Part shown: one piece after another, positions 1 to 64,000 of the stretch
How the letters are laid out: every line of letters begins with the position of its first letter
Position numbering within the stretch: the first letter of the stretch is position 1
Notes under the pieces: model-generated
The model's input: only the letters and a program-made list of their open reading frames with translations
Told to the model about the DNA's origin: nothing
The model's database searches: none
Position numbers and translations under genes: made by a program
Assembly (NCBI GenBank): GCA_964592195.1
Contig: CAZQEI010000005.1
Coordinates: forward strand, 5,689-69,688
Length of the DNA: 64,000 nucleotides
Source of the DNA: an uncultured Gammaproteobacteria bacterium
GTDB taxonomy: Bacteria > Patescibacteriota > Patescibacteriia > UBA11705
Direction: 5' to 3'

Positions 1-157
1 ACGAGCTTCATCAGAAAAAACTGAAAGATATGAATTCAATTCATTATTATTATTTTCAATGCGATCCAAATAGTGCATAACCAATTCCTGACATGAAAAG
101 TCTTTATTTTTCAATCCTTCTTGCACTTCTGTTATGGAAAGTTTATTTAAATTCATA
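1..157 (-). CDS. gatA: Glu-tRNA(Gln) amidotransferase subunit A, N-terminal fragment (gene continues past window start)
   Basis: Minus-strand translation from ATG at 155-157 gives MNLNKLSITEVQEGLKNKDFSCQELVMHYLDRIENNNNELNSYLSVFSDEAR, typical of a GatA N-terminus. It abuts the gatC stop, as in gatCAB operons. Confidence 0.55.
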
Positions 158-448
158 CTATTTATGTTTTAAAACTGATTTAACGCGCACCTGACCATCT
201 TCCACGTCTGGCGCGGCCGCTAACACTTCCTCGGCTGAATAAATCAAGTGGGACTCATCCGGCCGCGTAATGTTTTCTTGGCCAGTGATGTGATCCATGG
301 CTGGGATAGTGCTTAAGTCAACCTCGTTAAGTTGATTCATATACGTCAAAATCGACGACAGCTGGGTCGCAAATTTCTTTTTTTCTTCTTCAGTTAAATC
401 TAGCTTGGATAGTTTAGCTAGGTGGTCAATCTGTTTAAGTGAAAGCAT
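158..448 (-). CDS. gatC: Asp-tRNA(Asn)/Glu-tRNA(Gln) amidotransferase subunit C
   Basis: 96 aa with a GatC-like pattern (LAKLSKLDLTEEEKKKF...LNEVD...HITGQENITRPDE) and a position directly upstream of gatA. Confidence 0.8.
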   Translation of the reverse strand: MLSLKQIDHLAKLSKLDLTEEEKKKFATQLSSILTYMNQLNEVDLSTIPAMDHITGQENITRPDESHLIYSAEEVLAAAPDVEDGQVRVKSVLKHK

Positions 449-471
449 ATAAGCATTTTAACAAGGTAGTT

Positions 472-594
472 CCCTCTTCTGCGAGCCCCGAAAGTATTGA
501 GGGGCGTGGCAGTCTCAATTGAACTGTTACTTGTATATAATAAATTTTAAAGAGATTGCTTCGTCTCCCCGATTAAATCGGTGATCCTCGCAAA
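472..594. repeat. Composite intergenic repeat family R1, copy a: module tcctcttctgcgagCCCCG...GGGGcgtggcagtctc plus module agagattgcNcgtcNcCCCGATTAAATCGGNgaNcctcgcaaa
   Basis: Near-identical modules recur at 20897-21036, 35531-35660 and 47620-47663. They contain the palindrome cccgattaaatcggg and nested hairpins. Confidence 0.6.
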
Positions 595-732
595 TGAGGT
601 TACTATTTTACTTGCCTGCACAGACAGGAGTAGCTTCCGTCGTGTCATCCGACACGACTGGCATGTCGAATGACATGCCGTAGTTCAGAATTAATTCAAT
701 CTATTCTATCCGTAGAATCCGTAGCCTTGTAA

Positions 733-1047
733 CTAAATCGCAACCCCATATAATCCTGCGATAATCGATGTAATCCTACGGGCTTCGTTCTCCACCAACT
801 CACCCTCATACTCCCCCGAATGCGCAGTCGAACCTTCATAGGAAACTTCTTTTTGGTCAATATGAATGCTGAAATCAAAATGGTCTTCAAACTTTTTAAT
901 ATAAACGTGGAAGCGTGGATAATGACCACTTCCCAGTGAACGCTTATAACTGGTTTCTTTGGTGTGAAAGCTGGTAATTTCACCATAACCACACCGACGA
1001 ATCAAATCTTCCGGGTTATATTCTTTGTATGGAAAACTAAAGTTCAT
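733..1047 (-). CDS. hypothetical protein (104 aa)
   Basis: An ORF with no recognisable motif. The overlapping ORF 696-992 in another frame is probably spurious. Confidence 0.3.
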   Translation of the reverse strand: MNFSFPYKEYNPEDLIRRCGYGEITSFHTKETSYKRSLGSGHYPRFHVYIKKFEDHFDFSIHIDQKEVSYEGSTAHSGEYEGELVENEARRITSIIAGLYGVAI

Positions 1048-1048
1048 A

Positions 1049-3088
<2,040 letters not shown>

Positions 3089-3223
3089 TTAAATCATTAT
3101 AAGTGCCTTATTATTTACATCCCCATTTATGGGGGAGTAAAAGTCAACCAACATGGCAAAAGAAAATATTTTTTCAAAGGTTAAAAAGTTCCAACTCCCA
3201 CCTAAAGGTGGATGTAATAATAA

Positions 3224-3763
3224 CTACACTTTAATCAATGTCACCACCAACGGCGTATATTTAAACTGCTTTTTCAAACTGGCGATGCATTTCAACAAAC
3301 TCGAAACTTTTATTTCCTTGCGTTTTCCTTCCCACGGATCAACGATCGTTGCTTGATTACTTTCTATTTTTTCTAAAACAATATAATGCCCGGCATGATC
3401 AGCATAATATTCATATTCCAAATATTTGGCATCCAAATAAACCAAAATCGGCTTATTTTTTGACCAGCGTTTTAAATTCACCAAAGATATTTCACCACCT
3501 GACACTTGAATATATTCGTTATCTTTTAACATTTTCTTCAAGTGCTTTTTGTATTGTTCAAATTCAACGATTACTTTTAATTTAACATGATACTTATTCA
3601 CAAACTCAGACAAAACACCAGGATGATAATCTAAATATTTCTTTTTCAACCCATTCAATAGCAACTGACCTTCAGCAGCTTTCGACATTTTGACACCAGT
3701 TAACATCGCCAAAGCGCATAGACCGCAACTTTGTGTATAATTTTGTTCTAACGGTTTAATCAT
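3224..3763 (-). CDS. standalone peptidase C39-like (papain-fold, double-glycine-leader peptidase-like) domain protein
   Basis: N-terminal Q-x4-SCGLCALAML matches the C39 QxxxxCGxAxLxM[IL] catalytic Cys motif, with a later His (HAGHYIVL). There is no fused ABC transporter. Confidence 0.45.
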   Translation of the reverse strand: MIKPLEQNYTQSCGLCALAMLTGVKMSKAAEGQLLLNGLKKKYLDYHPGVLSEFVNKYHVKLKVIVEFEQYKKHLKKMLKDNEYIQVSGGEISLVNLKRWSKNKPILVYLDAKYLEYEYYADHAGHYIVLEKIESNQATIVDPWEGKRKEIKVSSLLKCIASLKKQFKYTPLVVTLIKV

Positions 3764-3960
3764 ATTAAAAATTTAAATATTTCAAATTAAACATTTATAA
3801 TCTCATTTTCGCGCATTTGACCTTCTAATTTTTGTAAACGAATTTTCGCTTCTGCTTTATTCATATATTGCAATGCAAATTAATTTCGTGTTTGGAATTT
3901 GTAATTTTGGAATTTGTAATTTGGGATTTGCCCCGAAGGGGCCCCTTTGGGGGAATTTAT

Positions 3961-5121
3961 TTATACATTTATTATTTCTTTTATCACCGTTGTGCCATTA
4001 AAACCATAAACCGCACATTGAGTGTTAGAAATCGGTTTGATGCTGGTAATTTCCTTAATACCACTATTTCTAGAACAAACCTCACCTTTATCATTCATAA
4101 CTACATGATTCCCCTCTCTATTCATCACACAATAAATTAGACGCTCGCCAACTACTTGAGTTAAACCATATTCAACTAAACGACCAAAATTACCGGGCAG
4201 GATTTCTTTGCCATCTACCCAGAGATGTTCTTCTCCTGAGCCTTCAAATGAAACAGCCACCAGTTTATTATTCCAAAACAATATCTTTTTTATCATTTTT
4301 AATTTTAACGTCCAATCAACCATTTTACTATTTATTTCAACGCCATTTTGTGCATTACTTTTACGCTGTAAAATAACCGCCAAATCATTTTCATTACGAG
4401 CAAAACCTAATATTATTGAATCTCCGGGAGCGTTATAAATTAGTCCTCCCTCAGAGACCACAGATTGACATCCCGCCATGATTGCAACAACATATAATTT
4501 ACCATCAATAAGATTAATGCCTCCAAATTTACTTACCTTATATTTACTCACCCAATCAATCCGCTTTTCATCAACCCAGATATGCAGTTTGTCAGAATTG
4601 TCTCTCCCATAAATGATAAAATGTCCATTTGAGTTTGCAACATCCACTCGATCCACAACCTCGGGGACTGCGTATTCATGCCCATTTTTCATATAGACAC
4701 CCGGCTTTAAATTATTCCTAGACTCATCACAAACCGAAACTGCATAACCATCTGGAATGCTAATTAAATTGTAGAAATTTGCATAATCCTCAGTTAGCAC
4801 ATTACCTAGATCATCCATAAGAATATCATTCTCACCATTTCTTATATGATAAACAAAACCTTTTTCAAGAGGAACAACGTTAAATATTTCAATATTTTCA
4901 CCTTCAATAAAATCACGAACATTCACACTGACAGCTTCCAACGACTCAGGTTTTACCAACCCGGCATAGTTTTCCACTTCTTTCAACAGTCGCGCCACAT
5001 GATCAGGATCTTTAGGATTACCGGTTTTGGCTAGTTCGCGCAATCGTTCATTAACATCAACCAAACTCACTGATTGCTCGTGAGTAACATCGCCGGTTAA
5101 TTTTTGTTCAAATGGTGACAT
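3961..5121 (-). CDS. N-module family protein F1 (conserved N-terminal module MSPFEQKLTG.. plus predicted beta-propeller-like C-terminal region)
   Basis: The ORF track gives 3961-5226. The homologous start MSPFEQKLTGDVTHEQSVSLVDVNERLRELAKTGNPKDPDHVARLL is at ATG 5119-5121, and the upstream 35 codons are read through a GC hairpin repeat. Confidence 0.6.
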   Translation of the reverse strand: MSPFEQKLTGDVTHEQSVSLVDVNERLRELAKTGNPKDPDHVARLLKEVENYAGLVKPESLEAVSVNVRDFIEGENIEIFNVVPLEKGFVYHIRNGENDILMDDLGNVLTEDYANFYNLISIPDGYAVSVCDESRNNLKPGVYMKNGHEYAVPEVVDRVDVANSNGHFIIYGRDNSDKLHIWVDEKRIDWVSKYKVSKFGGINLIDGKLYVVAIMAGCQSVVSEGGLIYNAPGDSIILGFARNENDLAVILQRKSNAQNGVEINSKMVDWTLKLKMIKKILFWNNKLVAVSFEGSGEEHLWVDGKEILPGNFGRLVEYGLTQVVGERLIYCVMNREGNHVVMNDKGEVCSRNSGIKEITSIKPISNTQCAVYGFNGTTVIKEIINV

Positions 5122-5212
5122 TGTATTGTATATTATGAAATCTACTTCCTGCTTTTCCGCCTGAGGCGGATCCGCCTTTGGCGGAGGAATTTTGGATTTG
5201 AAATTTGGAATT

Positions 5213-6904
5213 TTAATTTTTATCATTTAACTCATTCTCATGAACAAACATAAAATTTTCGAGATCGAATAATCGTTTGTAAAGTTTATCATCTTGGCGA
5301 TAAGTCACCCAAGCGAATGACTTTGATGCTGGTGTGATGGAAACAAAGGCATCAGAGACTAAAATGCAAGGCGCTATCACTTGCTCACGCCCTTGTTCAT
5401 CAAACATGATCCAATCATCACCATCCTTCAACCTTTTTGTGACAAAAATTACCTTATCACCCACAGGAATCGATTTTATCCCATTTCCAGTGGAAACATC
5501 AAGAATTGTCTTTATAACACCTCTATCAGGACTAAAAATTGTAGTGTAGCGACTATCCGCCCCATGTTTGGATGAATAGTACAACTTATTTTGTGAATTA
5601 TGAATCACGGCACAATCTGACAACTCTTCATTAAAAAACTTTTTAGTTATCCTTTCCCCTTTTGCATTAAATACTTGCGTTCCAAAATTTTCATAATAAC
5701 CAATCACATACACCTCCTCGCCTTGAACAACCAATGAACTAGGTGTAGAGCAACCAGATTGCAAAAAATTCATATCCAAGTTACCATTAACCGCCAGGCA
5801 GGTACTAGCGGAGACTCTTAAAGAATGAGTAGAATAAACATGCTGACTATTTTCAACTATATTAACAACCCGACCATCAACATTATTTTTAATAACCTTA
5901 CCGCTTGAATTGAGTATGTATGCTTGAGAAATATTATTTACAGGCCAACTGCCTACCAAAAAGAATCCTTGGCCCTCATTATTCACTCTCACTGCGGGAT
6001 TTGAAATATAACCTTCCAGCGGTTCGCCGGTGGGTGTCGAGCCAAGGTACCCAGGCGTATTTTTCTTGCCCCAAATTTCACCTTTGTGATCACATATATA
6101 AAAATGTTGATCCTTGTCCTTCAATGCCATAAAAACTTTATCCCCGACTGGTTGCAAATGTCCAGTAATAATATATTCATCGGGCAAATCAAGAATACCA
6201 TCACGCTCAGAATACAGGCACCACTTATTATTTTTGATAACTAAGAACATATACTGACCTTGAAATCGAATAACTGTTTGCACGTCAATTCTAGAAAATT
6301 CTCCCTTGAATCTTTTACCATCCATCGTTACCAAGGAATAAAAGCCATCCATTTCTTTCTCTTGCCAAACTGCAAAATCTCCGGACATCAAATTTTGATA
6401 ATTCGCAGTTTCATTGACAGAAACATTAGGATTGATAACTTCGTTTTTTTCATTCACAAACCTATTCGGATTAAACCCTCCATCATTCTTGTCCCCTACA
6501 AAAATCACTTGACTTCCCACTTCACCTATTTCTGTGAAAGTGACAAAACCTTTACCTCCGGAAATATCTTCATTCGATTCATTAAAAACATGAACCATAC
6601 CATCCTTGTCATCGCAGGTAAAAAACAAGTGGCCATCAAAAACATAAATATTACTTTTATCCAAATTTGCAATTTGATTTATTTCATCAGTCTCAAATAA
6701 ATGAACAATCACATCATTTAAAATTTCCGACTTTTCAATCTGATTGGAATAGGCTGCCACTAAAGACAACAAAGTCTTCACTCTTCGCGGATCACGAGTA
6801 TCACCCTCCTTTACCACTTCACGCAGGCGTTCGTTTAAATCAACCAAGCTCACCGATTGATCGTGAGTAATATTGCCAGTTAGTTTTTGTTCAAATGGTG
6901 ACAT
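5213..6904 (-). CDS. N-module family protein F2 (563 aa, beta-propeller-like C-terminus)
   Basis: Starts MSPFEQKLTGNITHDQSVSLVDLNERLREVVKEGDTRDPRRV. The C-terminal region is rich in beta-strand repeats. Confidence 0.6.
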   Translation of the reverse strand: MSPFEQKLTGNITHDQSVSLVDLNERLREVVKEGDTRDPRRVKTLLSLVAAYSNQIEKSEILNDVIVHLFETDEINQIANLDKSNIYVFDGHLFFTCDDKDGMVHVFNESNEDISGGKGFVTFTEIGEVGSQVIFVGDKNDGGFNPNRFVNEKNEVINPNVSVNETANYQNLMSGDFAVWQEKEMDGFYSLVTMDGKRFKGEFSRIDVQTVIRFQGQYMFLVIKNNKWCLYSERDGILDLPDEYIITGHLQPVGDKVFMALKDKDQHFYICDHKGEIWGKKNTPGYLGSTPTGEPLEGYISNPAVRVNNEGQGFFLVGSWPVNNISQAYILNSSGKVIKNNVDGRVVNIVENSQHVYSTHSLRVSASTCLAVNGNLDMNFLQSGCSTPSSLVVQGEEVYVIGYYENFGTQVFNAKGERITKKFFNEELSDCAVIHNSQNKLYYSSKHGADSRYTTIFSPDRGVIKTILDVSTGNGIKSIPVGDKVIFVTKRLKDGDDWIMFDEQGREQVIAPCILVSDAFVSITPASKSFAWVTYRQDDKLYKRLFDLENFMFVHENELNDKN

Positions 6905-7021
6905 TCTGTTAGATTTAAGATTAGAGTTTATAGATTGTAGATATTATGGGTGATGGTAATTGGGATAAGGATGCCAGAAAATAATATTCGTGGATTCCCC
7001 GCGTGGCGGGGCAGGCGTGGT

Positions 7022-8260
7022 CTAATTCGAGAGATCTTCCTCCGACACTGGTTCCATAATATCAACTGTCACGCAAATCGCTTGACCATCTTTAACTCCA
7101 TAAACCTTGCATATATTATCTTTTATTGGTTTCACAAAACTAATCGCATCGAATATGCCAACTCGAATGCAAGCCTCACCTTCATGGTTAACCAATCGCA
7201 ACCCATCGGAAGCATAGTCAGCAATCACAAACCCATCACCGACCTTCGTTAGTTCTTTACCATTTTCAATAATAATAAGTGGTTCTGCTGAGTCTGATGC
7301 CATCACTGTGTTCCTGGGGAAATCATTGTCAGCAACATATAAAGCCTTCCCTTCCCAAATTATGGAATTCCCAACCATATTTAAAATACGATCATCCAAA
7401 AATTTTTGATTTTTTCCTCTAATTTGTTTTATTCCGTAATGTTTATTGAACTCATCACGGTATTTAACATATAAACCATCCTCACCATCAGTAAATATTT
7501 CATTAACATTAAGACAACTAAACAATTCTTCCACTTATACCCCATCAATAAGCAAAAAATGTGTCTTATCACGCGATCCGACACAGACAATTTGATTATG
7601 ATAAAAACAAAAACTTGTAAAATATGAATAATTACTGGCCCATTCCTGTTCCTGTCCGTCAATCATCAAGGATGCAACAACTGTTTCTTTATTTCGTTTA
7701 TAGCCATCATCAGTAAAGATTATTTCGTGGCCACCAACATTCTTAACTGAAACACCTGAAAAGTTTTTATACCTGAGATCTTCTCCATTTTTTCTAATAA
7801 TCACAATATCCTCATGAAAGTCATTATGAAATCTCGATGGATGACTGCCCCTTTTACCTGTGGCAACAAATGAATCTCCAACTGATACTAAGTTGTTCAC
7901 TTCCCGTAAATTTTCAGACAAAACCTTACCTTTATTATCGACAATGATAAAATCCGAAGCTCTCCTCCCGATGATCACCGCACCACCAGCAATCGGCACA
8001 ACCTTCATAATTTGGTAAATGCCTAAATTTTCAAAATTAAAAACATCAAAGAGAACCTTCTTGCCTAATTTAATCTCATCCAAATCATCTTCAAATTCTT
8101 TTGAATATTTCTCCACCAATTGCAATAAAGCAGCAACGTTCTTTGGATCACGCGGATTTTTCACTTTTGCAGCTTCGTGCAAGCGTTCGTTAATATCAAC
8201 CAAACTCACCGCTTGATCGTGAGTAATATTGCCAGTTAATTTTTGTTCAAATGGTGACAT
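7022..8260 (-). pseudogene. N-module family member F3, interrupted by an in-frame TAA (7535-7537)
   Basis: ORFs 7535-8260 (N-module MSPFEQKLTGNITHDQAVSLVDINERLHEAAKVKNPRDPKNV) and 7022-7534 are in the same frame, separated by a single TAA. Together they are colinear with the intact paralog at 8387-9616 (both C-termini end ...ICKV.G..D..QAICVT...SEEDL). Confidence 0.55.
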
Positions 8261-8386
8261 TCTGTTAAATTAGAGATTATAGATTTTATGTGATAATTAA
8301 ATCTTATTCGTGGATTCGTGGGAAATTCGTGGATTCCCCGCGTGACGGGGCAGGCGTGGGACATTTATGGATTTGCGGTCAATATA

Positions 8387-9616
8387 TTATAGATCTTCCG
8401 CTGAAACAGTTGTCATCGTATTTATAGTCACACAAATCGCTTGATTATTTTTATCAATTCCACAAACTTTGCAAATATTACCTTTAACAGGAAGAATGTC
8501 AGTAATTCTAACAAAATCAGATGGTTCTATACATGATACTCCTAAATAATTATAAACAGTTACACCATCGCCGGAAAGATCCCTACCAATCACGAGAAAA
8601 TCTTCATTAAAAGGAATAATGCCAAGCGATTCCTTGACTGTAAACAAGGGATTATTTTTATCTTTGGTCAAAGTAATATCGAGATAGCCTTGACCTGCAG
8701 TTGAGGATGTTTTCATGAATACCATCTGACCATAATTACCAGAGTATACAACTTGGTTGTTCACAATCCTAGTTAATTCAACCTCTTTGGAATCGTCATT
8801 TGTTTGAATTTCTTTAACCAATGTTACAGTTGTAATCCGCTTATCCGTGTAACAAACAAATAATTCATCCTTGGCATTTGAAATTAAATTAGTCACAGAG
8901 TCACAATCAGGTAACTCTTCCTCTTCCTTACCATCTAAAACAAGCCACCATTTACCATCACGATAACCAGCGCATGCGATGCCTTTGCAATAAGAACAAA
9001 ATGCTTTAACCTTTATATACTTTTTTGCCCACTCTTGATTTATTCCATTAATAATAACTTTAGCGGGTAAGTTCGTTTGATTTATTTTATGATAGGCGTA
9101 GACAATTTCACAATTATCAACAATCGCAATATTTGCATATCTATAACCGATTAACGATTCGTCTTCTCCCTGTGGTCGAACCACATTTATACTACCACCA
9201 CGATGAACAAGCGCGACAAAAGAATCTGTACCAATCCTATGAGGTCTGACATAAACATGATCAAAATTATCAGAATATTTTTTCCCATCAGTATCTAACA
9301 AAATTTTACCGGACTGATCATCACCATAAATCAAGATCTTCCTGCCAAAAAGTAAAACTGACTGGATATATTTTAATCCATATCTTTGAATAATATCCGA
9401 GTTGAAAAGTATTTTTTTCCCTAATTTTGTCCCATATAATTCATCCTCAAATTCCATGGAATATTGCTCCACCAATTGCAACAATGTGGCAACGTTTTTC
9501 GGGTCACGCGGGTTTTTACCTTTTGCGACTTCACGCAAGCGTTCGTTAATATCAACCAAACTCGCCGCTTGATCGTGAGTAACATCGCCAGTTAATTTTT
9601 GTTCAAAAAGAGACAT
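8387..9616 (-). CDS. N-module family protein F4 (beta-propeller-like C-terminus)
   Basis: The homologous start MSLFEQKLTGDVTHDQAASLVDINERLREVAKGKNPRDPKNV is at ATG 9614-9616. The ORF track start at 9640 adds 8 codons. Confidence 0.6.
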   Translation of the reverse strand: MSLFEQKLTGDVTHDQAASLVDINERLREVAKGKNPRDPKNVATLLQLVEQYSMEFEDELYGTKLGKKILFNSDIIQRYGLKYIQSVLLFGRKILIYGDDQSGKILLDTDGKKYSDNFDHVYVRPHRIGTDSFVALVHRGGSINVVRPQGEDESLIGYRYANIAIVDNCEIVYAYHKINQTNLPAKVIINGINQEWAKKYIKVKAFCSYCKGIACAGYRDGKWWLVLDGKEEEELPDCDSVTNLISNAKDELFVCYTDKRITTVTLVKEIQTNDDSKEVELTRIVNNQVVYSGNYGQMVFMKTSSTAGQGYLDITLTKDKNNPLFTVKESLGIIPFNEDFLVIGRDLSGDGVTVYNYLGVSCIEPSDFVRITDILPVKGNICKVCGIDKNNQAICVTINTMTTVSAEDL

Positions 9617-9775
9617 AAGACTAATTAAAGAATAATACAAGGCTACAGATGCTACCGATATTTTCTACCGATACTACTGATTTAAAAATTAGTTCCCTGT
9701 ATTGGAATTTTCCGCCGGTCATCGACTCCGAGGTAAATGTATGTTTCGTCGCTCAGACTCGAGGAGAGGCGGATC

Positions 9776-9795
9776 CCTGCCTACCGGCAGGCAGG
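9776..9795. repeat. REP-like palindrome, near-perfect copy (cctgcctaccggcaggcagg) embedded in ggcggatcc...ttggcggag hairpin context
   Basis: One mismatch relative to the 20-bp perfect palindrome seen at 14298, 24445, 29132 and 45045. Confidence 0.55.
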
Positions 9796-9828
9796 CGCCT
9801 TTGGCGGAGATTATTGGTGCTTGGTTAT

Positions 9829-11406
9829 TTAAACTAACGGTTGCCCCGTAATATATTTCGGTATCTCCACATTCATTATTTTCAACGCCGTAGCCGTCAC
9901 ATCTGACAACAATCCAACTGGTCGCAATAAACTTAAATCATTACCAATCAATTGTGATTCTGGTGAACTCTTGCCTTGATATTTTTCACCGACGATAATT
10001 AACGGCACTGGATTAGTGGAATGGTCTTTACTGATTTCGCCAGTTTGCAAATTGCGCAATTCTTCGCAGTTACCATGGTCAGAAGTTATAATACAATTAC
10101 CACCTTTGGAAAGAACTAAATCAACTAATTGCCCTAAACAATAGTCTACGGTTTCTACTGCTTTAATACAGGCGGGAATATCACCGGTATGACCAACCAT
10201 GTCAGGATTGGCGTAGTTAACTACAATAAAATCATGTTTTTCTTGCATTAAGGCTTTGTTCAACTTGGAAGTAACTTCCAACGCTGACATCTCCGGTTTA
10301 TCCGCGTAACTAGCTACGCGCGGAGAAGGGATAACATCGCGATCTTCAGCTTTGAAGGCCGCTTCTGCGCCACCATTGAAAAAGAAAGTTACATGCGCGT
10401 ATTTTTCTGTTTCCGCAATGTGATATTGACTCAAACCAACATCACTAACTATTTTGGATAAACAAGTAGAAACCTTTTCCTTGTGCATAGCCACTTCCAC
10501 CGGTAACCCTTCTTCATATTCAGTCATGGTAATCATCTTGATATTGTTAACTTTCTTGCGGTTAAAGCTATCAAATTCATCCAAAACCAAGGCTTTAGTT
10601 AATTGTCGCGCACGATCAGAACGATAGTTCATAAAAATTACCGCATCGCCATCTTCAATAGTGGCCACTGGTTTTCCACCTTCGGTAATAACAACAGGTA
10701 CAAACTCTTCATCAAAAACTTTTTTTGAATATGAGGCTTCTACGGCAGTCACGGCATCGTCAAAAGTTTCATCGCTCGTGCCTTCCACCATGGCTTTGTA
10801 AGTTTTTTCCACACGTTCCCAATGATTATCACGATCCATGGCATAAAATCGACCGGAAACAGTAGCAATTTTCCCTATACCAATCTCTGCTATTTTCTTT
10901 TTCAACGAAGTCATGTATTCTTTACCACCATTAAAAATCGTATCACGACCATCAATAAAGCAATGCAAGAAGACATCCTTAATTTTTTGTTGTTTGGCAA
11001 ATTCCAGCAAAGCATAAGCATGTTCAATAGTGGAGTGCACTTTGCCATCGCTCATCAAACCAATAATATGCAAGCGTGATTTATTTTGGCGCACATGTTC
11101 AGCGGCTGACAAAAACTTTTCATTTTCAAAAAATGCGCCATCATTAATATCTCTATCAATTAATGGTAAATTTTGAAACAAAACTTTACCCACACCCAAA
11201 TTGGTGTGTCCAACTTCAGAATTTCCAATCTCCCCCCAAGACAAACCGACTGATTCACCAGAGGCCAATAAAGTATAAACTGGGTAATTGGAAGCATACT
11301 TATCAAAATTCGGTTTTTTCGCCAGCGAAATACTATTACTATCACAGGGTGGCGCGATCCCAAAGCCATCCAAAACAATTAACACTAAAGGTTTGCGTTG
11401 AGACAT
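9829..11406 (-). CDS. gpmI: 2,3-bisphosphoglycerate-independent phosphoglycerate mutase, paralog 2
   Basis: 525 aa. N-terminal LVLIVLDGFGIAPP...LAKKPNFD and overall colinearity with the adjacent iPGM. Confidence 0.85.
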   Translation of the reverse strand: MSQRKPLVLIVLDGFGIAPPCDSNSISLAKKPNFDKYASNYPVYTLLASGESVGLSWGEIGNSEVGHTNLGVGKVLFQNLPLIDRDINDGAFFENEKFLSAAEHVRQNKSRLHIIGLMSDGKVHSTIEHAYALLEFAKQQKIKDVFLHCFIDGRDTIFNGGKEYMTSLKKKIAEIGIGKIATVSGRFYAMDRDNHWERVEKTYKAMVEGTSDETFDDAVTAVEASYSKKVFDEEFVPVVITEGGKPVATIEDGDAVIFMNYRSDRARQLTKALVLDEFDSFNRKKVNNIKMITMTEYEEGLPVEVAMHKEKVSTCLSKIVSDVGLSQYHIAETEKYAHVTFFFNGGAEAAFKAEDRDVIPSPRVASYADKPEMSALEVTSKLNKALMQEKHDFIVVNYANPDMVGHTGDIPACIKAVETVDYCLGQLVDLVLSKGGNCIITSDHGNCEELRNLQTGEISKDHSTNPVPLIIVGEKYQGKSSPESQLIGNDLSLLRPVGLLSDVTATALKIMNVEIPKYITGQPLV

Positions 11407-11410
11407 ATAG

Positions 11411-13012
11411 TTACTTGCCTGCCTGAGCAGGCGGGTGATTTATTAACGATTGACCGACTACGGTAGCTGGTTGTTTAATCTCCATAAAGTCATAGATAGT
11501 CGGGGCAATATCTCCTAAACTACCATCGTGTAAATGCACTTTTTTAGTTTTCGAATGCATGATAACAAACGGCACGGGATTAGTGGTATGCTCAGTGAAC
11601 ACTTCACCGGTTTTTTCATCAATCATTTTCTCCGCATTACCATGATCAGCCGTCACAAACATCACCCCCTTCAACGAGGTAACGGCCTTCATTAATTTAC
11701 CCAAACAGATATCTACATGTTCAATCGCCTTGATGGTTGCCTTCAAATTACCAGTATGACCAACAATGTCTGGATTGGCAAAATTAACCACAATGAAATC
11801 AAATTTTTTAGCTTTAATCGCCTTTAAAATATAATCAGTAATAGTATACACTGACATTTCTGGTTTTAAGGCGAAGTTTCTCACTTTATCCGAAGGAATT
11901 AAAACTCGAGTTTCGTCAAACACTTCATGCGGGTAACCGCCATTGATGAAATACGTCACATGTGCAAACTTTTCCGATTCTGCTATATACAGTTGTTTGT
12001 AATTATTCATAACAAAAGGCAACGTCCCCAACAATTCAGCTCCGGGAAAAGCCGTAATCAATTCGCTTGATAAATCCGGGCCAAAATATGTAAAAGCACA
12101 AAACAAAACATTTCTCAAAGATTTAGAGCGCTTAAACGAACCAGGATTTTCTGCGTTAAACCTCTTTTGCACAAATGCTTTTGTCAATTGACGAGCCCGA
12201 TCAGAACGTAAATTGAAAAAAATCACGGCATCATCATTTTTAATTCGCGACTCGGAAAAATCAGAACGGCCACGATCAATAATCGACGGTTCGATAAACT
12301 CATCTGTCAACTCGGAATTGTATGCATGTTCAATGGCATCTTTGTAATAAGTAAATTTCAATCCCTTACCCCCGACCAAACAATCATAGGCTTTCTTAGT
12401 TCGATCCCAATTCTTGGCACGATCCATCGCATAAAATCGTCCCAGCAACGTTACCAGTTCCCAACCCTTATATCCATGATTAAGTTTCTCGAGTTTTGTC
12501 AACAACTCATGAATAATCCTATGGGAAGAATGTTGAGCTGAGTCACGACCGTCAGTAAATAAATGTAAAAAAACTTTTTCAATTTTCTGTTGCCGTGCCC
12601 ACTCCACCAAAGCGACCAAGTGACTTAACGAACTATGAGGGCTATCACCATCCGACACCATACCCATTAAATGTAATCGGGATTTATTGGCAATAATATG
12701 ATCATTAACATATTTAAAAGAAATATTTTGATAAAAAGAACCATCAGCGATCGCGCGATTAATAATGACATTATCCTGAAACACGACCCGACCAGCGCCG
12801 ATGTTCATGTGTCCAGCTTCAGAATTACCAGCTAAACCATCTGGCAAGCCAACGCAACTTTCGCTGGCGCACAATTTGGCATGCGGATATTTTTTCCATA
12901 ATGAATCGAAGTTTGGTTTCTTGGCCAGCTCAATAGCATTGCCCGGCCCTTTGGGTGCCAAACCAAAACCATCCATGACTAATAAAATTGTTGGTTGATA
13001 TTTTTTAATCAT
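11411..13012 (-). CDS. gpmI: 2,3-bisphosphoglycerate-independent phosphoglycerate mutase, paralog 1
   Basis: 533 aa. ILLVMDGFGLAPKGPGNAIELAKKPNFD and metal-binding regions typical of iPGM. Confidence 0.85.
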   Translation of the reverse strand: MIKKYQPTILLVMDGFGLAPKGPGNAIELAKKPNFDSLWKKYPHAKLCASESCVGLPDGLAGNSEAGHMNIGAGRVVFQDNVIINRAIADGSFYQNISFKYVNDHIIANKSRLHLMGMVSDGDSPHSSLSHLVALVEWARQQKIEKVFLHLFTDGRDSAQHSSHRIIHELLTKLEKLNHGYKGWELVTLLGRFYAMDRAKNWDRTKKAYDCLVGGKGLKFTYYKDAIEHAYNSELTDEFIEPSIIDRGRSDFSESRIKNDDAVIFFNLRSDRARQLTKAFVQKRFNAENPGSFKRSKSLRNVLFCAFTYFGPDLSSELITAFPGAELLGTLPFVMNNYKQLYIAESEKFAHVTYFINGGYPHEVFDETRVLIPSDKVRNFALKPEMSVYTITDYILKAIKAKKFDFIVVNFANPDIVGHTGNLKATIKAIEHVDICLGKLMKAVTSLKGVMFVTADHGNAEKMIDEKTGEVFTEHTTNPVPFVIMHSKTKKVHLHDGSLGDIAPTIYDFMEIKQPATVVGQSLINHPPAQAGK

Positions 13013-14274
13013 AAAGATTTTAATTCCCGTTCGATCTCCATCAAGCGGTTATATTTTTCTACCCGCTCTGAACGTGATAAGGAACCAGTTTTAATAAAAT
13101 CCGCATTCACTGCTACAGCCAAATCAGCAATAAAAGTATCCGCAGTTTCTCCTGATCGATGAGAGACACTGACTTTGTAATTATGTTCTTTGGCTAAATA
13201 AATCGCATCAATAGTCTCAGTTAACGAACCAATTTGGTTTAACTTAATCAAGATGGCATTGGCCACATTATTTTCAATCCCATGTTTTAAACGTTCCACA
13301 TTGGTCACAAATAAATCATCGCCCACTAAAGCGACATGATCGCCCAAGTAACCGGTTAGCTTCGCCCAATTAGCCCAATCATCTTCAGCTAATGCATCTT
13401 CAAGAGAAATAATTGGATATTTACGTAACCAACTTTCCATAGTTTTGATCACAGCATCAGGCGTGATAAACTTTTTCATTTTCTTATCGTTCAAGGCGTA
13501 TTTACCATTAGCAAAATATTCACTCAATGCTAAATCAACTCCGATAAAAGCATCCTTCCCTGGTTTATAACCGGCTTTTTTAATGGCGGCAACAATAAAA
13601 TCTAAACCCTCTTCATTGGACTTCAAATTTGGCGCAAAACCACCTTCATCGCCCACTAAAGTTTGATAACCAGCGTCTTTTAATAAAGATTTCAAAGCTT
13701 GAAAAACTTCCGATCCGATTCTCACCATATCCGCCATGGATTTCGCTTGTGGCACGACCATCATTTCTTGTACTGTAACTGAATTATCCGCATGTTTACC
13801 GCCGTTCAAGATATTCATGGTTGGTTGCGGACTAAAATATTTTTTCTCCGGTAAATTGTAAATGCTTCGAATATATCGATACAGTGGTAAGCCATGAGCA
13901 ATACTGCCGGCGCGCGCAACTGCCAAAGACACGGCTAATATCGCATTAGCTCCCAATTTACTCTTATTCTCCGTACCATCATACGCAATCATGGCATCGT
14001 CAATCAATTGCTGTTCTTCAATTTTAACTCCGACTAATATTTTACCAATCTTATCATTTACATTTTTAACTGCTTTCAGAACACCCTTCCCACCATAACG
14101 TTTTTTATCCCCATCTCTCAATTCCAAAGCTTCATGACTACCAGTGGACGCACCACTCGGCACTGCCGCCTTGGCCACCACTCCATTAGTTAAATAAACT
14201 GACGCCTCGACTGTTGGCAAACCACGAGAGTCAAGAATTTCACGAGCAATAATTTTTTTGATTTTCATATACAT
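13009..14274 (-). CDS. eno: enolase
   Basis: IIAREILDSRGLPTVEA N-terminal signature and full-length enolase architecture. Confidence 0.95.
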   Translation of the reverse strand: MYMKIKKIIAREILDSRGLPTVEASVYLTNGVVAKAAVPSGASTGSHEALELRDGDKKRYGGKGVLKAVKNVNDKIGKILVGVKIEEQQLIDDAMIAYDGTENKSKLGANAILAVSLAVARAGSIAHGLPLYRYIRSIYNLPEKKYFSPQPTMNILNGGKHADNSVTVQEMMVVPQAKSMADMVRIGSEVFQALKSLLKDAGYQTLVGDEGGFAPNLKSNEEGLDFIVAAIKKAGYKPGKDAFIGVDLALSEYFANGKYALNDKKMKKFITPDAVIKTMESWLRKYPIISLEDALAEDDWANWAKLTGYLGDHVALVGDDLFVTNVERLKHGIENNVANAILIKLNQIGSLTETIDAIYLAKEHNYKVSVSHRSGETADTFIADLAVAVNADFIKTGSLSRSERVEKYNRLMEIERELKSL

Positions 14275-14297
14275 TTCGAATGTACGAATTAATTACG

Positions 14298-14317
14298 CCT
14301 GCCTGCCGGCAGGCAGG
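14298..14317. repeat. REP-like 20-bp perfect palindrome CCTGCCTGCCGGCAGGCAGG
   Basis: Exact copy. It is intergenic between eno and the upstream small gene. Confidence 0.7.
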
Positions 14318-14392
14318 AATGTTTGCGAATTATTAATTTGGTTAACTTGCAAACAATCCTCGTTTTCGCACTATAATATTATTTTTTATTTA

Positions 14393-14776
14393 TTATTTAT
14401 TTAACCACGCAATAGCTTCATCACGCTTTTTGAATAATTTATAATTTTTATTTCCTCCCAAAGCATAAATCACCTTAATAAAAGCCGAGCGAAAGCCCGT
14501 AGCACCAACCACTGCGGTTTTACGCACCTTAAAAACTTTAAAATATTTGGCTTGCATCTTTTGAGCTTCTGTGGTAATTTTTCCTGCTTGTGAAACATCC
14601 ACTAACAAATCAAAATGTTCAATCAAGGAATCTTTGTAGCGCTGATCAGCAATCTGTAGAGTAGCATCAAATAATTCACGCGAACTTTCTTTATTTTGAT
14701 CACCATACAATGTCACATCAACCACTTGATTTTTCTTATCCCAAATGGCTTTGAATTTTTTATTTTTTTCGTCCAT
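14393..14776 (-). CDS. hypothetical protein (127 aa), possibly STAS/SpoIIAA-like
   Basis: An ORF in the pgk-eno operon with no secure motif. Confidence 0.3.
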   Translation of the reverse strand: MDEKNKKFKAIWDKKNQVVDVTLYGDQNKESSRELFDATLQIADQRYKDSLIEHFDLLVDVSQAGKITTEAQKMQAKYFKVFKVRKTAVVGATGFRSAFIKVIYALGGNKNYKLFKKRDEAIAWLNK

Positions 14777-14779
14777 ACT

Positions 14780-15958
14780 TTATTTATAAATTAGCGGCTT
14801 TATTCCCGGTAATTGTTTACCTTCCAAGAACTCTAACATCGCTCCACCTCCAGTAGAAATGAAATTAAACTTCTTACCAAGTTTTAATCGATTAATCACT
14901 GTAATCGTTTCGCCACCGCCAGCAATAGTTAACTTACGTTTACCGGTGGCTACAGCTTTCATCAACTTTTCAGTTCCAGCGGAAAAATCTTTCAAGTCAA
15001 TCAATCCCAGTGGTCCACCACAAACAATAGTTTTCATTTTGGTAATTGAATCAACGAAAAGTTTAATTGTTTCCGGACCAATATCCAAAATCATTTCTCC
15101 AATTTCGCAAAGCTGTTTACCAAAGGCTAATTTAACGTAATGCTTTTTCTTTTTGGTAGCAGTATCGGCTACGATAAAATCAACTGGAATAATAATCTTT
15201 TTACTTTTGGCTAACTTACGCGCTTGATCAAAATATTGTGGGTCGTAAATTGAATCGCCGATTTCATAGCCTTTAGCCTTCAAGAATACATGCGCAACCG
15301 CGCCACCAACTAAAATTTTATCGTATTTTTTCAAAAACTTTTCCACCACTCCAAACTTTGAATCCAATTTAATGCCTCCAATAATCGCGCCTGCCGGTGA
15401 TGGTGGAGTCAACGCTTCACTTAAATAATTCACCTCATCCACCAGATTTAACCCGGCATAGCTGGGCATCAAATTTGTAATCGCGCTCACTGAGGCCGCG
15501 TCGCGATGGCAAACACCGAAGGCGTCGTTAACATATACTTCTGCCAAGCTGGCTAATAACTGCGCAAACTGAAGATCGTTTTTTTCTTCACCAAAATGGA
15601 AGCGTAAATTCTCAAGTAAAATGACTGGAGTTTTAATTTTACTTAACTTACCGGCTAACTGATTATCAAAACTGGCGGTAACAAACTTTGACGGTGTGTT
15701 GCCCAAATATTTTTTCAAAACTGTATAAATTGGTTTTAATGAATATTTTTGATCAACTACACCATTTGGTCTACCCAGATGCGCACCAATAATCACTTGG
15801 CATTTATTTTTAACTAAGAATTTAATCGTTGGAACTACGCGACTGATGCGATAATCTTCCAAAACTTTTTTTCCATCCAACGAGACATTGAAATCCACCC
15901 GCAAAAACACTTTTTTCCCGTACCATTTTTTATTATCTTTGATTGATCGTAGTTTCAT
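14780..15958 (-). CDS. pgk: phosphoglycerate kinase
   Basis: KKVFLRVDFNV N-terminal signature and full-length PGK. Confidence 0.95.
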   Translation of the reverse strand: MKLRSIKDNKKWYGKKVFLRVDFNVSLDGKKVLEDYRISRVVPTIKFLVKNKCQVIIGAHLGRPNGVVDQKYSLKPIYTVLKKYLGNTPSKFVTASFDNQLAGKLSKIKTPVILLENLRFHFGEEKNDLQFAQLLASLAEVYVNDAFGVCHRDAASVSAITNLMPSYAGLNLVDEVNYLSEALTPPSPAGAIIGGIKLDSKFGVVEKFLKKYDKILVGGAVAHVFLKAKGYEIGDSIYDPQYFDQARKLAKSKKIIIPVDFIVADTATKKKKHYVKLAFGKQLCEIGEMILDIGPETIKLFVDSITKMKTIVCGGPLGLIDLKDFSAGTEKLMKAVATGKRKLTIAGGGETITVINRLKLGKKFNFISTGGGAMLEFLEGKQLPGIKPLIYK

Positions 15959-15959
15959 A

Positions 15960-16214
15960 TTATTCTCCTTTTATTGATATTAATTTCCAATTGTTACCAG
16001 AGACTTCTTTGATAGTCACTTCCGCCTTTTCCGCCACCGTTCCTCTGGCTAACATGCCGATATTGAACTGTAAATTTTCCGGGTTAATAGCCGCACCATG
16101 TTCAATCACCGTTCCCAGCTCTAAATTTATTTGACTAACTTGGCTAAATTTATTGGTTTTTGAGGTCTCAATTACCACTTTTAATACCAAATCAGCCACA
16201 TGCAAATCGTGCAT
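15960..16214 (-). CDS. HypA-like hydrogenase nickel-incorporation protein lacking the C-terminal zinc finger
   Basis: MHDLHVADLVLKVVIETS...INLELGTV...LQFNIGMLARGTVAEKAEVTIKEV follows the HypA MHE...IG.LS.V....L.F.F...GT.AEGA.L.I pattern but has no Cys. The likely start is ATG 16212-16214; the track ORF extends to 16259. Confidence 0.45.
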   Translation of the reverse strand: MHDLHVADLVLKVVIETSKTNKFSQVSQINLELGTVIEHGAAINPENLQFNIGMLARGTVAEKAEVTIKEVSGNNWKLISIKGE

Positions 16215-16312
16215 ATTTTTTATCTTTATTATTACCCCTATTATACCAAAATTAAACAAAAAAGGTAAGCAGAATTGCTCACAGTGGAAAGATTATATAG
16301 TTGACAAGAAAA

Positions 16313-16908
16313 ACAGGAGAAACGAGGGAGACAAGAGAGAAAAGGGATGGAATTTATCTTTTAAGAGTCAATGATTACAAGTGGGAAACGAGAGTGAAAA
16401 GCTACGGGATTTATTTTTCTAGTTTCTTCCTTAAACCTTCAATGGTTCGAATAATTAAATATTCAGTTACCCCCATTAATTTATCTAATTCTTTATATTC
16501 GTCCGCAGTAATTAAACCATCGTCAAAGCAATCATCAACGTCGCCCTTTAATTCATTGAGAGAGCCTCTGCTTATGGACAGGTAACTTAAATAACTTTTG
16601 GTACTTTTAAAATACCCCTCCTGCATATTCTGCTTAACAGATCTTGCAGCGTCCCGCATCTGTGAAATTCTGCGATATTCTGCTTGCGGAAATTTTTTTG
16701 TTAATTGATAAATTTTAATTCTAATATCTTTGGCCTTTTGCCATATAATCAATTTTTTGTAACCGTAGTTAGAACTATCTACTTCCTCCATATTTTAAAT
16801 GAATATTTCATTCACACATATTCCTCTATACTCTCGTCCTTTATATTTTTTACAAATAACTTCCTTCCCCCGTCTCCCTCGTCACTCTTATTTCTCCTGT
16901 CTCTCCCC
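16313..16908. mobile_element. Inverted-repeat-flanked cassette carrying a four-helix-bundle (23S rRNA intervening-sequence-type) protein gene
   Basis: Left arm acaggagaaacgagggagacaagagagaaaaggg (about 16313-16346). Right arm reverse complement ggggagagacaggagaaataagagtgacgagggagacgg (about 16862-16905). They share caggagaaa...gagggagac. Confidence 0.45.
16411..16791 (-). CDS. four-helix-bundle protein (TIGR02436-like, 23S rRNA IVS protein family)
   Basis: 126 aa. KKLIIWQKAKDIRIKIYQLTKKFP...EYRRISQMRDAARSV..N..EG is typical of this family. Confidence 0.65.
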   Translation of the reverse strand: MEEVDSSNYGYKKLIIWQKAKDIRIKIYQLTKKFPQAEYRRISQMRDAARSVKQNMQEGYFKSTKSYLSYLSISRGSLNELKGDVDDCFDDGLITADEYKELDKLMGVTEYLIIRTIEGLRKKLEK

Positions 16909-18180
16909 TTAGTGGGTAGCACAGCTGATACACGGATCATACGCGCGAACTAAAGTTTTCAACAACAATTTCTGTTTTTCAACTGGGAACTTCTGAATTT
17001 GTGGTAAAAACGCGCCCAAATCATTTTCCAGATTGGCAAGGAACATCGCAGTTGGTGTTATTATATTCGAATTAATAACTATTCCCTGATTATTCAATTC
17101 ATAATAATGGATCAAAATCCCACGCGGCGCTTCCACCACACCCACACCTTTACCTGCTTGTGGCTTAAAATCAACGAAAAGTTTCTTATTTTTCAATTTT
17201 AAATATTTTGGTAACAACTTTTCCAATTCTTCAAAAGCATGGATAATTTCCACTGCTTGAGCCAACGTGTTAAAAAAGGAATTGTAACAAGGTTGACTAG
17301 CTTTGAACGATTTCCAAATCTTTTTAGCCAAAGGATTAAGTTTATCACCATTCAAATTAACCCGCGCCAAGGAACCAACCATAAATGGTTGTTCAAAATA
17401 TTTCACCCGTTTCACACCTTCGCCCTGAAAACAGTATTCTTCAAAATATTTTAAATACTCCAGGGGATCATTGACTTTTTGTTTATCCCCAACATTAATC
17501 ACGCCATCATAATGCGCATATTCACTTTTGCTTTTCATTCCAGCATACAATGTTTGATTGGAAAACTTCGGTGGTTTGGCTTTACTTTTTACAAATTCAA
17601 CAATCTTGATCGCCATTTTTTTAGCATCTTGAATCTCCGCATGCAAAGCCTGTAATTTTTCTTCATCTGGCACCACTTTAAAACCACCAACTACGCTATT
17701 AATCGGATGCGTGGCTCGTCCACCAATAACATCGCACAAACGCAAAGCCCAATCACGCATGACTAACGCGGAAGTGGATTGTTTAGTATATTTTTTAACT
17801 AGATCAAAGTCATTATTCACGCCGACAAAATCTGGAAACGATAAAAAGTAAACATGTAATGCATGGCTATGAATCCATTGCGCCAAGTTAAAAATTTTAC
17901 GCAACAAAACAATCTCGGCCGTTGGTTCAACATTCATGGCCATTTCCAAAGCTTTAATTGCCGCTAAATTATGCACAATCGGACACACACCGCAAATTCT
18001 GGCAGTAATAATTGGCACATCGTAATAAGATCGATTCAAAACAATCCCCTCCATTAACCGCGCTCCTTCAAGAGTTAAAATTCTGGCGCTAGCCATATCA
18101 GCTTGTTGCAAAGTCGCTTCCAGACCCAAGTGCCCTTCTGTTTTGCCTATGTGATTGATGGTAATAGTTTTTTGTGACAT
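16909..18180 (-). CDS. hydA: [NiFe] hydrogenase large (alpha) subunit, group 3b/sulfhydrogenase-like
   Basis: N-terminal RICGVCPIVH and C-terminal DPCISCATH nickel-binding motifs. Confidence 0.9.
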   Translation of the reverse strand: MSQKTITINHIGKTEGHLGLEATLQQADMASARILTLEGARLMEGIVLNRSYYDVPIITARICGVCPIVHNLAAIKALEMAMNVEPTAEIVLLRKIFNLAQWIHSHALHVYFLSFPDFVGVNNDFDLVKKYTKQSTSALVMRDWALRLCDVIGGRATHPINSVVGGFKVVPDEEKLQALHAEIQDAKKMAIKIVEFVKSKAKPPKFSNQTLYAGMKSKSEYAHYDGVINVGDKQKVNDPLEYLKYFEEYCFQGEGVKRVKYFEQPFMVGSLARVNLNGDKLNPLAKKIWKSFKASQPCYNSFFNTLAQAVEIIHAFEELEKLLPKYLKLKNKKLFVDFKPQAGKGVGVVEAPRGILIHYYELNNQGIVINSNIITPTAMFLANLENDLGAFLPQIQKFPVEKQKLLLKTLVRAYDPCISCATH

Positions 18181-18189
18181 ATTTTATTT

Positions 18190-19182
18190 TTATTCTTTTA
18201 AAAATGCTATTGTAATGCGAAAACCGGTTGTCTGGCTCGGGGTGTAAACATTTTCATTGGTTGTAGTATATAGACTTCCTGCACCTCCATTTTCACTACC
18301 ACCTACTAATATTCGCATATTTGATTTATAACCATCGTGACTAACAACAAAAGTTCCTGATAATTCTGAAGTTTTAACTTGACTTAATCCAGGGAATTCT
18401 TCATTCAATCTACGATTAACAAGTGCCGGAGTCAAAATAACTTCAAAATTTGGCAAACTCAACCCTTCTTCATTCCATTTTTTTTGAATTATATTTTTTA
18501 ATTTTGGAAAAGTATTCGAAATTAACCACATACCCACCCTATTAAAGCGAAGATTTGAACCACCACCTATCATTTTAGCTATTGGATCTAGGTTTTCAAT
18601 ACTCCCAGAATATGAGCCATAGTGTTCCCCCATAACCTCGCCCTCAAGACTGTTTGGTCTTATTATGGTTTCTGTTACCAATAAAGAATATTTTTCTGCT
18701 ACTTCTTTAGCATCCTTAATTAATGACCGCTCCATAACTTCTGACATGATTGAACCTGGCTGATGAACTAAACTATACACACCAGGACTTCTTTGCCATA
18801 AATGTGATCTAAAATTTACCAATGTTTTGTCTTTATCTGGCAAAGCATTCCACTGGCTTTCAGTAATTTCGGGGAACAAAGATAAAAATTTCTCATGATT
18901 CATATCACCATCTTCAGCCGGATCAGTAATAAATGGTTCAAATTGTCCAAAAATTAATTCTTTTATGGCGTCAATATGTTCACTATATTTTTCCGCTGGG
19001 GTAATAGTCTCAACCGTTCCGGCATACTCTTCCACCAATCGCAAAGCTTCCGCCACTTGATCGGGTTTGGGAATTTTTTGGTTCTTTATTTCAACCGCCA
19101 AATCTCGTAACTTTTCATTTACTGAAACAACTGTGGCACCTTGTTCTGGCTTTAAATTTTGAGTTAATCGTTCACCTATCAT
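18190..19182 (-). CDS. N-module family protein F5 (type-B C-terminal domain) inserted between the hydrogenase small and large subunit genes
   Basis: The likely start MIGERLTQNL..VNEKLRDLAVEIKNQKIPKPDQVAEALRLVEEYAG is at ATG 19180-19182. It shares IDAIKELIFGQFEPF, VILTPALVNRRLNEEFPGLSQV, ENGGAGS and the C-terminal GFRITIAFLKE with the 54998-58367 array. Confidence 0.6.
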   Translation of the reverse strand: MIGERLTQNLKPEQGATVVSVNEKLRDLAVEIKNQKIPKPDQVAEALRLVEEYAGTVETITPAEKYSEHIDAIKELIFGQFEPFITDPAEDGDMNHEKFLSLFPEITESQWNALPDKDKTLVNFRSHLWQRSPGVYSLVHQPGSIMSEVMERSLIKDAKEVAEKYSLLVTETIIRPNSLEGEVMGEHYGSYSGSIENLDPIAKMIGGGSNLRFNRVGMWLISNTFPKLKNIIQKKWNEEGLSLPNFEVILTPALVNRRLNEEFPGLSQVKTSELSGTFVVSHDGYKSNMRILVGGSENGGAGSLYTTTNENVYTPSQTTGFRITIAFLKE

Positions 19183-19183
19183 T

Positions 19184-19948
19184 TTATTGTTTTTTAACAG
19201 GAGACATAAATTCTTTAATACCAAACACTTTCAATACGTCATTTATCTGCGATTGAGTAAAACCTTTTTCTTTTAATAAATTCAACCAGTTTTCAATGGC
19301 CGGCGCGCGTAGCAAACCGCGACACCCCCAACACGCCTGTCCATTAGTTGGACAAATAGCGTCGCAACCGCCTTGAACAATTGGACCAAGACAAATCTCT
19401 CCAGCTTGTAACAAACATTTGTTTCCTTTTTTCAAACATTCATAACAAACAGGATTTTGTTTAATGGTTGGACGTTTACCGGCGACAAGACTGTAAATGA
19501 ATTGTAAAATTTCTTTTTTAATTACCGGACATGTTGGCAAAGAAAAATCTACTTTGACATACTCGGAAATCGGCTTCACCTCAGGATTATCTAAATTTTG
19601 ATCTTCATCATAAACCTTGGCCATCAACCGAGATTTATCACTATAATTTTTCATATGGTAAATACCACCGATATGCGCGCAAGATCCACACGCCACTAAG
19701 ATCTTGGCTTGCCAACGATATTGTTTCAATAAACGAATATTGTGTTTGGTAATCGGACTACCTTCTACAAACACCACATCCACTTTTTGCGTACCTCGAA
19801 ATTCTTCATCTTCAAACAACCGAAAATCTACAATATCTATTTTATCTTTTAATGCCACAAATTTTTCTCTCAATCCTAATAATTCAAAATAACAACCTTC
19901 GCAACTGGTCAATGAAACAAAGGCAAATTTAAGCTTTTTGTGCGCCAT
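19184..19948 (-). CDS. hydD: [NiFe] hydrogenase small (delta) subunit
   Basis: FVSLTSCEGCYFELL and VACGSCAHIGG cysteine motifs of hydrogenase small subunits. Confidence 0.85.
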   Translation of the reverse strand: MAHKKLKFAFVSLTSCEGCYFELLGLREKFVALKDKIDIVDFRLFEDEEFRGTQKVDVVFVEGSPITKHNIRLLKQYRWQAKILVACGSCAHIGGIYHMKNYSDKSRLMAKVYDEDQNLDNPEVKPISEYVKVDFSLPTCPVIKKEILQFIYSLVAGKRPTIKQNPVCYECLKKGNKCLLQAGEICLGPIVQGGCDAICPTNGQACWGCRGLLRAPAIENWLNLLKEKGFTQSQINDVLKVFGIKEFMSPVKKQ

Positions 19949-20420
19949 ATTTTAATAATTCACTTTGTAATTCTTGTGGTCTGTTAGTTTTCACAAAACA
20001 TAAGATTCCTTCATAATCAAAGGTAATCCCTGAACCGTTCATTTTATAATAACTATTTTTGGCTGGATAGATATGCCCATATTTCTTCAATTCTTCGCGA
20101 GAGATAAAGGCGACAGTGCGCAGTTGAGTAATCTCATTAATATCAAATTTATTTGGAAGAAAACCGAACTTAACCATAAACCTGCCATTATTCAATTCAA
20201 CTGAATAATTACTTATAATTAAAATAAAAGTGCTAAGCATTAGAGTCATGATAAATCCTAAAAATACTTTCTCCCCCGAGGATGTAGGATCAGCAGCAAA
20301 AAATTCAACCCCACCAATCTTAATTCCAGTGTCAAAAATCAAACTATACATGAAGACACCCCAGATAATCAAAGGTAAAATGTGATTATAAATTTTTAAC
20401 CAATAGACATCTTTAAACAT
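19929..20420 (-). CDS. membrane protein, possible bacterial PH-domain (bPH_2/DUF304-like)
   Basis: Two N-terminal TM helices plus a C-terminal globular part ending ..LLKYGAQKA. It is a paralog of the next gene. Confidence 0.35.
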   Translation of the reverse strand: MFKDVYWLKIYNHILPLIIWGVFMYSLIFDTGIKIGGVEFFAADPTSSGEKVFLGFIMTLMLSTFILIISNYSVELNNGRFMVKFGFLPNKFDINEITQLRTVAFISREELKKYGHIYPAKNSYYKMNGSGITFDYEGILCFVKTNRPQELQSELLKYGAQKA

Positions 20421-20423
20421 ATT

Positions 20424-20885
20424 TTATTTTTTTGCGCCGTATTGAATTAAATAGGTATACAACTTCTCCGCTTCGTTAACTGTCACAAAATATTTACGCT
20501 TTTGGTTTAAGATTTCAAAGCTCAAACCACGTCGAGCACCAGCAATAAATCCCATAGTTTTATTTCTCCCCATGCGCAGACCATATCCACCAAAATCCAT
20601 AAAATGATAGTCCTTCAATTCCAAATTGAAAATATCTTTGATCACAAATTTCTTTTTGAACAAACCGAAACTGACTTCTAAAGTATAATTTACTATTTCA
20701 ATTTTCAACACACTGAAATTCAAGAACACAAACAAAATAAAAGCATCTATCCCTGCCACGATCCAAAGATCACCGATTAATTCTGAACTTTTAGAAAATA
20801 TCATCACCAAACTTCCAATTAGAATGACTAAAGTAATGACAATGAAAATTTTAGGGATTGATTGATATTCTTTAAATACTTGCAT
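20424..20885 (-). CDS. membrane protein, paralog of 19929-20420
   Basis: The same 2-TM plus C-terminal domain layout, ending ..LIQYGAKK. Confidence 0.35.
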   Translation of the reverse strand: MQVFKEYQSIPKIFIVITLVILIGSLVMIFSKSSELIGDLWIVAGIDAFILFVFLNFSVLKIEIVNYTLEVSFGLFKKKFVIKDIFNLELKDYHFMDFGGYGLRMGRNKTMGFIAGARRGLSFEILNQKRKYFVTVNEAEKLYTYLIQYGAKK

Positions 20886-20896
20886 ATATATTATTT

Positions 20897-21036
20897 CGAG
20901 ATTGCCACGCCCCGATGCGGGGCTCGCAAATTAGGTTACTCTTTTGCGAGGAGTGAAACGACGAAGCAATCTCTATGGAAATTAAACCTCTTTTGCGAGG
21001 ATCCCCGATTAAATCGGGGAGACGAAGCAATCTCTA
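20897..21036. repeat. Composite intergenic repeat family R1, copy b (two inverted core modules)
   Basis: gagattgccacgccccgatgcggggctcgcaaa ... tttgcgaggatccccgattaaatcggggagacgaagcaatctct. Confidence 0.6.
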
Positions 21037-21040
21037 AAAG

Positions 21041-21340
21041 TTACAAATCATCATAAAGATCTCGAAATTCCGGATTCATACTTTTATTTAGTGCTATTTT
21101 TTTCGCCCTTGAACCAGCCTTAATTTGCCTTTCTCTATTTAAAGCTTCATAAGCACTATCACAAATCTCGAAGTAAACTAATTTATTTATATTATATCTT
21201 GCCGTAAACGAATTCGGATCAACCTTATTCTTGTGTTGCCAAACTCTTCCGACTAAATCATTTGAAAAACCTGTATATAAAACTGTATTTATATTATTTG
21301 TCATTATATACACATAGAATTGTTCAGGCCTATCATACAT
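21041..21340 (-). CDS. GIY-YIG nuclease family protein
   Basis: FYVYIMTNNINTVLYTGFSNDLVGRVWQHKNK fits the GIY-x10-YIG signature. The gene sits inside the hydrogenase operon. Confidence 0.8.
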   Translation of the reverse strand: MYDRPEQFYVYIMTNNINTVLYTGFSNDLVGRVWQHKNKVDPNSFTARYNINKLVYFEICDSAYEALNRERQIKAGSRAKKIALNKSMNPEFRDLYDDL

Positions 21341-21349
21341 ACTTGCCGA

Positions 21350-22165
21350 CTAAACATCTATGTATTCTTTGGGCAAGCCTCTTAAAAACTCCACTGAATA
21401 CACTGGCCCATCTTTACAAACATAACAAGAACCCAGCGCGCAATGTTGACACACACCAACACCGCAATGCATTCTTCTTTCCAGTGACAAATAAATATCT
21501 TTGGGTAAAATGCCTTTTTCTTCCAAAACTTTAACAACAAACTTATACATCGGTTCTGGACCGCAAACATAGACATCAGCGTCTTTTAACAATTCAGTGG
21601 TTTTAATTAAATCAGTCACAAAGCCTTTTTGAGTTGACCAATTAGGAAATTCAGTTTCTTCCAAAATTACATGCATACTAATTTTACTTTTCCAACTTTC
21701 AAGTTCTCTTTCAAAAACAACCGAATCATGATTTCTGCATCCCATAAAAGCTTGAACTTTTATATCTGTTCTTAACATGTTTTCCACCAACACTGAACGT
21801 AACGGAATAAAGCCGCAACCACCGCCAACGATAATTAAGTTGCGTTTAACCTCGGGAAAACCGTTACCAAATGGACCGCGAATATATAAATAATCACCAA
21901 CTTCTAATTCGTTAATCTTCTCAGTTAACTCACCTGCCGTGCGAATACTGACATCAAAATATTCTCGACTGTCATGCCGATTGGAGGCCAAAGTAAAAGG
22001 AGCATCACCAAATCCGGGTAATCCGATCATTAGAAATTGCCCGGCGGCAAACTGAAATTCTTTTTGAACTTTTGTTTCAAATTGCAATCGAAAAGTATTG
22101 ATCAAACTATTTTCCTTAATCTTCTGTATGATTTTCGCCCGGATGGGCAAGAGTGGATTTTTCAT
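21350..22165 (-). CDS. hydG: hydrogenase gamma subunit (FAD/NAD(P)-binding with C-terminal 2Fe-2S), sulfhydrogenase/AsrB-like
   Basis: Ferredoxin-reductase-type fold (GGGCGFIPLRS) and a C-terminal CGVGVCQHCALGSCYVCKDG cluster motif. Confidence 0.8.
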   Translation of the reverse strand: MKNPLLPIRAKIIQKIKENSLINTFRLQFETKVQKEFQFAAGQFLMIGLPGFGDAPFTLASNRHDSREYFDVSIRTAGELTEKINELEVGDYLYIRGPFGNGFPEVKRNLIIVGGGCGFIPLRSVLVENMLRTDIKVQAFMGCRNHDSVVFERELESWKSKISMHVILEETEFPNWSTQKGFVTDLIKTTELLKDADVYVCGPEPMYKFVVKVLEEKGILPKDIYLSLERRMHCGVGVCQHCALGSCYVCKDGPVYSVEFLRGLPKEYIDV

Positions 22166-23144
22166 CTTGTTTATTTAATGAGGTTAAGACTTGAGCTATG
22201 TTAATTCCCGCCGGACAAACTTTAAAACATCGCATACAGCTGACACAGCCGGCATAGGAAAATTGATCAGGAATACGAACGAATTTATGAAAATACCAAA
22301 AAGCAATTTTCTTTTTCACAGTATCTAAATATTCATGGCCTCCGGCAAGACCGGAAAAATCGTTAAAAAAACAAGAAGACCACTGCCGCACTCGGTTAAT
22401 GGTATCATGTTCAAATTCGTCAACCGTATCAAAACAAAAACAAGTAGGACAAGTCACGGTGCAACGACCGCAGGCAATACACTTGGCGCTGATTTCATCC
22501 CAAATAGCTTTTTGCGCACCATTGTAAACTCGAGAACGAAGATCATCCAGCTTTTTTGAACGGCCAAACTCTGGCACAAAACCAACAAACTCAATATTTT
22601 CATAATCAGTAATATCGTTTTTTTCCAATAATCTTTGTCCATTTTCAGACCCCGAAAAAACAATTAAGTTACCATTTTTTTGGGCTTCAATAAAAACATC
22701 GAAAGCTCGATGTTCTAATATATTTTCCTCAAAATCATGATGAAAAATTTGATAACGTTTATAATCATCTTCAATTCCTTGACTGAAGCCGACAATGTGC
22801 AAGTTTCTTCGTCTTAATAAATAGTATTCATCCTTCGCAAACACCTGTTCAAACAAACCAAAAGCTTCCAAATCCAAGATGTTCATGCCAAAGATAACAG
22901 TCGGTGGAAACTCTTTAGATTCATCAACAAACTGTTCTTTTTTTAATGTGGCTAATACTTCACGGTCAGGTAAAAAAATTGATTTATAAGTATTGGTCGG
23001 AATTTGTCCAGACCAATCAACTTCTTTTGGATCGGTGATTTTTTTAACCACCACATGGTCGTCAACTTTCACCGGTGCGTAAACAATGTATTGAGATAAT
23101 AATTTTGCCAAAAAAAGATTGATTTGCGCTTTTTGCATATACAC
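22116..23144 (-). CDS. hydB: hydrogenase beta subunit (4Fe-4S dicluster), sulfhydrogenase/AsrA-like
   Basis: CIACGRCTVTCPTCFCFD and CVSCMRCFKVCPAG ferredoxin-type motifs. Confidence 0.8.
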   Translation of the reverse strand: MYMQKAQINLFLAKLLSQYIVYAPVKVDDHVVVKKITDPKEVDWSGQIPTNTYKSIFLPDREVLATLKKEQFVDESKEFPPTVIFGMNILDLEAFGLFEQVFAKDEYYLLRRRNLHIVGFSQGIEDDYKRYQIFHHDFEENILEHRAFDVFIEAQKNGNLIVFSGSENGQRLLEKNDITDYENIEFVGFVPEFGRSKKLDDLRSRVYNGAQKAIWDEISAKCIACGRCTVTCPTCFCFDTVDEFEHDTINRVRQWSSCFFNDFSGLAGGHEYLDTVKKKIAFWYFHKFVRIPDQFSYAGCVSCMRCFKVCPAGINIAQVLTSLNKQDEKSTLAHPGENHTED

Positions 23145-23186
23145 TTATTATACAAAATTTTACCAACTGTGTAAAACAAAAATGCC

Positions 23187-23308
23187 TACGAATGACGTAT
23201 TTGCTACGCCTGCCCCGCTGTGCGGGGAAACTACATATACATATAGTGAATAACTAAAAGTTCTCAATATCCTAATTCGTAGATACGTAGCTGATTCGTT
23301 ATTGGTAG
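23187..23308. repeat. Composite GTAG-rich intergenic repeat family R2, copy i
   Basis: ctacgaatgacgtatttgctacgc + GC hairpin cctgccccgctgtgcgggg + cgtagatacgtagctgattcgttattggtag. The same architecture recurs at 33100, 44970 (inverted) and 52425. Confidence 0.6.
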
Positions 23309-23371
23309 GAGCCATATATCTTAATTAACAAAAAACAAACCGCCTGCGCGATCTGTCTTAAAGAATGTAAT

Positions 23372-23497
23372 TTATCTAGCCTTACTAGCTTTTTGAGCTT
23401 GTTTTCTAGCGTTTTTCTTGATAGTTCGAGATTTCTTGTCGAACTTTACCGGGTTATGGAACTTACTTGGTCGATCTGTTGGTCTTACTTTTTTCAT
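23372..23497 (-). CDS. small basic protein (41 aa), possibly ribosome-associated
   Basis: MKKVRPTDRPSKFHNPVKFDKKSRTIKKNARKQAQKASKAR is highly Lys/Arg-rich. It is below the ORF-track cutoff and has no secure family assignment. Confidence 0.3.
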   Translation of the reverse strand: MKKVRPTDRPSKFHNPVKFDKKSRTIKKNARKQAQKASKAR

Positions 23498-23570
23498 AAA
23501 ATAGTGTTGATTATTTTTTATATAATAGCACAAACATTAAAATATTTCAAGTTTTCGCCATTAATATACC

Positions 23571-24221
23571 TTATACATAATTTTCCGCTCCACAGTGAGG
23601 ACAATTAACTATTTTGTTAATAGTTGAAAATCTTACCCGATTCCATGGAACATCACTCTGGTACTTATATTGAAAGTCCTTTCCACAACCAAAACATTTT
23701 GTTGTTTTAATACTTCTATTAAGGCCATATACATTATATATCCCCTGATCAATATCAATTGCCTCTGGTATCGTATACTCACTCAGAGAAACTTTTTTAT
23801 TATTTAAATCTTCAAGAATTTTTTCTAATTTTGCCCGCTCTACTGCATTTTTAGCGTCAACACCAGAAAGCTTATCGGTATATCCTTTAATTAATTCGTT
23901 AAGATCTTTTTCATAAAGTTTAGCTTTCTCATCTCTCTCTTTATAAATACTTTCCATTGCCTTTTTTGCCTTTATAATATCTTCTTCTTGCCTATCAAAA
24001 AAATCATCAACTCGCTTTTTTTGATCAGAACTATTCTTCCACAAATAAACAGAAACAACTATCGCAATAACTGCAATTAAAATAGTTAAAAAACCAATCA
24101 TCAAACCATAGGGATTTGTCCACAAACTAAGCTGTTGATTTGTTTTTTCAACGATAGATGCATAGTTATTCAACATAGCATCGTATTCAGTTGGAACACT
24201 TTGTAATACTGTTTCTTCCAT
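23571..24221 (-). CDS. membrane-anchored coiled-coil protein with C-terminal Zn-ribbon
   Basis: One TM segment (GLMIGFLTILIAVIAIVVSVYL), a charged coiled-coil region, and C-terminal CFGCG...CPHCG. The likely start MEETVLQ is at 24219-24221; the track ORF start at 24278 reads through a tRNA-like fragment. Confidence 0.4.
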   Translation of the reverse strand: MEETVLQSVPTEYDAMLNNYASIVEKTNQQLSLWTNPYGLMIGFLTILIAVIAIVVSVYLWKNSSDQKKRVDDFFDRQEEDIIKAKKAMESIYKERDEKAKLYEKDLNELIKGYTDKLSGVDAKNAVERAKLEKILEDLNNKKVSLSEYTIPEAIDIDQGIYNVYGLNRSIKTTKCFGCGKDFQYKYQSDVPWNRVRFSTINKIVNCPHCGAENYV

Positions 24222-24254
24222 ATTTTCTGAGTAAATATGTAATACTAAGATATT

Positions 24255-24273
24255 TGGAGCGGATAAGGGGAAT
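24255..24273 (-). repeat. tRNA 3'-end-like fragment (minus strand ...ATTCCCCTTATCCGC-T-CCA), copy 1
   Basis: The 19-nt tggagcggataaggggaat is exactly repeated at 24400-24418. It has no 5' acceptor partner (no GCGGATA upstream), so it is not a complete tRNA. Confidence 0.5.
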
Positions 24274-24399
24274 CTCACGTCGTCACGAATTATTCGTGAC
24301 TCCCGTAGGGGTTTCCACCCCTACGTTACCCCCAGAATATAGGGGGCATACCCCCTATCACCCCCGGTTCGATTCCAAAGCAGTCATATTTAATTATTC

Positions 24400-24444
24400 T
24401 GGAGCGGATAAGGGGAATTGAACCCCTCTCTCAACCTTGGGAAG
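24400..24444 (-). repeat. tRNA-like remnant, copy 2: T-arm (GGGG-TTCAATT-CCCC), acceptor 3' strand and CCA, plus anticodon-loop-like CTTCCCAAGG
   Basis: It shares the 3' 19 nt with copy 1 and the loop CTTCCCAAG with the downstream tRNA-Gly. The D-arm and 5' acceptor region is replaced by the CCTGCCTGCCGGCAGGCAGG palindrome (24445-24464). Confidence 0.45.
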
Positions 24445-24464
24445 CCTGCCTGCCGGCAGGCAGG
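24445..24464. repeat. REP-like 20-bp perfect palindrome CCTGCCTGCCGGCAGGCAGG
   Basis: Exact copy. Confidence 0.7.
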
Positions 24465-24512
24465 GTCGCATAAAATAAATTACATTACATTATTCTAATC
24501 GTACTAAATATC

Positions 24513-24586
24513 TGGAGCGGGGTACGAGAATCGGACTCGCGTCTCTTGCTTGGGAAGCAAGCATACTACCACTGTACTAACCCCGC
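24513..24586 (-). tRNA. tRNA-Gly (anticodon CCC)
   Basis: The minus strand reads GCGGGGT-TA-GTAC-AGTGGTA-GTAT-G-CTTGC-TTCCCAA-GCAAG-AGAC-GCGAG-TCCGATT-CTCGT-ACCCCGC-T-CCA. This gives a 7-bp acceptor, a 5-bp anticodon stem, U33, anticodon CCC, A37 and an encoded CCA. Position 55 is C rather than U, which is unusual. Confidence 0.7.
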
Positions 24587-24695
24587 CTAGTCATTGATCA
24601 TTAGACAAAAAGCAACTGAATTATACCTGATTTAAACCAAAATTGGAAGAGTCACTAAAAATAAAAATCAACCCATTTAGGTTGATTAATTTAAT

Positions 24696-25763
24696 TTATT
24701 CTTTGACAAAATGCATCTTTCTCGTGTCCATATCAACGACCACAGCCATGGGATTCATCAGTTTGGCAAATTCAGGGTACTTATCTTGAATTTTTTCCAC
24801 AGCGAATCTTTGCATAAACAATGCCTTTTCTCGTGCCAACAATGGTTCCACTCCAACAGCATCACGATAAATGGCTGAGCACAAAAGAACAAAATTCTCA
24901 TGAGTAACACGACTGCCTTCCATATTACTTTTAATAATACCAGCCGCTTTTTCAATCGGCTCATCCAGATTTGGACTGAACGGTCCGATGATCAAAGCCA
25001 TGTTCGGCTCATGCAACCAGTCAAAGCCACGACCAACACCAATCACCCATTCTCGATGTTCAGTATCACTCAACGGTCGATTACTCAGTTGCACTTCTTC
25101 AATGTGAGCAATATTACCAACAATCAAAGGCAAGAAATCTTCCAAAATTCTCGACGGCATGTCCGGATACAAACGCTTCAACATCATCCGCAAAGCTTTT
25201 TCGGATTTATCTTCAATTTGAGAAACATCGACAACTTCACCATTTTCACCATTCAAAATTACCGCGTCCAAATCAGTTTCAAAACCAAAGAGCACAGGAT
25301 AGACCACTTGATGTTGACTGCCGAAAACCCGTTCCACTTGTTGCTTCAACTTCCGCGTTTCCGACAATGCCAATTCATAATTATAACCATAACCAGCACA
25401 ACCACGATGAGTATTTCCACGCGAATAGTGATAAGTAACCAAAATCAAACATTTCTTTCCGTTGCTAACCGAATACTTCACCCAATTCATGACATCCAAA
25501 CCAAAGTGCGGCCAACCCATATCAAACTGTCCACCAATGTTGCGCCAAGGTTGAATGATTCCAAGTGGCGTGTTTGTGGCCACGGGAATATGGATTCTGC
25601 CATCCATACATTTAAAAGCCGCGATTTCTGTCGGATGTTTCGCGCGATACAATTCACGTGCCAATCTCGCATCTGGACTGGAAAATTGATCTGAGTGCTT
25701 TTTGTTCAACCTCATCAAATAACGAATCTGTTGTCGACTATTCACGTATCCTCCTTGTCCCAT
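24696..25763 (-). CDS. beta-carbonic-anhydrase-like zinc protein (long form), paralog 1
   Basis: FKCMDGRIH (C-x-D-x-R) and HYSRGNTHRGCAGYGY (H-x-x-C-x-G) resemble the two beta-CA zinc-ligand motifs. The protein is about 355 aa, longer than canonical beta-CA. Confidence 0.4.
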   Translation of the reverse strand: MGQGGYVNSRQQIRYLMRLNKKHSDQFSSPDARLARELYRAKHPTEIAAFKCMDGRIHIPVATNTPLGIIQPWRNIGGQFDMGWPHFGLDVMNWVKYSVSNGKKCLILVTYHYSRGNTHRGCAGYGYNYELALSETRKLKQQVERVFGSQHQVVYPVLFGFETDLDAVILNGENGEVVDVSQIEDKSEKALRMMLKRLYPDMPSRILEDFLPLIVGNIAHIEEVQLSNRPLSDTEHREWVIGVGRGFDWLHEPNMALIIGPFSPNLDEPIEKAAGIIKSNMEGSRVTHENFVLLCSAIYRDAVGVEPLLAREKALFMQRFAVEKIQDKYPEFAKLMNPMAVVVDMDTRKMHFVKE

Positions 25764-25879
25764 TTTAGGGACTTTTGGTTGTCAAAGTAGATGTATATAT
25801 TAACAAATATTATGGTTTTGTCAATCAAGCAAAAACCCCACTTTCGTGGGATTTTCGTGTATAGTTTCATCTTTTGAGA

Positions 25880-26968
25880 TTACTCAGTCACAACCGTCAT
25901 TTTACGCGTCACCATATCAACTGTGACCGCCATCGGATTCATTAAATCAACCAATTCTGGGAATTTAACTTTAATAGTTTCAATCGCAAACCGTTTCATA
26001 AATAAAGCTTTTTCCTTCGCCATCAACGGTTCTGAACCGGCGGCATCGCGATAAATTGCAGAACACAACAATGTAAACGATTGATTACCGGTACGACCAG
26101 CTTCCATGTTACTCTTAATAATACCGGCCGCTTTTTCAATTGGCTCAGCCAAGTTCGGACTAAACGGTCCAATAATTAAAGCTGTATTTGGTTCATGTAA
26201 CCAGTCAAAGCCACGACCAACACCAATCATCCATTCTCTATGTTCCGTATCACTCAACGGTCTATTGCTCATTTTTACTTCTTCAATATGCGCAACATTA
26301 CCAACTATTAAAGGTAAAAAATCAGCTAAAATTCTCAATGACATATCTGGGAATAATCGTCGTAACATGCTACGCAAACCTTCCTCAGTTTTATCTTGAA
26401 CTTCTGACAAATCCACCACTTCTCCATTTTCACCATGTAAAATCACCGCATCCAAGTCAGTTTCAAACCCAAATAATATAGGGTAAACAATTTGATGACT
26501 GGAACCATAAACACGTTCAATCTGTTGTTTCAATTTCTTTGTTTCACTCAAGGCTAACTGAGTATCATAGCAATAACCGGCGCAACCTCGGTGTTCGTGA
26601 CCACGAGAATAATGGTAGGTCGCCAAGATTAAACAATCACGACCATTACTAACGGAATATTTAACCCAGTTATTCACATCCATACCAAAATGAGGCCATC
26701 CCATATCAAACTTGCCACCCAAATTTCTCCAAGGTTGAATAATTCCCAATGGAGTATTTGTCGCAATCGGAATATGAATACGACCATCCATACATTTGAA
26801 CGCCGCAATTTCTGTCGGATGTTGGGCGCGATATTTTTCCCGAGCCAAACGAGCACCAGGACTAGAAAAAATATCTGAATGTTCTTTATTTTTTTTCAAT
26901 AAATATTCAATCTGCTCATCTCGAGTGATTGGATCATTATTTTGATTATTATTTAAATCACTTGTCAT
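25880..26968 (-). CDS. beta-carbonic-anhydrase-like zinc protein (long form), paralog 2
   Basis: A tandem paralog (FKCMDGRIH, HYSRGHEHRGCAGYCY), largely colinear with the gene at 24696. Confidence 0.4.
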   Translation of the reverse strand: MTSDLNNNQNNDPITRDEQIEYLLKKNKEHSDIFSSPGARLAREKYRAQHPTEIAAFKCMDGRIHIPIATNTPLGIIQPWRNLGGKFDMGWPHFGMDVNNWVKYSVSNGRDCLILATYHYSRGHEHRGCAGYCYDTQLALSETKKLKQQIERVYGSSHQIVYPILFGFETDLDAVILHGENGEVVDLSEVQDKTEEGLRSMLRRLFPDMSLRILADFLPLIVGNVAHIEEVKMSNRPLSDTEHREWMIGVGRGFDWLHEPNTALIIGPFSPNLAEPIEKAAGIIKSNMEAGRTGNQSFTLLCSAIYRDAAGSEPLMAKEKALFMKRFAIETIKVKFPELVDLMNPMAVTVDMVTRKMTVVTE

Positions 26969-27154
26969 ACGTTTTAGTGTATAAGTTAGTCAGTGAGTAA
27001 GTTCGTCAGTTTTTAAAACTTAATTACTTACACACTTATAAACTTACAAACTTATAAACTATATTATTAACTATTTAATTCATAAGTTCGTAAGTAAATA
27101 AGTATAAGCATCATCACTGACAAACTTAAAAACTTATGAACTTACAAGCTTGCT

Positions 27155-27592
27155 CTAATTATTCTCAATACTTCTCCCCGCTCCCTTTGTTAAATGTTTC
27201 TTACCAACTTTTAACCGTGCCAATTCTTTTTCCATCATAGCAGACAAGGCTGCAAATTCCTTGGCATCAAAGCGTTTAGTGTTTAAAGCTTCTTCCGCGC
27301 GTTTTCTGGCAGCCTCGGCACGTTCGACATCCAATTCTTCCGCGCGTTCTGCAGTATCGGCTAAGCAAACCACTTTATCGGGCAAAACCTCAATGAAACC
27401 ACCGGAAACCGCCAAAGAAATTTCTTCACCGTCTTTTTTAATTAAAACTTCACCCGGTTTAAGAACCGAAATCAATGGAATGTGATTGGGAAGAATGGTA
27501 ATCTCACCTTGCATAGTTGGCAAAGTGATCTGATCCACTTCTTCTTTGTAAACCACACGCTCGGGAGTGGCTATTTTAAAATTTATCTTCAT
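27155..27592 (-). CDS. atpC: F1 ATP synthase epsilon subunit
   Basis: The N-terminal beta-sandwich ITLPTMQGEITILPNHIPLI and operon position. Confidence 0.85.
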   Translation of the reverse strand: MKINFKIATPERVVYKEEVDQITLPTMQGEITILPNHIPLISVLKPGEVLIKKDGEEISLAVSGGFIEVLPDKVVCLADTAERAEELDVERAEAARKRAEEALNTKRFDAKEFAALSAMMEKELARLKVGKKHLTKGAGRSIENN

Positions 27593-27698
27593 ATTCGTAA
27601 TTCGTTATACGATAAACGTGAAACGATATGTAACTGGTAACCCGTAACCTGTAATCCGTAATATCGGTAATATCTGTAACACATCAGTATATCCGTAA

Positions 27699-29081
<1,383 letters not shown>

Positions 29082-29131
29082 TCAATTATTTAAATTTTTT
29101 CGTTATTAATAATTATTCCATTGTGGTTATC

Positions 29132-29151
29132 CCTGCCTGCCGGCAGGCAGG
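29132..29151. repeat. REP-like 20-bp perfect palindrome CCTGCCTGCCGGCAGGCAGG followed by cgtag and a second hairpin-rich segment (ggtgtcatccgacacc, ggcatgtcgaatgacatgcc)
   Basis: Exact copy between atpG and atpD. The flanking hairpin block also occurs at 640-690. Confidence 0.7.
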
Positions 29152-29226
29152 CGTAGTATCAGTAGCAGATCCGTAGATCCGTGGTGTCATCCGACACCAC
29201 TGGCATGTCGAATGACATGCCGTAGT

Positions 29227-30177
29227 CTATTTCTCCAGGGCCGCCTTACCAGAACTGATTTCAGCAATTTCCTGGGTAATGGCCGCTTGACGAGCTTGAT
29301 TAAAGATCAAGGTCAAACTGTTAATCATATCTCGAGCCGCATCAGTCGCATTTCTCATACTCAACATTCGGCTGCTGTGTTCAGACGCATCTGATTCCAA
29401 GACTGCTTGATACAATTGAACTTCAATTAACCGCGGTAACATCTGTTCGAGGACTATTTCCGCATCTGGTTCGAATAAGTATTCAAATTTATAATCACCT
29501 TTTTGTGAATAACGGTCTTTCTTTTCATCAATAAATTCTTTCTTCATGGTAACTTGTTCACTCTTACCAACTACGCCCAAATAACCATCTGGGTCAGCTT
29601 CTAACGGTAACAATTGTTTAACACGTGGCACTTGTTTAATACTGGAAACAAAATCTGTATAGGCCACCATGACTTTATCGTATTTCTTTTCTTTAAAACC
29701 AGAAATTAACAAATGTGCCAACGAAGTGACTTCTGCGGCTGATAAAATTAAATCTTGTTTAATAAAATCAGCAGCCACTTTTTTACCTTCACTTAACAAA
29801 ATATCTCTAGCTTTGGTTCCCATGGTTAATATTTCGGTGCTTTCAACAGAACCTTCATGTTTTTTTATGGAAGCCAAGGCTTTTTTAACTATATTATGAT
29901 TAAATGCACCGCATAAACCACGGTTGGAGCTAATCACTACCAACGCAATATTTTTACCATCGCGTTTTTGTAATAAAGGATGCAAGTTTTTATCAGTCTT
30001 TTCCGCTAAACTCAAAACTGTCACCCAAGCTAAATTAGCATAGTCCCGTGTGGCAATCACATTACTGACTGCGCGACGCATTTTTGCAGCCGCTACCATT
30101 TCCATGGCTTTGGTAATTTTTTTAGTATTACCAATGGATTTGATGCGACGTTTTAATTCACGTGTACCTCGTGACAT
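29227..30177 (-). CDS. atpG: F1 ATP synthase gamma subunit
   Basis: N-terminal RELKRRIKSIGNTKKITKAMEMVAAAKMRRA and operon position. Confidence 0.9.
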   Translation of the reverse strand: MSRGTRELKRRIKSIGNTKKITKAMEMVAAAKMRRAVSNVIATRDYANLAWVTVLSLAEKTDKNLHPLLQKRDGKNIALVVISSNRGLCGAFNHNIVKKALASIKKHEGSVESTEILTMGTKARDILLSEGKKVAADFIKQDLILSAAEVTSLAHLLISGFKEKKYDKVMVAYTDFVSSIKQVPRVKQLLPLEADPDGYLGVVGKSEQVTMKKEFIDEKKDRYSQKGDYKFEYLFEPDAEIVLEQMLPRLIEVQLYQAVLESDASEHSSRMLSMRNATDAARDMINSLTLIFNQARQAAITQEIAEISSGKAALEK

Positions 30178-30179
30178 AC

Positions 30180-31733
30180 TTATTTCACTTCTTTAGTTTC
30201 CAAAAATTCTGGATGAATAGACTTAAATTCTTCTATGGTTGATTTCAATTCTTTGACAATCTCATCGTTTAATTCTTTTTCTTTTACAATCTTAATCAAC
30301 AACTCTTTGGCTTGACCGTCAAAATATTGATGGAACAATTTTTCAAATTCATTCATTTGCTTCACATCCACATCATCGATAAATCCATTAATTACAGCAA
30401 ATAAAATTGCCACTTGGTGTTCCACCGCCATTGGCACATAAATACCTTGTTTTAGAATTTCTGTTATACGAGCACCTCGTCGTAATTGTTTTTGAGTGCC
30501 TTCATCCAAGTCAGAACCGAACTGAGCAAACGCAGCCAATTCTCGATATTGCGCCAATTCCAAACGCAACTGACCAGCCACTTTTTTCATGGCTTTCAAT
30601 TGAGCGGAAGAACCGACACGAGAAACTGACAAGCCGACGTTCACGGCTGGACGAATACCTTGATAGAATAAATCACCTTCCAAATATATTTGACCATCAG
30701 TAATGGAAATAACGTTTGTAGGAATATAAGCAGACACATCACCAGCTTGAGTTTCAATAATTGGCAAAGCAGTCAATGAACCACCGCCATTATCCTCATT
30801 CAACTTACAAGCTCTTTCCAATAAACGAGAATGTAAATAAAATACATCGCCGGGGAAAGCTTCGCGTCCCGGTGGGCGTCTTAACAATAAAGAAATTTCA
30901 CGATACGCGACCGCATGTTTAGATAAATCATCATAGATCACCAAGACATCCTTACCTTGATCCATAAAATACTCACCCATGGCGCAACCAGCGTAAGGCG
31001 CGATAAAGCTTAAGGACGCGGGATCAGAAGCACCAGCTACTAAAACTATAGTATATTCCATGGCACCAACCTCTTCCAACTTGGCAACAATCTTAGCAAT
31101 CTTAGATTCCTTTTGACTAATGGCCACGTAAATACAAATCATGTCCTGACCTTTTTGGTTAATAATAGTATCCACCGCAATGGCAGTCTTACCGGTCTGA
31201 CGATCACCAATGATCAATTCCCGTTGACCACGTCCAATTGGGATCATGGAATCAATGGCCTTGATACCGGTTTGCACTGGTTGATGCACTGATTTACGAG
31301 TAATAACACCAGGCGCCACTTTTTCCACTGGATAAAACTTTTTCGATTTAATATCACCTTTGCCATCAATCGGTTCGCCCAATGGATTAACCACACGACC
31401 AATCATTTCTTCACCAACCGGTACTTCCAAAATACGACCAGTACTGCGAACAGTATCGCCTTCTTTTACTTTTAAATAATCGCCAAGAATCATGGCACCG
31501 ACTAAATCTTCTTCTAAGTTCAAAGCTACTCCCATGACACCATTACCGAAATCCAACATTTCCGAAGCTCGACAATCGCCCAAGCCGGAAACCTTGGCAA
31601 TGCCATCACCCACTTCCAAAACACGACCGACATGATCGATGGAAATGGTTTCTTCAAAATTTTCAATTTGTTGGCGGAGGATATTCATCACACCTGATTT
31701 ATTATCCGAATGTTTTTTTGTGTCTTTTACCAT
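30180..31733 (-). CDS. atpA: F1 ATP synthase alpha subunit
   Basis: Walker A GDRQTGKT and full-length alpha subunit. Confidence 0.95.
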
Positions 31734-31746
31734 ATAAAATTTTCAA

Positions 31747-32283
31747 TTATATATTAGCTATTTTATCTTTTAAGGCTTGTAATCGTCCTCGCAGACTGGC
31801 ATCAATAATCTGATCACCAACGTGTAATCGTAATCCGCCAAGCACATCATGATTAATTAAATTTTTCACAATCACTTGCTTACCTAATTTCTCTCCAAAA
31901 ATTTCAAGCAATTGCTTTTCTTGTTCCGGCTTCAAAGGCACAACTGACTCAGCGATTATTTCAACAATATTCTGAACGTGGTAATAATGTTTTCCGGCGT
32001 AATCAATCACTTCATCCAAATACCCTAAAGCTTTGTATTTTAATAAAATTAATATAAAATTATACGTTCGATGACTAATAAAATCCCCAAAAATAACTTC
32101 CAAAGCTTTACGTTTTTCTTTTAATGAAACATGAGGATCATTTAAATAATGCTTATAATCCGGTTCCAAGTTGATTTTCTCCTGAACATTTTTCAAATTA
32201 TCCAATAACTGCTCGAAAATATTCTCCTCTTGTCCGATTTGAATCAAAGCTTGGGCTAATTGTTTAATATTAATCTTTTTCAT
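31747..32283 (-). CDS. atpH: F1 ATP synthase delta subunit
   Basis: 178 aa OSCP-like protein between atpF and atpA. Confidence 0.75.
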   Translation of the reverse strand: MKKINIKQLAQALIQIGQEENIFEQLLDNLKNVQEKINLEPDYKHYLNDPHVSLKEKRKALEVIFGDFISHRTYNFILILLKYKALGYLDEVIDYAGKHYYHVQNIVEIIAESVVPLKPEQEKQLLEIFGEKLGKQVIVKNLINHDVLGGLRLHVGDQIIDASLRGRLQALKDKIANI

Positions 32284-32285
32284 GG

Positions 32286-32795
32286 CTAGATCTTAGTCGT
32301 TTTTAATTCTTCAATCACATCGCTAATCAATTTTTCATGTTTTGTCTTATCAATGGCACCTCCAGCAATTTTGCCCGAGGCAATCAAAATCAACTCACCC
32401 AATTCATTGCGCAATTCTTTCATCATGGTTTGTTTTTCATTGAAAATTTCAACCTTGGCATCAGAAACAATTTTTTCAGTTTCTTTCTTGGCTTTTTCAA
32501 TTTTCTGACGACGAACATCCTCTGCATCTTTTTCCGCAGTAGTGATAATTTTTTGCGCTTCTTGACGGCCACGCTTCACTTCTTGCTGACGATCAACCTC
32601 AATCTTTTTCAATTTTTCGTCGAAGACTTCGGCATTTTTCAAACCTTCATCAATTCGTTGACTGCGTTCGTGCATTAATTTCATCAAAGGACGGACACCA
32701 AAAATGTATAATACAATCAATACTATTAAAAAATTTACCGCTTGTGCGACCAACAAATGCCAGTCCACGTAAAAAGTTTTCATTATTTCTTCCAT
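32286..32795 (-). CDS. atpF: Fo ATP synthase b subunit
   Basis: A single N-terminal TM helix followed by a long charged helix, plus operon position. Confidence 0.8.
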   Translation of the reverse strand: MEEIMKTFYVDWHLLVAQAVNFLIVLIVLYIFGVRPLMKLMHERSQRIDEGLKNAEVFDEKLKKIEVDRQQEVKRGRQEAQKIITTAEKDAEDVRRQKIEKAKKETEKIVSDAKVEIFNEKQTMMKELRNELGELILIASGKIAGGAIDKTKHEKLISDVIEELKTTKI

Positions 32796-32853
32796 AGGTT
32801 TTAATATAAATAATCTTTAGTCTCTCGCCAATTGCTTGGCAAGAGTAAAAAAA

Positions 32854-33087
<234 letters not shown>

Positions 33088-33099
33088 TTATTATTTTTT

Positions 33100-33195
33100 C
33101 TACGAATGACATATTTGCTACGCTTGTCCGCCTCAGGCGGAAAACAACGGATATAATATCGATACGTAGATTCGTAGCTGATTCGTTATTGGTAG
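33100..33195. repeat. Composite GTAG-rich intergenic repeat family R2, copy ii
   Basis: tctacgaatgacatatttgctacgc + GC hairpin ccgcctcaggcgg + cgtagattcgtagctgattcgttattggtag. Confidence 0.6.
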
Positions 33196-33200
33196 CTCAA

Positions 33201-34076
33201 TTAATGCTCATCCGCCGTTGACGCAATCGAATAGTAAACTAAACTCAACATGGCGAAAATTAACGCTTGCACCACGCCAACTATTAACTCCAAGAACATG
33301 AATGGGATTGGCAAACCATAAGCGGAAATAACGGCCAAAGTTGATAATAAAACTTCACCGGCGAAAATATTACCGAACAACCGGAAAGATAATGAGGCGA
33401 CTTTGGCAATTTCACCGATGATCTCAATTAAACCAACGAAAAACTTAATTGGATTCACCACAATCACGCTAAAATCTTTTCTTATATGTTTAGGGATTTC
33501 CCAGAAAGTTTTCAAATTAACAAACTTATTGGCATGTTTCAAAATACCCACCGTCATCATACCAAAAATGTTCGCGCCGATAACGCTGATCAAAGCTAAC
33601 GCCAAGGTAGTATTCAAATCCGCTGTGCCACCTCGGAAGAAAGGAACAAACGTATTGTGCTCAACAAAGCCAATTGATCCAATTCCCGGTAACAAACCTA
33701 ACCAGTTATTCAATAAAATGAAAATAAAAAAAGTGAACACAATTGGGAACACTTTCTCAGATTTTTTTCGATCATTGGTCACGTTGTCGCACATTTTCAG
33801 TGCACCCTCAACCACAATCTCAAATATATTTTGTAAACCGCGAGGTACTAAACGTAAACGAGTGCGCAAAACAGCAGTAAAAACTATAACTATTAAAACT
33901 ACTAACCAAGTATTTAATAACGAGTTTGTGATTGGAAAGTTACCCACATGAATGATCGGCTCAGCTCCCAAGGTTACTTCATGTTTAATTTCCGCATGCG
34001 CTTCCGCCGACACCACCTCTCCGGCTGGCGGTTGTTCTGTAACTAATTCGTGCTCAATTGTCGGTTCGCTCGTCAT
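33201..34076 (-). CDS. atpB: Fo ATP synthase a subunit
   Basis: A polytopic membrane protein with the conserved Arg region (LSFRLFGNIFAGEVLL). Confidence 0.85.
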   Translation of the reverse strand: MTSEPTIEHELVTEQPPAGEVVSAEAHAEIKHEVTLGAEPIIHVGNFPITNSLLNTWLVVLIVIVFTAVLRTRLRLVPRGLQNIFEIVVEGALKMCDNVTNDRKKSEKVFPIVFTFFIFILLNNWLGLLPGIGSIGFVEHNTFVPFFRGGTADLNTTLALALISVIGANIFGMMTVGILKHANKFVNLKTFWEIPKHIRKDFSVIVVNPIKFFVGLIEIIGEIAKVASLSFRLFGNIFAGEVLLSTLAVISAYGLPIPFMFLELIVGVVQALIFAMLSLVYYSIASTADEH

Positions 34077-34347
34077 ATTTATCTAAATTTTTCTCTTTTT
34101 TTAATTTTTCGTCCTCAACAGCCAGAGTTTTACGATATTCTATTGTCTTTTTAACTAAGCCGAAATTTGTTACCAGGAACGCCACGGCCACGCATATAAT
34201 AAGATAACGCGAGCCGGTTTGATAACGTTCATCCAACCAGGAACCCAGAAGTAACGCCAAAATTATCGGCCCCGCGATCCACGCAGATATCTGAGCCATA
34301 AAGTTCAAAGCCGGACGCCACCAAGGTTCATTTTCGTTTGGCAACAT
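34054..34347 (-). CDS. ATP synthase protein I/AtpZ-like small membrane protein
   Basis: A 97 aa, two-TM protein immediately upstream of atpB. Confidence 0.5.
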   Translation of the reverse strand: MLPNENEPWWRPALNFMAQISAWIAGPIILALLLGSWLDERYQTGSRYLIICVAVAFLVTNFGLVKKTIEYRKTLAVEDEKLKKEKNLDKYDERTDN

Positions 34348-34598
34348 AGTTTTGTGATGTAATTAAAAGAGACGGAGGACGACTATATACTATACTTTTT
34401 TATCAATCGTGTCAATGTTTTTTGTTGATAAATGTCGATATATTGTCAAATATTCATTACCTTTACTTCAAACACACAGAAAATCTTCTTTCCACCACTA
34501 AAGTGGTGGGTAAAAAATATAACAATGCTTCAACAACTAATTATACTGCAAAATTTATGACTTCCCCCCCCCCTTCAGTGGGTGAATCATTCCTAAAT

Positions 34599-35435
34599 TT
34601 AAGCCAAATTAAACAACGCCTTAGCATTTCTGGAAGTCAATTCATTCGCCGCATCAAAGCTAATGCCACGAATCTCGGCAATCTTGGAAATAACATATTC
34701 CACATACATTGGTTCATTTCTTTTGCCACGGAATGGCTCAGGTGTCAAATACGGACAATCAGTTTCCGCCACAATTCGTTCAGCCGGTAAAGTTAAACAC
34801 AAACGTGGCAATTTCCCGGTTTTGTCAAAGGTTAAAATTCCATTAAATCCAAAATAAAAACCTAATTCCACAAATTGTTCTGCCAACTCTTGATCCCCTG
34901 AATAACTATGTAACACGCCTCGTTGTTTAGGTAAGTTCTTTTTTAACTCTCTTAACAAATCACGATAGGCATCACTCGGGTCATCCTTAGTTCCTCGTCC
35001 GTGAATGATTAACGGCTTACCAACTTCATTGGCCAAATTGATTTGCGCTTGCAGTTCAGCTTTTTGATTTTCTTTGGCCGTAGGAATATCCTTTACTAAA
35101 CTTAAATGGTAATAATCTAAACCACATTCGCCAATGGCCACCACTTTGGGATCGCGGGCTAAAACACGATAAGCATGTGGATCAAAAATTTCTGCGCGAG
35201 TTTGAAAAGTAGATTTTTCTTCTGTGACTTCCATTTCTTCCATTTGAATCGGATGCAAACCAACGGCGGCGTAAACGCCAGAATGAGTTTGCGCTAATTC
35301 AACCGCGCGATGACTAGTAGTGTATTGGGATCCAACATTAATTATTGTAATTCCCTTTTCTTTTGCGCGATTAAAAACTTCTTCCAAATCATTTTTGAAA
35401 CTATGAAAATTAACGTGAGCGTGAGTGTCGATCAT
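34599..35435 (-). CDS. tatD: TatD family metal-dependent hydrolase
   Basis: N-terminal MIDTHAHVNF and a TIM-barrel-length ORF. Confidence 0.8.
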   Translation of the reverse strand: MIDTHAHVNFHSFKNDLEEVFNRAKEKGITIINVGSQYTTSHRAVELAQTHSGVYAAVGLHPIQMEEMEVTEEKSTFQTRAEIFDPHAYRVLARDPKVVAIGECGLDYYHLSLVKDIPTAKENQKAELQAQINLANEVGKPLIIHGRGTKDDPSDAYRDLLRELKKNLPKQRGVLHSYSGDQELAEQFVELGFYFGFNGILTFDKTGKLPRLCLTLPAERIVAETDCPYLTPEPFRGKRNEPMYVEYVISKIAEIRGISFDAANELTSRNAKALFNLA

Positions 35436-35530
35436 ATATCATGGAACATGGAGCATGGAACATGTAACATTCGAAATGGGACATGATCATGCAACAACGA
35501 AATATTAAATTCTAAATCCTAAATTCTTTT

Positions 35531-35660
35531 TTAAACTTATTCCTCTTCTGCGAGTCCCGCAAAGCGGGACGTGGCAGTCTCGACAAATCACTTGGGCCTT
35601 GGAAATAGTTTTCAAGAGATTGCCGCGTCGTCCCGATTGAATCGTGACTCCTCGCAAAAT
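35531..35660. repeat. Composite intergenic repeat family R1, copy c
   Basis: tcctcttctgcgagtcccgcaaagcgggacgtggcagtctc ... agagattgccgcgtcgtcccgattgaatcgtgactcctcgcaaa. Confidence 0.6.
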
Positions 35661-35680
35661 AGTGAGAATATATGAAAAGA

Positions 35681-38104
35681 CTACTCAGCTGGTTGCATCA
35701 TTAACCGTTCCCAATCGGTGATATCAATTACTCTTGTGACAATTTTATCATCTAACAACGCAATGACTTTCACAAAATTATTTTTAATATGCTCGAAATG
35801 ATAAATCTCATCAAATTCTTGACTGCACTGCTCACCATCTTCATTCATTAAACATTCTTCATCATCCCCTTTTGCCATAAAAAATACCTTGCCATTTATC
35901 ACTTTAAAAGCTTCAAATTTTTTATATTGTTTGTCTACATCAATCTTTTTTCCTTTAATGTATATTATTGAATGTCCATTATTCTTATATGCAATTAAAG
36001 ATAATTCTCCCGGAAAAATATTATCAATGTACTCTATGTCATCACAACCATCAGGAATTATATCCACCCCATCTAAAAGAAGATGTTTCCCGGTACCATC
36101 AAGATAGTCAAAGATCACATGACCTGATACTTCAATCGGTTCGCCTACTTTCCAACAGCCTAACTGAGGTGTTACCAATTTATCATTAATGAACACATGA
36201 AAATTATTATTTTGATAATCACGAACAGAAATCACAACCTTTCCGGCGATATTATGAACTACCGGTTTTTGATCTATTCCATTATTTCTCAATGATAATT
36301 GCTTGCCTTTATAAAACACCTGCCAAGTGCCATCATTTGACGCAGTATAAAAGACTCCCATTTCTGCCATTTCTTGAGAAGTGAATAAATGATCACAACC
36401 AAGTATTGGCGTCACTTCTTTATCATCATAATACAAATGTTGTTTACCCTGTTCATCAACAACCCAATATTCCAAATGATTTTTGGTGGCAATTAAATCT
36501 TTTAGTTCTTCATGGCCAGAAGGATCGGTTATTTCTTGGTCTCCAACAAACACATGCCATTTATCATCCAATGTTTTTGCTGTATAAGCCACCTTACCTT
36601 TATATTCTACAATCTTACCATCATCAATTGTTACATGCTGAAACTCCCGATTGGCGGATAACTCTTTTTTTCCATAATATAAATGATCATTGCCTACTTG
36701 ATCTCTGGCGGTAAAAACAATCTCACCAGCTAAAGTTTGCATCTGAAAGTAATTCACCTGACAACAATCATCATTATTTATTTTTTCATTATTAATATAA
36801 ATGTCATGCATCCCCTTTCTTGGCCCAAGGCTCTTTTTTACCACGGTCACGATTTGACCATTAATCACCTTCACTTTAATAATTTCATATTCAATACCAA
36901 GCGTTAGAACCTCCTTCTTGCCATGGATAATAATTCGATTGTGATGATCGTCAACAACATCAAAGACAGGCAAACCATTTAAATCATGAATTTCTGTAAT
37001 TTCTTCATATCCGTTTGGAGGGGTATATTCCTTTTGGCCAACAAAAACATGATGGCGTCTCCCCAACTTTCTATCAATTGTCTCGGTAATATATGCAACA
37101 TTCTCACCCACATCATAATTTTTATTCGGTGTTACACATCCTTCAGGTGGAGTAATCTCTTTGTCTCCATAAAAAATATGTACTACTTTTTCATCATTAA
37201 AAATAAAATTAAAATAAATCTTACCTCCTCTATCTATCGGCCCGAGCAATGAGCTGATTGGTTTGGGCGTATTAAATTCTTGTCCATCTATATAGACATG
37301 AAGATTGCCATCATTATCACTCGCAGTGAGAAACGAATGTCCGGCAATTACATCAACTTTATAATGTCGTTTATGCCCAGGTTTTAAAATGATTTCCTTA
37401 CCATCAAGATAATAATGACGCTGATCATTTTCATCAATCGCCTCAAAATATATTTTACCAGTTGACTCTTTAGGTTTTGTGATTTGTATATAACCATCCG
37501 GAGGTGTCACCCATTTTCCATTAAGATACGCATGACTCTTTGCGCTCTTATCTGTGGCCAATAAGATCAATTGGCCAGCCTCTCCGTTTTGTAAAATTTT
37601 AAACGTTAATGTTCCTTTGGGATGAATAATTTCTTTACCTTTTAAAAAAATGCGATCAACTTTATCTGCTCCTTGTACTTTAATAAAAGATTCTCCATGA
37701 ACCAGTCGACGAGAAATATGCAAGGCTCCTTCCTTATCCAAAACTGATTTATTATCAATATACAAATGTTGACGTCCTGGATTATCTTTCAAAACAAACG
37801 ACGAATGGCCAGCCAAAACCTCTGGATCAATTTCAATCGACCTACCATTTAATTTAACTTCCTTTTCTAAGTATTTAAAAGACTCCAACGATTCTTCGAA
37901 CGTGGCGATATCATGATATTTCCCCACTAAACGTAAAGCCTCAGCCACAGCTTCTGGATTTTTATCTTTTAACTTTTCGGTTAATTCCATCAACTTCTCG
38001 TTCACCGCAACCAAATCAGGCGCGGATTGGCGCGAAATATCGGCGGTGAGTTTTTGGGTGGGAAAGTTTTTCATTGAATTAGTCATTTCGAATTTACGAA
38101 TCAA
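35681..38104 (-). CDS. N-module family protein F6 (807 aa) with a long internal tandem-repeat (about 45 aa units) C-terminal region
   Basis: N-terminal QKLTADISRQSAPDLVAVNEKLMELTEKLKDKNPEAVAEALRLVGKYHD. Repeated units of type G..HhYhDGKEh.P.G follow (HLYIDNK, HVYIDGQ, HVFVGQKE, HLYYGKKE, HVFVGDQE, HLYYDDKE, FHVFINDK). The start may be the downstream Met at 38086. Confidence 0.55.
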   Translation of the reverse strand: MIRKFEMTNSMKNFPTQKLTADISRQSAPDLVAVNEKLMELTEKLKDKNPEAVAEALRLVGKYHDIATFEESLESFKYLEKEVKLNGRSIEIDPEVLAGHSSFVLKDNPGRQHLYIDNKSVLDKEGALHISRRLVHGESFIKVQGADKVDRIFLKGKEIIHPKGTLTFKILQNGEAGQLILLATDKSAKSHAYLNGKWVTPPDGYIQITKPKESTGKIYFEAIDENDQRHYYLDGKEIILKPGHKRHYKVDVIAGHSFLTASDNDGNLHVYIDGQEFNTPKPISSLLGPIDRGGKIYFNFIFNDEKVVHIFYGDKEITPPEGCVTPNKNYDVGENVAYITETIDRKLGRRHHVFVGQKEYTPPNGYEEITEIHDLNGLPVFDVVDDHHNRIIIHGKKEVLTLGIEYEIIKVKVINGQIVTVVKKSLGPRKGMHDIYINNEKINNDDCCQVNYFQMQTLAGEIVFTARDQVGNDHLYYGKKELSANREFQHVTIDDGKIVEYKGKVAYTAKTLDDKWHVFVGDQEITDPSGHEELKDLIATKNHLEYWVVDEQGKQHLYYDDKEVTPILGCDHLFTSQEMAEMGVFYTASNDGTWQVFYKGKQLSLRNNGIDQKPVVHNIAGKVVISVRDYQNNNFHVFINDKLVTPQLGCWKVGEPIEVSGHVIFDYLDGTGKHLLLDGVDIIPDGCDDIEYIDNIFPGELSLIAYKNNGHSIIYIKGKKIDVDKQYKKFEAFKVINGKVFFMAKGDDEECLMNEDGEQCSQEFDEIYHFEHIKNNFVKVIALLDDKIVTRVIDITDWERLMMQPAE

Positions 38105-38186
38105 TTACGAATATGTTCGAATTATTATTTATCGGGCTCGGAAAGTAATTCGTAAAAATTCGAAACAAATTCGTACATTCGTAATG

Positions 38187-38684
38187 CTATATTAAGGACT
38201 TCAACGTCGCCAGCACATCCGGTAACAACGGCATTACAATTTTAGATATTTTAAGAAAAATGGAACACAGGATAGAATCGCGGGCTTGACCGAGCACCCA
38301 GGGATTGAATGGGAAACGACTGTAGAAGAAAGTTAAAACCGATAAGATCATTATACTCTCAACCAAACCAAGAACAAAGCCCATAAACTTGTTAATCGTG
38401 TGTAAAAACGGTAACAGCATAACGATTTGTAATATTTTTCCCAGTAACCAAAAGAAAATCCCGATTAACTTTGACACGATAAAATAGATAACTAGAAAAG
38501 CGAAAAAATTCGCCATATTAGTCGCGCCAAACATTTGACCGGCTAACAAAAAGTATTTACCCGCCACCACAATACCAATAAGCATGGCAACAATTTTTCC
38601 CGCGGATAAAATAAAACCGCGACGCAAGCCCAAAATGGCACCGGCTAAAATTAACGATAACAAAATGAAATCAAGGACGTTCAT
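38187..38684 (-). CDS. cvpA: CvpA family membrane protein
   Basis: A 165 aa, 4-TM protein with N-terminal MNVLDFILLSLILAGAILGLRRGFI typical of CvpA. Confidence 0.65.
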   Translation of the reverse strand: MNVLDFILLSLILAGAILGLRRGFILSAGKIVAMLIGIVVAGKYFLLAGQMFGATNMANFFAFLVIYFIVSKLIGIFFWLLGKILQIVMLLPFLHTINKFMGFVLGLVESIMILSVLTFFYSRFPFNPWVLGQARDSILCSIFLKISKIVMPLLPDVLATLKSLI

Positions 38685-38703
38685 ATATATTTATTTTTTA
38701 TTT

Positions 38704-39675
38704 TCAAATACTTGGGTCTGGTTTCCATTTAAATAATATCCCTGCTGTCCCAAAGGCTGACATAGTCGGTCTCAAACCATCTTGACATAAAACAATTTCA
38801 TCATTCACCACGCCAACGCCCACATGATCTCTTCGCCTGACATCAAAAGCTCTAAAGAAACCTATATCACTACCTGGTTTATGAAAATGTTCTGGTCCAC
38901 GAACCATAATGAAATATAGTAATTCCTCAATCGTTACTCCATATTTTTCCCAAATTTTTTTTGCACTAGTCATCGATGGTTGTAATAGATTTAAATGACT
39001 AGCAAAATTTTGTATTGCTTTTGCACGAAGGAAAAAATCATCTTCCGTTAAACTTGACCCCTCCACAATGTTATTGCTAATCAACATCCAACCAGGAGAT
39101 AACGATTTCGTGTCCGGAATGTTTAGTCTTAAAATATCTGGAAAATTTCCGGCATTGAGAGAAGTGCTTTGCATTCTCATAGTCACTTTTCTATCAAGTA
39201 AAAAGCGACACATATCATAAAGTTTCGGAGACTCAGTTAATTTACCAGCAACAACCATATAACGAGGAATATAGACCAAGCTCATGTTCAATTCTTTTGC
39301 TCTTTTCAACTCGCCAACATTAAATGGAATCTCGGGTATCCCGGATCTTTCTTCCAAAAATAAATATTCATCAAATTTACTGCTACAAAACGCATTATCT
39401 TCTGGTCCGTAAACATTATCATGACCCATAATTTCTCGAGCTAATTCAAATTGCATCTCCCACGGGGAGCCAAACTCACGCCTTTTAACAGGATTATAAG
39501 CCTCTAATTTTTCTTTTATAATTCTAATCTCATCCGGACTCAAAGGCTTACCATTCTTAGCTTTCACCATGGCATGCAGTTGCTCCATTAAATCAGCGTA
39601 AGAAAGAGATTCTTCGCCTTTTGATAAGGTTAAATCAATTTTTGGTTCACCGATGGCCATATTTATTTTTCCCAT
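38704..39675 (-). CDS. N-module family protein A1 (type-A C-terminal domain)
   Basis: MAIGEPKIDLTLSKGEESLSYADLMEQLHAMVKAKNGKPLSPDEIRIIKEKLEA, then SLVYIPRY, GWMLISNNIV and a C-terminal GILFKWKPDPSI. The probable true start is the internal MAIGEPK Met. Confidence 0.55.
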   Translation of the reverse strand: MGKINMAIGEPKIDLTLSKGEESLSYADLMEQLHAMVKAKNGKPLSPDEIRIIKEKLEAYNPVKRREFGSPWEMQFELAREIMGHDNVYGPEDNAFCSSKFDEYLFLEERSGIPEIPFNVGELKRAKELNMSLVYIPRYMVVAGKLTESPKLYDMCRFLLDRKVTMRMQSTSLNAGNFPDILRLNIPDTKSLSPGWMLISNNIVEGSSLTEDDFFLRAKAIQNFASHLNLLQPSMTSAKKIWEKYGVTIEELLYFIMVRGPEHFHKPGSDIGFFRAFDVRRRDHVGVGVVNDEIVLCQDGLRPTMSAFGTAGILFKWKPDPSI

Positions 39676-40637
39676 TTGAATAAAATACCGGCTTGATGAA
39701 AAGAATCTGTGGCAGATAATAATTGCTCTTCAAATAGCACTAATTCTTTATGTGCCACGCCAATCCCAAACTGATCACCGTGTTCTTCACCATATGCACG
39801 AAAAACACCTTTATCACTACCGGACTTCCAAACTTTTTCTTCTCCACGCACAATGATAAAATATAATAATTCAACTATTGTTGGACAATGTTTTTTAAAA
39901 GTATCATCAATGTCAATATTTGAGCCTATTCGTTCATCAACGGACAAACGACTAAAAAACTCTTTCAATCTAAAAGCCCTCTGAAATTGATTTTCCTCAG
40001 TTAAGTCTGTGTTTTTCACTATTTGATTACTTATCATCATCCAACCAGAGGTTAAATGAATATAAAAATCTTTTTCTTTCACACTGCTTATGATTTCAAG
40101 CAAATTCCCAGCATTTATAGATCTGTCCATAAATCTCATTGCTTTCTGCATTTCTAAAAGCCTCAAGACCATGTGTACAAGCGATGGGATTTCTACATTT
40201 TTTTTCCTTACAATAATTCTTCCCGGCTTATACACCAAACACATATCCATTTCTTTTGCTCTTTTCAACTCATCCGCCGTAAATGGAATTTTATCAATAC
40301 CATACTTCATCTCGGCCTGCATATATTCGTCAAACTCGTTACCATAACAAAAAACATTTTGCTCAGGTCCATAGACATTGCCCTCGCCCATGATTTCTCG
40401 AGCAACATTAACTTGATCTTCCCAATCTCCACTAATTTCTTTTTGATTTCCAGGATCAAAAGACTCTAGTTTATCTTTAATGATTCTAATTTCATCCGGA
40501 CTCAATGGCTTACCATTCTTAGCTTTCACCATGGCATGCAGTTGCTCCATCAACTCGGCGTAAGAAAGTGATTCTTCGCCTTTTGATAAAGTTAATCCAA
40601 TTTTTGGTTCTCCGATGGCCATAATTATTTCTCCCAT
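39663..40637 (-). CDS. N-module family protein A2 (type-A)
   Basis: Colinear tandem paralog. MCLVYKP, GWMMISNQIV and a C-terminal GILFKWEK. Confidence 0.55.
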   Translation of the reverse strand: MGEIIMAIGEPKIGLTLSKGEESLSYAELMEQLHAMVKAKNGKPLSPDEIRIIKDKLESFDPGNQKEISGDWEDQVNVAREIMGEGNVYGPEQNVFCYGNEFDEYMQAEMKYGIDKIPFTADELKRAKEMDMCLVYKPGRIIVRKKNVEIPSLVHMVLRLLEMQKAMRFMDRSINAGNLLEIISSVKEKDFYIHLTSGWMMISNQIVKNTDLTEENQFQRAFRLKEFFSRLSVDERIGSNIDIDDTFKKHCPTIVELLYFIIVRGEEKVWKSGSDKGVFRAYGEEHGDQFGIGVAHKELVLFEEQLLSATDSFHQAGILFKWEK

Positions 40638-41554
40638 TTAAATAACACACCGCTATGTTTCAAATTACTGGTATTTGACAATGCATCGTTAACTAAAAAA
40701 CTTATTTCATTAAAAAATACACTTAAACAAAATGAATCCCTATGTTCTTCATCAAAAGCCCGAGCGACAAATCTATCTGATCTAGGCACCCACATATTTT
40801 TCACCCCTCGCACAAGACAAAAATACAAAAGTTCGGCCATTGACGGACAGTGTCTTTCCCATATAGCATTAGGCAAAACAGTATTTCCGGCTTCATATTC
40901 TTTGAATCTTAACCAATCATGACCAAAAAACGCCATTTTTTCAGCCCGCTCTCTGAAATTACTATCTTTGTCATCAGTTTTTTTTATTATATTTTTTGAA
41001 AGCAACATCCATCCTGATTTAAACATTGAATTTTTATCAATATTTTTTAAAACATCTTTATCCAACCCACAATTGATAGTTACTCCCAAATTCTTTGCCA
41101 CTTCCATAAAAGATTCAAGTCTGGGATTATACATTTCAACATTTGAAAATCTAAATGCCCAAGGTTTATAGACTAAACACATATCCGCTCTTCCCGCCAG
41201 CTCAAGGTCAAATTCAGAAAAAGGAATATCTGGGATATTATTAAGTATCTTCGTGTTTAACGCTGATGCAATTACATCTGGTCCATACACATTTTCCGCT
41301 CCCAATATTTCTCTGGCAATATTTACATCCGCTCGATCAAATTCATATTGATTTGATTTATCAGGAACAAAAGCTTCTAATTTTTCTTTTATAATTCTAA
41401 TCTCATCCGGACTCAAAGGCTTACCATTCTTAGCTTTCACCATGGCATGAAGTTGTTCCATCAACTCAGCATAAGAAACTGATTCTTCGCCTTTTGATAA
41501 TGTTAAATCAATTTTTGGTTCACCAATGGCCATAGTTAAATAAATTTTTCCCAT
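40625..41554 (-). CDS. N-module family protein A3 (type-A)
   Basis: Colinear tandem paralog. MCLVYKP, GWMLLSKNII and a C-terminal GVLFKWEK. Confidence 0.55.
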   Translation of the reverse strand: MGKIYLTMAIGEPKIDLTLSKGEESVSYAELMEQLHAMVKAKNGKPLSPDEIRIIKEKLEAFVPDKSNQYEFDRADVNIAREILGAENVYGPDVIASALNTKILNNIPDIPFSEFDLELAGRADMCLVYKPWAFRFSNVEMYNPRLESFMEVAKNLGVTINCGLDKDVLKNIDKNSMFKSGWMLLSKNIIKKTDDKDSNFRERAEKMAFFGHDWLRFKEYEAGNTVLPNAIWERHCPSMAELLYFCLVRGVKNMWVPRSDRFVARAFDEEHRDSFCLSVFFNEISFLVNDALSNTSNLKHSGVLFKWEK

Positions 41555-42453
41555 TTAAACATAACGCCGGAACCTTTAAGCTCATCCTTATTAGTTAACT
41601 TTTCTTCATCAAAACCAAATAACTTATTCCCCGTCATCGCCAATCCCAAATAATGTATTTGCGATTTGTCGTATCCACGAGCTTTAAAGATCTCTTGCCC
41701 GGACAGCATTAATCGCTCTTTTCCCAAGGTCATCATTACAAATAATAATTCGGGCAAAGACATAACATGATTTTGCCACAATCTTTTAGCCAGATTTTCA
41801 TTCATGGCCTCATTGTACCCCATATCCAATCTATTAACCGCGAAATCCTGCAAACATGCTGCTTGTTGAAAATAGTTCTTGCCACCCACAGAAAGTTGTA
41901 AAACATTTTTTGATACTAGCACCCAGCCAGAATGCATCATATTACTCGGAACTAAATTTGGATTATTTTCCGCCCAACTAAAAGCATCAAAACTTTCAGT
42001 TACCAATTGACTCATAGCTTCAAAACTTACTCCCAGAGTTTCGCTCAGTCCAAACTGTTCCGGTGTTGGTTTATAAATCAAAAACATTCCACACTCACTG
42101 GCTTTTTGCAATTTCTCTTCGGTAAAACGGATGGCGGGTAATTCAGCGATGGGCGCCAAACTCCAACGTGTAGCAATTTCATCTGGTCCAATAAAATTTT
42201 CTCCAAACAAACCTCTCGCCACCTCCATCTGCGCTTCCACCCTGGCGCGCTTTAACATTTTTTCATGATTAAATCGGTTCTCTTTATATTTATCAAATAA
42301 TTTGCAAACATAAGCTACATCATCTGGATCCAGATGAACACCTTTTCCCTTGGCCAATACCAACGCATGAAGTTTTTCTGTTAACTCCGCGTAAGACAGA
42401 TGATCATCGTCTTGCGATAAGGTTAAATCAATTTTGGGTTCACCGATTGCCAT
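41536..42453 (-). CDS. N-module family protein A4 (type-A)
   Basis: Colinear tandem paralog. MFLIYKP, GWVLVSKNVL and a C-terminal GVMFKWEKFI. Confidence 0.55.
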   Translation of the reverse strand: MAIGEPKIDLTLSQDDDHLSYAELTEKLHALVLAKGKGVHLDPDDVAYVCKLFDKYKENRFNHEKMLKRARVEAQMEVARGLFGENFIGPDEIATRWSLAPIAELPAIRFTEEKLQKASECGMFLIYKPTPEQFGLSETLGVSFEAMSQLVTESFDAFSWAENNPNLVPSNMMHSGWVLVSKNVLQLSVGGKNYFQQAACLQDFAVNRLDMGYNEAMNENLAKRLWQNHVMSLPELLFVMMTLGKERLMLSGQEIFKARGYDKSQIHYLGLAMTGNKLFGFDEEKLTNKDELKGSGVMFKWEKFI

Positions 42454-42455
42454 AA

Positions 42456-43361
42456 TTATTTAGACCATCGAATTATACATCCATTATCAATAAATGCTCT
42501 CTCACCATCAAAAAAAGAATTATAATCATACACCAATATACTTCCATCATTCTCTATATCGACCAAAGCGGTAAAATCCCCTTCTTTTCTATCATAAGCT
42601 AATGAGGTTAAAATACCCGGGATATTTTCTTTACCTCTCAAAACATAATAATAAAGGAGATCAACGACAGATAAACAAAACTCTGGTAAAACATTTTCCG
42701 TCTGAGGGCTAAATCGTTCTTTGAAATGGGCGGTAGCAAATTCCCAAATTTTCGATGACCTATCCAAGGTCGTGCATTTTTTTGTACCGGGAACAATATC
42801 CTTGCTGATTAACACCCATCCACTTAGCATACTGGACGAATCTTGAACTCTTTTACTAATATCATCCCACTTTTCATTTCCCCAACGTAAATTTATCCCA
42901 ATTTCATGCGCCTTCTCACATAATTCTTTCAAATTTGGATAGCTAACATCTTCGCCTCCTACATTAATTTTATTAGGTCGAAAAACTAAGCACATGCCAG
43001 CTGATTCTGCTCTTTTTAATTCTTCCACTGAATATGGAATATCTAAGACCTCTTGTGGCCAAGGTGATTTCCATCTTTCGACAAACTCCTGTGGGCCTAA
43101 CACATTTTCCTTCCCCAAAATTTCTCTAGCCTGTTTCAATTGACGTTTAAGATTTTTAGATAATTGATCTTCTGAATCAACCACTTCATTAGGAGTAAAC
43201 GCTTCTAATTTATTTTTAATTAATCGAATCTCATCTGCCGTCAATGGTTTACCATTCTTCGCTTTCATTATGTCATGCAACTCAGACATCAAACCAGCGT
43301 AGGAAATTTCTTCCTCGCCTTTGGATAAAGTTAAATCTAATTGTGGTTCTCCTCCCACCAT
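42456..43361 (-). CDS. N-module family protein A5 (type-A, most divergent)
   Basis: MVGGEPQLDLTLSKGEEEISYAGLMSELHDIMKAKNGKPLTADEIRLIKNKLEA, then MCLVFRP, GWVLISKDIV and a C-terminal GCIIRWSK. Confidence 0.5.
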   Translation of the reverse strand: MVGGEPQLDLTLSKGEEEISYAGLMSELHDIMKAKNGKPLTADEIRLIKNKLEAFTPNEVVDSEDQLSKNLKRQLKQAREILGKENVLGPQEFVERWKSPWPQEVLDIPYSVEELKRAESAGMCLVFRPNKINVGGEDVSYPNLKELCEKAHEIGINLRWGNEKWDDISKRVQDSSSMLSGWVLISKDIVPGTKKCTTLDRSSKIWEFATAHFKERFSPQTENVLPEFCLSVVDLLYYYVLRGKENIPGILTSLAYDRKEGDFTALVDIENDGSILVYDYNSFFDGERAFIDNGCIIRWSK

Positions 43362-43409
43362 TATATTATTTAGGAAACACCAAAAATATTTTTCAATGCT
43401 TCCTTAAGT

Positions 43410-44930
43410 TTAAGTTTTCTGTTCTGTTTCCTTGCGATTGAACAAACCTTCGCCTTTGTCTAAAACAGTTTCCGCTTTTAAACCGCCAATCACGCGTAAT
43501 TCCGCTAAAGTTTTAACTTTGTCATCAATAACACCCAGCTTTTGCCAAATCTTTTCCGCAGTTTCCGGCATATAAGGCATCATGGCGTAGGATAAGTGAC
43601 GAATGATTTCGAGTAAATTATAAATCACGGAATTTAATTTCGGATCATTCACCTTCGCCAATTCCCACGGTTTAATAGTGGCAATATAATTATCGCACCA
43701 ACGTGTGGCAATAATCACTGATTGCAAAGCTTCGTAAATACGATAATTTTCAAAATGACCATTATATTCTTCCCAAAATTTGTTTAAATCAAACTCGGCA
43801 TCAAAGGTGGCAGTCGGAACTTTGGAATCAAAATATTTTTCCGCCATACCAATAACCCGACTGACCAAGTTACCCACACCGTTGGCCAAATCAGCATTAT
43901 ATTTCGTAATGAATTCTTCTTTTTTAATATCACCATCATTACCAAAAGGATATTGGCACAAAATTAAATAACGCGCCGCATCACTGGCAAAATCATCAAC
44001 CAGTTGATTAGGATCAATTATATTACCAATACTTTTACTCATCTTTTGACCGTCAATGGTAAAGAAACCGTGAATAAACAAACCTTTCGGCACAGGTAAA
44101 TCTAACGATAATAACATCGCCGGCCAAATAGTGGCATGCACGCGTAAGATATCTTTACTCATTAATTCCACAGTCGCTGGCCAAAACTCCGGACAGGGAT
44201 CTTGCGGACCATTCCAACCGAGTACGGTTAAATAATTCAAAAACGCATCACTCCACACATAGGCAGTATGCTTTTCATCCCAAGGCAGAGGAATTCCCCA
44301 CTTCACATTCACGCGAGAAAAAGACACATCATTCAAACCTTCATTTTTATAAAACTGCAACATCTCATTGCGACGTTCTTCCGGTTGAATCACAAATTCA
44401 TTGCTTTCAATTTTTTTCAAAAGTTCATCCGCATACTTGGACATTTTGAACATGTAAGTTTCCTCTTCCATTTTTTCCGGAGCTTTCTTATGATCTGGGC
44501 AAAGTCCATCGACTAAATCTTTTTCACTCTTGTATTGTTCACAACCTCGGCAATAATAGCCGGTATATTTACCCAAATAAATATCACCCTTATCATACAT
44601 GTATTGCAAAGCTTTTTGCACGGCTAACATGTGGGCAGGATTTGAGGTACGAATAAATTTGTCATTAGAAACATTCAAGCGATCCCAAGCAAATTCAAAA
44701 GTGGCCGCCACTTCATCCACAAAGGCTTGAGGATCTTTGTTTTTTTCAATGGCAATGGCTTCAATCTTGGCGCCATGTTCATCTGTACCGGTAGCGAAAA
44801 AAGTTTTCTCTCCAAGCATGCGATGATAACGAGCCAAAACATCCGCGGCTACGGTCGTATAAGCATGACCAATGTGCGGCGCGGCATTTACATAATAAAT
44901 CGGGGTGGTGATGTAGAACTTTTTGTCCAT
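43410..44930 (-). CDS. metG: methionyl-tRNA synthetase
   Basis: HIGH-type motif APHIGHAYTTV, KMSKS motif QKMSKSIGN, and a CxxC zinc knuckle. Confidence 0.95.
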   Translation of the reverse strand: MDKKFYITTPIYYVNAAPHIGHAYTTVAADVLARYHRMLGEKTFFATGTDEHGAKIEAIAIEKNKDPQAFVDEVAATFEFAWDRLNVSNDKFIRTSNPAHMLAVQKALQYMYDKGDIYLGKYTGYYCRGCEQYKSEKDLVDGLCPDHKKAPEKMEEETYMFKMSKYADELLKKIESNEFVIQPEERRNEMLQFYKNEGLNDVSFSRVNVKWGIPLPWDEKHTAYVWSDAFLNYLTVLGWNGPQDPCPEFWPATVELMSKDILRVHATIWPAMLLSLDLPVPKGLFIHGFFTIDGQKMSKSIGNIIDPNQLVDDFASDAARYLILCQYPFGNDGDIKKEEFITKYNADLANGVGNLVSRVIGMAEKYFDSKVPTATFDAEFDLNKFWEEYNGHFENYRIYEALQSVIIATRWCDNYIATIKPWELAKVNDPKLNSVIYNLLEIIRHLSYAMMPYMPETAEKIWQKLGVIDDKVKTLAELRVIGGLKAETVLDKGEGLFNRKETEQKT

Positions 44931-44969
44931 AAAATTAATATTAACAAATATAATTAATTAGGTCTTTTC

Positions 44970-45090
44970 TACCAATAACGAATCAGCTACGAATCTACGT
45001 ATCGAAATATTTCTACATTTCATGAGCTTACATATTCGTAGTTTCCTGCCTGCCGGCAGGCAGGCGTAGCAAATTTGCCATACGTAGAAA
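44970..45090. repeat. Composite GTAG-rich intergenic repeat family R2, copy iii (inverted orientation) with the 20-bp palindrome in the central hairpin slot
   Basis: ctaccaataacgaatcagctacgaatctacgta ... cctgcctgccggcaggcagg (45045-45064) ... gcgtagcaaatttgccatacgtagaaac. Confidence 0.6.
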
Positions 45091-45750
45091 CTATTTGCCA
45101 TGGATAATAACAACGAACTCGCCTTTACTTTGCTTTTCCAGTTCCGGAATGATAGTTTCTAACGTACCGCGATAGGTAGTTTCAAATTTTTTCGTTAACT
45201 CACGACAGACAACGATTTGACGAGTCGGTTCTAAATATTTTTGCATTTCTGTTAAAGTTTTAATAATGCGATGGGTGGACTCATAGAAACAGGTGGTGCA
45301 ATCAGAATCGCGAATGGTTTCAAAGTTTTTTGTTTTGCCCTTGTGGGGCATGAAACCTAAAAATAAAAATCTGTCTGTTGGAAAACCGGAAATACTCAAA
45401 GCGGAAATCACTGCGCAAGCGCCGGGAATGGTTATTACCTGCCAACCTAATTTCACTGCAGACTCAACCACGCGACCACCGGGATCGGAAATACCTGGAG
45501 TGCCGGCATCGGAGACATAAGCAACATTAGAATACAAATCTAATAACTGCTCAATATTCTCAATCTCAGTATGTTGATGAATGGTCACCAACTTATTTTT
45601 AAACTCAAAATGCGCCAAAAGCTTAGAAGTTTGGCGGGTATCTTCGCAAAAAATCACCTCCACGGATTTTAAGGTTTCCAATGCGCGAGGGGTTAAATCG
45701 CCAAGGTTACCAATAGGTGTGGCGACGATGAATAATTGTTTTTCGGTCAT
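45091..45750 (-). CDS. rsmI: 16S rRNA (cytidine1402-2'-O)-methyltransferase
   Basis: LFIVATPIGNLGDLTPRALETLKSVEVIFCEDTR tetrapyrrole-methylase-fold signature. The likely start MTEKQ is at 45748-45750. Confidence 0.85.
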   Translation of the reverse strand: MTEKQLFIVATPIGNLGDLTPRALETLKSVEVIFCEDTRQTSKLLAHFEFKNKLVTIHQHTEIENIEQLLDLYSNVAYVSDAGTPGISDPGGRVVESAVKLGWQVITIPGACAVISALSISGFPTDRFLFLGFMPHKGKTKNFETIRDSDCTTCFYESTHRIIKTLTEMQKYLEPTRQIVVCRELTKKFETTYRGTLETIIPELEKQSKGEFVVIIHGK

Positions 45751-45916
45751 ATGGATGTCTACCCTTCGAGGCTCCTGTTTCACAGGAGGCACCTCAGGGT
45801 GACATTTAAAGTATATTTTAATGTTGTAATTATATCAAATGTATAAAATATAAGCAATTTTCAGCTAATTTTCGTGTTTTTTGATCAATGATCAATGGTC
45901 AATGTTACATGACCAC

Positions 45917-45945
45917 TTGACAAACTTTAAACTATGTGCTATAAT
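45917..45945 (+). promoter_or_regulatory. Consensus sigma70-type promoter TTGACA-17-TATAAT
   Basis: ttgaca (45917-45922), a 17-nt spacer, tataat (45940-45945). It lies directly upstream of the GC-rich non-coding island on the plus strand. Confidence 0.6.
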
Positions 45946-45951
45946 GCTTAG

Positions 45952-47508
45952 TTACATGATCGTTTACAATCAATAGCTCTCGTAGAGTCTTTTGACTCCG
46001 AGATGTCTATAACCAACTCCAAGCCCCCACCGAACTATGCACATTGGAGGTGCCGCAGGAATGCGATCGGGGGCAGATGCAGGGTGGACATGCCAAAGTA
46101 TAGGCTCGTAACAAAAACCGCGAGGAGAGAAGCGGTTTGAGCTGAAGCTGTGGACAACCCCACCCTAATTCGTCAAAACTCTCGCTCGAGCCACAAGGTT
46201 CGCGAGATAATTGACTGCTCCTCGTCAGATGAGCCGCAACCAACGGGACTCATGGCGAGGCACGCGCACGTATCTTGGTATGGAGTAAGCACCGCGGTTG
46301 ACCCTGCTGGTAACAGGGTGGTATATAACCGGCGGAAGCGCTACATAGTACAAGAGGTGCGGTGAAATCGAGCCCGATTCGTCGGGATTTCGATACGAGC
46401 TCCTGGAGCCCCCACCCAACAACACACCTGGAGGTGGCGCGTAATGCGTTTGGGGGCAGACAGCGGGTGAGACAGACTTGTCTCGACCAATTGACTACTC
46501 AAAGAAGTGAAAGATCCTCGACGAGAAAGTCTCACCCAAAGTCGTCGATTTCTCTACCGCAAGGTGGAGATCGAAGATACGCTGACTCGGACGATCGCGG
46601 TCCTGTGGCCCTCCCGCCCCTCTGCTGGTGGCAGAGATGGACAATCGTTCGAGCGTACCCCGGCCCTAAGCTCGGCTAACCCTGCGCCTCGCGGTGCACG
46701 GTCAAGCAGCTTCCGTGGCAGTCCTCACGAGGCTCGTTCGGTCGCTCGCTGGAGTCCTCTTCAGGATAAACCAGCCCGCCGCGACTGCGCCCCAGACTTC
46801 CGTCTGTCGGGGCTTACGCCTGTGGGGTTCGCACGCCACGCGAGGTGTCCGGGGATGCGAAGTTGATCGTTCTGCGAAAGTGGAACGTCGACATAGATCA
46901 CCACGCAACTCTCCCAGCAAATCCAGGGAGACTACCCGCCTTGAGTCTTTTGGGCCACGTGTGGACGAGTTAAATCGTCCTGTACAAGCCTCAGTTCGAA
47001 ACTGGCTCTAAGGCGGGCACGAAATTGACCACTCTTCGGAGTGTGTTGATACAGATCATCCGAGGGCTCGCAGCTCACACCCACTCGATGTGGGAGTCAG
47101 CTCTGAGCTCGTCAACGTGAGCACCAACGTCACTGGCGGTTCTTATCCGTCCAGAATCTGGTCAGCCTGAAGTACAAGGGCTGGTTGGAGGAGGGGTTCA
47201 CGGTGATGTCCATGGTGTCCGAACAATCGGACTGACCATATCAGAACGCCACCCATCGTCGCATGCGCAACGATTCATCGAACTCGGACATCCGAGACAC
47301 AGCATGACGCGACGATCGGGCGTTGATCCCCAGTTCACATCTGGTTCAGGCCGCAAACAAAAGCGACTGACCGATAAGCTGGGGACACGAATTCAGCCTT
47401 TGCTGATGGACAAGATGACTTCGGTCGTCGCGTTCTCGCAAAGTGTTGATAGATCTCAAGCTCCGACGTTGAACACCTCACGGTGAACAACGTCGGAGCA
47501 CTTTTTTT
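45952..47508 (+). ncRNA. Candidate large (about 1.55 kb) GC-rich structured non-coding RNA of unknown class, or a non-coding foreign insertion
   Basis: There is an abrupt shift to GC-rich sequence with no frame free of stops. The short ORFs are Arg/Pro/Ser-rich in all six frames. It is bounded by a consensus promoter and an intrinsic terminator, and carries an internal ~65-nt repeat (46024-46090 and 46409-46476). Confidence 0.45.
47461..47508 (+). terminator. Rho-independent terminator
   Basis: An 11-bp stem ctccgacgttg/caacgtcggag with an inner sub-hairpin cacc-tcac-ggtg, followed by cacTTTTTTTaTTT. Confidence 0.7.
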
Positions 47509-47619
47509 ATTTGGTAAGTTGGCCTGCCTGCGTAAGGCAGGTAATTGGTAAAAAAGTAAATTGGTACATGGAATATTAAAAAAACGAGCAAAATGCTCGA
47601 ATTTTTATTATTATTTTAT

Positions 47620-47663
47620 TAGAGATTGCCACGTCGTCCCGATTAATCGGGACTCCTCGCAAA
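47620..47663. repeat. Intergenic repeat family R1, copy d (core module only)
   Basis: agagattgccacgtcgtcccgattaatcgggactcctcgcaaa. Confidence 0.6.
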
Positions 47664-47674
47664 ATAGGGATTAA

Positions 47675-48166
47675 CTATTCCCCGACTTTCGTAACTTCCC
47701 ATCGTTCACCATTCCAGATATAACAATCATTTATTTTCTTAAAAAAATCTTGACATTGTCCATCACCTGAGCCGATCAAACCACCACTGGCATTACAAAG
47801 CTTTTGTCCATCATCTTTATAAACAATATCAGTGTAACAATCTTCACAATTTGGTTGTCCGCCAAGACTAAGATATACAGTTGCTCCGGAATAATTGCAA
47901 CGGAAGTCTGGAATTAAATAATTCTCCACAGTTGAATCAGCTTGCATGATTTTCAACCAATCTGGTAAAGCATTATTATTGACAGCTGTTTCGTTTCCAT
48001 TCACGGACGAAGAACCTCCGCTAGTTAAATCAGTGATTGATTTTTTCAAAGCTTCCACTTCCGCTTTTTTTTGTTTGGCTTGATTCACCAAATCCTCACC
48101 TTTTTGCCAATCCGAGTTGGCCTCATTCTTATATTTATCAACTTCAGTTGTAATATTATTCCACAA
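47675..48166 (-). CDS. hypothetical Cys-rich protein (163 aa)
   Basis: 8 Cys in the C-terminal half (CNYSG...CEDC...CNASG...CQDFFKKINDC). It may be the C-terminal part of a gene split from 48212-48397. Confidence 0.3.
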   Translation of the reverse strand: MWNNITTEVDKYKNEANSDWQKGEDLVNQAKQKKAEVEALKKSITDLTSGGSSSVNGNETAVNNNALPDWLKIMQADSTVENYLIPDFRCNYSGATVYLSLGGQPNCEDCYTDIVYKDDGQKLCNASGGLIGSGDGQCQDFFKKINDCYIWNGERWEVTKVGE

Positions 48167-48211
48167 GCCGCCTATCTTTCCCCAATCGCCGGCAAACTGT
48201 CCATTGATATT

Positions 48212-48397
48212 TTAGAAAAAGAAAAACGCGAAAAACACTATGACGCAAAAAAACAACAGACCAAAACCAAATTTTTTAGATTTATGGCGGTAAGAATTAT
48301 TTTCTTCCTCGAAAGACTCATCATCCTCCACCGAACGATTAAAACGTCGATGTTGTTCCAAAGTGTCACGATATTGTCGTTCTTCTTCTGAAAGCAT
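48212..48397 (-). CDS. small protein with a C-terminal hydrophobic segment (61 aa). It may be the N-terminal fragment of a split gene
   Basis: It ends in FGFGLLFFCVIVFFAFFFF immediately before a stop. The next ORF continues 46 nt downstream. Confidence 0.25.
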   Translation of the reverse strand: MLSEEERQYRDTLEQHRRFNRSVEDDESFEEENNSYRHKSKKFGFGLLFFCVIVFFAFFFF

Positions 48398-48398
48398 A

Positions 48399-48974
48399 TT
48401 ATCTATTTTTTAAATTAATTTCATACATCATCTGTTCAATGCGTTGTAAATTCTTCTTGGCTTGATCAAACTTGGTTCTCAATAAACCGGTCAAATTGTA
48501 AGCCAACAAATCTTCAATCACATCACCAATTTCTGTGGCAATAATTTGCACTTGATCAAATTTTTGTTTAGTGGCAGACAAAACAGCGCGTCGCAACAAT
48601 TCTCCTGTGTAATCAGACAAACCACCCAAATATTCCTCCGGTTCAATTTTCACACCAGTAATTTCACCGACTGCTTCGCCTTTTACAAACATTAAAAATA
48701 ATTTGGCTTCTACATATTCCTCTCTTGCCGCTTGCCAAGCGCCTTCGTATCTCAACTTCGCATCACCGGAAAACTTATTTTCCAATTCTCCAAAAATCTT
48801 TTCACTTTCACTTAACTTACCTTCAGCTTCTTCAACGTTATCACGATGTAAACCAAAGATGGCTTGTTTGGCTAAATGGAGGGCAATATTGGATTGTCCA
48901 ATAATTACTCGGCGCGCTTTGTCATACTGAGCCTGCGATTCATTGATCTGTTTCCAGAATTCACGATTTAACAT
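48399..48974 (-). CDS. translin-family-like protein (tentative)
   Basis: A 191 aa all-helical protein. EEYVEAKLF and LGGLSDYTGELLRRAV resemble the translin EEY..A and GhADLTGELMR motifs. Confidence 0.35.
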   Translation of the reverse strand: MLNREFWKQINESQAQYDKARRVIIGQSNIALHLAKQAIFGLHRDNVEEAEGKLSESEKIFGELENKFSGDAKLRYEGAWQAAREEYVEAKLFLMFVKGEAVGEITGVKIEPEEYLGGLSDYTGELLRRAVLSATKQKFDQVQIIATEIGDVIEDLLAYNLTGLLRTKFDQAKKNLQRIEQMMYEINLKNR

Positions 48975-48978
48975 AAAT

Positions 48979-49983
48979 TTACTTAAGATATTTATTACGA
49001 TTTAATATGTGCTCTTCATGGTTACGCGCAAAATAGACTTTGCCATCCGGCGCGGTTAAAAAGAAATAATAAGGTGTGGCTGTTTGATAAACCGTAGCTT
49101 TGATTGATTCATAACTGGGATTGCAAATCGGAGTTGGTGGTAAACCGGAATATTTGTAAGTATTATACGGATTAGCTAATTGGATATCATCAAGTGAAGA
49201 TCGAGTCTCCCCTTTTTGAGTGATGTAATTCACCGTCGCATCTGATTGCAAAGGATAATTGTCATTCAAACGTTTTTGAAAAATATTCGCCACCTTCTGC
49301 CGATTTTCATAACCGGAAACTTCTTTTTCCACAATACTTGCCAAAGTTAAAACATCATAAAAAGACTTCTTTTGTTTGCCAATTTCCAATCTTAATTCCT
49401 GATCAATTTTCTGATCAAAATTATTCAACATTTTAATCACCACATCATTTGGAGTTGAATCCGCATAAACCATGTAAGTATCAGGATAAAGGAAACCTTC
49501 AAGAGTTGCTTCTTTTGGCGCTGAACTTAAAAATTCATAATTGTAAGCGCGGATATCTGCCGTGGCAGTTAAAAAATCTTTGGCGGAAAACAAGCCTTGT
49601 TGTTCTAAATACACAGCAATGTCTTGTCGTCGCCAACCTTCGATAATAGTAATCTTCTTTTCCTCGCGCTTCCAAGCTTTGCGAGCAAATTCATCCACAA
49701 TTTCCTTCATGCTTAACCCGGTATTCAATTTGTATTCACCTGCTCTCAGTTTACTTTGCTGTTTCGTTAAATAAACATAGAGTTTGAACACGGTTGGTTT
49801 GGTTAAAAATCCTTCTTTCTTTAAATTGGCCCCAATCTGAGATACTGATTCGCCAGCTGTAATAACAAACTTCTTATCACCAAAAGGATTATTATTTGGC
49901 ATTTCCGCCAACCATAAAATCATGATATATCCGACGAATAATATTAGTGCGACAAATAGTAAACGTTTTATATTGGTTTTCAT
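48979..49983 (-). CDS. mltG: endolytic murein transglycosylase MltG/YceG family
   Basis: An N-terminal TM anchor and the NPYNTYKYSGLPPTPICNP signature. Confidence 0.85.
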   Translation of the reverse strand: MKTNIKRLLFVALILFVGYIMILWLAEMPNNNPFGDKKFVITAGESVSQIGANLKKEGFLTKPTVFKLYVYLTKQQSKLRAGEYKLNTGLSMKEIVDEFARKAWKREEKKITIIEGWRRQDIAVYLEQQGLFSAKDFLTATADIRAYNYEFLSSAPKEATLEGFLYPDTYMVYADSTPNDVVIKMLNNFDQKIDQELRLEIGKQKKSFYDVLTLASIVEKEVSGYENRQKVANIFQKRLNDNYPLQSDATVNYITQKGETRSSLDDIQLANPYNTYKYSGLPPTPICNPSYESIKATVYQTATPYYFFLTAPDGKVYFARNHEEHILNRNKYLK

Positions 49984-51059
49984 AATAAATGCTGAAACTT
50001 TGAATTTTTTATTTGTTCTACAATTTTTTTAATATCTTGCGCATTATCTCTGGAACACATCAACGTCGTTTCCTCAGTTTGCACGATAATCATATTTTTA
50101 ACGCCCACGGCGCAGATCGGTCGATTGGTATAGTTGTAAATTAAATTACCGTGACAATCAACTAAGAAATTCTCCCCTTTTAATAAATTCTCATCATCTT
50201 CTGATAAAACTTCTTTAATTGTTCGCCAATGACCAATATCTGCCCAACCAAAGTCTGCTGGAATAACTAACATATCTTTAAGTTTTTCCATTATACCATA
50301 ATCAATGGAAATGGCTTCAAATTCAGAATAAAGTTTTTTCACGGCTTCACGATCATGCCAAGTATTCAACATTTTATCCATTACCTCGTGATGGCGCGGT
50401 AAATGTTGTTCAAACAATTTTCTTAAATTTTCAACTTGCCAAACAAAAATAGCCGGATTCCACAAATATTCCCAACGAGTAATATAATCTTTGGCTAATT
50501 CCAATGAAGGTTTCTCAACAAACTTCTCAACTGCAAAAACATCGTCAAAATCACCTTTTTCATTTGCCAATCTTTCCACTTGTCCTGACATTTTAATATA
50601 ACCGTAACCTGTCTCGGGATATGTCGGTTTCAAACCGACTAAAATAGTTTTTGTGAGATTTTTTTCAATTAGACTTTCCGTTAACTTCAATATTCGTAAA
50701 TATTCTGCTTCATTTTTCACAAACGCGTCAGAGTTAATCGAGGCAAAACACGCATTGGGATCAATTTTTTGAAGATGAACACACGCAAAACCAATCGCCG
50801 CGGCAGTATCACGTTTTTCCGGTTCGAGAATTAAATGATCATCAGCAATATTGGGCAGTTGTTTTTTAATTAAATCATATTGACTCTGATTAGTAGAAAT
50901 AAAAATTTTATCAGCGTCAAATCCCCGATTCAATCGATTGTATGTCGCCTGCAACAAAGTTTCTTCACCGATGAACGGTAAAAGTTGCTTGGGCGAATTT
51001 TTGCGTGACACCGGCCACAAACGCGTACCACCACCACCGGCCAAAATTACAAGATACAT
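49980..51059 (-). CDS. mannose-1-phosphate guanylyltransferase-like NDP-sugar pyrophosphorylase
   Basis: LVILAGGGGTRLWPVSRKNSPKQLLP nucleotidyltransferase signature. Confidence 0.8.
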   Translation of the reverse strand: MYLVILAGGGGTRLWPVSRKNSPKQLLPFIGEETLLQATYNRLNRGFDADKIFISTNQSQYDLIKKQLPNIADDHLILEPEKRDTAAAIGFACVHLQKIDPNACFASINSDAFVKNEAEYLRILKLTESLIEKNLTKTILVGLKPTYPETGYGYIKMSGQVERLANEKGDFDDVFAVEKFVEKPSLELAKDYITRWEYLWNPAIFVWQVENLRKLFEQHLPRHHEVMDKMLNTWHDREAVKKLYSEFEAISIDYGIMEKLKDMLVIPADFGWADIGHWRTIKEVLSEDDENLLKGENFLVDCHGNLIYNYTNRPICAVGVKNMIIVQTEETTLMCSRDNAQDIKKIVEQIKNSKFQHLL

Positions 51060-51065
51060 GCGATT

Positions 51066-51881
51066 TTATTTGATTAAATAAATAACGCCTACGATTATTA
51101 ATGCCAAGACTATTCTATACCAAGCAAATACTGACAAAGAATTCTTTTGTAAAAACTTTAAAAACCCTTTAATCACCAAATATCCCAACCAGAACGTTAA
51201 AACAATACTAAACAATAAAATAAACATCTCTCTATTATTCAATAACATCAAATTAACTTCAAATAACTGTTTAACGCCGGCTAATAGAACTACAGGAATA
51301 CTTAATAAGAATGAAAATCGAGCCGCCTCCTCGCGCTTCAAATTTATCGCCATACCTGCTACAATAGTAGCACCGGAACGGGAAACGCCAGGAATTAACG
51401 CCAATGCTTGCGCCAAACCGATCAAACAAGCTTCTGGAATGGATAAACTTTCGTAGATAATTCGTCGTTTGGAGTATCTCTCCACAATTAAAATTACCAC
51501 GCCACCGACGAACAACGCAATGGCCACTGTCCACAGGTTACGAAAATATTTCTCAATCCAATTTTCCGCCAACAAACCGACAATGACGGCTGGAATAGTT
51601 CCCAGGATAATATTCACCACAGTGCGCTGATCATCATGGGTAAAGTTAACACCTTTGCGCATAGACCAGAAGGCTTTCCAATAGCGACTTATATCCTGAC
51701 GAAAATATACTATTAACGCCAAAGCCGTCCCCAAATGCAAGGCGGTGTCAAAAGCCAAGTTGTCTAAAATTTCAAAACTAACGAATTGATGTAATAAAAC
51801 CAAATGTCCAGAACTTGATATCGGCCAGAACTCAGTTAGAGCTTGAACAATGGAAAAAATTAGAGCTTGAAATAGTTGCAT
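51066..51881 (-). CDS. uppP: undecaprenyl-diphosphatase
   Basis: TEFWPISSSGHL signature and an 8-TM layout. Confidence 0.85.
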   Translation of the reverse strand: MQLFQALIFSIVQALTEFWPISSSGHLVLLHQFVSFEILDNLAFDTALHLGTALALIVYFRQDISRYWKAFWSMRKGVNFTHDDQRTVVNIILGTIPAVIVGLLAENWIEKYFRNLWTVAIALFVGGVVILIVERYSKRRIIYESLSIPEACLIGLAQALALIPGVSRSGATIVAGMAINLKREEAARFSFLLSIPVVLLAGVKQLFEVNLMLLNNREMFILLFSIVLTFWLGYLVIKGFLKFLQKNSLSVFAWYRIVLALIIVGVIYLIK

Positions 51882-51996
51882 ATGCAGTCATTGATCATTG
51901 AACAATGAACATTGATCAACGAAATATTTAAATAATTTATTACTCTTTTCACTTATCTCGCTTATCTCGCTTTCTTGCTTATAAGCTAAAAACTAT

Positions 51997-52425
51997 ATGT
52001 ATCACTTAATCATCATCCCGATCGCAGCGGCGATCATTGCTCAGCTCATTAAACTTATCATTGACGCCAAGAATAAACAATTTTCATGGACAGATTTGAA
52101 TGGTTATGGCGGTATGCCATCTTCTCACACGGCCATGGTGACCAGTTTAGTCGCCAGTATTGGTTACTTTGACGGCATCACAACTTCGGCTTTTGCTGTC
52201 AGTTTAGTTTTAGCCGTTTTAATCATTCGCGACGCGGCTGGATATAGACGACAAATAGGACTGCATGCTAAAATCTTGAATAAACATTTGGAACAATTAC
52301 CAGCTGAACAAAACTTTCAATTTCCTCATTTGCGCGAACGGCTTGGGCATACACCACTAGAAGTGCTCGGCGGGTTAACGGTGGGACTGGTGGTAACGGC
52401 GGTGTATATTATTTTATTTATATAG
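51997..52425 (+). CDS. divergent PAP2 family (DUF212) membrane protein
   Basis: GGMPSSHTAMV and a later HTPLEV. This is one of only two plus-strand features in the window. Confidence 0.65.
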   Translation: MYHLIIIPIAAAIIAQLIKLIIDAKNKQFSWTDLNGYGGMPSSHTAMVTSLVASIGYFDGITTSAFAVSLVLAVLIIRDAAGYRRQIGLHAKILNKHLEQLPAEQNFQFPHLRERLGHTPLEVLGGLTVGLVVTAVYIILFI

Positions 52426-52565
52426 CTACCAATGACAAATCAGCTACGAATCTACGTATTCGATAAACATTTCTAGATTATTCTATTTGTAATTTCGTAG
52501 CAAATACGTTATTCGTAGACTATTACATTCGTAGTTACGTAGCAAATACGTTATTCGTAGCTAAC
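52425..52565. repeat. Composite GTAG-rich intergenic repeat family R2, copy iv
   Basis: ctaccaatgacaaatcagctacgaatctacgtattcg ... two copies of ttcgtagcaaatacgttattcgtag. Confidence 0.6.
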
Positions 52566-52573
52566 TCTTGCAG

Positions 52574-53473
52574 TTACTTTTGACACACAGAACAATAGCT
52601 CGTCCCCCTTTGCGCCACCTTCATCTTTTGAATGGTGGCTTTTTTGCATTTCAAACATTTCAAACCAGCGCGGCCATAAACCTTGAGGAAACGAACAAAG
52701 TTTCCTTTTTCTCCGCGCGCATCCACGTAAGTATTGAATGACGTGCCTCGTTCTTCGATCGCTTTTTTCAAAATTTTAACTATAGCAATATATAACTTTT
52801 TTCTTTCTGCTAATTTTAAACTTTTCACCTTACGATCAGGCATCACTCCAGCCGCAAAGCAACTTTCATCTGCGTAAATATTGCCGATGCCGGCAATTAA
52901 TTCTTGCATCAATAAAACTTTTTTAATTTCCAAATTCGGTTTGCGTTTAAGAATCGAGTTAAAAACTTCCAAAGTAAATTCCGGCACAATCGGCTCCATT
53001 CCAAAACGCAATTTTTCTTTCGTCACTGTTGCTTCATCAGCTAACCGCAAATAACCAAACTTCCGCATATCATTGTAATACAATTTTCCCGCTGAACCGA
53101 AATCTAACAATACTTTATTAAATCGGTCTGGTGTTTGTCGCGATTGACCAATAGGGTGGCCGCCGGTGATAATTTTTCCCCTCGGCGGCACAAACACAAA
53201 TTGACCAGTCATTTTCATATGGGCCAAAACTTTCATTGATTTATCTCCGCCAAAGGCGGATCCGCCTCCGGCGGAGAAATCGAATATTAGCATTTTACCA
53301 ACACGTTCAACGCGATGAAATTTCGCGCCTTGCAAAAACTTAATAAATTTCTCTTTAGTCGGAGAAATTCTTTTTTTAAAATCATCTTTAATTTCAACCT
53401 GCAAAACCTTTTTGCCTTTCAAATACTTTTCCAAATCTCGGCGCACGGTTTCGACTTCGGGTAGTTCGGGCAT
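52574..53473 (-). CDS. mutM: formamidopyrimidine-DNA glycosylase
   Basis: N-terminal MPELPEVETVRR (catalytic Pro2/Glu3) and a C-terminal zinc finger CLKC...CSVCQ. It contains an in-frame GC-palindrome insertion at 53245-53285. Confidence 0.9.
   Translation of the reverse strand: MPELPEVETVRRDLEKYLKGKKVLQVEIKDDFKKRISPTKEKFIKFLQGAKFHRVERVGKMLIFDFSAGGGSAFGGDKSMKVLAHMKMTGQFVFVPPRGKIITGGHPIGQSRQTPDRFNKVLLDFGSAGKLYYNDMRKFGYLRLADEATVTKEKLRFGMEPIVPEFTLEVFNSILKRKPNLEIKKVLLMQELIAGIGNIYADESCFAAGVMPDRKVKSLKLAERKKLYIAIVKILKKAIEERGTSFNTYVDARGEKGNFVRFLKVYGRAGLKCLKCKKATIQKMKVAQRGTSYCSVCQK
53245..53285. repeat. GC-rich palindromic repeat ctccgccaaaggcggatccgcctccggcggag embedded in-frame in mutM
   Basis: It encodes SAGGGSAFGGD. 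The same ggcggatccgcc...ttggcggag element is intergenic at 5158-5190 and 9765-9810. Confidence 0.55.
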
Positions 53474-53594
53474 ACATTATTTAAATTCCAAATATTAAAA
53501 TTCCAAATTCCAAAGTTGGTGTTTTTTATCCGTAATATCAGCCCCAAAGGGGCCCCTTCGGGGTAAAATCGGTAATCAATCGGTATATCCGTAA

Positions 53595-54470
53595 CTACCA
53601 AACAATCAACATTCCTCCCACAATAATTAACGCTATTGCCATAACACGTTTCACCATTGTAGTCCGAGACATCGGTTCTTTGAAAAACTTCGAATGGAAG
53701 AAACTTAACAGTAAGATTAACAAGAAAACTAACAGGGGCTTGGTTGCCAGAATGGCACTCGGTAATGTTACCACACCGGTTGAAATAGCGGCCATGAAGC
53801 TTAACAGGGCGCCGGCTGAAATTAAGGCAGACAAGACAATGTGCCACACCCCGGCCTTGGCTTTTTCAATCAAATGCGGATGATGAAATATTATCATTAA
53901 TACAGGAATAATCAAACCACCTACACCAAACCAAAACATACTGGTATAAAAGTCAACTTCAGAGGTAATAAAGCGCATGAACAAATTTCTCAAAGCAAAA
54001 AATATCATTGCCCCAAAAGCCAACAGATGTCCAAAACCGATTTTCTTGCCATGCTTTTCATGTACCACCAAATACGCTCCCAAAACAATTATCCCGATCC
54101 CCAAATAACGTAGCCAGCTCAAAGATTCATTGAAAAACAGACAAGCTAATAACGCAATCACCAATGGCTCAGTCGCTAAGATAACTGTAAAGGATGAAAG
54201 TTTTTCAACCCGCGATGCTTGATAATCCAACCATACCGCACCGGAATAAATTATACCGGCAATTAATGCCGCAAACAATACCGGTAACGATACTGACAAA
54301 TCAGCGTGCATGATTGAAGATAAACAAATAAAAATCAAACATGCGACGACACAAAAGATTGTCATTGCCAGACGAGGATCTCGCATTTCTTTTTTAATTA
54401 CGTGAACATCAATGATCTCCACGATTGACCAGCCAAAGACGGCAATCAAAGTGAAAATTAACCACAACAT
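53595..54470 (-). CDS. EamA/DMT-family transporter
   Basis: A 291 aa, about 10-TM protein with duplicated EamA-like halves. Confidence 0.6.
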   Translation of the reverse strand: MLWLIFTLIAVFGWSIVEIIDVHVIKKEMRDPRLAMTIFCVVACLIFICLSSIMHADLSVSLPVLFAALIAGIIYSGAVWLDYQASRVEKLSSFTVILATEPLVIALLACLFFNESLSWLRYLGIGIIVLGAYLVVHEKHGKKIGFGHLLAFGAMIFFALRNLFMRFITSEVDFYTSMFWFGVGGLIIPVLMIIFHHPHLIEKAKAGVWHIVLSALISAGALLSFMAAISTGVVTLPSAILATKPLLVFLLILLLSFFHSKFFKEPMSRTTMVKRVMAIALIIVGGMLIVW

Positions 54471-54474
54471 ATAA

Positions 54475-54993
54475 TTATTCCACGGTTATTTGATTAGTTT
54501 TCGGGTTAACATACACAAACAATCGAATATCAGATTTTTTTCTAGATTGAAAATTCGCCACTGCAGTAGTTTCCGTGACTTCACAATCTTGACCGAAACA
54601 AACTCCTTGAGAATAGTGCTTTGACAAGAAGCTGGGAGTATAGTTCAAAGTAAAATTCCAATCAGGCGAAATGGAGATATCTACTGGTCCGATTTGCTCG
54701 CCTTCATCACAAAGAAAATCACCGTTCAAATCTGCGCATACTGTGGCAGTTCTATTTGATTCATTATAATAAACTCCAAAGGAAAACGGCACCCTCCCGT
54801 TCACCTTCTCGGAAGCTTCAGCTTTTTGCTTAGCAAGATTTAACAACGAGACATATTCATCTGCCGCTTGGCGAACTGCATAGCGCTCAGCCACCTTTTG
54901 CCAAGTTAAAAACGTCATAGCGCCAACTAATATTACCAAAACAACGACTAACAATACGTCGATTGAATAAAACTTTTTTAGATATTTTTTCAT
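54475..54993 (-). CDS. hypothetical exported/membrane-anchored protein (172 aa)
   Basis: An N-terminal TM/signal anchor and a Cys-containing extracytoplasmic region. Confidence 0.3.
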   Translation of the reverse strand: MKKYLKKFYSIDVLLVVVLVILVGAMTFLTWQKVAERYAVRQAADEYVSLLNLAKQKAEASEKVNGRVPFSFGVYYNESNRTATVCADLNGDFLCDEGEQIGPVDISISPDWNFTLNYTPSFLSKHYSQGVCFGQDCEVTETTAVANFQSRKKSDIRLFVYVNPKTNQITVE

Positions 54994-54997
54994 ATTT

Positions 54998-55951
54998 TTA
55001 TTTTTTAAAAGCTATCGTAAAACGAAAACCAGTATGATCATTTCTTGTATTATCTCGAACAACATTAATATTTCCAGCGCCTTCTCGACCACCAACCACA
55101 AGATTTTGCCAAGTATTTAAACCTAAAGTCGAGGTTCTTTCTTCCCCAAGAGTTTGCGTTAAGGCTGGATAAACTTCACACAATTGTCGGAACAATAATG
55201 CTGGCGTTAATATCACATCAAAATCTCGATATTTTAATTTTTTTTCATTCCAGTCATTACAAATCATTTCTTTAATTTTTGCTAATATTATATTCACCTC
55301 ATCAATACATAATTTAAACCGCCCATATCTAGAAGCCGTTGGTGGTAACCCATCACACCAGGTTATTATTGACTCGACTATATCTAGGTTTTTCGAAAGA
55401 CCTTCTTGTGAACCATAATGTTTTTCTTGAAATGTGGTAACCGAGGGTTTTTGAATACTCTCCGTAACAAATAAATCATATTTTTGTGCCAGTTGTTCAG
55501 CTTCTTTTTTCATTATCTCAAAAAACACCTCTGATCCAATTCTATTGCCATCTAATCCAGTCTGTTTCATGCTGGTGCTTCGATAATTCACCAAGCCTTT
55601 CTTTGAATCTTCTTCAGTTTGTTCTACTGGATACATTTTATTAAACCATTCTGCGGTTAATTCTTCGGGATGTATTGGTTCTGAGATAAACGGCTTATTT
55701 TCACCAAAAAATATATCTTCAATCGCTTTTATCTGTTTACCATATTTCATTTCCTTTGGAGAAGAATCTTCAACCGTTTCACCAAATGCCTGGACAAAGC
55801 GCAAAGCTTCCAAGACCTGTTCTGGTTTAGGATTTTTGCCTTGAGACTTTATTCTTTTTGCCAAGTCAAACAAACCCTCGTTGATTTTAATTTGATCATT
55901 GGATTGGGAGGGTGTGAGGTTAGCGGTTAATTTTTCAACGTTATTTAGCAT
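54998..55951 (-). CDS. N-module family protein B1 (type-B C-terminal domain)
   Basis: VEKLTANLTPSQSNDQIKINEGLFDLAKRIKSQGKNPKPEQVLEALRFV, then IKAIEDIFFGENKPF, WFNKMYP, VILTPALLFRQL, REGAGN and a C-terminal GFRFTIAFKK. Confidence 0.55.
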   Translation of the reverse strand: MLNNVEKLTANLTPSQSNDQIKINEGLFDLAKRIKSQGKNPKPEQVLEALRFVQAFGETVEDSSPKEMKYGKQIKAIEDIFFGENKPFISEPIHPEELTAEWFNKMYPVEQTEEDSKKGLVNYRSTSMKQTGLDGNRIGSEVFFEIMKKEAEQLAQKYDLFVTESIQKPSVTTFQEKHYGSQEGLSKNLDIVESIITWCDGLPPTASRYGRFKLCIDEVNIILAKIKEMICNDWNEKKLKYRDFDVILTPALLFRQLCEVYPALTQTLGEERTSTLGLNTWQNLVVGGREGAGNINVVRDNTRNDHTGFRFTIAFKK

Positions 55952-55956
55952 GATAA

Positions 55957-57204
55957 TTAAATTTCACGATTTTTTGTAAAATCTCTTTTTCGATCCTCAA
56001 GCTCATTAATTAAATGCTCCATTTCATAAAATTTAGTATTTGCTGAAATTACAGAACCTAACATCGTGTTCATTCTTGCTGTATGCGCTAATCTTTTCCT
56101 CATCGTTATTAAAATTTTATCAATTTGAATTACTGCATCTTTAATAAAGTCATGCGCTTCTTTCTCTTTATAAAAAACTATTGACAATCTAAAAAACTCA
56201 GCGTGTTTATCATCCATAGTTTTATACCACACTGACCCAGCACCGCCATTCTCCTGATCTTTATCTTCTTCGTAACCAATAAAGCCTCCAATAGTCAAAT
56301 AAGCCTTTTCGTTTTCGATCTTGGTGGAAGTCAAAATTCTATAAATTGATTGCGACAATTCCGGTTTATCCTCCATAATTTGCCTGGTAATTACAGCCGG
56401 CGTGCACATCACGCGAAATGGTGGTATTTTCAAGCCTTGCTCTTTCCACTTTTTTATTAATTCATCTTCTATCTTTTGCACTAATGTCAACCTAACATCA
56501 TCTACACCTAAAAAATATCTGGTTTTATTTTCTCCAAATGCTTCATTAATATAATCATTGATCGGATCAATCACTAATCCACGACGTTTATCATCCTGTT
56601 CAATTGGCATTGCTAATTCCGAATACACCATTTCCCAATCCGACATTTCCGTCACTTCATTTTTCATGGCACGAACAAAGTCATCCATGAAAGTTTTAAC
56701 TAAACAATCTTTGGGTTTATAATTTTTCTTCAACTTCTTTTTAAACCACTCAATCACAGCATATTCTTTTCTTGCAACACTAAGATCAATATTGCAAATA
56801 TGTGGTCGAAAATTCAATCTCCCAGCTTTAACATCTTCATCGCGTTGATGATCTTTATCCACATTGGGAAACATTTTTTCAAACCAAGCATCGTTAATCT
56901 CTTCCGGCTTGGGTGGTAAACAAACGTATGGTTCATCAATGCCGAAAAATTGATCTTGAATCGCCTCAATATATGTTCTAAATTTTTCTTTTGGATCAGC
57001 TTCCTTAGTCAAACTATAAGATTGCTCCACTAACCGCAAAGCTTCCTTTATTCGTTCACTATCCCGAGCACCGCCTTCTTCTCGAATCCTCTTCGCCAAC
57101 GCTCGCATATCTTCATCAACCCGAACCCGCTCCACGGCTTGCGCTGGAGTTTGATTAGCTGTGAGTTTTTCAATATGATTTGGCATTGTAATTATTGCTC
57201 CCAA
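55957..57204 (-). CDS. N-module family protein B2 (type-B)
   Basis: IEKLTANQTPAQAVERVRVDEDMRALAKRIREEGGARDSERIKEALRLVEQ, then WFEKMFP, VMCTPAVITRQI, ENGGAGS and FFRLSIVFYKEK, plus an extra C-terminal tail. Confidence 0.55.
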   Translation of the reverse strand: MGAIITMPNHIEKLTANQTPAQAVERVRVDEDMRALAKRIREEGGARDSERIKEALRLVEQSYSLTKEADPKEKFRTYIEAIQDQFFGIDEPYVCLPPKPEEINDAWFEKMFPNVDKDHQRDEDVKAGRLNFRPHICNIDLSVARKEYAVIEWFKKKLKKNYKPKDCLVKTFMDDFVRAMKNEVTEMSDWEMVYSELAMPIEQDDKRRGLVIDPINDYINEAFGENKTRYFLGVDDVRLTLVQKIEDELIKKWKEQGLKIPPFRVMCTPAVITRQIMEDKPELSQSIYRILTSTKIENEKAYLTIGGFIGYEEDKDQENGGAGSVWYKTMDDKHAEFFRLSIVFYKEKEAHDFIKDAVIQIDKILITMRKRLAHTARMNTMLGSVISANTKFYEMEHLINELEDRKRDFTKNREI

Positions 57205-58352
57205 CTTTTATTTCTATTTTTTGTAATATCTCTAATAGCTTTCCCCCTTAAAATCATATTTTCTAAATTCAAGTATTTCAAATATTGAGGATTTTGATAC
57301 ATATTTGAAATTGATGACAATTTTTTATCATGTTTTTCATGTTTCTTTTTAATTTCATCTATTTGTTTCTCTTCCTCAATTGAAAGTGGTCTATCTTTAT
57401 AAAAAACAATTGAAAGTCTAAACATAGTAAACTGGGGGGCATCCTTAACATTCAAAGTTCCAATTGCCCCAGCCCCGCCAAGATCAACCCCACCAGTAGT
57501 TAACCATTTTGTTGTCTCTTTACCAGACTCATCGAGTAAAGGTGTTTCGCTCAGAACACTAAAATCCAATTTAGACATATTGGGATTTTGTTCCATAAAC
57601 TGCCTAGAAACAGATACTGGAGTTAATAAAACTTGAAAAGCAGGAATTTTAAAACCCGACTTCTTAAATTTTTTCACAATATTATCTTCCATACTTCGCA
57701 AAAGACCATAAAGTTGGATTAATAATCCACCCTTTGCTGCTCTTGCAATTGAAAAAACATTATCGTCAATTTTAATATCCGCATTTGAAATCAAAAGTCT
57801 GCTTGTAAAAACAGATTCACTCTCTTTCAAAAATTCCGCTTCAGCTTTTATCGATCGAAAATATGCTCCCATTACCGAATGTTCTTCAGAAACAGATTTA
57901 CTAGACCTATCAAGTCTAGATAGAAGCTTACTCACTATTCCAAACTTAGCTCGTTTATTTTCCGATGGTGGTCGAAAGCAAATTCTTCCCGCCGTAAGAT
58001 CCTCAGGTCGTTGGTGGTCATTATCCACATCAGGATACATCTTTTCAAACCATTCATCAGTTAAATCTTCAGGTTTTGGAGGAATAGAGAAAAAAGGCTC
58101 CTTATTTCCAAATAATTCTTCCTGAATAACTTCAACATATGGTAAATACTTTTCTCTTGGATCTTCTTCCCTAGTTAAACTATAAGATTGCTCCACTAAC
58201 CGCAAAGCTTCCTTTATTCGTTCACTATCCCGCGCACCGCCTTCTTCTCGAATCCTCTTCGCCAACTCTCTCAAATTTTCATCAATCTGAATCCGCTCCA
58301 CGGCTTTTTCTGGAGACAAATTAGCGGTTAAATTTTCAGCGTGATTTTTCAT
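57192..58352 (-). CDS. N-module family protein B3 (type-B)
   Basis: Its N-module is nearly identical to B2 (ENLTANLSPEKAVERIQIDENLRELAKRIREEGGARDSERIKEALRLVEQSYSLTREEDPREKY). VLLTPVSVSRQF, LGGAGA and FRLSIVFYKDR. Confidence 0.55.
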   Translation of the reverse strand: MKNHAENLTANLSPEKAVERIQIDENLRELAKRIREEGGARDSERIKEALRLVEQSYSLTREEDPREKYLPYVEVIQEELFGNKEPFFSIPPKPEDLTDEWFEKMYPDVDNDHQRPEDLTAGRICFRPPSENKRAKFGIVSKLLSRLDRSSKSVSEEHSVMGAYFRSIKAEAEFLKESESVFTSRLLISNADIKIDDNVFSIARAAKGGLLIQLYGLLRSMEDNIVKKFKKSGFKIPAFQVLLTPVSVSRQFMEQNPNMSKLDFSVLSETPLLDESGKETTKWLTTGGVDLGGAGAIGTLNVKDAPQFTMFRLSIVFYKDRPLSIEEEKQIDEIKKKHEKHDKKLSSISNMYQNPQYLKYLNLENMILRGKAIRDITKNRNKSWEQ

Positions 58353-58366
58353 GTATAAAATTCAAA

Positions 58367-59344
58367 TCAATTCTTGTAAAATATTACAGAGATCCTAAAA
58401 CCAGCGCCTGAAGTGCCCTTATCCATAGTGTCAATATTACCAGCACCACCATTAGGGGTACCGACTACCAAGCATCTTTCAGTTTTATTCCCATCTTTAT
58501 CCAATAAATCTGTAGACGTTGTTTCCCAGAAGCTTGATTTTGTCATCTCTAGATTTTCCCCCATAATTTGTCGTTGAATAATTGCTGGAGTGCAAATTAC
58601 ATCAAACTTCGGAACTTCCAAAAGATTTTCAAGCCACGCTTTTCTTATTTTGGACTTTAACATTCTTAGTAACCTATTATCAATTGTTTCTCGAGAAAGC
58701 ATTGATCGATGGGTAGCGCGAAAATTAGTACAATCTTTAATAAAAGGAACTAAAACATCAGCGTTGCTTGATCCTTGATGATCATGGTCTGGGTCATTTA
58801 ATCCATAATGTTGCAATACACCGGATTTTTTTATTAACGGTTTACCAATTGTTTCAGTCAAAACCAATTCACAGTTGTTCATTTGTCGAGCTTGCGTGCG
58901 GATTGAACGAGCAAAGACACTAAACCAAGTTTCCCCTGGGAATGACTGGCAAATTTCTTCAGCAGGATCAAAAAAATACCTAGGTCTAAAATTTGTAACT
59001 TTACTTTTTGGATCTTGTTCTATCGGATACATTTTTTCAAACCAAGCATCAGTCATTTCATCCACATGAAAAGGAATGGAAACAAAGGGTTTATTTTCAC
59101 CAAACAACAATGGTTCAATAGCCTCAATATGCTTACGATATTTTTCACGAGGATCCGCCTCCACCAATGTTTTTTCATATTCCCCCACCAATCGCAAAGC
59201 CTCCACTACTTGCGCAGGAGTGGCTTTCTTGCCTTGAGCTTTTACTCGACCAGCCAAATCCATCAAACCTTCGTTAACAGTAACTTGATCAATGGCGCGG
59301 GCGGGCGTGGGACTAGCGGTTAATTTTTCAAAAGATGATTTCAT
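58367..59344 (-). CDS. N-module family protein B4 (type-B)
   Basis: FEKLTASPTPARAIDQVTVNEGLMDLAGRVKAQGKKATPAQVVEALRLVGEYE, then VICTPAIIQRQI, NGGAGN and GFRISVIFYKN. Confidence 0.55.
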   Translation of the reverse strand: MKSSFEKLTASPTPARAIDQVTVNEGLMDLAGRVKAQGKKATPAQVVEALRLVGEYEKTLVEADPREKYRKHIEAIEPLLFGENKPFVSIPFHVDEMTDAWFEKMYPIEQDPKSKVTNFRPRYFFDPAEEICQSFPGETWFSVFARSIRTQARQMNNCELVLTETIGKPLIKKSGVLQHYGLNDPDHDHQGSSNADVLVPFIKDCTNFRATHRSMLSRETIDNRLLRMLKSKIRKAWLENLLEVPKFDVICTPAIIQRQIMGENLEMTKSSFWETTSTDLLDKDGNKTERCLVVGTPNGGAGNIDTMDKGTSGAGFRISVIFYKN

Positions 59345-59655
59345 TTAATAAGTTTATGAAATTTATTTTTTAATTTCCCTTTTTTACCAACGAATAATTT
59401 GTCTACTTCTGCAATCATTTCACCTAGACCAGCGTTTAATTCCTTTATGACTTTATCAAATAATTCAGCGTCGATAATTTTCGTAGTATCTTCATATTGC
59501 CCGACTAATTTCAAAGCCTCTGAAACTTGTTCTGGCGTCGCCTTTTTACCTTGTAACTTAACTCGCCTAGCCAACTCCATTAACTTCTCGTTTACATCTA
59601 CTTGATTAACAGCTTTTTCTGGAGTCACATTGGCAGTCAATTTTTCTTGACTCAT
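59341..59655 (-). CDS. N-module-only family member B5 (104 aa, truncated)
   Basis: MSQEKLTANVTPEKAVNQVDVNEKLMELARRVKLQGKKATPEQVSEALKLVGQYEDT with no C-terminal domain. Confidence 0.5.
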   Translation of the reverse strand: MSQEKLTANVTPEKAVNQVDVNEKLMELARRVKLQGKKATPEQVSEALKLVGQYEDTTKIIDAELFDKVIKELNAGLGEMIAEVDKLFVGKKGKLKNKFHKLIK

Positions 59656-60461
59656 ATTATTAATACCAATCGCAGAAATTCAATTATTTGTTGATTAAAT
59701 AAAACAAAAATCATTGTGGCCGGACAGAGGAAAACGGCCATAGGCAACGCACCGCCGAACTGTTTCCATTTTATCGCTAACAAAACAATGGCCACAATTG
59801 CTCCAACAATATACGCGACAAAAATTGTAAACACCAAACCTGTCCACCCGACCATTATGCCTATCAACGCACCCAATAACATATCACCATCCCCCACCCA
59901 TCTACCTTTGGAAATCGCATATTGAAAATAATAGAACAGAAAACCGACACCACCAGCCGCGAGCATGTTGGCGACTTGAAACCAGGTAAATCCAGTAACC
60001 ATCAAATTTAAAAAGAAAGCAATCGGTAGCATGATGTAGATCAAACTATCAATAATCGCAAACTCTTTCCAATCAATGACCATTATTACCAACAACACAG
60101 AAACAAAAAGAAAATCTTTAACCAACGATAAATAATCAAAACCAATAACTAGTTGTTCCCAGTGAAGTAATAAAATAATTTCAAACAAAATCGCAGTGAC
60201 TATTTCAACAATTGGATATTGCCAAGAAATTTTCGCTTTACAATGACGGCACAATCCTTTCAACCAAACAAAACTTAGAACCGGAATCAATTCAAAGAAA
60301 CCCAAAACATTTTGACATTTGGGACAATGCGATCGCGCGCGCTTCCAAATCGATTCGCCTTTGGGTAAGCGGCAAATTAAAACGTTTAAAAAACTGCCGA
60401 TTGCGAGTCCTAATATTATAGTGGCTATTGACGCTAAAATAATCATAAAAATATATTTCAA
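59652..60461 (-). CDS. pilD: prepilin peptidase (A24 family, type IV pilin leader peptidase/N-methyltransferase-like)
   Basis: N-terminal CxxC...CxxC (CPKCQ...CRHCK) and the catalytic Asp region GRWVGDGDMLLGALIG, with an about 8-TM layout. Confidence 0.8.
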   Translation of the reverse strand: MKYIFMIILASIATIILGLAIGSFLNVLICRLPKGESIWKRARSHCPKCQNVLGFFELIPVLSFVWLKGLCRHCKAKISWQYPIVEIVTAILFEIILLLHWEQLVIGFDYLSLVKDFLFVSVLLVIMVIDWKEFAIIDSLIYIMLPIAFFLNLMVTGFTWFQVANMLAAGGVGFLFYYFQYAISKGRWVGDGDMLLGALIGIMVGWTGLVFTIFVAYIVGAIVAIVLLAIKWKQFGGALPMAVFLCPATMIFVLFNQQIIEFLRLVLII

Positions 60462-60606
60462 ATCTTGGAGATTGGTATTTGATTATTGGGATTTGGGATT
60501 TCCGCTTGGAGAATTATTTTCCCCACACTAAAGCAGTCCAACCCCAGATCCCCGCTCGTAGGCGGGGATGACGGAGTGTGTGGGCAATTGACCTTCACTT
60601 CAAGAA

Positions 60607-61605
60607 TTACTTTCCCAAGCGGCTCGCCATTTCAACTAACCGATGCGAATAGCCCCATTCATTATCATACCAAGCGAGAACTTTAACTAAATTACCACCA
60701 ACCACGCGAGTGAAATTTGAATCAACGATTGATGATGCTGTGGTGTTCAAAATATCCGTGGAAACTAATTCTTCATCAGTGACTTCCAACACACCTTTGA
60801 ATCGTGCAGTTTTTGAAGCTTTAATTAATGCCTTGTTCACTTCTTCCGCAGTAGTATTCTTTCTCAACACTGCCACCACGTCAATTAACGATCCGCAGAC
60901 AACTGGCACGCGAATGGAAATACCATCAAATTTATCTTTTAATTGTGGTAAAGTTAAAGCCGTAGCTTTGGCGGCACCCGTACTAGTTGGCACAATATTG
61001 CCAACGATTGAACGACCTTCTCTCCAATCTTTCGCATTAGCCATATCCACAGTACGTTGACTGGCAGTCGTGGCGTGAACAGTGGTTAACAAAGCTTTTT
61101 CCACGCCAAAAACTTCATCCAAAACTGCCATAACAGGAGCAGTACAATTAGTAGTGCAGGAAGCATTGGCTACCACCTTTTGACCTTTAGCTTTTTCCTC
61201 GTTAACACTACGAACAACAGTCACGACACCTTCACTCTTTGATGGCGCGGAAATCAAAACAGCTTTGGCTCCAGCTTTCAAATGTTTGGAAGCATCTTCC
61301 ATTTTGGTAAACACTCCGGTACATTCAAGCACCACATCCACCTTATGTTTTTTCCAGGGTAAAGCAGCCGGATCAGTGCCTTGATAAAAAGCGATTTTTT
61401 TATTATTAACAATTAAATAATTACCGCTGACACTAACCTTACCCTTAAACCGACCTTGCGAAGTATCGTACTTGAGTAAATACGCTAAGTTGTTCAAATC
61501 CCCCAAGTCATTGATCGCGACTACCTGCATGTCTTTTTTGCCCAAAATAATTTTGAGCGAGGCCCGGCCAATACGACCGAAACCATTGATGGCTACATTT
61601 TTCAT
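60607..61605 (-). CDS. gap: glyceraldehyde-3-phosphate dehydrogenase
   Basis: NGFGRIGR Rossmann motif and the ASCTTNCTAPV active-site Cys region. Confidence 0.95.
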   Translation of the reverse strand: MKNVAINGFGRIGRASLKIILGKKDMQVVAINDLGDLNNLAYLLKYDTSQGRFKGKVSVSGNYLIVNNKKIAFYQGTDPAALPWKKHKVDVVLECTGVFTKMEDASKHLKAGAKAVLISAPSKSEGVVTVVRSVNEEKAKGQKVVANASCTTNCTAPVMAVLDEVFGVEKALLTTVHATTASQRTVDMANAKDWREGRSIVGNIVPTSTGAAKATALTLPQLKDKFDGISIRVPVVCGSLIDVVAVLRKNTTAEEVNKALIKASKTARFKGVLEVTDEELVSTDILNTTASSIVDSNFTRVVGGNLVKVLAWYDNEWGYSHRLVEMASRLGK

Positions 61606-61821
61606 ACGTTAAGTTTATCAGTTAATAAGTTTGTAAGTTTACAAGTAATAATACAAAATTATCTTATGCTTATAAGCTTAGACACTTAGAAACTATTTAT
61701 TTTGCTATCTGAATTAATTATACCATAAAGCGGTAACCAAGAACACCGATTTATCCCCTGTTATTCATGATTTTCAATATAAAAAAACCGCCTCAAAAGA
61801 AGCGATTTTGTAGCTTTAAAA

Positions 61822-62022
61822 TTATTGATTAACCGCGGAAGAAATCAAGGATTGCAACTGATCATTCATGGTCTTGGTCTGGTAATACATGGATCCGAAC
61901 AAGGCGGTGAAAGTTAAAAAGATTATCACCATAAATATCAATAACACCACAGTAAATCCATGAAAATATCTAATCTCTGACTCCCACCAATTTGTTTTTG
62001 TTTTTTTTATTTTTGCTTTCAT
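61822..62022 (-). CDS. small membrane protein (66 aa)
   Basis: A single TM helix, speculative. Confidence 0.25.
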   Translation of the reverse strand: MKAKIKKTKTNWWESEIRYFHGFTVVLLIFMVIIFLTFTALFGSMYYQTKTMNDQLQSLISSAVNQ

Positions 62023-62043
62023 GTGATATCTCTACAAATCTTT

Positions 62044-62092
62044 TACGAATAAGAATTCGTTGATTCGTAGCTAATTTGTTATTAGTAGAGAC
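62044..62092. repeat. GTAG-rich intergenic repeat family R2, short copy v
   Basis: ttacgaataagaattcgttgattcgtagctaatttgttattagtag. Confidence 0.45.
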
Positions 62093-62154
62093 CCATGTTA
62101 TTAATTTAACAAAAAATCCCTCCCTATTTGCATCTTAATTATACCACTAATTTA

Positions 62155-62844
62155 TCAATCAAAGAATTGCAACTGAGAAAAAACGGTGGATAAATCACCA
62201 ACACGACAATCACCAGACAACTCAAATATTTTTTGTTTTTTAACATCAAAGTAAACAATCTTATTCACAGGGCAGCTAACATCACGTCCATTTTCATAAT
62301 TAAAAACAGGATATTCGTTTATCGTTTGAGATGCAAATAATTTACTTATCGCTTCTTCACGTGTCGGTGAAATCGTATTCCAACCGTAATCAAACACCGT
62401 ACACTCATTTAAGTTGCACGGCTCGCCGTTAAACCTCCAACTTTCCAAATACGTGCTTTGGTTACCGGTAAACATTCGCAATTGCGCGGGGGGAGAATTT
62501 TGACCAGTGCGCAATTCAATCGTGCCATCGGCTAACTCTACGACTTGATAATTTTGTGCAGTATTAACTTTCAAACCAAAACCAGCAGGATTATTAACAT
62601 AGGAGAATTCACCGTCAACCACCACAGGTTGCTCAACTTGTTTTTGCTTTACCACCTGTTGCCAGTTTTGCCATTGACTGGTAATTTCCCCTACTTGAGA
62701 TCTTGTTTGCCAAAACATATAACCGAGCAAAATAAAACCACCTACTAGAAAAATTATTATTACCCCCAAAATCAAGGTTAATCGTTGTTTACGTTTATAA
62801 TCATTAATTTGCTTCATACTAAACTGTTCTAACTTTTTTAACAT
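62155..62844 (-). CDS. hypothetical membrane-anchored protein (229 aa)
   Basis: An N-terminal TM helix and Gln/Trp-rich linker. No recognisable family. Confidence 0.3.
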   Translation of the reverse strand: MLKKLEQFSMKQINDYKRKQRLTLILGVIIIFLVGGFILLGYMFWQTRSQVGEITSQWQNWQQVVKQKQVEQPVVVDGEFSYVNNPAGFGLKVNTAQNYQVVELADGTIELRTGQNSPPAQLRMFTGNQSTYLESWRFNGEPCNLNECTVFDYGWNTISPTREEAISKLFASQTINEYPVFNYENGRDVSCPVNKIVYFDVKKQKIFELSGDCRVGDLSTVFSQLQFFD

Positions 62845-63910
62845 CCTCTTTAGCGTGACTCAAGCATCTTTCACCTAGTTCGTTCAATCGAACTATTAAA
62901 GATTTACGTTCACTTTTATATCTTTGATATTCAAAATTGGTTTCCGGTTCATCGCCCTGCGCAAAAGTTTTCTTTATTTCACTGTATTTATAATTATGAG
63001 CAGAAAAATCTTTTTTTATTTGTTCCAGGCGATCAATGTCCTCTGAATAATCAAAATATTCCATTAATGTTTTCAAATAACTAAACAGTAATTCAAACCA
63101 ACGGGTTCTCCATTTATTATTATACGCCGGATCTTCAACATCATAATCCATAGTATTTTCCACATTTAACGGGGAGGTAGAACCAGACATTGCCACCAAT
63201 TTCTTTAATCTTTCCAAAACCACGGGATCTACCGGTTTCTTTTCCATATGCAAATGTGGATCATCGTTGAATGATAAATATTTTTCAACCTGTTTAATCA
63301 GGGCCTGAATTTCGGTTAATTGCGTTTCCGTGGTTTCAGGAATTGGGCCACGTTGCCGATGTTTAATCGGCGACTGGGCAGGATCCAATTGTTGTTCGTC
63401 TTCGAAGGACATATTTTTATGTTTTAATTGCCAATTCAACGGATTGTTTTCAATATAGGCGCGAATTTTATTTAATGATTGTTCATTGCGAATAATGTGA
63501 TCGTAGAATGATTTTTGCCACACGAATTCATTATCACCATTTTCCCGAAAATATTTGGTAACGCCAATTTTAAAACCACGAACAATCGATGAAATGGATT
63601 TTGACCATTTTGTTTGCCATGGTAGGGAACAAACATTTTTGTTCCCTACGTTATGGTCAAAATATAATATTCCATGAATATGATCTGGCATTATAATATG
63701 ATAATCCAATCGACATTCGGGAAAATGTTTTGGTATATCCAACCAACAATCACGCACAAAAATACCATAATCATTTAAAACCATTTCACCATTAACAATA
63801 TTACCAAACCAAAACAATCTATTTTTCGTACAAATCGTTATATAATACCATCCCGCCTGCGAATAATCCCACCCACGCAATCGATTTAATTTTCGATTTT
63901 TCCCCTCCAT
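62819..63910 (-). CDS. REP-associated tyrosine transposase (RAYT)/IS200-like HuH transposase domain protein with long C-terminal extension
   Basis: The N-terminal about 140 aa carries the IS200/Y1 fold signatures GWDYSQAGWYYITICTKNR and the HuH motif MPDHIHGIL. It is followed by an unrelated charged extension of about 220 aa. Confidence 0.6.
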   Translation of the reverse strand: MEGKNRKLNRLRGWDYSQAGWYYITICTKNRLFWFGNIVNGEMVLNDYGIFVRDCWLDIPKHFPECRLDYHIIMPDHIHGILYFDHNVGNKNVCSLPWQTKWSKSISSIVRGFKIGVTKYFRENGDNEFVWQKSFYDHIIRNEQSLNKIRAYIENNPLNWQLKHKNMSFEDEQQLDPAQSPIKHRQRGPIPETTETQLTEIQALIKQVEKYLSFNDDPHLHMEKKPVDPVVLERLKKLVAMSGSTSPLNVENTMDYDVEDPAYNNKWRTRWFELLFSYLKTLMEYFDYSEDIDRLEQIKKDFSAHNYKYSEIKKTFAQGDEPETNFEYQRYKSERKSLIVRLNELGERCLSHAKEDVKKVRTV

Positions 63911-63917
63911 GGCATTA

Positions 63918-64000
63918 TTAAAATCGATTCACCCAATCACCAATATGAAATAAATCGCGACCGGTAATAAATAACATTAACGCAATCAAAATCGCAAAAC
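63918..64000 (-). CDS. C-terminal fragment of a membrane protein (gene starts beyond window end)
   Basis: The minus-strand frame reads ...FAILIALMLFITGRDLFHIGDWVNRF* and ends at the TAA at 63918-63920. Confidence 0.3.
   Translation of the reverse strand, partial: FAILIALMLFITGRDLFHIGDWVNRF

Follow-up and report, generated by a model that had tools for sequence, protein, structure and literature searches.

A tandem array of diverged propeller-type paralogs headed by a common N-terminal module, with an in-frame stop codon in one member and a C39-like gene nearby

The window, i.e., the whole stretch of 64,000 nucleotides analysed in this work, contains four paralogs arranged in tandem, referred to as F4, F3, F2, and F1, with ATG starts at positions 9616, 8260, 6904, and 5121, respectively, in agreement with the four tandem genes described in an earlier note on this DNA. 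All the genes of this region lie on the minus strand. The features of the locus are the following:

9760..9809, minus strand: nested GC-rich hairpins in the spacer that separates F4 from the phosphoglycerate mutase gene (fold z = -3.87)
8387..9616, minus strand: F4, intact member, 409 aa; N-module (residues 1 to about 58), body of about seven propeller blades, conserved C-terminal closing segment
8325..8359, minus strand: 35-nt element CCACGCCTG-CCCCGYCACGCGGGG-AATCCACGAAT with a 6-bp GC stem and a 3-nt loop, 28 nt past the F4 stop; two more CCACGAAT copies follow
7535..8260, minus strand: F3a, the broken member up to its in-frame TAA (N-terminal part), 241 codons encoding the N-module and about four blades
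7022..7534, minus strand: F3b, the rest of the broken member (C-terminal part), 170 codons encoding about three blades and the closing motif, with GTG as the first codon after the TAA
6986..7020, minus strand: second copy of the 35-nt element, 34/35 identical, the single difference turning a G-C pair into G-U; 1 nt past the F3 stop
5213..6904, minus strand: F2, longer member, 563 aa; common N-module, longer beta-rich body, C-terminal closing segment of the same type
5157..5186, minus strand: double GC palindrome CCGCC-AAA-GGCGG / GGCGGATCCGCC / CCGCCTCAGGCGG in the F2-F1 spacer (folded intergenic region, z = -4.65)
3961..5121, minus strand: F1, 386 aa, most likely starting at the ATG at 5121 (annotated ATG at 5226)
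3787..3879, minus strand: remnant of the ligA 5' end, consisting of 15 nt of upstream sequence and the 25-codon ORF MNKAEAKIRLQKLEGQMRENEIINV; the real ligA start lies exactly 800 bp further downstream
3224..3763, minus strand: C39-like stand-alone papain-fold protein, 179 aa (Pfam PF03412), with Gln7, Cys13, His126, and Asp142 kept

The start-to-start spacing is exactly 1356 bp both from F4 to F3 and from F3 to F2. As for F1, the start of its longest ORF (annotated as 421 aa) is probably placed 35 codons too early, since the N-module begins within residues 1-12 in the credible matches of the family, but at residue 36 of the 421-aa ORF. The array is embedded among housekeeping genes, with two iPGM copies, enolase, and PGK upstream and the NAD-dependent ligase and GatC downstream; the host chromosome is bacterial, of low GC content, and probably belongs to the CPR (candidate phyla radiation). 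All the elements listed in the earlier note are present on the minus strand, their positions coinciding with those given there or deviating by a few bases.

No match to F4 was found in Pfam or NCBIfam, and its body was analysed by means of an AlphaFold model built on a four-sequence alignment (pLDDT 68.9, pTM 0.66). In this model, two N-terminal helices (residues 14-33 and 39-55) are followed by four-strand groups forming about seven blades, with a confidence of 74-93 per 10-residue block for residues 66-260 and a low one for residues 261-330. A Foldseek search of the PDB with the model returned 202 matches with E <= 0.001, the best 50 of which are all beta-propellers or propeller-containing proteins, even though the agreement with real propellers is limited to TM-scores of 0.3-0.4 and the model is uncertain over one third of its length. 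The alignment of F2 with the propeller class (hhalign) covers 405 columns with a probability of 99% and an E-value of 1.8e-18, while F1 can be aligned with F3 over the full length at 29% identity. Hence, the propeller-type body previously suggested for these genes is upheld by the model, and the predicted architecture, at moderate confidence, is that of an N-module of about 55 residues, an all-beta propeller body of about seven four-stranded blades whose length varies among copies, and, at the C-terminus, a conserved segment by which the propeller ring is probably closed. The antiparallel blades and the conserved terminal strand predicted here are shared with WD40, prolyl-oligopeptidase, and similar propellers, which are the top structural matches; unlike them, the array proteins have no sequence-level match to Pfam repeat families or PDB sequences.

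The synonymous divergence between the bodies of the paralogs is saturated (dS 1.4-2.0), whereas that between the N-modules of F3 and F4 is 0.56, well below the body value, which points to gene conversion or to a constraint acting at the nucleotide level. The four paralogs of this tandem array, duplicated long ago and strongly diverged, belong to a lineage-restricted protein family.

The N-module occupies the extreme N-terminus and exhibits an invariant Leu-Thr followed by Ala/Gly and Asn/Asp at about residues 8-11, with two helices after it. It heads 11 clear genes in the window, so that the family far exceeds the four genes of the array. A profile search of 1.84 billion (1.84e9) cluster representatives yielded 48 matches: 12 from this contig (the 11 of the window and P0044, located outside it), 35 credible external ones, and one repetitive false positive. 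Ten external proteins were looked up; together with those of the window, they fall on five NCBI contigs. In the credible matches the module begins at residues 1-12, the one exception having a mis-annotated start. At least six unrelated types of C-terminal body are found behind it, including propellers, leucine-rich repeats (in P0013), and several unknown domains. No match to the module was found in Pfam, NCBIfam, PDB, PADLOC, or PHROG, and the search for clues to its role disclosed no signal peptide, nearby secretion system, or homolog of known function. This is a rare, uncharacterised, orphan bacterial gene family.

Since the same module precedes at least six unrelated body types, it might represent a common handle, that is, a targeting/export or docking signal, whereas the variable bodies might be diversified binding surfaces; we put this forward tentatively, at somewhat less than even odds. 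Such bodies would offer a repertoire of binding surfaces, similar to the sets of effectors or polymorphic surface proteins of host-dependent bacteria. In the known polymorphic toxin/effector repertoires, the N-terminal trafficking module is constant and the C-terminal domains vary (Zhang et al. 2012, PMC3482391). The family resembles them in the joining of a constant module to unrelated C-terminal classes, in the diverged copies arranged in tandem arrays within one genome, and in the small number of genomes carrying it. It differs from them in that the searches revealed neither toxin/immunity domains nor secretion-system markers or defence-system matches, the bodies have binding-type folds (propeller, leucine-rich repeat), each member of an array is a complete gene and not a C-terminal cassette, and the N-module matches no described trafficking domain.

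The third gene, F3, is split by a single in-frame TAA at 7535-7537, as previously noticed, with a GTG abutting it and the frame then open down to 7022. When F3 is read through the TAA, it aligns with F4 end to end (F3b being colinear with F4 residues 233-409), in keeping with the colinearity claimed for the two halves. The TAA aligns with Glu232 of F4 (codon GAA), so that one G-to-T change accounts for the stop. The C-terminal motif described as common to the two genes is indeed present in both F3 (ICKVYGVKDGQAICVTVDIMEPVSEEDL) and F4 (ICKVCGIDKNNQAICVTINTMTTVSAEDL), but F4 has SAEDL instead of the reported SEEDL, and a one-residue indel separates the two. The 170-codon frame of F3b stayed open in 0 of 20,000 shuffles, its base composition is normal for coding sequence of this DNA, and the 412 codons of F3 contain no second lesion. 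With F1 as the outgroup, the C-terminal half shows 14 differences exclusive to F3 and 22 exclusive to F4, i.e., no excess divergence of F3. Because the downstream frame is still open without such an excess, the stop is recent, an assembly error, or tolerated, which bears out the earlier suggestion that it is recent or artefactual. Judging from the sequence, F3 would most likely be a young pseudogene or a strain polymorphism captured in the consensus: a very recent GAA-to-TAA nonsense change would have hit the gene inside the propeller.

It is also conceivable, even if unlikely, that the TAA arose through an error in the consensus, in sequencing, or in assembly, F3 being an intact 412-aa gene. 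The sufficiency of a single base change, the lack of any second lesion, the open downstream frame, and the unaccelerated divergence are all in line with an error; however, a very recent real mutation predicts the same evidence equally well, single-base consensus errors are rare in genomes assembled from short reads, and F3a is present in an NCBI-derived collection as a separate 241-aa protein (P0002). More doubtful is the idea that F3 is a functional split gene, in which ribosomes would end translation at the TAA and start again at the GTG next to it (TAAGTG), giving rise to two polypeptides (the N-module with four blades, and three blades with the closing strand) that would assemble into one propeller. 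The abutting start codon, the existence of other tight gene pairs here (overlapping by ATGA at 59655 and 59344, or separated by 1 nt at 19183), the absence of Shine-Dalgarno sequences from the genes of this DNA (judged by eye), and the fact that F3b is not decaying might favour re-initiation. Nevertheless, in the AlphaFold model of F4 the break falls within the propeller, after about blade 4, and not at a domain boundary, none of the other members among the 47 in the family is split at that point, and recency accounts equally well for the absence of decay. Finally, programmed read-through of the TAA into a full-length F3 can be practically dismissed in spite of the frame maintained across the stop: TAA is the commonest terminator here (36 TAA, 11 TAG, and 6 TGA among the stops of 53 long ORFs, under the standard code) and not a recoding signal (the earlier note had likewise set aside a UGA recoding signal), the sequence past the stop revealed neither a structure nor a known recoding motif, with no relevant Rfam match in 3000-10000, and a stop of this kind is absent from all the other family members.

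The GC hairpins were recovered within a few bases of the positions previously proposed, with the two 35-nt copies at 6986-7020 and 8325-8359 and the palindrome at 5157-5186. The 35-nt element has two matches in the window versus 0 expected. The sequence CTCCGCCAAAGGCG...GGATCCGCCTC is common to the hairpins at 9760..9809 and to the F2-F1 spacer, and the core of the double palindrome recurs upstream of F4 (9795-9809), at 33128, and at 53247-53274. On the whole, 19 hairpins with pure-GC 5-bp stems occur at about 13 loci of the window (0.42 expected); they are almost all intergenic, several of them beside unrelated genes, and hence are not specific to the array.

The proposal that such hairpins mediated the tandem duplications, acting as recombination substrates or breakpoints, does not hold up and appears very unlikely. 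It could draw on the two 35-nt copies exactly flanking F3, on the second type of element flanking the F4-F2 block (9795-9809 and 5172-5186), and on the equal 1356-bp start spacings. However, similar hairpins lie at unrelated intergenic sites across the window, the hairpin spacing (1339 bp) is out of register with the gene period, and the tandem duplication of a gene together with its 3' hairpin yields the same layout trivially. Moreover, the paralogs are saturated at synonymous sites (dS about 2), and any breakpoint sequence would be gone unless otherwise functional; the 34/35 identity is therefore not a relic of the duplication, and must have been kept by selection or have spread later. The hairpins, which are not supported as either scars or drivers of the duplications, would rather be a genome-wide intergenic punctuation under selection, of the 3'-end/terminator-like or REP-like type. 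They share with REP-like and terminator-like hairpins the short GC-only stems, the 3-5-nt loops, the strong over-representation, and the almost exclusively intergenic location; the 35-nt element differs from these in its conserved flanks and its CCACGAAT repeats. As no U-tract follows them, they are not classic intrinsic terminators.

The C39-like gene downstream of the array had been described as an immediately adjacent, stand-alone 179-aa ORF. The ORF does code for such a protein, which scores 29.8 bits against PF03412 (cut-off 22) and matches PF13529 over the full length (E 0.0013), but it is not immediately adjacent, since a 197-nt spacer with a hairpin and the 25-codon ligA remnant separates it from F1. 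The catalytic Cys and His, on which the peptidase assignment depended, are kept, with a Gln7-x5-Cys13 arrangement and a spacing of +16 between His126 and Asp142. The available evidence supports its being a genuine Cys-His-Asp protein of the C39 clan. It has neither a signal peptide nor a membrane segment, and its structural model is of low confidence (pLDDT 46), the Foldseek matches of this model being CtaG, phytochelatin-synthase-like proteins, PeiR, and PCAT1; on the basis of sequence and model, the product would be a catalytically competent-looking cytoplasmic enzyme.

The direct repeat 3009-3079 / 3809-3879 (75% identity over 71 nt) places the gene within an A-X-A duplication of 800 bp involving the ligA start, and its adjacency to the array may therefore be an accident of insertion: the gene would belong to a small insertion that left the 5' end of ligA in two copies. 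Since its composition is native-like (GC 0.335, skew -0.33), the insertion, if any, occurred long ago, and a long co-residence with the array is possible. Its position next to the array is most likely a coincidence.

The hypothesis that this protein matures the family, by cutting the N-module (for example at the invariant Leu-Thr-Gly/Ala-Asn/Asp near residue 10) or by removing it as a whole, is unsupported and highly improbable. The gene lies on the same strand as the array and close to it, its catalytic residues are intact, the distance of the Gly/Ala from the N-terminus is almost constant in the family, and C39 enzymes with non-GG specificity are reported in the introduction of PMC13642728. 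On the other hand, F1-F4 share no conserved GG/GA/GS within their first 120 residues (as the earlier note had also observed, no module has an obvious GG site), no ORF of the L(-12)xxxE(-8)L(-7)xxxxGG double-glycine-leader type was found in the 64-kb window, and no ABC transporter or exporter was found among the window genes scanned. Furthermore, there is a single C39-like gene versus at least three dispersed N-module arrays in the window, the ligA-start duplication suggests an independent insertion, some of the closest structures are papain-fold enzymes that transfer acyl groups and are not proteases, and the recently studied C39-like protein of PMC13642728 left double-glycine peptides uncleaved. 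No link between the C39-like enzyme and the N-module family was found in this analysis. The best explanation of the whole locus, to which we assign a probability of about 0.6, is that of an old, diverged array of propeller genes with the N-module as a putative handle, a recent stop in F3, hairpins as punctuation, and a coincidental C39-like gene.

As for known enzymes, the protein resembles the C39 domain (PF03412; ComA, CvaB, PCAT1, LahT) in scoring above the Pfam gathering threshold, in its oxyanion Gln six residues before the Cys within a QxxxxxCG(L)xALxM motif, and in its length, which is about that of the domain. In ComA, His96 and Asp112 are 16 residues apart, the same spacing as that between His126 and Asp142 here. 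The catalytic residues of ComA are Cys17 and His96 (PMC10630487), 79 residues apart versus 113 in the C39-like protein, which also differs from the C39 systems in being stand-alone and cytoplasmic, in lacking transmembrane and ATPase parts, and in having neither a double-glycine substrate nor an exporter found in the 64-kb window. No pairwise similarity to plasmid-borne genes or PDB C39 sequences was detected. The papain-fold acyl-transfer enzymes BtrH/CtaG (PDB 9quz, 9qvj, and others) are the best Foldseek matches of the pLDDT 46 model (E 3e-4 to 4e-3) and rank second to fourth, non-significantly, among the PDB sequence matches, over the His/Asp segment. Pfam, however, puts C39 first for this protein and does not report BtrH, and CtaG is longer (about 305 aa, with an extra domain, versus 179 aa). 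The variants named in the CtaG PDB titles (C11A, H128A, and D144N) imply an arrangement of Cys11, His128, and Asp144, at positions nearly identical to those of Cys13, His126, and Asp142 here.

The array consists of four tandem paralogs on the minus strand (F4, F3, F2 and F1), each composed of an N-terminal module of about 55 residues (hereafter, the N-module), which tblastn within the window found to be common to all four, and of a body predicted to be of the propeller type. The tandem arrangement is the one claimed by the earlier note, and the C-terminal motif, the 35-nt hairpin element and the GGCGGATCCGCC palindromes were all retrieved at the positions reported there. The region is organized as follows:

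9616-8387, minus strand: F4, 409 aa
8260-7022, minus strand: F3, interrupted by a single TAA at 7535-7537, with a GTG directly after it
6904-5213, minus strand: F2, 563 aa
5121-3961, minus strand: F1, 386 aa
3763-3224, minus strand: stand-alone ORF of the C39-like protein, 179 aa
3064-1049, minus strand: ligA

The C39-like ORF had been placed immediately beside the array; in fact, a spacer of 197 nt separates it from F1. The annotated start of F1 (5226, giving 421 aa) is probably wrong, since the N-module begins there at Met36, versus residues 1-12 in the other credible matches.

As regards the family, the four-gene array described earlier holds, while its presumed size does not, the family being far larger than four genes. 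HMM searches of the ORFs of the window disclosed 11 clear carriers of the N-module; besides F1-F4, their genes start at 19182, 38086, 55951, 57186, 58352, 59344 and 59655. Searching 1.84 billion representative proteins with a profile retrieved 48 matches, 12 of which are on this contig (11 within the window, plus P0044 outside it) and 35 of which are credible and external to it, the last one being a repetitive false positive. The ten external matches that were looked up and the window's own proteins come from five NCBI contigs; the latter proteins are singletons in the protein collection and all belong to a single 81,855-bp NCBI contig. In the credible matches the module is located at the extreme N-terminus and shows an invariant Leu-Thr, then [Ala/Gly]-[Asn/Asp], at about residues 8-11, followed by two helices (VNE.L..LA and P(E/D).V..AL.LV). 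Clustering of the C-terminal parts of 47 proteins (12 from this contig, 35 external) gave at least six unrelated classes of bodies:

proteins of about 235 aa with an unknown domain: 17
propeller: 14
array at 55-59 kb, plus one protein encoded inside the hydrogenase operon (class C): 5
second propeller-like class: 3
leucine-rich repeats: 2
another unknown class: 2

Searches of Pfam, PDB, PADLOC and PHROGs gave no match for the N-module, profile searches of the PDB with three body classes and with the module gave nothing significant, and PADLOC and PHROGs gave nothing meaningful for the family members and the C39-like protein. Word-indexed homology searches for relatives of F4, of the C39-like protein and of the N-module alignment returned only proteins of this contig; scanning genome contigs with the N-module patterns of F1-F4 yielded a single, chance match in Streptomyces, and metagenome and viral scans with the alignment of the external modules yielded none, as did exact-protein look-ups of contigs. 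The picture that remains is that of an orphan family defined by a modular N-terminal domain, with a tandem array of putatively propeller-bodied members, one of which carries a nonsense allele that looks very young.

Some candidate identities for the N-module were discarded. Its strand-helix-helix look and the 'EALRLV' helix had prompted a comparison with ribbon-helix-helix DNA-binding domains; hhalign gave a probability of 0.8% against approximate Arc, Mnt, CopG, NikR and ParD sequences, and no such family appeared among the weak Pfam matches of 36 members. A type VII secretion signal was rejected because the YxxxD/E motif is absent, by eye, after helix 2, and a prepilin leader because the module has neither Gly-Phe nor a hydrophobic segment.

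The propeller-type nature of the body, proposed in the earlier note, is backed at moderate confidence by structure prediction. F1-F4 have no Pfam or NCBIfam match at E <= 1, described repeat families (WD40, Kelch, PQQ, WG-repeat and similar) being likewise not retrieved at this threshold, nor by sequence matches in the PDB. The AlphaFold model of F4, built on an alignment of the four paralogs, has a mean pLDDT of 68.9 and a pTM of 0.66; by blocks of 10 residues, residues 66-260 score 74-93 and residues 261-330 score below 50. It consists of two N-terminal helices (14-33 and 39-55) and then of strands grouped in fours, making up about seven blades. Foldseek against the PDB gave 202 matches with E <= 0.001 (top E about 5e-6); each of the best 50 is a beta-propeller or contains one (DCAF1, WDR91, LIS1, prolyl-oligopeptidase propellers), at modest TM-scores (0.3-0.4). 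F2 falls in the same class as F4 (hhalign 99%). In the model, the conserved C-terminal segment makes up the last strand group, and may plausibly close the ring.

That F3 is split by a single in-frame TAA, with its two halves (F3a before it and F3b after it) colinear with F4, was confirmed by the alignment of the two genes, which match from end to end, through the stop (37% identity, E 2e-70, tblastn within the window). The TAA is codon 242 of 412 and, in a three-way alignment, corresponds to Glu232 of F4, encoded by GAA, so that one G-to-T change is enough to account for it. Relative to its intact paralogs, F3 carries a premature stop, as a nonsense-disrupted pseudogene would; this stop falls after about blade 4 (F4 residue 232), within the propeller and off any domain boundary. 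The sequence following the stop bears no sign of relaxed constraint, with no rate excess and an open frame: none of 20,000 shuffles of the 170 codons of F3b stays open, its composition is that of the coding sequence in the window and, using F1 as outgroup, F3 has accumulated 12 private changes versus 25 of F4 in the N-terminal half, and 14 versus 22 in the C-terminal half. With the downstream half intact, the stop should be either very recent or an error, unless the gene has continued to function. The preferred reading is a fresh nonsense mutation or polymorphism, and the stop looks very young. An assembly error is an alternative that would fit the single base change and the intact frame equally; a further one is a tolerated split with re-initiation at the GTG abutting the TAA, with which the preserved F3b agrees and the position of the stop in the middle of the propeller does not. 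Stop-codon reassignment is rejected, in agreement with the earlier note, which had seen in the TAA no UGA recoding signal: all three stop codons terminate genes in the window and TAA is the commonest, which excludes recoding.

The duplications that generated the array are old, since the dS of the bodies between paralogs (1.4-2.0) is saturated. The dS of the N-module between F3 and F4 (8049-8260 versus 9405-9616) is 0.56, far under the value of about 2 in the remainder of the genes, which suggests either gene conversion or a nucleotide-level constraint on the 5' 170 nt. The start-to-start distance is exactly 1356 bp both between F4 and F3 and between F3 and F2, despite 37% protein identity, several indels and unequal lengths of gene and spacer (1230 + 126 and 1239 + 117); the equal spacing might be either a coincidence or a constraint on unit length.

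The earlier note had proposed that the GC hairpins located between the paralogs mediated these duplications, a role that finds no support, given that the copies of the 35-nt element are 1339 bp apart, out of register with the 1356-bp period of the genes, and that similar hairpins occur throughout the window. Pure-GC hairpins with a 5-bp stem number 19, at about 13 loci, versus 0.42 expected in the window; almost all of them are intergenic, and several adjoin unrelated genes near 20.9, 21.0, 23.2, 24.3, 33.1, 35.6 and 60.6 kb. Those of the CCGCC-AAA-GGCGG type are found at 5157-5186, 9795-9809, 33128 and 53247-53274. Since they occur at so many unrelated intergenic loci, they are, to judge from their distribution, genome-wide punctuation that is not specific to the array. 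No U-run of the kind expected of intrinsic terminators follows them on the coding strand, and a terminator scan found no minus-strand intergenic rho-independent terminator. The 35-nt element occurs in two copies (6986-7020 and 8325-8359), just past the stops of F3 and F4, identical at 34 of 35 positions, and the single difference keeps the pairing as G-U. Such identity beside saturated coding DNA indicates that the element is under selection or has recently spread, and rules out that the duplication left it behind as a passive relic. With only two copies, 1339 bp apart, it was rejected as a CRISPR repeat, and an exact search of metagenomes for its hairpin core gave 0 matches. The sole Rfam match on the array, Gut-1, is sub-threshold (30.9 bits, cut-off 50) and was taken as chance. 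The octamer CCACGAAT occurs five times in the window; three tandem copies follow the F4 hairpin (8306-8332) and one follows the F3 hairpin (6986-6993). It may represent a binding motif for a protein, attached to the 35-nt element.

The C39-like protein is stand-alone, as reported earlier, with 179 aa and no further domains. It matches Pfam PF03412 with 29.8 bits (cut-off 22) and, over residues 3-144, PF13529 (C39_2; E 0.0013). The earlier note had held that the lack of the catalytic Cys and His would undo the peptidase proposal; both are present. The oxyanion-hole Gln precedes the Cys (Gln7-x5-Cys13 in QNYTQSCGLCALAML) and is followed by His126 in GHYIVL and by Asp142 in VDPW, at +16 from the His, presumably the same spacing as that between His96 and Asp112 of ComA. 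The catalytic residues of ComA include Cys17 and His96 (PMC10630487). The variants C11A, H128A and D144N of CtaG imply a layout almost identical to that of the C39-like protein. Its single-sequence AlphaFold model is poor (pLDDT 46) and lends weak support; in Foldseek it matches solely papain-fold Cys-His-Asp proteins (CtaG, the phytochelatin-synthase-like Alr0975, the pseudomurein endoisopeptidase PeiR and the peptidase domain of PCAT1). On the basis of these residues, the enzyme looks competent. The label 'peptidase' is not certain, since its papain-fold relatives include acyl-transferases, i.e., non-proteases, and PMC13642728 describes a C39-like protein that leaves double-glycine peptides uncut.

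The suggestion that this protein processes the N-modules found no support. No double-glycine leader (L..E-L....G[GAS]) was found by regular expression in the six frames of the window, nor any conserved GG, GA or GS in the first 120 residues of F1-F4; no ABC transporter, the exporter partner of peptidase C39, was found among the window genes scanned; and one C39-like gene faces several dispersed N-module arrays in the window. The link between the peptidase and the N-module family is without support. The C39-like protein gave no tblastn match in plasmids. The start of ligA (71 nt at 3009-3079, i.e., its first 56 nt and 15 nt upstream) is repeated at 3809-3879 with 75% identity, so that the C39-like gene is embedded in an exact 800-bp A-X-A structure, with a 25-codon ligA remnant ORF upstream of it. 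This looks like the scar left by insertion of the C39-like gene in front of ligA, an event that must be old, since the composition of the gene is native-like.

The recurrence of the same N-module on different bodies would point to a shared targeting or docking role. In effector and polymorphic surface repertoires, a constant N-terminal handle is joined to many variable bodies (PMC3482391). The N-module family resembles polymorphic toxin/effector systems in that its N-terminus is constant and its C-terminal domains are variable (at least six classes among the 47 proteins) and, like effector and surface repertoires, has many copies per genome in very few genomes. Unlike polymorphic toxin systems, its genes have no toxin, defence or phage family match, and the module shows no link to a secretion system and, in Pfam and PDB, no known trafficking domain; the F1-F4 genes are consecutive, without small ORFs between them in the place of adjacent immunity genes. 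The only secretion-type neighbour is a prepilin peptidase gene beside another N-module array, and the module has no prepilin motif.

In CPR bacteria, which depend on other cells, the means of recognising or manipulating partners are, to our knowledge, almost entirely undescribed. One module reused on at least six unrelated binding-type domains, present in 12 or more copies on a single 82-kb contig and restricted to very few genomes, fits what a host-interaction or surface repertoire should look like; were it one, the module would hint at a hitherto unknown targeting route in organisms devoid of the classical systems for effector secretion. A joint reading, to which we give about one chance in twenty, would make of the N-module a new export/processing signal and of the C39-like enzyme its dedicated maturation protease or transacylase. 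Under this reading, the module would be confined to a small group of CPR-like bacteria and would mark propeller, leucine-rich-repeat and other binding proteins for the cell surface or the host, and the enzyme would act at the invariant Leu-Thr-[Gly/Ala]-[Asn/Asp], with a non-double-glycine specificity and no fused ABC transporter. For now, the array represents an orphan family with one probable fresh pseudogene, and its practical value is that of a defined domain family.

Other N-module genes have peculiar locations. One (18193-19182, 330 aa, class C) is wedged in the NiFe-hydrogenase operon, between the small-subunit gene (19187-19948), past whose stop its ATG lies by one base, and the large-subunit gene (16912-18180). 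In the region 55001-60461, a 104-aa ORF consisting of little beyond an N-module shares an ATGA overlap with the prepilin peptidase gene (59655-60461) on one side and, on the other, with the first of four class-C N-module genes (59344, 58352, 57186, 55951) spaced 5-14 nt apart. Five tandem overlapping paralogs of 301-324 aa without Pfam match (38707-43361), adjoining the gene for an N-module protein of 801 aa (35684-38086) and one of the CvpA family, share a conserved N-terminus (..IDLTLSKGEESLSYAELMEQLHAMVKAKNGKPLSPDE..) that may be a distant N-module (hhalign probability 47%, E 2e-4).

The window, part of a low-GC (about 37%) bacterial chromosome, has a GC skew of about -0.2 throughout, with nearly every gene on the minus strand. 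The array is surrounded by housekeeping genes (GatC, NAD-dependent DNA ligase, two tandem cofactor-independent phosphoglycerate mutases, enolase and phosphoglycerate kinase), and elsewhere the window harbors the NiFe-hydrogenase and F-type ATP synthase operons and the genes for methionyl-tRNA synthetase, prepilin peptidase and GAPDH. No obvious Shine-Dalgarno sequences were seen by eye at the start codons. Gene content, missing Shine-Dalgarno sequences and skew resemble those of CPR/Microgenomates genomes (compare PMC7143001). Two further tandem duplications, of ordinary genes, were observed: the phosphoglycerate mutase genes directly upstream of the array (9829-13012; 525 and 533 aa) and two proteins of about 360 aa (24699-26968) that weakly match the catalytic domain of carboxysome-shell carbonic anhydrase (26 bits, cut-off 21.5). 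Lastly, a GC island of about 1.5 kb (45,980-47,560; 52-65% GC within a 37% GC genome) contains no ORF of at least 110 aa on the coding strand and has no Rfam match even at E <= 0.1; a segment of about 60 nt is repeated within it (near 46460-46400 and 46075-46015), and its 300-nt windows fold with z reaching -3 to -7 on both strands, making it a candidate for a large structured RNA of an undescribed family, or for foreign/chimeric DNA.

What the first reader, a model, noticed from the sequence alone, without database searches (positions are those of the whole stretch)
3961..59655. Expanded paralog family sharing a ~50-60 aa N-terminal module fused to at least four unrelated C-terminal architectures (17 or more genes, about 29% of the window)
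Seen directly in the ORF translations: seventeen ORFs begin with the same kind of helical module. Its core is L[TQ][AG][ND].T...[AS]...V.[VI]NE.L.[ED]LA...K..G/N.[KN]..P..[VI].EAL.LV..Y. Examples are MSPFEQKLTGNITHDQSVSLVDLNERLREV, EKLTANLSPEKAVERIQIDENLRELAKRIREEGG, and EPKIDLTLSKGEESLSYAELMEQLHAMVKAKNGKPLSPDEIR. The module is joined to unrelated C-terminal regions: beta-strand-rich probable propellers (3961-9616, 4 genes); an 807 aa tandem-repeat protein (35681-38104); five tandem about 300 aa type-A domains (38704-43361); five type-B domains (18190 and 54998-58352, plus a truncated N-module-only gene at 59341). A shared, conserved N-terminal module with polymorphic payloads is the architecture of polymorphic toxin/effector or diversified surface-protein systems. 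Those use a common trafficking or docking domain (for example LXG, MIX, PT-TG). This is inference only: the module matches no family I can recognise by eye and has no signal peptide or TM segment. Flanking genes are suggestive: a prepilin peptidase sits immediately upstream of the type-B array and a standalone C39-like peptidase immediately downstream of the propeller array.
Basis: partly seen in the sequence, partly recalled or inferred. Interest (0 to 1): 0.9.

Follow-up and report, generated by a model that had tools for sequence, protein, structure and literature searches.

The report
Shared N-terminal handle on variable proteins
Eleven genes in this small-genome (CPR-type) bacterial fragment begin with the same undescribed ~60-residue two-helix module joined to unrelated, mostly repeat-type C-terminal regions; the module is real and confined to a few related genomes, but its function, most likely docking to a common partner, is still only inferred.

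Summary
The core observation holds, but for 11 genes, not 17. A ~60-aa N-terminal module (E.LT[AG]N.TP…V.VNE.L..LA…P..V.EAL.LV..Y) is present in exactly 11 ORFs (HMM E ≤ 2e-21) and covers 21% of the window.

It precedes two demonstrably unrelated C-terminal architectures. One is a β-hairpin-repeat class, which includes both the "propeller" genes and the 807-aa protein. The other is "type B". One further gene carries the module alone. ORF 7022-7534 is the tail of a gene cut by an in-frame stop. The five "type A" genes are at best remote relatives (hhalign probability 62%).

An exhaustive search of 1.84 billion proteins found only ~37 other members. All carry the module at residue 1, and they sit several per contig on about six other NCBI contigs. 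Their C-terminal regions include LRR, β-repeat and other unassigned domains. Pfam, NCBIfam, PDB, PADLOC and PHROGs gave no match. AlphaFold predicts a helical hairpin, and no member has a signal peptide or TM segment.

The best reading is a docking or adaptor handle that ties interchangeable binding domains to one partner, with the 5' ends homogenised among tandem paralogs. No toxin, immunity or secretion-system evidence was found, so the polymorphic-toxin reading is unsupported. The domain is new; the architectural principle is known.

The parts
3961..5121 (-). Beta-repeat class member. The ORF runs on to 5226, but the module starts at the internal ATG at 5121 (MSPFEQKLTG).
   Evidence: HMM E 4e-24. 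Start context. C-terminal cap alignment.
5213..6904 (-). Beta-repeat class member, 563 aa, the most divergent body in the class.
   Evidence: HMM E 2e-22. Repeats. Cap.
7022..8260 (-). Beta-repeat class member split by an in-frame TAA at 7535-7537 into 241 aa (with the module) and 170 aa (the tail). Either a pseudogene or a split gene.
   Evidence: Both halves are collinear with 8387-9616. Junction sequence.
8387..9616 (-). Beta-repeat class member, 409 aa.
   Evidence: HMM E 6e-24..
18190..19182 (-). Type-B member lying between the NiFe-hydrogenase small-subunit (19184-19948) and large-subunit (16909-18180) genes.
   Evidence: HMM E 1e-22. 37% identical to 54998-55951 over the full length. 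Neighbours identified by Pfam.
35681..38074 (-). 797-aa beta-repeat class member with 13 detectable ~42-aa repeats (core GKIAFVAKKNDGKWHIYYDGK) and the class C-terminal cap.
54998..59344 (-). Four tandem type-B genes: 54998-55951, 55957-57186, 57192-58352 and 58367-59344.
   Evidence: AlphaFold model of 54998-55951: hairpin H14-36/H43-59 at pLDDT ~85.
59341..59655 (-). Module-only gene, 104 aa. Its ATG overlaps the prepilin-peptidase stop codon (ATGA).
   Evidence: HMM E 6e-24. Overlap shown.
38704..43361 (-). Five tandem type-A genes. Their own conserved ~55-aa N-terminus is also a predicted helical hairpin. They are a borderline remote relative of the module and are not counted as members.
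59652..60461 (-). Prepilin peptidase (A24), first gene of the contiguous type-B block.
   Evidence: Pfam A24_N_bact 1e-32 and Peptidase_A24 7e-11.
54475..54993 (-). Single-pass membrane-anchored protein immediately after the type-B array. No family could be assigned.
   Evidence: KD19 2.9 at residues 11-29. No Pfam or PDB match.
3224..3763 (-). Standalone C39-like peptidase downstream of the beta-repeat array.
   Evidence: Pfam Peptidase_C39 6e-7.

Best explanation
The module is a previously undescribed, lineage-restricted N-terminal domain of about 60 residues. It consists of a short conserved unstructured lead (E.LT[AG]N.TP) followed by a two-helix hairpin.

It most likely acts as a common docking or adaptor handle. 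By pairing with like modules, or by binding one shared partner, it would connect interchangeable, non-enzymatic binding domains to the same cellular destination. The fused regions include beta-hairpin repeats, LRR and the type-B domain. The result would be a diversified receptor or binder repertoire.

The family grows by tandem duplication and domain shuffling within each genome, and the 5' module is kept uniform by gene conversion and/or purifying selection. Standalone module-only proteins would then act as partners or competitors.

Shown: the domain, its position, its fusions, its restriction to a few genomes, and the 5' homogenisation. Inferred: the docking function and the nature of the partner.
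For: - 11 modules are present in the window.
- Only ~37 other proteins in 1.84 billion match, and all start with the module.
- Fusions are to at least six sequence-unrelated C-terminal classes, including LRR. Similarity between classes is confined to the module.
- AlphaFold predicts a helical hairpin at pLDDT ~85, preceded by a low-confidence but conserved lead.
- There are several copies per contig: 12 on this contig, at least 8 on one other and at least 5 on another.
- The nearest module neighbour is on the same contig in 26 of 29 cases, sometimes across C-terminal classes.
- Between adjacent paralogs the module is 78-90% identical, against 31-46% in the rest of the protein. Same-codon usage is 0.73-0.87 in the module against about 0.5 elsewhere. 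DNA repeats D1, D2, D5 and D7 show the same pattern.
- Module-only proteins recur: P0001, P0026 and P0048.
- These properties match the 'EAD principle' of small helical terminal adaptor domains that occur in multiple copies per genome (PMC8195603).
Against: - No partner was identified.
- No NTPase or effector core of the kind that accompanies known adaptor domains is present in the window.
- Strict N-terminal placement and conserved 5' DNA could simply reflect duplication history.
- Gene contexts are heterogeneous: a hydrogenase operon, a glycolysis cluster and the prepilin-peptidase block.
- The contigs carrying the external members could not be retrieved.
Confidence: 0.45

Rival explanations
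1. The module is a trafficking domain for a non-classical export or surface-display route, possibly linked to the type IV pilus system. It would deliver polymorphic effectors or adhesins used in host interaction.
For: - The module always sits at the extreme N-terminus and has a conserved, probably unstructured lead.
- The payloads are of the adhesin or binder type: LRR and beta-repeats.
- The type-B array is contiguous with the prepilin peptidase and translationally coupled to it, and it is followed by a membrane-anchored protein.
- Diversified tandem arrays are typical of surface and host-contact proteins (general knowledge).
Against: - No hydrophobic signal, no prepilin motif and no Tat motif are present.
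- No toxin or immunity domains were found, and there is no LXG, WXG100 or PE match.
- No secretion ATPase or channel gene lies in the 64 kb.
- One member is embedded in a cytoplasmic hydrogenase operon.
- The beta-class proteins contain many cysteines, as read directly from the sequences.
Confidence: 0.27
2. The module has no shared function. The genes are ordinary paralogs, and their 5' ends look alike only because of recent duplication and gene conversion. The C-terminal parts have drifted or been replaced.
For: Same-codon identity is raised in the module between adjacent paralogs. DNA-level repeats lie at the 5' ends. Modules cluster by genome.
Against: - The module is conserved between different genomes and between non-adjacent, highly diverged members (30-45% identity) at the same specific columns.
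- In those comparisons codon identity is at background level.
- The module is retained on clearly different folds (LRR against beta-repeats) and as standalone genes.
Confidence: 0.15
3. The module is a cleavable leader that is removed by the neighbouring C39-like or prepilin peptidase.
For: The peptidase genes are adjacent to the arrays.
Against: - There is no conserved Gly-Gly or Gly-Ala site. GG occurs in only two members, in the inter-helix loop.
- There is no G/FTLIE prepilin motif or hydrophobic helix.
- The C39-like protein is standalone and not fused to an ABC exporter.
- The substrates, at 230-800 aa, are unlike bacteriocin precursors.
Confidence: 0.05
4. The similarity is a compositional artefact: low-complexity K/E-rich helices.
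For: The module is helical and rich in charged residues.
Against: The same columns are invariant across 43 sequences. Only 49 hits were found in 1.84 billion proteins. Column-shuffled controls score far lower. No other ORF in the window scores.
Confidence: 0.01

Closest known systems
Effector-associated domains (EADs) and bacterial Death-like adaptor domains (Kaur, Burroughs, Iyer, Aravind 2021, PMC8195603)
   Same: Both are small, non-catalytic, alpha-helical and terminally placed. Both occur in multiple copies in one locus or genome, with same-genome copies more alike than copies from other genomes. Both are fused to diverse domains.
   Different: No profile match was found to any Pfam family, and Pfam includes EAD families. 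No STAND, MoxR, vWA or effector-enzyme core is nearby. The host is a reduced-genome CPR bacterium, not a multicellular bacterium. The partners here are binding repeats, not effectors.
T7SS substrates with N-terminal helical-hairpin domains (WXG100, LXG, PE/PPE)
   Same: Both have an N-terminal helix-turn-helix hairpin joined to variable C-termini. Both families are expanded and clustered, and small hairpin-only relatives exist.
   Different: The module is ~60 aa, against 100-200 aa. It has no WXG motif. The acidic residue follows the conserved Tyr at +5 rather than in a YxxxD/E pattern. There is no Pfam match, no EssC-type gene in the window, and no toxin/immunity pairs.
F-box and similar substrate-receptor families (by analogy only)
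   Same: A short N-terminal helical adaptor is joined to interchangeable LRR or beta-propeller-type recognition domains, in large paralog families.
   Different: No sequence relationship was detected, and no cullin/Skp1-like partner is known in bacteria of this type. This comparison rests on general knowledge and was tested only through the negative Pfam result.
C-type-lectin-fold variable proteins of diversity-generating retroelements (relevant to type A only)

Membership tests
LXG / WXG100 / PE-PPE (T7SS substrates) | Profile match to PF04740, PF06013, PF00934 or PF00823 | tested here: not met
   Pfam scan of 10 window members and 10 external members at E <= 0.1 / 0.01 gave none.
LXG / WXG100 / PE-PPE (T7SS substrates) | WXG turn motif and/or a YxxxD/E export motif after helix 2 | tested here: not met
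   The alignments show no W-x-G. The conserved Tyr is followed by an acidic residue mostly at +5, not +4.
LXG / WXG100 / PE-PPE (T7SS substrates) | An EssC/EccC FtsK-type ATPase and other T7SS genes in the genome | tested here: inconclusive
   None is present in the 64-kb window. The rest of the genome is not available.
Polymorphic toxin systems | A C-terminal toxin domain followed by a cognate immunity gene | tested here: not met
   No toxin or immunity family was found in Pfam, NCBIfam or PADLOC. The arrays have no small interleaved genes.
EAD / Death-like adaptor domains | A small alpha-helical non-catalytic terminal domain, in multiple copies per locus, with same-genome copies more alike | tested here: met
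EAD / Death-like adaptor domains | Sequence-profile membership in a described EAD or bDLD family | tested here: not met
   No Pfam hit and no PDB profile hit. HHpred against the authors' own profiles could not be run.
EAD / Death-like adaptor domains | Linkage to a core conflict system (STAND/iSTAND, vWA-MoxR, TRADD-N, or protease/nuclease effectors) | tested here: not met
   No such genes are present in the window.
Double-glycine leader / C39 substrates | A leader ending in GG, GA or GS, cleaved by the C39 domain of an ABC exporter | tested here: not met
   No conserved GG site. The C39-like protein is a standalone 179-aa protein.
Type IV prepilins | A G|F/M-x-x-x-E cleavage motif followed by a hydrophobic helix | tested here: not met
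   Maximum 19-residue hydropathy is <= 1.73 in all members, and the motif is absent.
Sec/Tat-secreted or membrane proteins | An N-terminal hydrophobic signal peptide, a twin-arginine motif or a TM segment | tested here: not met
   hydropathy; sequence.
DGR variable proteins (type A only) | CLec fold, plus a reverse transcriptase and a template/variable repeat pair | tested here: not met
   [not shown]

The most novel reading that the evidence does not exclude
The module is the recognition handle of a so far unknown Sec-independent export or pilus-associated display route in CPR/Patescibacteria. That route would load a diversified set of LRR, beta-repeat and lectin-like binders onto the cell surface for attachment to hosts. 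The module-only proteins would act as chaperone-like pairing partners, as WXG/Lap proteins do for LXG toxins.
Probability: 0.15. Interest if true: 0.85.

Novelty: new variant of a known kind. Interest (0 to 1): 0.45.

Why it matters
CPR bacteria have tiny genomes, yet here about a fifth of a 64-kb stretch is spent on one family with no assignable function. If the module is a docking or export handle, it identifies a repertoire of diversified binding proteins. It also gives an entry point, through its partner, into how these largely uncultured and probably host-dependent bacteria recognise or attach to other cells. It would also add a new domain to the small set of helical adaptor or targeting modules that organise variable protein families. 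If it is only a paralog relic, the finding is a routine lineage-specific expansion.

Tried and rejected
- **Family and structure libraries.** Pfam, NCBIfam, PADLOC and PHROGs scans of members gave nothing significant. PDB sequence-profile searches with the module, type A, type B and the external 230-aa class gave nothing.
- **Word-index homolog searches.** These returned only proteins from the same contig and missed known members, so they are weak negatives.
- **Retrieving external loci.** Exact look-ups failed. One genome-contig scan found nothing and both metagenome-contig scans found nothing. The other genome-contig scan gave one truncated type-B relative in a Ca. Magasanikbacteria MAG. Three viral scans were negative.
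- **Common fold for type A, type B and the 230-aa class.** I had suspected this from motif resemblance. hhalign rejected it.
- **DGR hypothesis.** Rejected: no RT and no TR/VR pair.
- **Pilin identity of 54475-54993.** Not supported.
- **ART-like R/STS/E motif in type B.** Considered by eye and dropped, because only R and one T are invariant.
Full report
**Setting.** All substantial ORFs except one lie on the minus strand of a 37% GC sequence. The housekeeping content is typical of a reduced genome: ligase, glycolysis, F-ATPase, MetRS, a NiFe hydrogenase and a lone prepilin peptidase. The proteins are recorded on a single 81,855-bp NCBI contig. The only relative of the type-B genes in GTDB species representatives is in a Candidatus Magasanikbacteria groundwater MAG. 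I therefore treat the organism as CPR/Patescibacteria, probably near that group; this is an inference.

- BLASTP links the N-termini of the 'propeller' genes, the 807-aa protein, the type-B genes and the 104-aa gene, and the links stop at about residue 60-90.
- An HMM built from these sequences scores them at E 1e-26 to 1e-35.
- A six-frame scan with a broader 43-sequence profile finds exactly 11 copies (E <= 2e-21) and no hidden ones.
- The conserved columns are specific: L and T in the lead, N-E in helix 1, P at the start of helix 2, and L..V..Y in helix 2.
- An exhaustive HMMER search of 1.84 billion representative proteins returned 49 hits. Eleven are these genes and one is a low-complexity false positive. 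The rest all carry the module starting within residues 1-12.

Compositional bias is therefore excluded.

- ORF 7022-7534 has no module. It is the tail of a gene (7022-8260) interrupted by one in-frame TAA, and the two parts are collinear with 8387-9616.
- The 'propeller' genes and the 807-aa protein are one architecture: module, then a variable number of about 42-aa beta-hairpin repeats, then a conserved ~50-aa C-terminal cap. The repeat core is GKIAFVAKKNDGKWHIYYDGK, with 13 copies in the long protein. The cap is shared with 11 external proteins. Whether these fold as propellers was not tested.
- The five type-A genes are not demonstrable members. They have no BLAST link. hhalign gives 16% probability against the 11-sequence module profile, 2% against full-length type B and 0.4% against the external 230-aa class.
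- With the deeper profile, the type-A N-terminus does score in register: 62% probability, P 7.8e-5, score 26.3 against 9.3 +/- 2.2 for 100 column shuffles.
- Four of the five type-A ORFs are also the best non-member hits in the window, and AlphaFold predicts a hairpin at the same place. They may be remote relatives.
- Proven members occupy 13.3 kb (21% of the window); with type A the figure is 28%.

**Anatomy.**
- AlphaFold2 on a type-B member gives helices 14-36 and 43-59 at pLDDT ~85, preceded by a low-confidence but conserved lead (overall pLDDT 63, pTM 0.62). The C-terminal alpha/beta part is poorly defined.
- No member has a hydrophobic stretch compatible with a signal peptide or TM helix. 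Maximum 19-residue hydropathy is <= 1.73, against 2.4-2.9 for membrane-protein controls.
- Genes in the arrays are separated by only a few bases.
- The prepilin-peptidase stop codon overlaps the start of the module-only gene (ATGA). That block runs without gaps through four type-B genes into a membrane-anchored protein and an EamA transporter.
- One type-B gene sits between the hydrogenase small- and large-subunit genes.

**Distribution and evolution.**
- External members fall into at least five further C-terminal classes. These are a ~165-aa domain (16 proteins), LRR (confirmed by Pfam), two unassigned classes of about 320 aa and about 400 aa, and more beta-repeat proteins.
- Profile-profile comparison between classes aligns only the module (98% probability).
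- The external proteins sit on about six NCBI contigs, several per contig. A twelfth member, P0043, lies on this contig outside the window.
- The nearest relative of each module is on the same contig in 26 of 29 cases, sometimes across C-terminal classes.
- Between adjacent paralogs the module is 78-90% identical at the protein level, against 31-46% in the rest of the protein. Identical residues use the same codon 73-87% of the time, against about 50% elsewhere. The longest DNA repeats in the arrays are the 5' ends. This indicates homogenisation by gene conversion on top of selection.
- Between distant members, codon identity is at background while the protein motif persists. This argues for functional constraint.

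**What it is not.**
- There is no match in Pfam, NCBIfam, PDB sequences, PADLOC or PHROGs.
- No relatives were found in viral contigs or JGI metagenomes.
- There are no toxin or immunity domains, no WXG or YxxxD/E motif, no double-glycine site, no prepilin motif, and no reverse transcriptase or TR/VR pair.

**Mechanism (inference).** The module is short, helical and strictly terminal. It is multicopy per genome, evolves in concert, is fused to binding-type scaffolds, and also occurs alone. These are the properties described for homotypic adaptor domains under the 'EAD principle' (PMC8195603). On a different axis, they are also the properties of the hairpin targeting domains of T7SS substrates.

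I therefore favour a docking handle that pairs with like modules or with one common partner, and so assembles or localises a repertoire of variable binders (confidence 0.45). The specific version in which the partner is an export or pilus-linked apparatus is the main rival (0.27). It is supported only by the module's position, the type of payload and the prepilin-peptidase operon. The lack of any signal or machinery, and the copy inside the hydrogenase operon, argue against it. A non-functional paralog relic (0.15) and a cleaved leader (0.05) are less likely.

**Novelty.** The domain itself is undescribed and confined to a handful of related MAGs. The organisational principle, a shared terminal module with swapped domains, is well known. 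I rate it a new variant of a known kind, of moderate interest.

Noticed in passing
window 45,980-47,500 (flanks 45,793-47,674): A ~1.5-kb island of 54-66% GC sits in a 37% GC genome. No frame is open, even if any single stop codon is read as sense. Folding energies are well below dinucleotide shuffles: z is -2 to -5 across the island and -7.7 at 47,450-47,670, against about 0 for coding controls. There is no Rfam family and no similarity to E. coli rRNA. A ~65-nt block is duplicated (46,022-46,086 and 46,407-46,469). It could be a large unclassified structured RNA or a decayed foreign insert.
   Followed up: partly
window 18190-19182: A family member (type B) is inserted between the small-subunit and large-subunit genes of a NiFe hydrogenase operon. 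Its start lies one base after the small-subunit stop codon. This is an unusual place for a variable paralog.
   Followed up: partly
window 3809-3879 vs 3009-3079: A 71-nt copy, 75% identical, of the 5' end of the DNA-ligase gene lies upstream of the C39-like gene. It looks like a relic of a duplicated ligA start (D9).
   Followed up: no
window 636-684 / 29178-29226 and 23186-23239 / 33100-33153; 62819-63910: Palindromic intergenic repeats occur in two families, one 96% identical and one 76% identical, and resemble REP elements. A Y1/IS200-like (RAYT-like) transposase gene lies at the window's end, with a weak Pfam hit of E 1e-3.
   Followed up: no
window 24696-25763 and 25880-26968: Tandem paralogs, 77% identical, give only a weak hit to the carboxysome-shell carbonic anhydrase catalytic domain (E 7e-6). 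A tRNA-Gly(CCC) lies just downstream at 24513-24586.
   Followed up: no
window 9829-11406 and 11411-13012: Two adjacent ORFs are 41% identical to each other. From the N-terminal sequences I read them as cofactor-independent phosphoglycerate mutase genes, but they were not scanned against any family library. They lie next to ORFs read in the same way as enolase and PGK. Such a duplication is unusual for a reduced genome.
   Followed up: no
[not shown]
   Followed up: partly
L001 44-439 (JACROI010000022.1, Ca. Magasanikbacteria MAG): This is the only type-B relative found outside this contig. It is truncated at the contig start and is 39% identical over residues 196-324, ending in the same GGAG...FR.S..FKK motif.
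   Followed up: partly

Follow-up and report, generated by a model that had tools for sequence, protein, structure and literature searches.

A 64-kb stretch of DNA from a Falkowbacteria-like Patescibacteria genome (the whole of which is called the window here) contains a 20-bp palindrome that recurs between genes, together with a HuH gene of RAYT type. The question raised by this locus is whether the palindrome is the REP element of that enzyme, as a first-pass annotation had proposed. Overall, the proposal is partly supported. As expected, the window holds GC palindromes of a REP-like kind and intergenic repeats rich in GTAG; the link between the palindrome and the RAYT is not supported. Instead, the palindrome seems best described, with a probability of roughly 55%, as a discrete, sharply bounded palindromic micro-element of the SDR- or REP-like kind.

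Copies of the palindrome in the window

The palindrome, CCTGCCTGCCGGCAGGCAGG, is perfect over its 20 bp and is referred to as PAL. The four exact copies and the single one-mismatch copy that had been reported were all recovered at the same coordinates (Table 1). No further match was found in the window at up to three mismatches, and 100 shuffles of the window gave no match; the chance expectation is 0. The ORF table of the window confirms that all five copies are intergenic. They had also been said to lie just downstream of a minus-strand gene stop, which is correct for four of them (26-75 nt). The copy at 24445 is instead 48 nt downstream of an intact tRNA-Gly(CCC) gene (24513-24586) and not downstream of a protein gene. 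The copy at 14298 also precedes the enolase start codon, which is 23 nt away. CGTAG follows two copies (29132 and 45045) and not the other three; at 29132 the CGTAG words are followed in turn by a double hairpin (29181-29221). Two weaker relatives had been named as well. The one at 47523-47541 reads CCTGCCTGC-GTA-AGGCAGG and is plausibly a decayed copy, while the one at about 11415 has a stem of 5 bp where two genes meet and is indistinguishable from chance.

Table 1. Repeats and related features of the window, with coordinates counted from its first nucleotide.
Feature	Position	Strand	Context or remark
PAL variant CCTGCCTACCGGCAGGCAGG (G8>A)	9776-9795	.	33 nt after gpmI stop (9829)
Exact PAL	14298-14317	.	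75 nt after SpoIIAA-like gene stop (14393)
Exact PAL	24445-24464	.	adjoins tRNA-Gly(CCC)-like 3' fragment 24400-24444 (-)
Exact PAL	29132-29151	.	atpG-atpD spacer, 75 nt after atpG stop (29227)
Exact PAL	45045-45064	.	26 nt after rsmI-like gene stop (45091)
Putative decayed PAL, CCTGCCTGCGTAAGGCAGG	47523-47541	.	9 nt of left arm and 7 nt of right arm intact
Predicted TnpA_REP/RAYT gene, probable subclass 2.4 (RAYT group 4), 363 aa	62819-63910	-	motifs, fold, in-gene REP
Double-foot REP GTAGGGAACAAAcattTTTGTTCCCTAC	63622-63649	.	inside RAYT ORF, encodes VGNKNVCSL
Other GTAG...CTAC-footed hairpin, CGTAGGGGTttccACCCCTACG	24304-24325	.	sole further one in window
Composite REPIN/MITE-like element	44966-45090	+	alignment A2; occupies rsmI-like to metG spacer
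Composite copy	33095-33197	-	central hairpin CCGCCtgaGGCGG
Composite copy	23184-23310	-	central hairpin CCCCGCacagCGGGG
Composite copy	52424-52573	+	right arm duplicated, GC hairpin absent
Family-E double hairpin TCCGCCtgaGGCGGA-TCCGCCtttGGCGGA	5156-5186	.	uninterrupted copy
Family-E double hairpin	53245-53278	.	in-frame insert in fpg, +10 aa SAGGGSAFGG

PAL as an inserted unit

The variant copy at 9776-9795 is an exact 20-bp insert within a family-E double hairpin, where it separates GGCGGATC from CGCCTTTGGCGGAG. Removal of its 20 nt yields the 22-nt sequence of the unbroken family-E copy at 5163-5184. The G>A variant recurs in stretches L086 and L087. In two further stretches, L018 and L042, PAL is nested in PAL (CCTGCCTGCCG-PAL-GCAGGCAGG), and in L231 it lies in the variable loop of a phage tRNA-Met that is otherwise intact. 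Additionally, in 19 cases (4.75 expected) PAL is enclosed, as the loop, by an outer inverted repeat of 7 bp or more. No PAL is present in the syntenic region of the closest relatives (L200-L206). These comparisons, made between paralogous repeats and between orthologues of 70-80% identity, show that PAL has been gained as a precise 20-bp unit within other repeats, and that it is present in spacers that relatives lack; it is from them that its mobility is inferred.

The flanks of PAL bear on how such a unit might be inserted. Direct repeats of 7 bp flank PAL more often than expected (5 perfect, 0.1 expected; 13 with at most one mismatch, 0.44 expected), and those of 4-6 bp show no excess. The flanks also have a lag-7 autocorrelation peak, and PAL is found at the junctions of heptamer arrays. 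Both the sharp 7-bp peak and the heptamer periodicity would be expected if a cut-and-paste (DDE-type) transposon had contributed its two 10-bp terminal inverted repeats, abutted, to form PAL. PAL would then be a minimal MITE or circle junction; it would make a 7-bp target duplication and build heptamer arrays by repeated insertion and excision. However, the 7-bp repeat accompanies just ~8% of otherwise perfect copies, mostly within pre-existing heptamer arrays, and the signal needs no duplication because such arrays would yield the same. Moreover, no transposase gene recurs beside PAL, and no longer element bounded by the half-sites CCTGCCTGCC...GGCAGGCAGG was seen; in the window, CCTGCCTGCC arms occur exclusively in PAL copies. 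A DDE-type origin is therefore very unlikely. Because only ~10-15% of copies have either an outer stem or a flanking repeat of 7 bp, the target preference of PAL is no more than a tendency.

PAL across phyla and viruses

At least 119 genome stretches contain the identical 20-mer; going by record titles, they represent about 12 phyla, and cultured Bacteroidota are among them. These matches were seen in 8-kb stretches, mostly with one copy each. The host phyla include Patescibacteria, Bacteroidota and the PVC group, and there is no cyanobacterial record among the 119 matches listed. Viral stretches that contain PAL number 35, and a single contig of 29.5 kb has as many as 6 copies; by comparison, a control 20-mer from family E has one viral match. 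When the centre was left free in IMG/VR (CCTGCCTG-NNNN-CAGGCAGG), 42 of 56 instances had CCGG and 9 others were one base off. The whole PAL sequence, centre included, is conserved over distant phyla and viral contigs. Its flanks are not conserved apart from an A bias at -1 and a T bias at +1. Copies are depleted from ORFs, with 51% lying in long stop-to-stop ORFs, which hold 88% of all bases (166 instances, p 6e-32).

Most PAL matches come from short-read MAGs, and PAL sits at structure-prone places, as an adapter or chimeric junction created by sequencing or assembly might. Such an artefact is nevertheless hardly credible. Cultured isolates carry PAL, and so do long-read and complete assemblies and a curated complete WWE3 genome. 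The point variants of PAL recur at orthologous viral loci, and its positions are coherently intergenic. The sequence was not mentioned in any paper of the literature searched.

Exact conservation across phyla might also come from binding by a conserved protein. PAL would then be an immobile cis-element under selection, with the partner holding the sequence constant. It could be a hairpin that acts at RNA 3' ends or in RNA stability, or it could serve a conserved dimeric DNA-binding protein as its operator. The window copies lie 26-75 nt past the 3' end of a gene or tRNA, on the transcribed strand, the hairpin is stable (-16 kcal/mol in the computed RNA fold of the copy at 14298-14317), and the centre is kept as well as the stem, as a protein site would predict. 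For a regulatory site, however, tRNA loops, self-nesting, the splitting of a hairpin element and heptamer junctions are unexpected places. In addition, no recurrent gene family was found beside PAL in the 119 loci, and syntenic relatives do without it. PAL also has no terminator tail: no T-run follows it on the minus strand, and no copy is flagged by the terminator scan. The candidate role of intrinsic terminator was rejected on these grounds, and a cis-element of any such kind seems rather improbable.

The RAYT gene of the window

The HuH gene carries the WYYITICTKNR and MPDHIHGIL motifs quoted in the first-pass annotation, and its RAYT-type identity was upheld. The HuH domain spans residues ~17-165 and is followed by a C-terminal tail of ~200 aa that is unique to this protein. 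The protein matches NCBIfam REP_Tyr_transpos with an E of 1.5e-13. It scores below the cutoffs of NCBIfam NF047646 (50.9 bits, cutoff 80) and Pfam Y1_Tnp (19.7, cutoff 23), which lowers the certainty of RAYT membership while leaving it plausible, because these models were built mainly on subclasses other than 2.4. When the family profile was searched against the PDB, the best and only significant match was the TnpA_REP 4ER8 (E 2.8e-5). The AF2 model (pLDDT 84) likewise has 4ER8 as its top Foldseek match (E 5.5e-7, rmsd 4.0 Å), and its rmsd to 4ER8 is lower than to IS200/IS605 TnpA.

The motifs of TnpA_REP subclass 2.4 are NH[IFV]H, WQ and YIxNNP (Table 1 of PMC6006769). The family alignment (A1) has NHIH and YIxNNP, and the window protein has DHIH, with D for N, W131-Q132 and Y152-IENNP. 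For this subclass, a double-foot REP within the gene has been described (Quentin et al., 2018; PMC6006769). The window RAYT has its own hairpin, GTAGGGAACAAA/TTTGTTCCCTAC, with GTAG...CTAC feet and in frame within the ORF, and a perfect hairpin, 8 bp or longer, occupies the corresponding position in 71 of 80 relatives. The double-foot pattern has two matches in the window (0.04 expected). As judged from its motifs, profile matches and modelled fold, the gene is in all likelihood a genuine TnpA_REP/RAYT. It appears to fit subclass 2.4 (RAYT group 4) by WQ, YIxNNP, fold and in-frame REP, a type already described and separate from PAL. Its cognate hairpin is most probably the GTAG...CTAC REP within its own ORF. 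An IS200/IS605 insertion sequence, in which subterminal hairpins flank a tnpA that is present in several identical copies and often accompanied by tnpB, was considered and rejected: the gene occurs once in the window, with no flanks and no tnpB, and both profile and fold are closer to TnpA_REP.

Is PAL mobilized by the RAYT?

In the original proposal, PAL is the REP of this lineage, recognised as an ssDNA hairpin and spread by the RAYT at 62819-63910. A bona fide TnpA_REP-type gene does occur in the window, and PAL is short, GC-rich, palindromic and extragenic as are REPs, which span 20-40 bp and recur many times. Furthermore, CGTAG adjoins two of the window copies, GTAG lies 3 nt upstream of one, and the composite element that holds PAL has GTAG/CTAC words in its arms. 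However, RAYT genes are flanked by copies of their own REP or REPIN (PMC5581495), and here 17.7 kb separates the gene from the nearest PAL. The RAYT ORF directly adjoins or overlaps the genes beside it and has no intergenic flanks, which accounts for the lack of flanking REPs. The hairpin that does accompany the family is the in-ORF one, as Quentin et al. describe.

At its foot, a REP hairpin bears an unpaired tag that is conserved as GT[AG]G or CGTC (PMC3733652, PMC6006769). At the window copies, the GT[AG]G tag has the canonical geometry in one of five and the inverted geometry in two of five. A conserved flanking tetranucleotide had been put forward as a check, and its absence as evidence against the link. 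A GT[AG]G foot was found within 0-3 nt of 8 of 163 PAL instances, compared with 6.3 expected, and PAL has no conserved GTAG-like flank.

The genomic distributions point the same way. The 598 kb around the 80 RAYT relatives hold one PAL, 780 nt upstream of the relative in L141; this proximity would favour a link, but another ORF parts the two, and none of the 80 relatives has PAL adjoining the gene. Conversely, no RAYT was found in 1.17 Mb around 154 PAL stretches, and no double-foot REP in 839 kb of PAL genome loci. REP families co-evolve with RAYTs that are inherited vertically (PMC5581495), and an identical 20-mer over ~12 phyla does not resemble them. Patescibacteria and Bacteroidota are host to both the RAYT family and PAL, and because of this overlap trans-mobilization of PAL by a RAYT keeps some probability. 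Overall, it is unlikely that PAL is the REP of this RAYT.

Other repeats of the window

Several tiny GC-hairpin modules occur in this genome, PAL among them. The claim that CGTAG-type words crowd the spacers is correct: 32 of the 67 CGTAG/CTACG in the window fall within its intergenic 12.8%, a ~6-fold enrichment between genes. All 11 copies of ATTCGTAG are intergenic, and the words of the arrays repeat every 7-8 nt. The composite at 44966-45090 consists of an arm (CTACCAATAACGAATCAGCTACGAATCTACGTAT), a spacer, GTAGTTT, a GC hairpin and a second arm (CGTAGCAAATTTGCCATACGTAG), and its central hairpin is PAL. Its arms pair in the ssDNA fold (z -4.5). The rsmI-like/metG spacer that it occupies is 160 nt long, compared with a plain orthologous spacer of 52 nt in L203 and L204. 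The family-E insert in fpg is missing from three orthologues (46-70% identity). Such a load of repeats is unusual for the lineage; syntenic Falkowbacteria-like relatives have plain, short spacers. In this Falkowbacteria-like genome, the hairpin modules, the 7-8-nt word arrays and the ~125-nt REPIN/MITE-like composites have colonised the spacers and one ORF.

A possible origin of new copies

If PAL is a mobile micro-element, new copies would arise when an existing PAL is copied and inserted, with single-stranded DNA or RNA as the recipient. The preferred targets would be hairpin loops, tRNA loops and heptamer-array junctions. The catalyst would be a trans-acting activity, for which an HuH enzyme is a candidate, implicated by no test here. 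PAL would be transcribed in the 3' or intercistronic parts of all-minus-strand operons. The resulting hairpin would have no U-tail, and a role as a 3'-end barrier or processing site, as for REPs, would be more probable than one as a terminator.

Comparison with known systems

PAL shares with the REP/REPIN-RAYT systems (4ER8 E. coli TnpA_REP; Pseudomonas REPINs; PMC2817692, PMC3116915, PMC5581495) its short, GC-rich, palindromic sequence, its extragenic position downstream of genes and the presence of a RAYT gene in the same genome, and the window composites fold like REPIN doublets. In contrast, PAL lacks the GTAG or CGTC tag, occurs in singlets, does not flank the RAYT and is not lineage-specific. 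The RAYT itself resembles subclass 2.4 in its DHIH, WQ and YIENNP motifs and its in-gene double-foot REP. It differs in its C-terminal extension, in its Patescibacterium host and in the low number of double-foot REPs, just 2 per 64 kb.

Bacterial interspersed mosaic elements (BIMEs) are spacer mosaics of hairpin units and short conserved motifs, and the cyanobacterial STRRs are heptamer arrays. The spacers of the window are comparable mosaics, and their word arrays have a similar period; the motifs and phyla are not the same. Heptameric repeats have been noted as abundant (PMC4692102).

The in-frame insert in fpg invites a further comparison. The palindromic elements of Rickettsia and the GC clusters of yeast mitochondria are both GC-rich palindromes. 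They invade genomes rich in AT, and their insertions include in-frame ones within ORFs. Unlike PAL, they are 30-150 bp long and specific to a lineage or organelle.

The closest analogue of PAL is probably the cyanobacterial "small dispersed repeats". SDR1-8, described by Elhai and co-workers (2008, Genome Res 18:1484), are reportedly hairpin-forming and 21-27 nt long, embedded in tandem heptamers or minitransposons, nested in their own copies and placed with precision although no transposase is obvious. That work is cited in PMC5861425 and PMC3116915, and the reported range of SDRs is limited to Nostocaceae. PAL differs in being a perfect palindrome of 20 nt, identical across phyla, and in occurring in Patescibacteria, Bacteroidota, the PVC group, other phyla and viral contigs. 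In behaviour PAL resembles the SDRs on each point: it is very small, hairpin-forming and sharply bounded in diverse contexts, lies in heptamer arrays and in a minitransposon-like composite, nests in itself and is precisely inserted without an evident transposase.

The palindrome in the window

The perfect 20-bp palindrome CCTGCCTGCCGGCAGGCAGG (PAL) is somewhat likely, with a rough probability of 0.55, to be a very small mobile element resembling the small dispersed repeats of cyanobacteria. Its four exact copies in the window and a one-mismatch variant (PAL') were confirmed, and no further match within three mismatches was found in the window or in 100 dinucleotide shuffles. All five copies are intergenic, in a window of about 37% GC in which essentially all genes lie on the minus strand. 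The first-pass annotation placed each copy downstream of a minus-strand gene stop, which holds for four of the five (26–75 nt past the stop of a protein gene), while the fifth lies 48 nt past tRNA-Gly(CCC). It also described several copies as followed by CGTAG, and this is directly so for two PAL copies only. The spacers are indeed rich in this word: intergenic DNA makes up 12.8% of the window and holds 32 of the 67 occurrences of CGTAG/CTACG, as well as all 11 copies of ATTCGTAG. Among the window copies of PAL, no conservation was found outside the 20 bp. As RNA, the hairpin has a folding energy of -16 kcal/mol, and it may act as a hairpin at RNA 3' ends. A role as terminator was rejected because no copy has a T-tail and a terminator scan flagged none.

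The best homologues of the enolase in the window (72–80% identity) belong to Patescibacteria, the named ones being Candidatus Falkowbacteria and Kuenenbacteria. In the syntenic relatives (fetched loci L200–L206), genes are likewise arranged as pgk, eno, gpmI, gpmI, fpg … rsmI-like, metG; their stretches lack PAL-like sequences and have hardly any GC hairpins. Between the rsmI-like gene and metG, L203 and L204 have an orthologous spacer of 52 nt, plain and AT-rich. The spacer is 160 nt in the window, where about 125 nt consist of a repeat element with PAL inside. Because the orthologous spacer is plain and short and the syntenic relatives lack PAL, the repeat load is a lineage-specific gain, which supports the earlier view that such a load is unusual for a reduced genome.

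Distribution and conservation of PAL

When GTDB was scanned with one genome for each species, at least 119 stretches contained the exact 20-mer, whereas about one match would be expected by chance (an estimate made here from 596 Gb and 4^20). According to record titles, the matches listed include Patescibacteria (many classes), Bacteroidota, Ignavibacteria, Omnitrophota, Planctomycetota, Verrucomicrobia, Elusimicrobia, Thermodesulfovibrionales, Thermodesulfobacteriota/'delta', Bdellovibrionales, 'Gammaproteobacteria' and Chloroflexi. Cultured Bacteroidota are also represented, specifically Winogradskyella echinorum (KCTC 22026), Flagellimonas yonaguniensis, Longitalea luteola, Aquiflexum lacus, Agriterribacter humi and Aestuariivivens sediminis. 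Complete genomes with a match include those of WWE3 (MEWB01000001), Flagellimonas (NZ_OZ247584) and Cyclobacteriaceae (CBDDGZ010000002). IMG/VR, scanned in full, yielded 35 stretches, with a maximum of six copies on a 29.5-kb contig; a control 20-mer, taken from another hairpin of the window, had one viral match.

Among the viral sequences, CCTGCCTG-NNNN-CAGGCAGG occurs 56 times; the centre is CCGG in 42 of these and one base off it in 9. Therefore, the whole 20-mer is conserved, beyond the stem. The flanks are unrelated to one another except for a bias to A at -1 and T at +1. PAL has an extragenic bias, being depleted from long ORFs, and clustering of the ORFs beside it in the matches listed revealed no recurrent gene family, the largest occurring at 6 of 119 loci. 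A literature search for the sequence returned no match, and an Rfam search matched tRNA and nothing else.

Evidence for insertion

PAL has been gained as a precise 20-bp unit inside another repeat. PAL' cuts a double hairpin of family E exactly, between GGCGGATC and CGCCTTTGGCGGAG, and once its 20 nt are deleted, the sequence agrees with the copy at 5163–5184 at 22 of 22 bases. Two fetched loci (L018, L042) have PAL nested within PAL. Moreover, PAL is enriched in loops: outer inverted repeats of at least 7 bp surround it in 19 cases (4.75 expected), and those of at least 8 bp in 10 (1.45 expected). An otherwise perfect viral tRNA-Met(CAT) (L231, 2240–2330; IMG/VR UViG_3300033148_008720) carries PAL in its variable loop and is called by ARAGORN both with and without the 20 nt.

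Several further observations concern tRNA genes. L208, a contig related to L231, shares the 5' part and PAL with it, and 13 nt are deleted directly past PAL. In the window, the 3' part of a tRNA-Gly(CCC)-like sequence starts at PAL without a 5' half; it comprises the anticodon loop TTCCCAA, T-arm, acceptor strand and CCA, and lies beside the tRNA-Gly(CCC) gene. Comparable tRNA fragments adjoining PAL also occur in L015, L037, L099, L105 and L238. PAL was no longer considered a general tRNA 'mini-intron', since deletion of PAL followed by ARAGORN restored an intact tRNA in L231 only; the call for L030 was poor and the remaining tRNA-adjacent cases are fragments.

PAL is also enriched at heptamer junctions, where it is located between the units of short tandem arrays. 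Direct repeats flanking PAL peak sharply at 7 bp (13 compared with 0.44 expected, allowing one mismatch), with no excess at 4–6 bp, and autocorrelation peaks at lag 7/8 in PAL flanks and window spacers but not in coding DNA. These 7-bp repeats could be read as target-site duplications, but this is only a minor alternative because 92% of the PAL copies lack them. This alternative would make PAL a solo terminal inverted repeat, with the half-sites CCTGCCTGCC and GGCAGGCAGG as the inverted repeats. Under the preferred reading, a very small mobile element, PAL would be copied and inserted into single-stranded loops by an activity acting in trans.

Other repeats and features of the window

The window contains several repeat modules, of which PAL is one (see table). 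One copy of PAL lies within a lineage-specific composite, a REPIN/MITE-like element whose copies share a left arm of 33 nt (CTACCAATAACGAATCAGCTACGAATCTACGTAT) and a right arm of 23 nt (CGTAGCAAATAYGYCATTCGTAG), both rich in CTACG/CGTAG. In ssDNA folds the two arms are base-paired (z -2.4 to -4.5), enclosing GTAGTTT and an interchangeable GC hairpin; one copy has PAL as this hairpin, and two others have CCCCGCacagCGGGG and CCGCCtgaGGCGG, respectively. Most of the ATTCGTAG / GCTACGAAT words seen earlier belong to this family. Composites directly precede promoter-like sites that belong to the following gene.

The family-E double hairpin (TCCGCCggaGGCGGA + TCCGCCtttGGCGGA) is present in fpg, where it adds SAGGGSAFGG to the N-terminal domain of Fpg/MutM. 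Its absence from three orthologues is direct evidence that 30-nt modules such as family E insert. The window hairpins TCCGCCTGAGGCGGA and CCGCCAAAGGCGG are also found in PAL loci of other phyla.

An element of about 50 nt, TTGCGAGGA-[small hairpin]-GACGAAGCAATCT(CT), recurs in a Chitinophagaceae MAG (L008, ~3233–3275) and a PVC-group MAG (L049, ~920–980), and the inner hairpin of the PVC-group copy is PAL. A pair of adjacent 8-bp hairpins (GTsGTGTCatccGACACsAC + GGCATGTCgaatGACATGCC) shows a compensatory change from C-G to G-C between its copies and is bracketed by CTACG words on the minus strand; one copy is 30 nt from a PAL. Spacers also contain imperfect tandem arrays of 7–8-nt words (ttacggg/ttaccag, catgttc, tcaatga, cccaaat, ggaattt/gtaattt), and arrays of like style flank PAL in other phyla and viral contigs.

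Three tandem arrays each hold 4–5 paralogous genes without a Pfam domain. The conserved N-terminal coding ends of these genes form the direct repeats D1–D3, D10 and D12–D14, and one array occupies the spot where relatives have fpg right behind gpmI. A separate pair of tandem paralogues shares 73–80% DNA identity over three 300-nt stretches and weakly matches the catalytic domain of carboxysome-shell carbonic anhydrase (E ~7e-6), which is unexpected in a Patescibacterium. Additionally, a 1.5-kb block of 54–66% GC, in a genome of 37% GC, has no ORF and is missing from the syntenic region of L203 and L204. No match to it was found in Rfam, phage and plasmid collections or the fetched loci, and rRNA was rejected in the absence of signature motifs and an Rfam match. 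The block may represent a large non-coding RNA or the decayed remains of foreign DNA.

Features of the window and their positions; (-), minus strand
Feature	Positions	Remarks
PAL, exact	14298; 24445; 29132; 45045	
PAL'	9776–9795	G8>A; splits a family-E copy
Composite	23184–23310; 33095–33197; 44966–45090; 52424–52573	four copies, both orientations; roughly 100–150 nt
Promoter-like sites beside composites	23175–23147; 44975–44947	examples
Family E, intergenic	5156–5186	
Family E, within fpg	53245–53278	30 nt, in frame
fpg	52574–53473 (-)	
Element of ~50 nt	551–601; 20985–21035; 35606–35662; 47612–47660	second copy inverted
Hairpin pair	639–679; 29181–29221	second copy near PAL 29132
Word arrays	27593–27698; 35436–35480; 51882–51925; 60462–60500; 3880–3925	and others
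Paralogue arrays	3961–9640; 38704–43361; 54998–59344	
Paralogue pair	24696–25763; 25880–26968	
tRNA-Gly(CCC)	24513–24586	
tRNA-Gly(CCC)-like 3' part	24400–24444 (-)	
GC-rich block	~45950–47500	
RAYT ORF	62819–63910 (-)	
RAYT C-terminal tail	62819–63400	~200 aa
GTAG…CTAC hairpins	63622–63649; 24305	n = 2; first within RAYT ORF

The RAYT gene

The first-pass annotation rightly recognized a RAYT-type HuH gene, as indicated by family matches, the alignment, the profile and fold of 4ER8 and an in-gene double-foot REP. The ORF matches NCBIfam REP_Tyr_transpos over residues 17–161 (E 1.5e-13, under the curated cutoff) and, weakly, Pfam Y1_Tnp. Its 446 homologues are mostly of about 200–230 aa and, where the source gives a name, are called RayT, transposase or hypothetical protein; hosts identified by name include Patescibacteria, Chitinophagaceae, Olivibacter, Desulfosarcina and Spirochaetes. 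In the family alignment, the HuH residues are invariant and Y152 lies inside YIxNNP. The top PDB match of the family profile is TnpA_REP (4ER8), which is also the structure closest to the AF2 model (pLDDT 84; rmsd 4.0 Å), followed by the TnpA structures of IS608, ISDra2 and IS200 at roughly 7–14 Å.

In TnpA_REP subclass 2.4 (RAYT group 4), double-foot REPs (5' GT[AG]G, 3' C[TC]AC) sit in frame inside the tnpA_REP gene (Quentin et al., 2018, PMC6006769). The window ORF likewise contains the perfect hairpin GTAGGGAACAAAcattTTTGTTCCCTAC, with arms GTAGGGAAC...GTTCCCTAC, a 12-bp stem and GTAG...CTAC feet. It codes for VGNKNVCSL, a peptide within the sole internal loop that the model predicts with low confidence. 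In 71 of 80 metagenome relatives (L120–L199), a perfect hairpin of 8 bp or more occupies the same place, with conserved GTAG/CTAC feet and freely variable upper stems, and in many of them a second copy lies just beyond the gene. The window RAYT is thus of a type already described, subclass 2.4, and this part of the finding is already known. At 363 aa, it has a C-terminal tail that is absent from all 446 homologues and has no match in Pfam or NCBIfam.

Relationship of PAL to the RAYT

PAL is descriptively like REPs, and the first-pass annotation proposed it as the REP of this RAYT. The defining features that were tested mostly fail, and the proposal now appears improbable. There is no extragenic sequence on either side of the ORF, which adjoins one gene upstream and overlaps another downstream, and the closest PAL within the window, which ends at 64000, is 17.7 kb away. 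A GT[AG]G foot occurs at 8 of 163 PAL instances outside the window (6.3 expected), so the conserved GTAG-like flank did not materialize. Across the 80 RAYT loci (598 kb), PAL is present once, 780 nt upstream of the gene in L141 with another ORF between. Conversely, tblastn and profile searches found no subclass 2.4 gene in the 154 stretches of genomes and viruses that carry PAL (1.17 Mb). Double-foot REPs, a weak proxy for RAYT since those of group 4 are low-copy, number 0 across the PAL genome loci (839 kb). As a rule, REP families are confined to a lineage and accompany vertically inherited RAYTs (PMC5581495), whereas PAL is not lineage-specific.

Mobilization of PAL in trans by some HuH enzyme is an alternative to which nothing here points. 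IS200-like Y1 tnpA genes occur 1.5–3.5 kb from PAL in two Bacteroidota MAGs (L008, 1213–1671; L052, 3582–4046), but they are class-1 genes unrelated to the window RAYT, that of L008 having the subclass 1.2 motif YIKNQEQHH, and two in 154 stretches is roughly the chance level. These results correct a tempting yet unsupported habit of pairing any palindrome with any nearby RAYT.

Significance and comparison with known small repeats

A broader and distinctly more tentative proposal is that PAL is a trans-phylum 'nano-element', in which the 20-bp palindrome itself would be mobile, copied by host or phage into loops of ssDNA or RNA and carried between phyla by phages. The target loops would be hairpin tips, tRNA loops and array junctions, and the copying activity would be widely conserved. 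Gain and loss of PAL would then help to build the heptamer word arrays of many environmental bacteria. If true, this would place PAL among the smallest mobile units known.

The window shows that micro-repeats can spread extensively through a CPR genome regarded as 'streamlined', reaching even the interior of fpg and of the RAYT gene. Such inserts matter for annotation because they give spurious peptides and split tRNAs. PAL also raises the mechanistic question of which activity would place exact copies of a 20-nt palindrome in loops in different phyla, and the cultured Bacteroidota carriers, with a defined sequence and clear filled and empty sites, provide a tractable entry point.

The small dispersed repeats that Elhai et al. 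(2008) described in cyanobacteria are reportedly 21–27 nt long, reside within tandem heptamers or minitransposons, are self-nested and are said to have been proposed as the smallest mobile elements. The behaviour of PAL matches that reported for these repeats. Repeats of this kind were not found outside the Nostocaceae (PMC5861425). If the 20-mer moves as a unit, a phenomenon documented essentially in that family would extend to the ultra-small Patescibacteria, Bacteroidota, PVC bacteria and phages. In contrast to the small dispersed repeats, PAL is present in other phyla and in phages, with exact identity across phyla.

Follow-up and report, generated by a model that had tools for sequence, protein, structure and literature searches.

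The hydrogenase genes on the minus strand of the DNA analysed probably constitute a typical hyd1-type group 3b [NiFe] cluster of the Patescibacteria (CPR), which has received three lineage-specific passengers and of which the membrane proteins TM1 and TM2 are genuine conserved members. The window, that is, the whole stretch of DNA analysed, comprises 64 kb of an 81.9-kb contig. The order of the cluster is hydB-hydG-(GIY-YIG and repeat)-TM1-TM2-hydD-(F5)-hydA-(IVP cassette)-hypA. Every gene that the original prediction had placed between positions 16909 and 23144 was confirmed at its site and on the minus strand, including the start of F5 1 nt past the hydD stop; the F5 stop is separated from the hydA start by 9 nt. 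The features of the region are the following:

23147-23175, minus strand: candidate sigma-70-like promoter directly upstream of hydB (best match, TTTACA-17-TATAAT, 11/12; suggestive)
22116-23144, minus strand: hydB, Fe-S beta subunit, AsrA-like (Fer4_22, E = 2e-27; NCBIfam sulfhyd_HydB, 6e-37)
21350-22165, minus strand: hydG, FAD/NAD(P)-binding gamma subunit, AsrB-like (NAD_binding_1, FAD_binding_6, DHODB_Fe-S_bind; sulfhydrogenase gamma models)
21041-21340, minus strand: stand-alone GIY-YIG nuclease gene, 99 residues (PF01541, E = 2.2e-14)
20886-21040, no strand assigned: three REP-like hairpin repeat units in a 155-bp spacer, two direct and one inverted
20424-20885, minus strand: TM1, two transmembrane helices and a probable bacterial PH-like domain (orthologues upstream of hydD)
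19929-20420, minus strand: TM2, divergent tandem paralogue of TM1 (20-nt overlap with the hydD start)
19184-19948, minus strand: hydD, [NiFe] hydrogenase small (delta) subunit (Oxidored_q6, 4e-22; sulfhyd_HydD, 2e-49)
18190-19182, minus strand: F5, 330 residues, N-module (approximately residues 1-65) and C-domain; lineage-specific insertion
16909-18180, minus strand: hydA, [NiFe] large subunit (NiFeSe_Hases; PF00374, E = 3e-39)
16303-16905, minus strand: IVP cassette, with the gene at 16411-16791 (PF05635, 2e-22) between inverted repeats
15960-16214, minus strand: short hypA, about 85 residues (N-terminal part only of the HypA profile)

The large subunit HydA has both Ni-Fe ligand motifs, RICGVCPIVH (residues 61-70) and DPCISCATH (residues 415-423), which are invariant in an alignment of 28 sequences, and it ends at the latter, with no C-terminal extension. 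HydD is a small subunit of the Oxidored_q6 type (PF01058, 4e-22). HydB matched the Fer4_22, HydB/ShyB and AsrA models, with sulfhydrogenase HydB as best NCBIfam model, and HydG matched the AsrB models; the NCBIfam scores of all four subunits are below the equivalog cut-offs. The nearest relatives of HydA are from Patescibacteria without exception, and CPR enzymes have been placed in a 3b-related clade (Jaffe et al. 2020, PMC7304191). On best-hit similarity and the literature, the cluster is assigned to the typical hyd1 type of group 3b, in which HydD and HydA would form the hydrogenase dimer and HydB and HydG an Fe-S and flavin module for NAD(P)H. As in the group 3b sulfhydrogenase of Pyrococcus furiosus (HydBGDA/ShyBCDA), the four subunit types are all present, as best NCBIfam matches, and the large subunit carries CxxC Ni-Fe ligand motifs at both ends. 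In contrast to that system, the genes are non-contiguous, the scores are far below the equivalog cut-offs, HydA stops at the C-terminal His, lacking a cleavable extension, and the cluster contains a gene for a membrane protein of two transmembrane helices. The CPR hyd1 clusters (PMC7304191) share with the window a small subunit of about 250 residues, beta and gamma subunits and a nearby Hyp gene; their genomic context is variable and the beta and gamma genes do not in every case immediately precede the small subunit. The passengers (GIY-YIG with REP units, F5 and IVP), however, are particular to this genome.

The interruption of hydBGDA, previously regarded as an exception, proved to be the rule in Patescibacteria. 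Among 80 Patescibacteria hydrogenase loci used for the comparison of junctions, the hydG-hydD gap was larger than 300 bp in 43/45 loci and the hydD-hydA gap in 46/70, and a variable context had already been described (PMC7304191). The CPR hyd cluster is a loose array, not a compact four-gene operon. The genes occupying the junctions range from Hyp maturation genes to transporters and genes of no related role; they encode HypC, HypD, HypE, HypF, EamA, DUF6390, CbiM, NUDIX and GSDH proteins, and also matrixin, PD-(D/E)XK, GNAT, nitroreductase, YibE/F and IVP proteins. In the near relatives, the hydD-hydA junction harbours EamA (L001), an unrelated protein of 375 residues (L003), NUDIX (L012, with L006 in its BLAST cluster) or IVP (L010), and it is empty in L008, L011 and L015. 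The junctions of this conserved enzyme operon turn over even among strains with identical catalytic subunits: HydA is identical in L003 and L004, yet the DNA between hydB and hydG is wholly different. The probability that the interruptions are assembly artefacts is negligible; the source is indeed a metagenome-assembled contig with repeats at the GIY-YIG site, but the inserts sit precisely between stop and start codons with the neighbouring genes intact, the GC content is uniform (about 0.36) over the hyd region, and comparable insertions were found in dozens of independent assemblies.

The first passenger would be the stand-alone GIY-YIG gene together with the three REP-like hairpin units, which would have interrupted an ancestral hydG/TM1 overlap. 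The catalytic domain is nearly complete against the profile (PF01541, 2.2e-14, positions 2-76 of 78), and no GIY-YIG gene was detected at the hydG-hydD junction of any comparison locus. The stop codon of hydG and the start codon of TM1 overlap in an ATGA in L001 and L003, whereas in the window the two are about 465 bp apart; because of this overlap, the GIY-YIG gene and the three units are read as a lineage-specific insertion of about 465 bp that split the overlapping junction, in agreement with the insertion footprint proposed in the original prediction. The single copy of a repeat, R1, reported there is indeed a repeat, but it consists of three short units of REP-like type, two in direct and one in inverted orientation, of the form AGAGATTGC..CGTC-hairpin-CCTCGCAAA. 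Related units occur in other intergenic regions of the window (near 530-600, 35490-35560 and 47590-47640), and no Rfam family was matched by them. Small selfish cassettes of CPR (stand-alone GIY-YIG, IVP/Avd-like four-helix-bundle and PD-(D/E)XK 'GxxExxY') are similar in being short ORFs of a single domain that lie in intergenic junctions, have hairpins or inverted repeats at their flanks and differ in presence or absence among close strains; they differ in that no target-site duplication was identified here.

The two membrane proteins, formerly included in the GIY-YIG insertion, do not belong to it, as TM1 is located directly upstream of hydD in 16/17 other genomes. TM1 and TM2, each with two transmembrane helices, are weakly similar paralogues (29% identity, E = 9e-5). 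The orthologues of TM1 in L003 and L001 (42-49% identity) are the gene immediately upstream of hydD; TM1 was found in a total of 17 other loci and was adjacent to hydD in 16 of them, with gaps from -20 to +95 nt. The 20-nt overlap with hydD is shown by TM2 in the window and by TM1 in L003 alike. From its conserved position, TM1 appears to be a genuine member of the operon, and TM2 likewise.

Within the TM1 family, Pfam matches were obtained in some members to bPH_5 (1.6e-4), bPH_4 (4e-3) and DUF3093 (8e-3), and also to bPH_8, all of them sub-threshold. The top 30 Foldseek matches of the TM1 model were nearly all PH domains, including bacterial ones (E >= 0.05, with a model pLDDT of only 58), and the predicted secondary structure, with two N-terminal transmembrane helices, a beta-sandwich and a C-terminal helix, fits the PH-like pattern. 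According to these models, TM1 probably carries a bacterial PH-like domain. It resembles the bacterial PH-domain membrane proteins (Pfam bPH_2/4/5, DUF3093; 3HSA, 3DCX, 3B77) in the predicted order of helix, beta-sandwich and helix and in the weak Pfam and Foldseek matches, and it differs from them in being below every family threshold. To our knowledge, a fixed place of a PH-domain membrane protein inside a hydrogenase cluster has not been described. The words 'transmembrane' and 'unknown function' are absent from the main text of Jaffe et al. 2020 (PMC7304191), and no mention of the TM1 family was found in that paper.

Our best guess is that TM1 and TM2, each with its two transmembrane helices and a probable PH-like domain in the cytoplasm, would tether or organise an otherwise soluble enzyme at the membrane. 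The broader proposal that the TM1 family is an unrecognised fifth component, tethering or organising at the membrane a supposedly cytosolic group 3b hydrogenase in one large CPR clade, is tentative and rather unlikely as a whole; if true, the tandem pair in the window would be a duplicated version of this component. It is a reasonable, still somewhat doubtful, possibility that both proteins, though conserved as neighbours, do nothing for the hydrogenase and are general membrane proteins incidentally linked to hydD: they have no recognisable redox cofactor motif, the family has no above-threshold Pfam annotation, and TM1 is missing from many CPR 3b clades (present in 16/45 loci having hydG and hydD, and in 17 overall). 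However, the close linkage to hydD described above argues against an incidental neighbour, the position is held despite EamA and DUF6390 insertions (L050, L056 and L059), and such positional conservation over HydA identities of 44-72% usually reflects function. TM1, a PH-like membrane protein upstream of hydD, is the one modestly novel lead, set apart from the passengers, and its conservation bears on the organisation of CPR group 3b hydrogenases.

The second passenger would be F5, at the hydD-hydA junction. Its N-module, of about 65 residues, is present on 11 genes of the window, and four full-length paralogues (28-40% identity) are located at 54998-59344; F5 is one of at least five copies in the window that join the lineage-specific N-module to the C-domain. 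Profiles of the C-domain and N-module gave no matches in 84 Patescibacteria hydrogenase loci, so that the search for F5 orthologues beside hydrogenases elsewhere returned none, and no Hyd genes were detected in 49 loci carrying F5 relatives. These counts leave the role of accessory or anchor protein without comparative support and favour, together with the different content of the junction in the closest relatives, the other option of the original prediction, a hitchhiking insertion. By its sequence distribution, F5 appears to be a passenger and not a hydrogenase subunit. A recruited function is still conceivable because F5 is spaced (1 nt and 9 nt) just as closely as the true subunits are. 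It is very improbable, all the same, that F5 is a functional accessory, anchor or sensor of the hydrogenase, taken over from the expanded family and translated in stoichiometric proportion to HydD and HydA. The seamless fit between both genes, the intact ORF with the conserved residues of the family, and the use of the domain family as a binding module in DGR (diversity-generating retroelement) systems would agree with it; against it are the 84 hydrogenase loci devoid of both domains, the 49 F5-relative loci devoid of hydrogenase genes, a junction that the nearest relatives fill with unrelated genes or leave empty, and the four paralogues, which form a tandem array 36 kb away that is not linked to hydrogenase. 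For annotation, co-orientation and tight spacing in CPR genomes do not imply shared function.

The C-domain of F5 is homologous to DGR targets, as shown by phmmer (E = 1e-9 to 4e-31 for full-length relatives) and by a profile search (E down to 5.5e-47). In the relatives, bAvd and RVT_1 genes adjoin the template repeat (TR), mismatches between the variable region (VR) and TR fall almost exclusively at template adenines (L126, 14/14; L112, 15/15; L125, 12/13; L115, 13/14), and a reverse transcriptase (RT) and/or Avd gene is present in 17/49 loci. In other CPR genomes, proteins of the C-domain family serve as DGR targets. In the Patescibacteria targets (DGR clade 2; Roux et al. 2021, PMC8144416), to which the F5 C-domain is homologous, the last 40 residues or so are the VR, paired with TR, bAvd and RT. 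CPR targets are reported to lack recognisable domains and transmembrane segments (Roux et al. 2021, PMC8144416), as F5 does. They differ from F5 and its paralogues in the window, which lack both TR and RT in the 64 kb of the window, possess another N-terminal module and vary by indels in the VR-equivalent loop.

Searches within the 64 kb of the contig for a template repeat of F5 or the four paralogues gave self-matches only, no DGR reverse transcriptase was detected in the window by tblastn with the RT of a relative, and the sole four-helix-bundle gene of the window matched PF05635, not bAvd, and adjoins no TR. It is quite unlikely that a DGR elsewhere in the genome hypermutates F5 in trans, which would make F5 an active DGR target. 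The family is diversified in many relatives, at times with two or three targets per element, and variation in the paralogue alignment is highest in the VR-equivalent stretch of F5 (GGAGSLYTTTNENVYTPSQTTGFR); however, besides the missing TR and RT, there is no room for an IMH or hairpin after F5 because just 9 nt of A/T precede hydA, and the paralogues differ by indels in that stretch. DGR mutagenesis yields no indels. Most likely, F5 is a non-diversified binding protein, merely read through with the hyd genes. The window would offer non-DGR copies of the C-domain, fused to another N-terminal module and, after expansion, at least five in number, and the homology gives a first clue to the function of a dark-matter family, the C-domain being the variable, presumably ligand-binding end of CPR DGR targets. 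Foldseek gave no matches for F5 in PDB or BFVD (AF2 model pLDDT of 71), nor were there PDB profile matches; the term 'C-type-lectin-like' for the C-domain is an assumption drawn from DGR biology.

The hyd cluster extends beyond position 16909, with the IVP cassette followed by the short hypA. The cassette is a third small insertion, between hydA and hypA, and would be the third passenger. Its gene (16411-16791) encodes a four-helix bundle (23S rRNA IVP/Avd-like; PF05635, 2e-22) and is flanked by inverted repeats of 30-57 nt (16303-16332 and 16872-16901 are 80% complementary). IVP genes are present at varying junctions in the relatives. HypA proteins of 84-99 residues were found in 78 comparison loci.

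The genes of the hyd cluster and F5 are probably co-transcribed. The shared orientation, formerly taken as a sign of it, is uninformative because nearly all genes of the window are on one strand (62/64 large ORFs on the minus strand). A scan for promoters and terminators did not rise above chance overall; the total number of promoter-like sites was not above that of the shuffled control, and the best match was the candidate directly upstream of hydB.

The hydrogenase cluster and its neighbouring genes were arranged in the window as follows.

23144-22116, minus strand, hydB
22165-21350, minus strand, hydG
21340-21041, minus strand, GIY-YIG gene (99 residues)
21040-20886, spacer of 155 bp
20885-20424, minus strand, TM1, a membrane protein with two transmembrane helices
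20420-19929, minus strand, TM2, a second membrane protein of the same type
19948-19184, minus strand, hydD
19182-18190, minus strand, F5, a protein of 330 residues (N-module and C-domain)
18180-16909, minus strand, hydA
16791-16411, minus strand, gene of a four-helix-bundle 23S rRNA intervening-sequence protein (IVP), flanked by inverted repeats of 30-57 nt
about 16214 (or 16259)-15960, minus strand, short hypA, with pgk as the next gene

The best NCBIfam matches of all four hydrogenase subunits were the Pyrococcus sulfhydrogenase subunits, all far below the equivalog cut-offs; both CxxC ligand motifs were present in HydA, and the protein stops at the C-terminal histidine. Only 1 nt separated the hydD stop from the F5 start, and 9 nt the F5 stop from the hydA start. 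The gene identities and positions, together with the spacing of F5, therefore confirmed the order of the original prediction, a hydBGDA operon with two interruptions. The contig has a low GC content (about 0.36), and the minus strand holds 62 of the 64 large ORFs of the window, which include genes for ATP synthase, enolase, PGK, two iPGM, prepilin peptidase and many orphan families. This gene content, and the fact that all close HydA relatives were from Patescibacteria MAGs, are consistent with a genome of the Patescibacteria (CPR) type.

To place the cluster among its relatives, 80 Patescibacteria loci around HydA homologues were obtained by an alignment-based genome scan (one genome per species), contigs of the closest metagenomic relatives were added, and the subunits were mapped with phmmer and jackhmmer. 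The hydB-hydG junction was usually tight (gap ≤150 bp in 35 of 43 loci). Of 45 hydG-hydD gaps (median 2.1 kb), 43 exceeded 300 bp, as did 46 of 70 hydD-hydA gaps. Intervening ORFs were clustered and the cluster representatives scanned against Pfam. The occupants of the junctions comprised maturation and metal supply proteins (HypC, HypD, HypE, the C-terminal part of HypF, EamA transporters, CbiM and DUF6390), unrelated proteins (NUDIX, PQQ-type sugar dehydrogenase, matrixin-like protease, GNAT, nitroreductase and YibE/F) and small, selfish-looking genes (IVP and PD-(D/E)XK). In one locus, the 1.4-kb hydD-hydA gap (L007:8568-10003) contained no ORF of ≥70 residues and no run of N, and an Rfam search of it returned no family. 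Two loci, L003 and L004, encode an identical HydA protein and differ wholly in the DNA between hydB and hydG (L003:6330-6840 versus L004:6330-6840), one carrying an ORF of 118 residues and the other an IVP/bAvd-like gene, which shows that the junctions turn over at strain level, sometimes very recently. A variable context is known for CPR 'hyd1' clusters (Jaffe et al. 2020, PMC7304191), and the cluster of the window fits this type. Its anatomy is thus real but, judged from these gene orders, the operon is an ordinary one for its phylum, and the interruptions are not the departure that they had been taken for.

In L001 and L003 (HydA 72% and 63% identical, respectively) hydG ends within the start of the TM1 orthologue, in an overlapping ATGA; in the window about 465 bp lie between hydG and TM1. 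This space is taken up by the GIY-YIG ORF and, in the spacer, by three short REP-like units (AGAGATTGC..CGTC-hairpin-CCTCGCAAA), of which two are direct and one is inverted. A GIY-YIG gene was found at the hydG/TM1 junction in none of the comparison loci, which, with the ATGA overlap, upholds the reading of gene plus repeat as an insertion. Kindred units were present in at least three further intergenic regions of the window (near 530-600, 35490-35560 and 47590-47640); no Rfam family was matched by the repeat spacer. An ORF of 363 residues (62819-63910) showed a weak match to Y1_Tnp (IS200/RAYT-like; E = 1e-3, below cut-off) and might mobilise the REP-like hairpin repeats with which it co-occurs.

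The membrane proteins had been counted as part of the same insertion, a view contradicted by the comparison. TM1 shares 42-49% identity with its positional counterparts in L003 and L001, and among 17 further distinct loci with TM1 homologues, hydD was the next gene in 16, at -20 to +95 nt. The adjacency persisted also in remote clusters, with HydA at about 45% identity, into which EamA and DUF6390 are inserted as well. TM2 is a divergent tandem paralogue of TM1 (E = 9e-5) and holds the ancestral 20-nt overlap with hydD. In members of the TM1 family, two N-terminal hydrophobic helices precede six or seven beta strands, and a further helix lies at the C-terminus. Several of them gave sub-threshold matches to bPH_5 (1.6e-4), bPH_4, bPH_8 and DUF3093, and a low-confidence model of TM1 (pLDDT 58) retrieved almost solely PH domains, including the bacterial 3HSA, 3DCX and 3B77. 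A word-indexed homology search with TM1 returned only the self-match. From the distribution of positive charges we infer that the predicted PH-like domain, about residues 58-153 of TM1, is cytoplasmic, and we hypothesise that the family may tether or organise the hydrogenase at the membrane; a literature search linking bPH and hydrogenase gave nothing specific. The conserved, predicted PH-like membrane protein upstream of hydD is a by-product worth retaining.

For F5, both a hitchhiker and a hydrogenase accessory protein had been proposed. Profiles of its C-domain and N-module matched none of the 5,790 ORFs of 84 hydrogenase loci, and homologues of HydA, HydB, HydD and HydG were absent from 49 loci encoding F5 relatives, which does not support an accessory role. 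In the nearest relatives the hydD-hydA junction was occupied by EamA, an unrelated protein of 375 residues, NUDIX, IVP or nothing; the 375-residue protein, from L003, was considered as a counterpart of F5 and rejected as unrelated. Synteny of hydBGDA, proposed as a check of lineage-specificity, placed neither GIY-YIG nor F5 at these junctions in any comparison locus. On the absence of F5 from the one set and of Hyd genes from the other, and on the variable junction, F5 is judged to be a passenger specific to this lineage.

No match to F5 was found in Pfam, NCBIfam or PDB, nor by a fold search in PDB and BFVD. Profiles of the whole family and of its C-terminal 125 residues likewise matched nothing in PDB, and a word-indexed homology search recovered only F5 itself. 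Four full-length paralogues (28-40% identity) lie in tandem at 54998-59344. The N-module, of about 65 residues, is helical, with the pattern …EKLTANLTPxQA..V.VNE.L..LA…PE.V.EALRLV, and is carried by 11 window genes (3961-9640, 35681-38104 and 54998-59655) whose C-terminal parts are unrelated and unannotatable; Pfam gave nothing for the paralogues or the other N-module proteins. One tandem N-module array adjoins both the prepilin peptidase gene (59652-60461) and a gene at 54475-54993 that is pilin-like by eye, with no Pfam match. The 'MAIGEPKIDLTLS' tandem family at 38704-43361 (five paralogues of the 'MAIGEPKIDLTLSKGEE…' family, about 300-324 residues, no Pfam match) was rejected as an N-module carrier, the N-module HMM detecting none.

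In an exhaustive profile search, about 70 cluster representatives carried the C-domain, always at the C-terminus, behind variable N-termini that at times include an AAA_5 ATPase. Many of the 49 metagenomic loci examined contained a short downstream copy of just the last ~40 codons of the gene, and when both were aligned nearly all mismatches fell where the downstream copy has adenine (L126, 14/14; L112, 15/15; L125, 12/13; L115, 13/14; L096, 20/21). Genes for bAvd and for a reverse transcriptase (RT, RVT_1) adjoin this copy, often followed by a VWA protein; RT and/or Avd genes were present in 17 of the 49 loci, several of which had two or three target paralogues. The adenine-specific mismatches and the adjoining bAvd and RT identify the C-domain of F5 as the variable-protein domain of CPR diversity-generating retroelements (DGRs), and this placement in a DGR-target family is worth keeping. 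Recognisable domains are absent from the CPR class of DGR variable proteins (Roux et al. 2021, PMC8144416). Within the 64-kb window, neither a template repeat (TR)-like match for F5 or its four paralogues nor an RT was found, the nine bases between F5 and hydA are all A/T, and the paralogues vary by indels in the loop equivalent to the variable region (VR). By these results, F5 and its window paralogues are not demonstrably diversified.

In four loci of F5 relatives, L088, L109, L113 and L126, the order of the DGR cassette was target(VR)-TR-bAvd (opposite strand)-RT-VWA (CobT_C-like). The AAA_5 fusions of some DGR targets and the VWA gene suggest that the diversified protein may have a partner system of the MoxR/VWA type; the literature search gave nothing specific on CPR DGR targets with AAA/VWA partners.

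Co-transcription of the cluster is predicted as likely, from the spacing and because no convincing terminator lies inside it. The top promoter-like match was immediately upstream of hydB, and the IVP cassette was followed by a terminator-like hairpin, in scans that were at chance level overall.

The IVP (Avd-like) cassette occupies 16303-16905, between hydA and hypA; its inverted repeats are as in rRNA intervening sequences, and IVP genes occur at differing cluster junctions from genome to genome. HypA is short both in the window and in 78 comparison loci, at about 84-99 residues, and of the 112 positions of the HypA profile it matches no more than 1-70; the whole clade seems to lack the zinc-binding C-terminal part.

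A GC-rich island at 45800-47600 (GC 0.46-0.58, background 0.36) lacks a long minus-strand ORF and matches no Rfam family at the gathering threshold or at E ≤ 0.1; it could be structured RNA or foreign DNA. A tRNA-Gly(CCC) occupies 24513-24586, and after it come a second, partial tRNA-like sequence, a 3' half (…GGTTCAATTCCCCTTATCCGCTCCA), and a number of GC-rich hairpins; this region (24279-24695) may be an integration-site remnant. Next to it, at 24696-26968, two tandem paralogues, 355 and 362 residues long and about 75-80% identical as DNA, show a weak match to the carboxysome-shell carbonic anhydrase catalytic domain (CsoSCA_cat, E = 7e-6).
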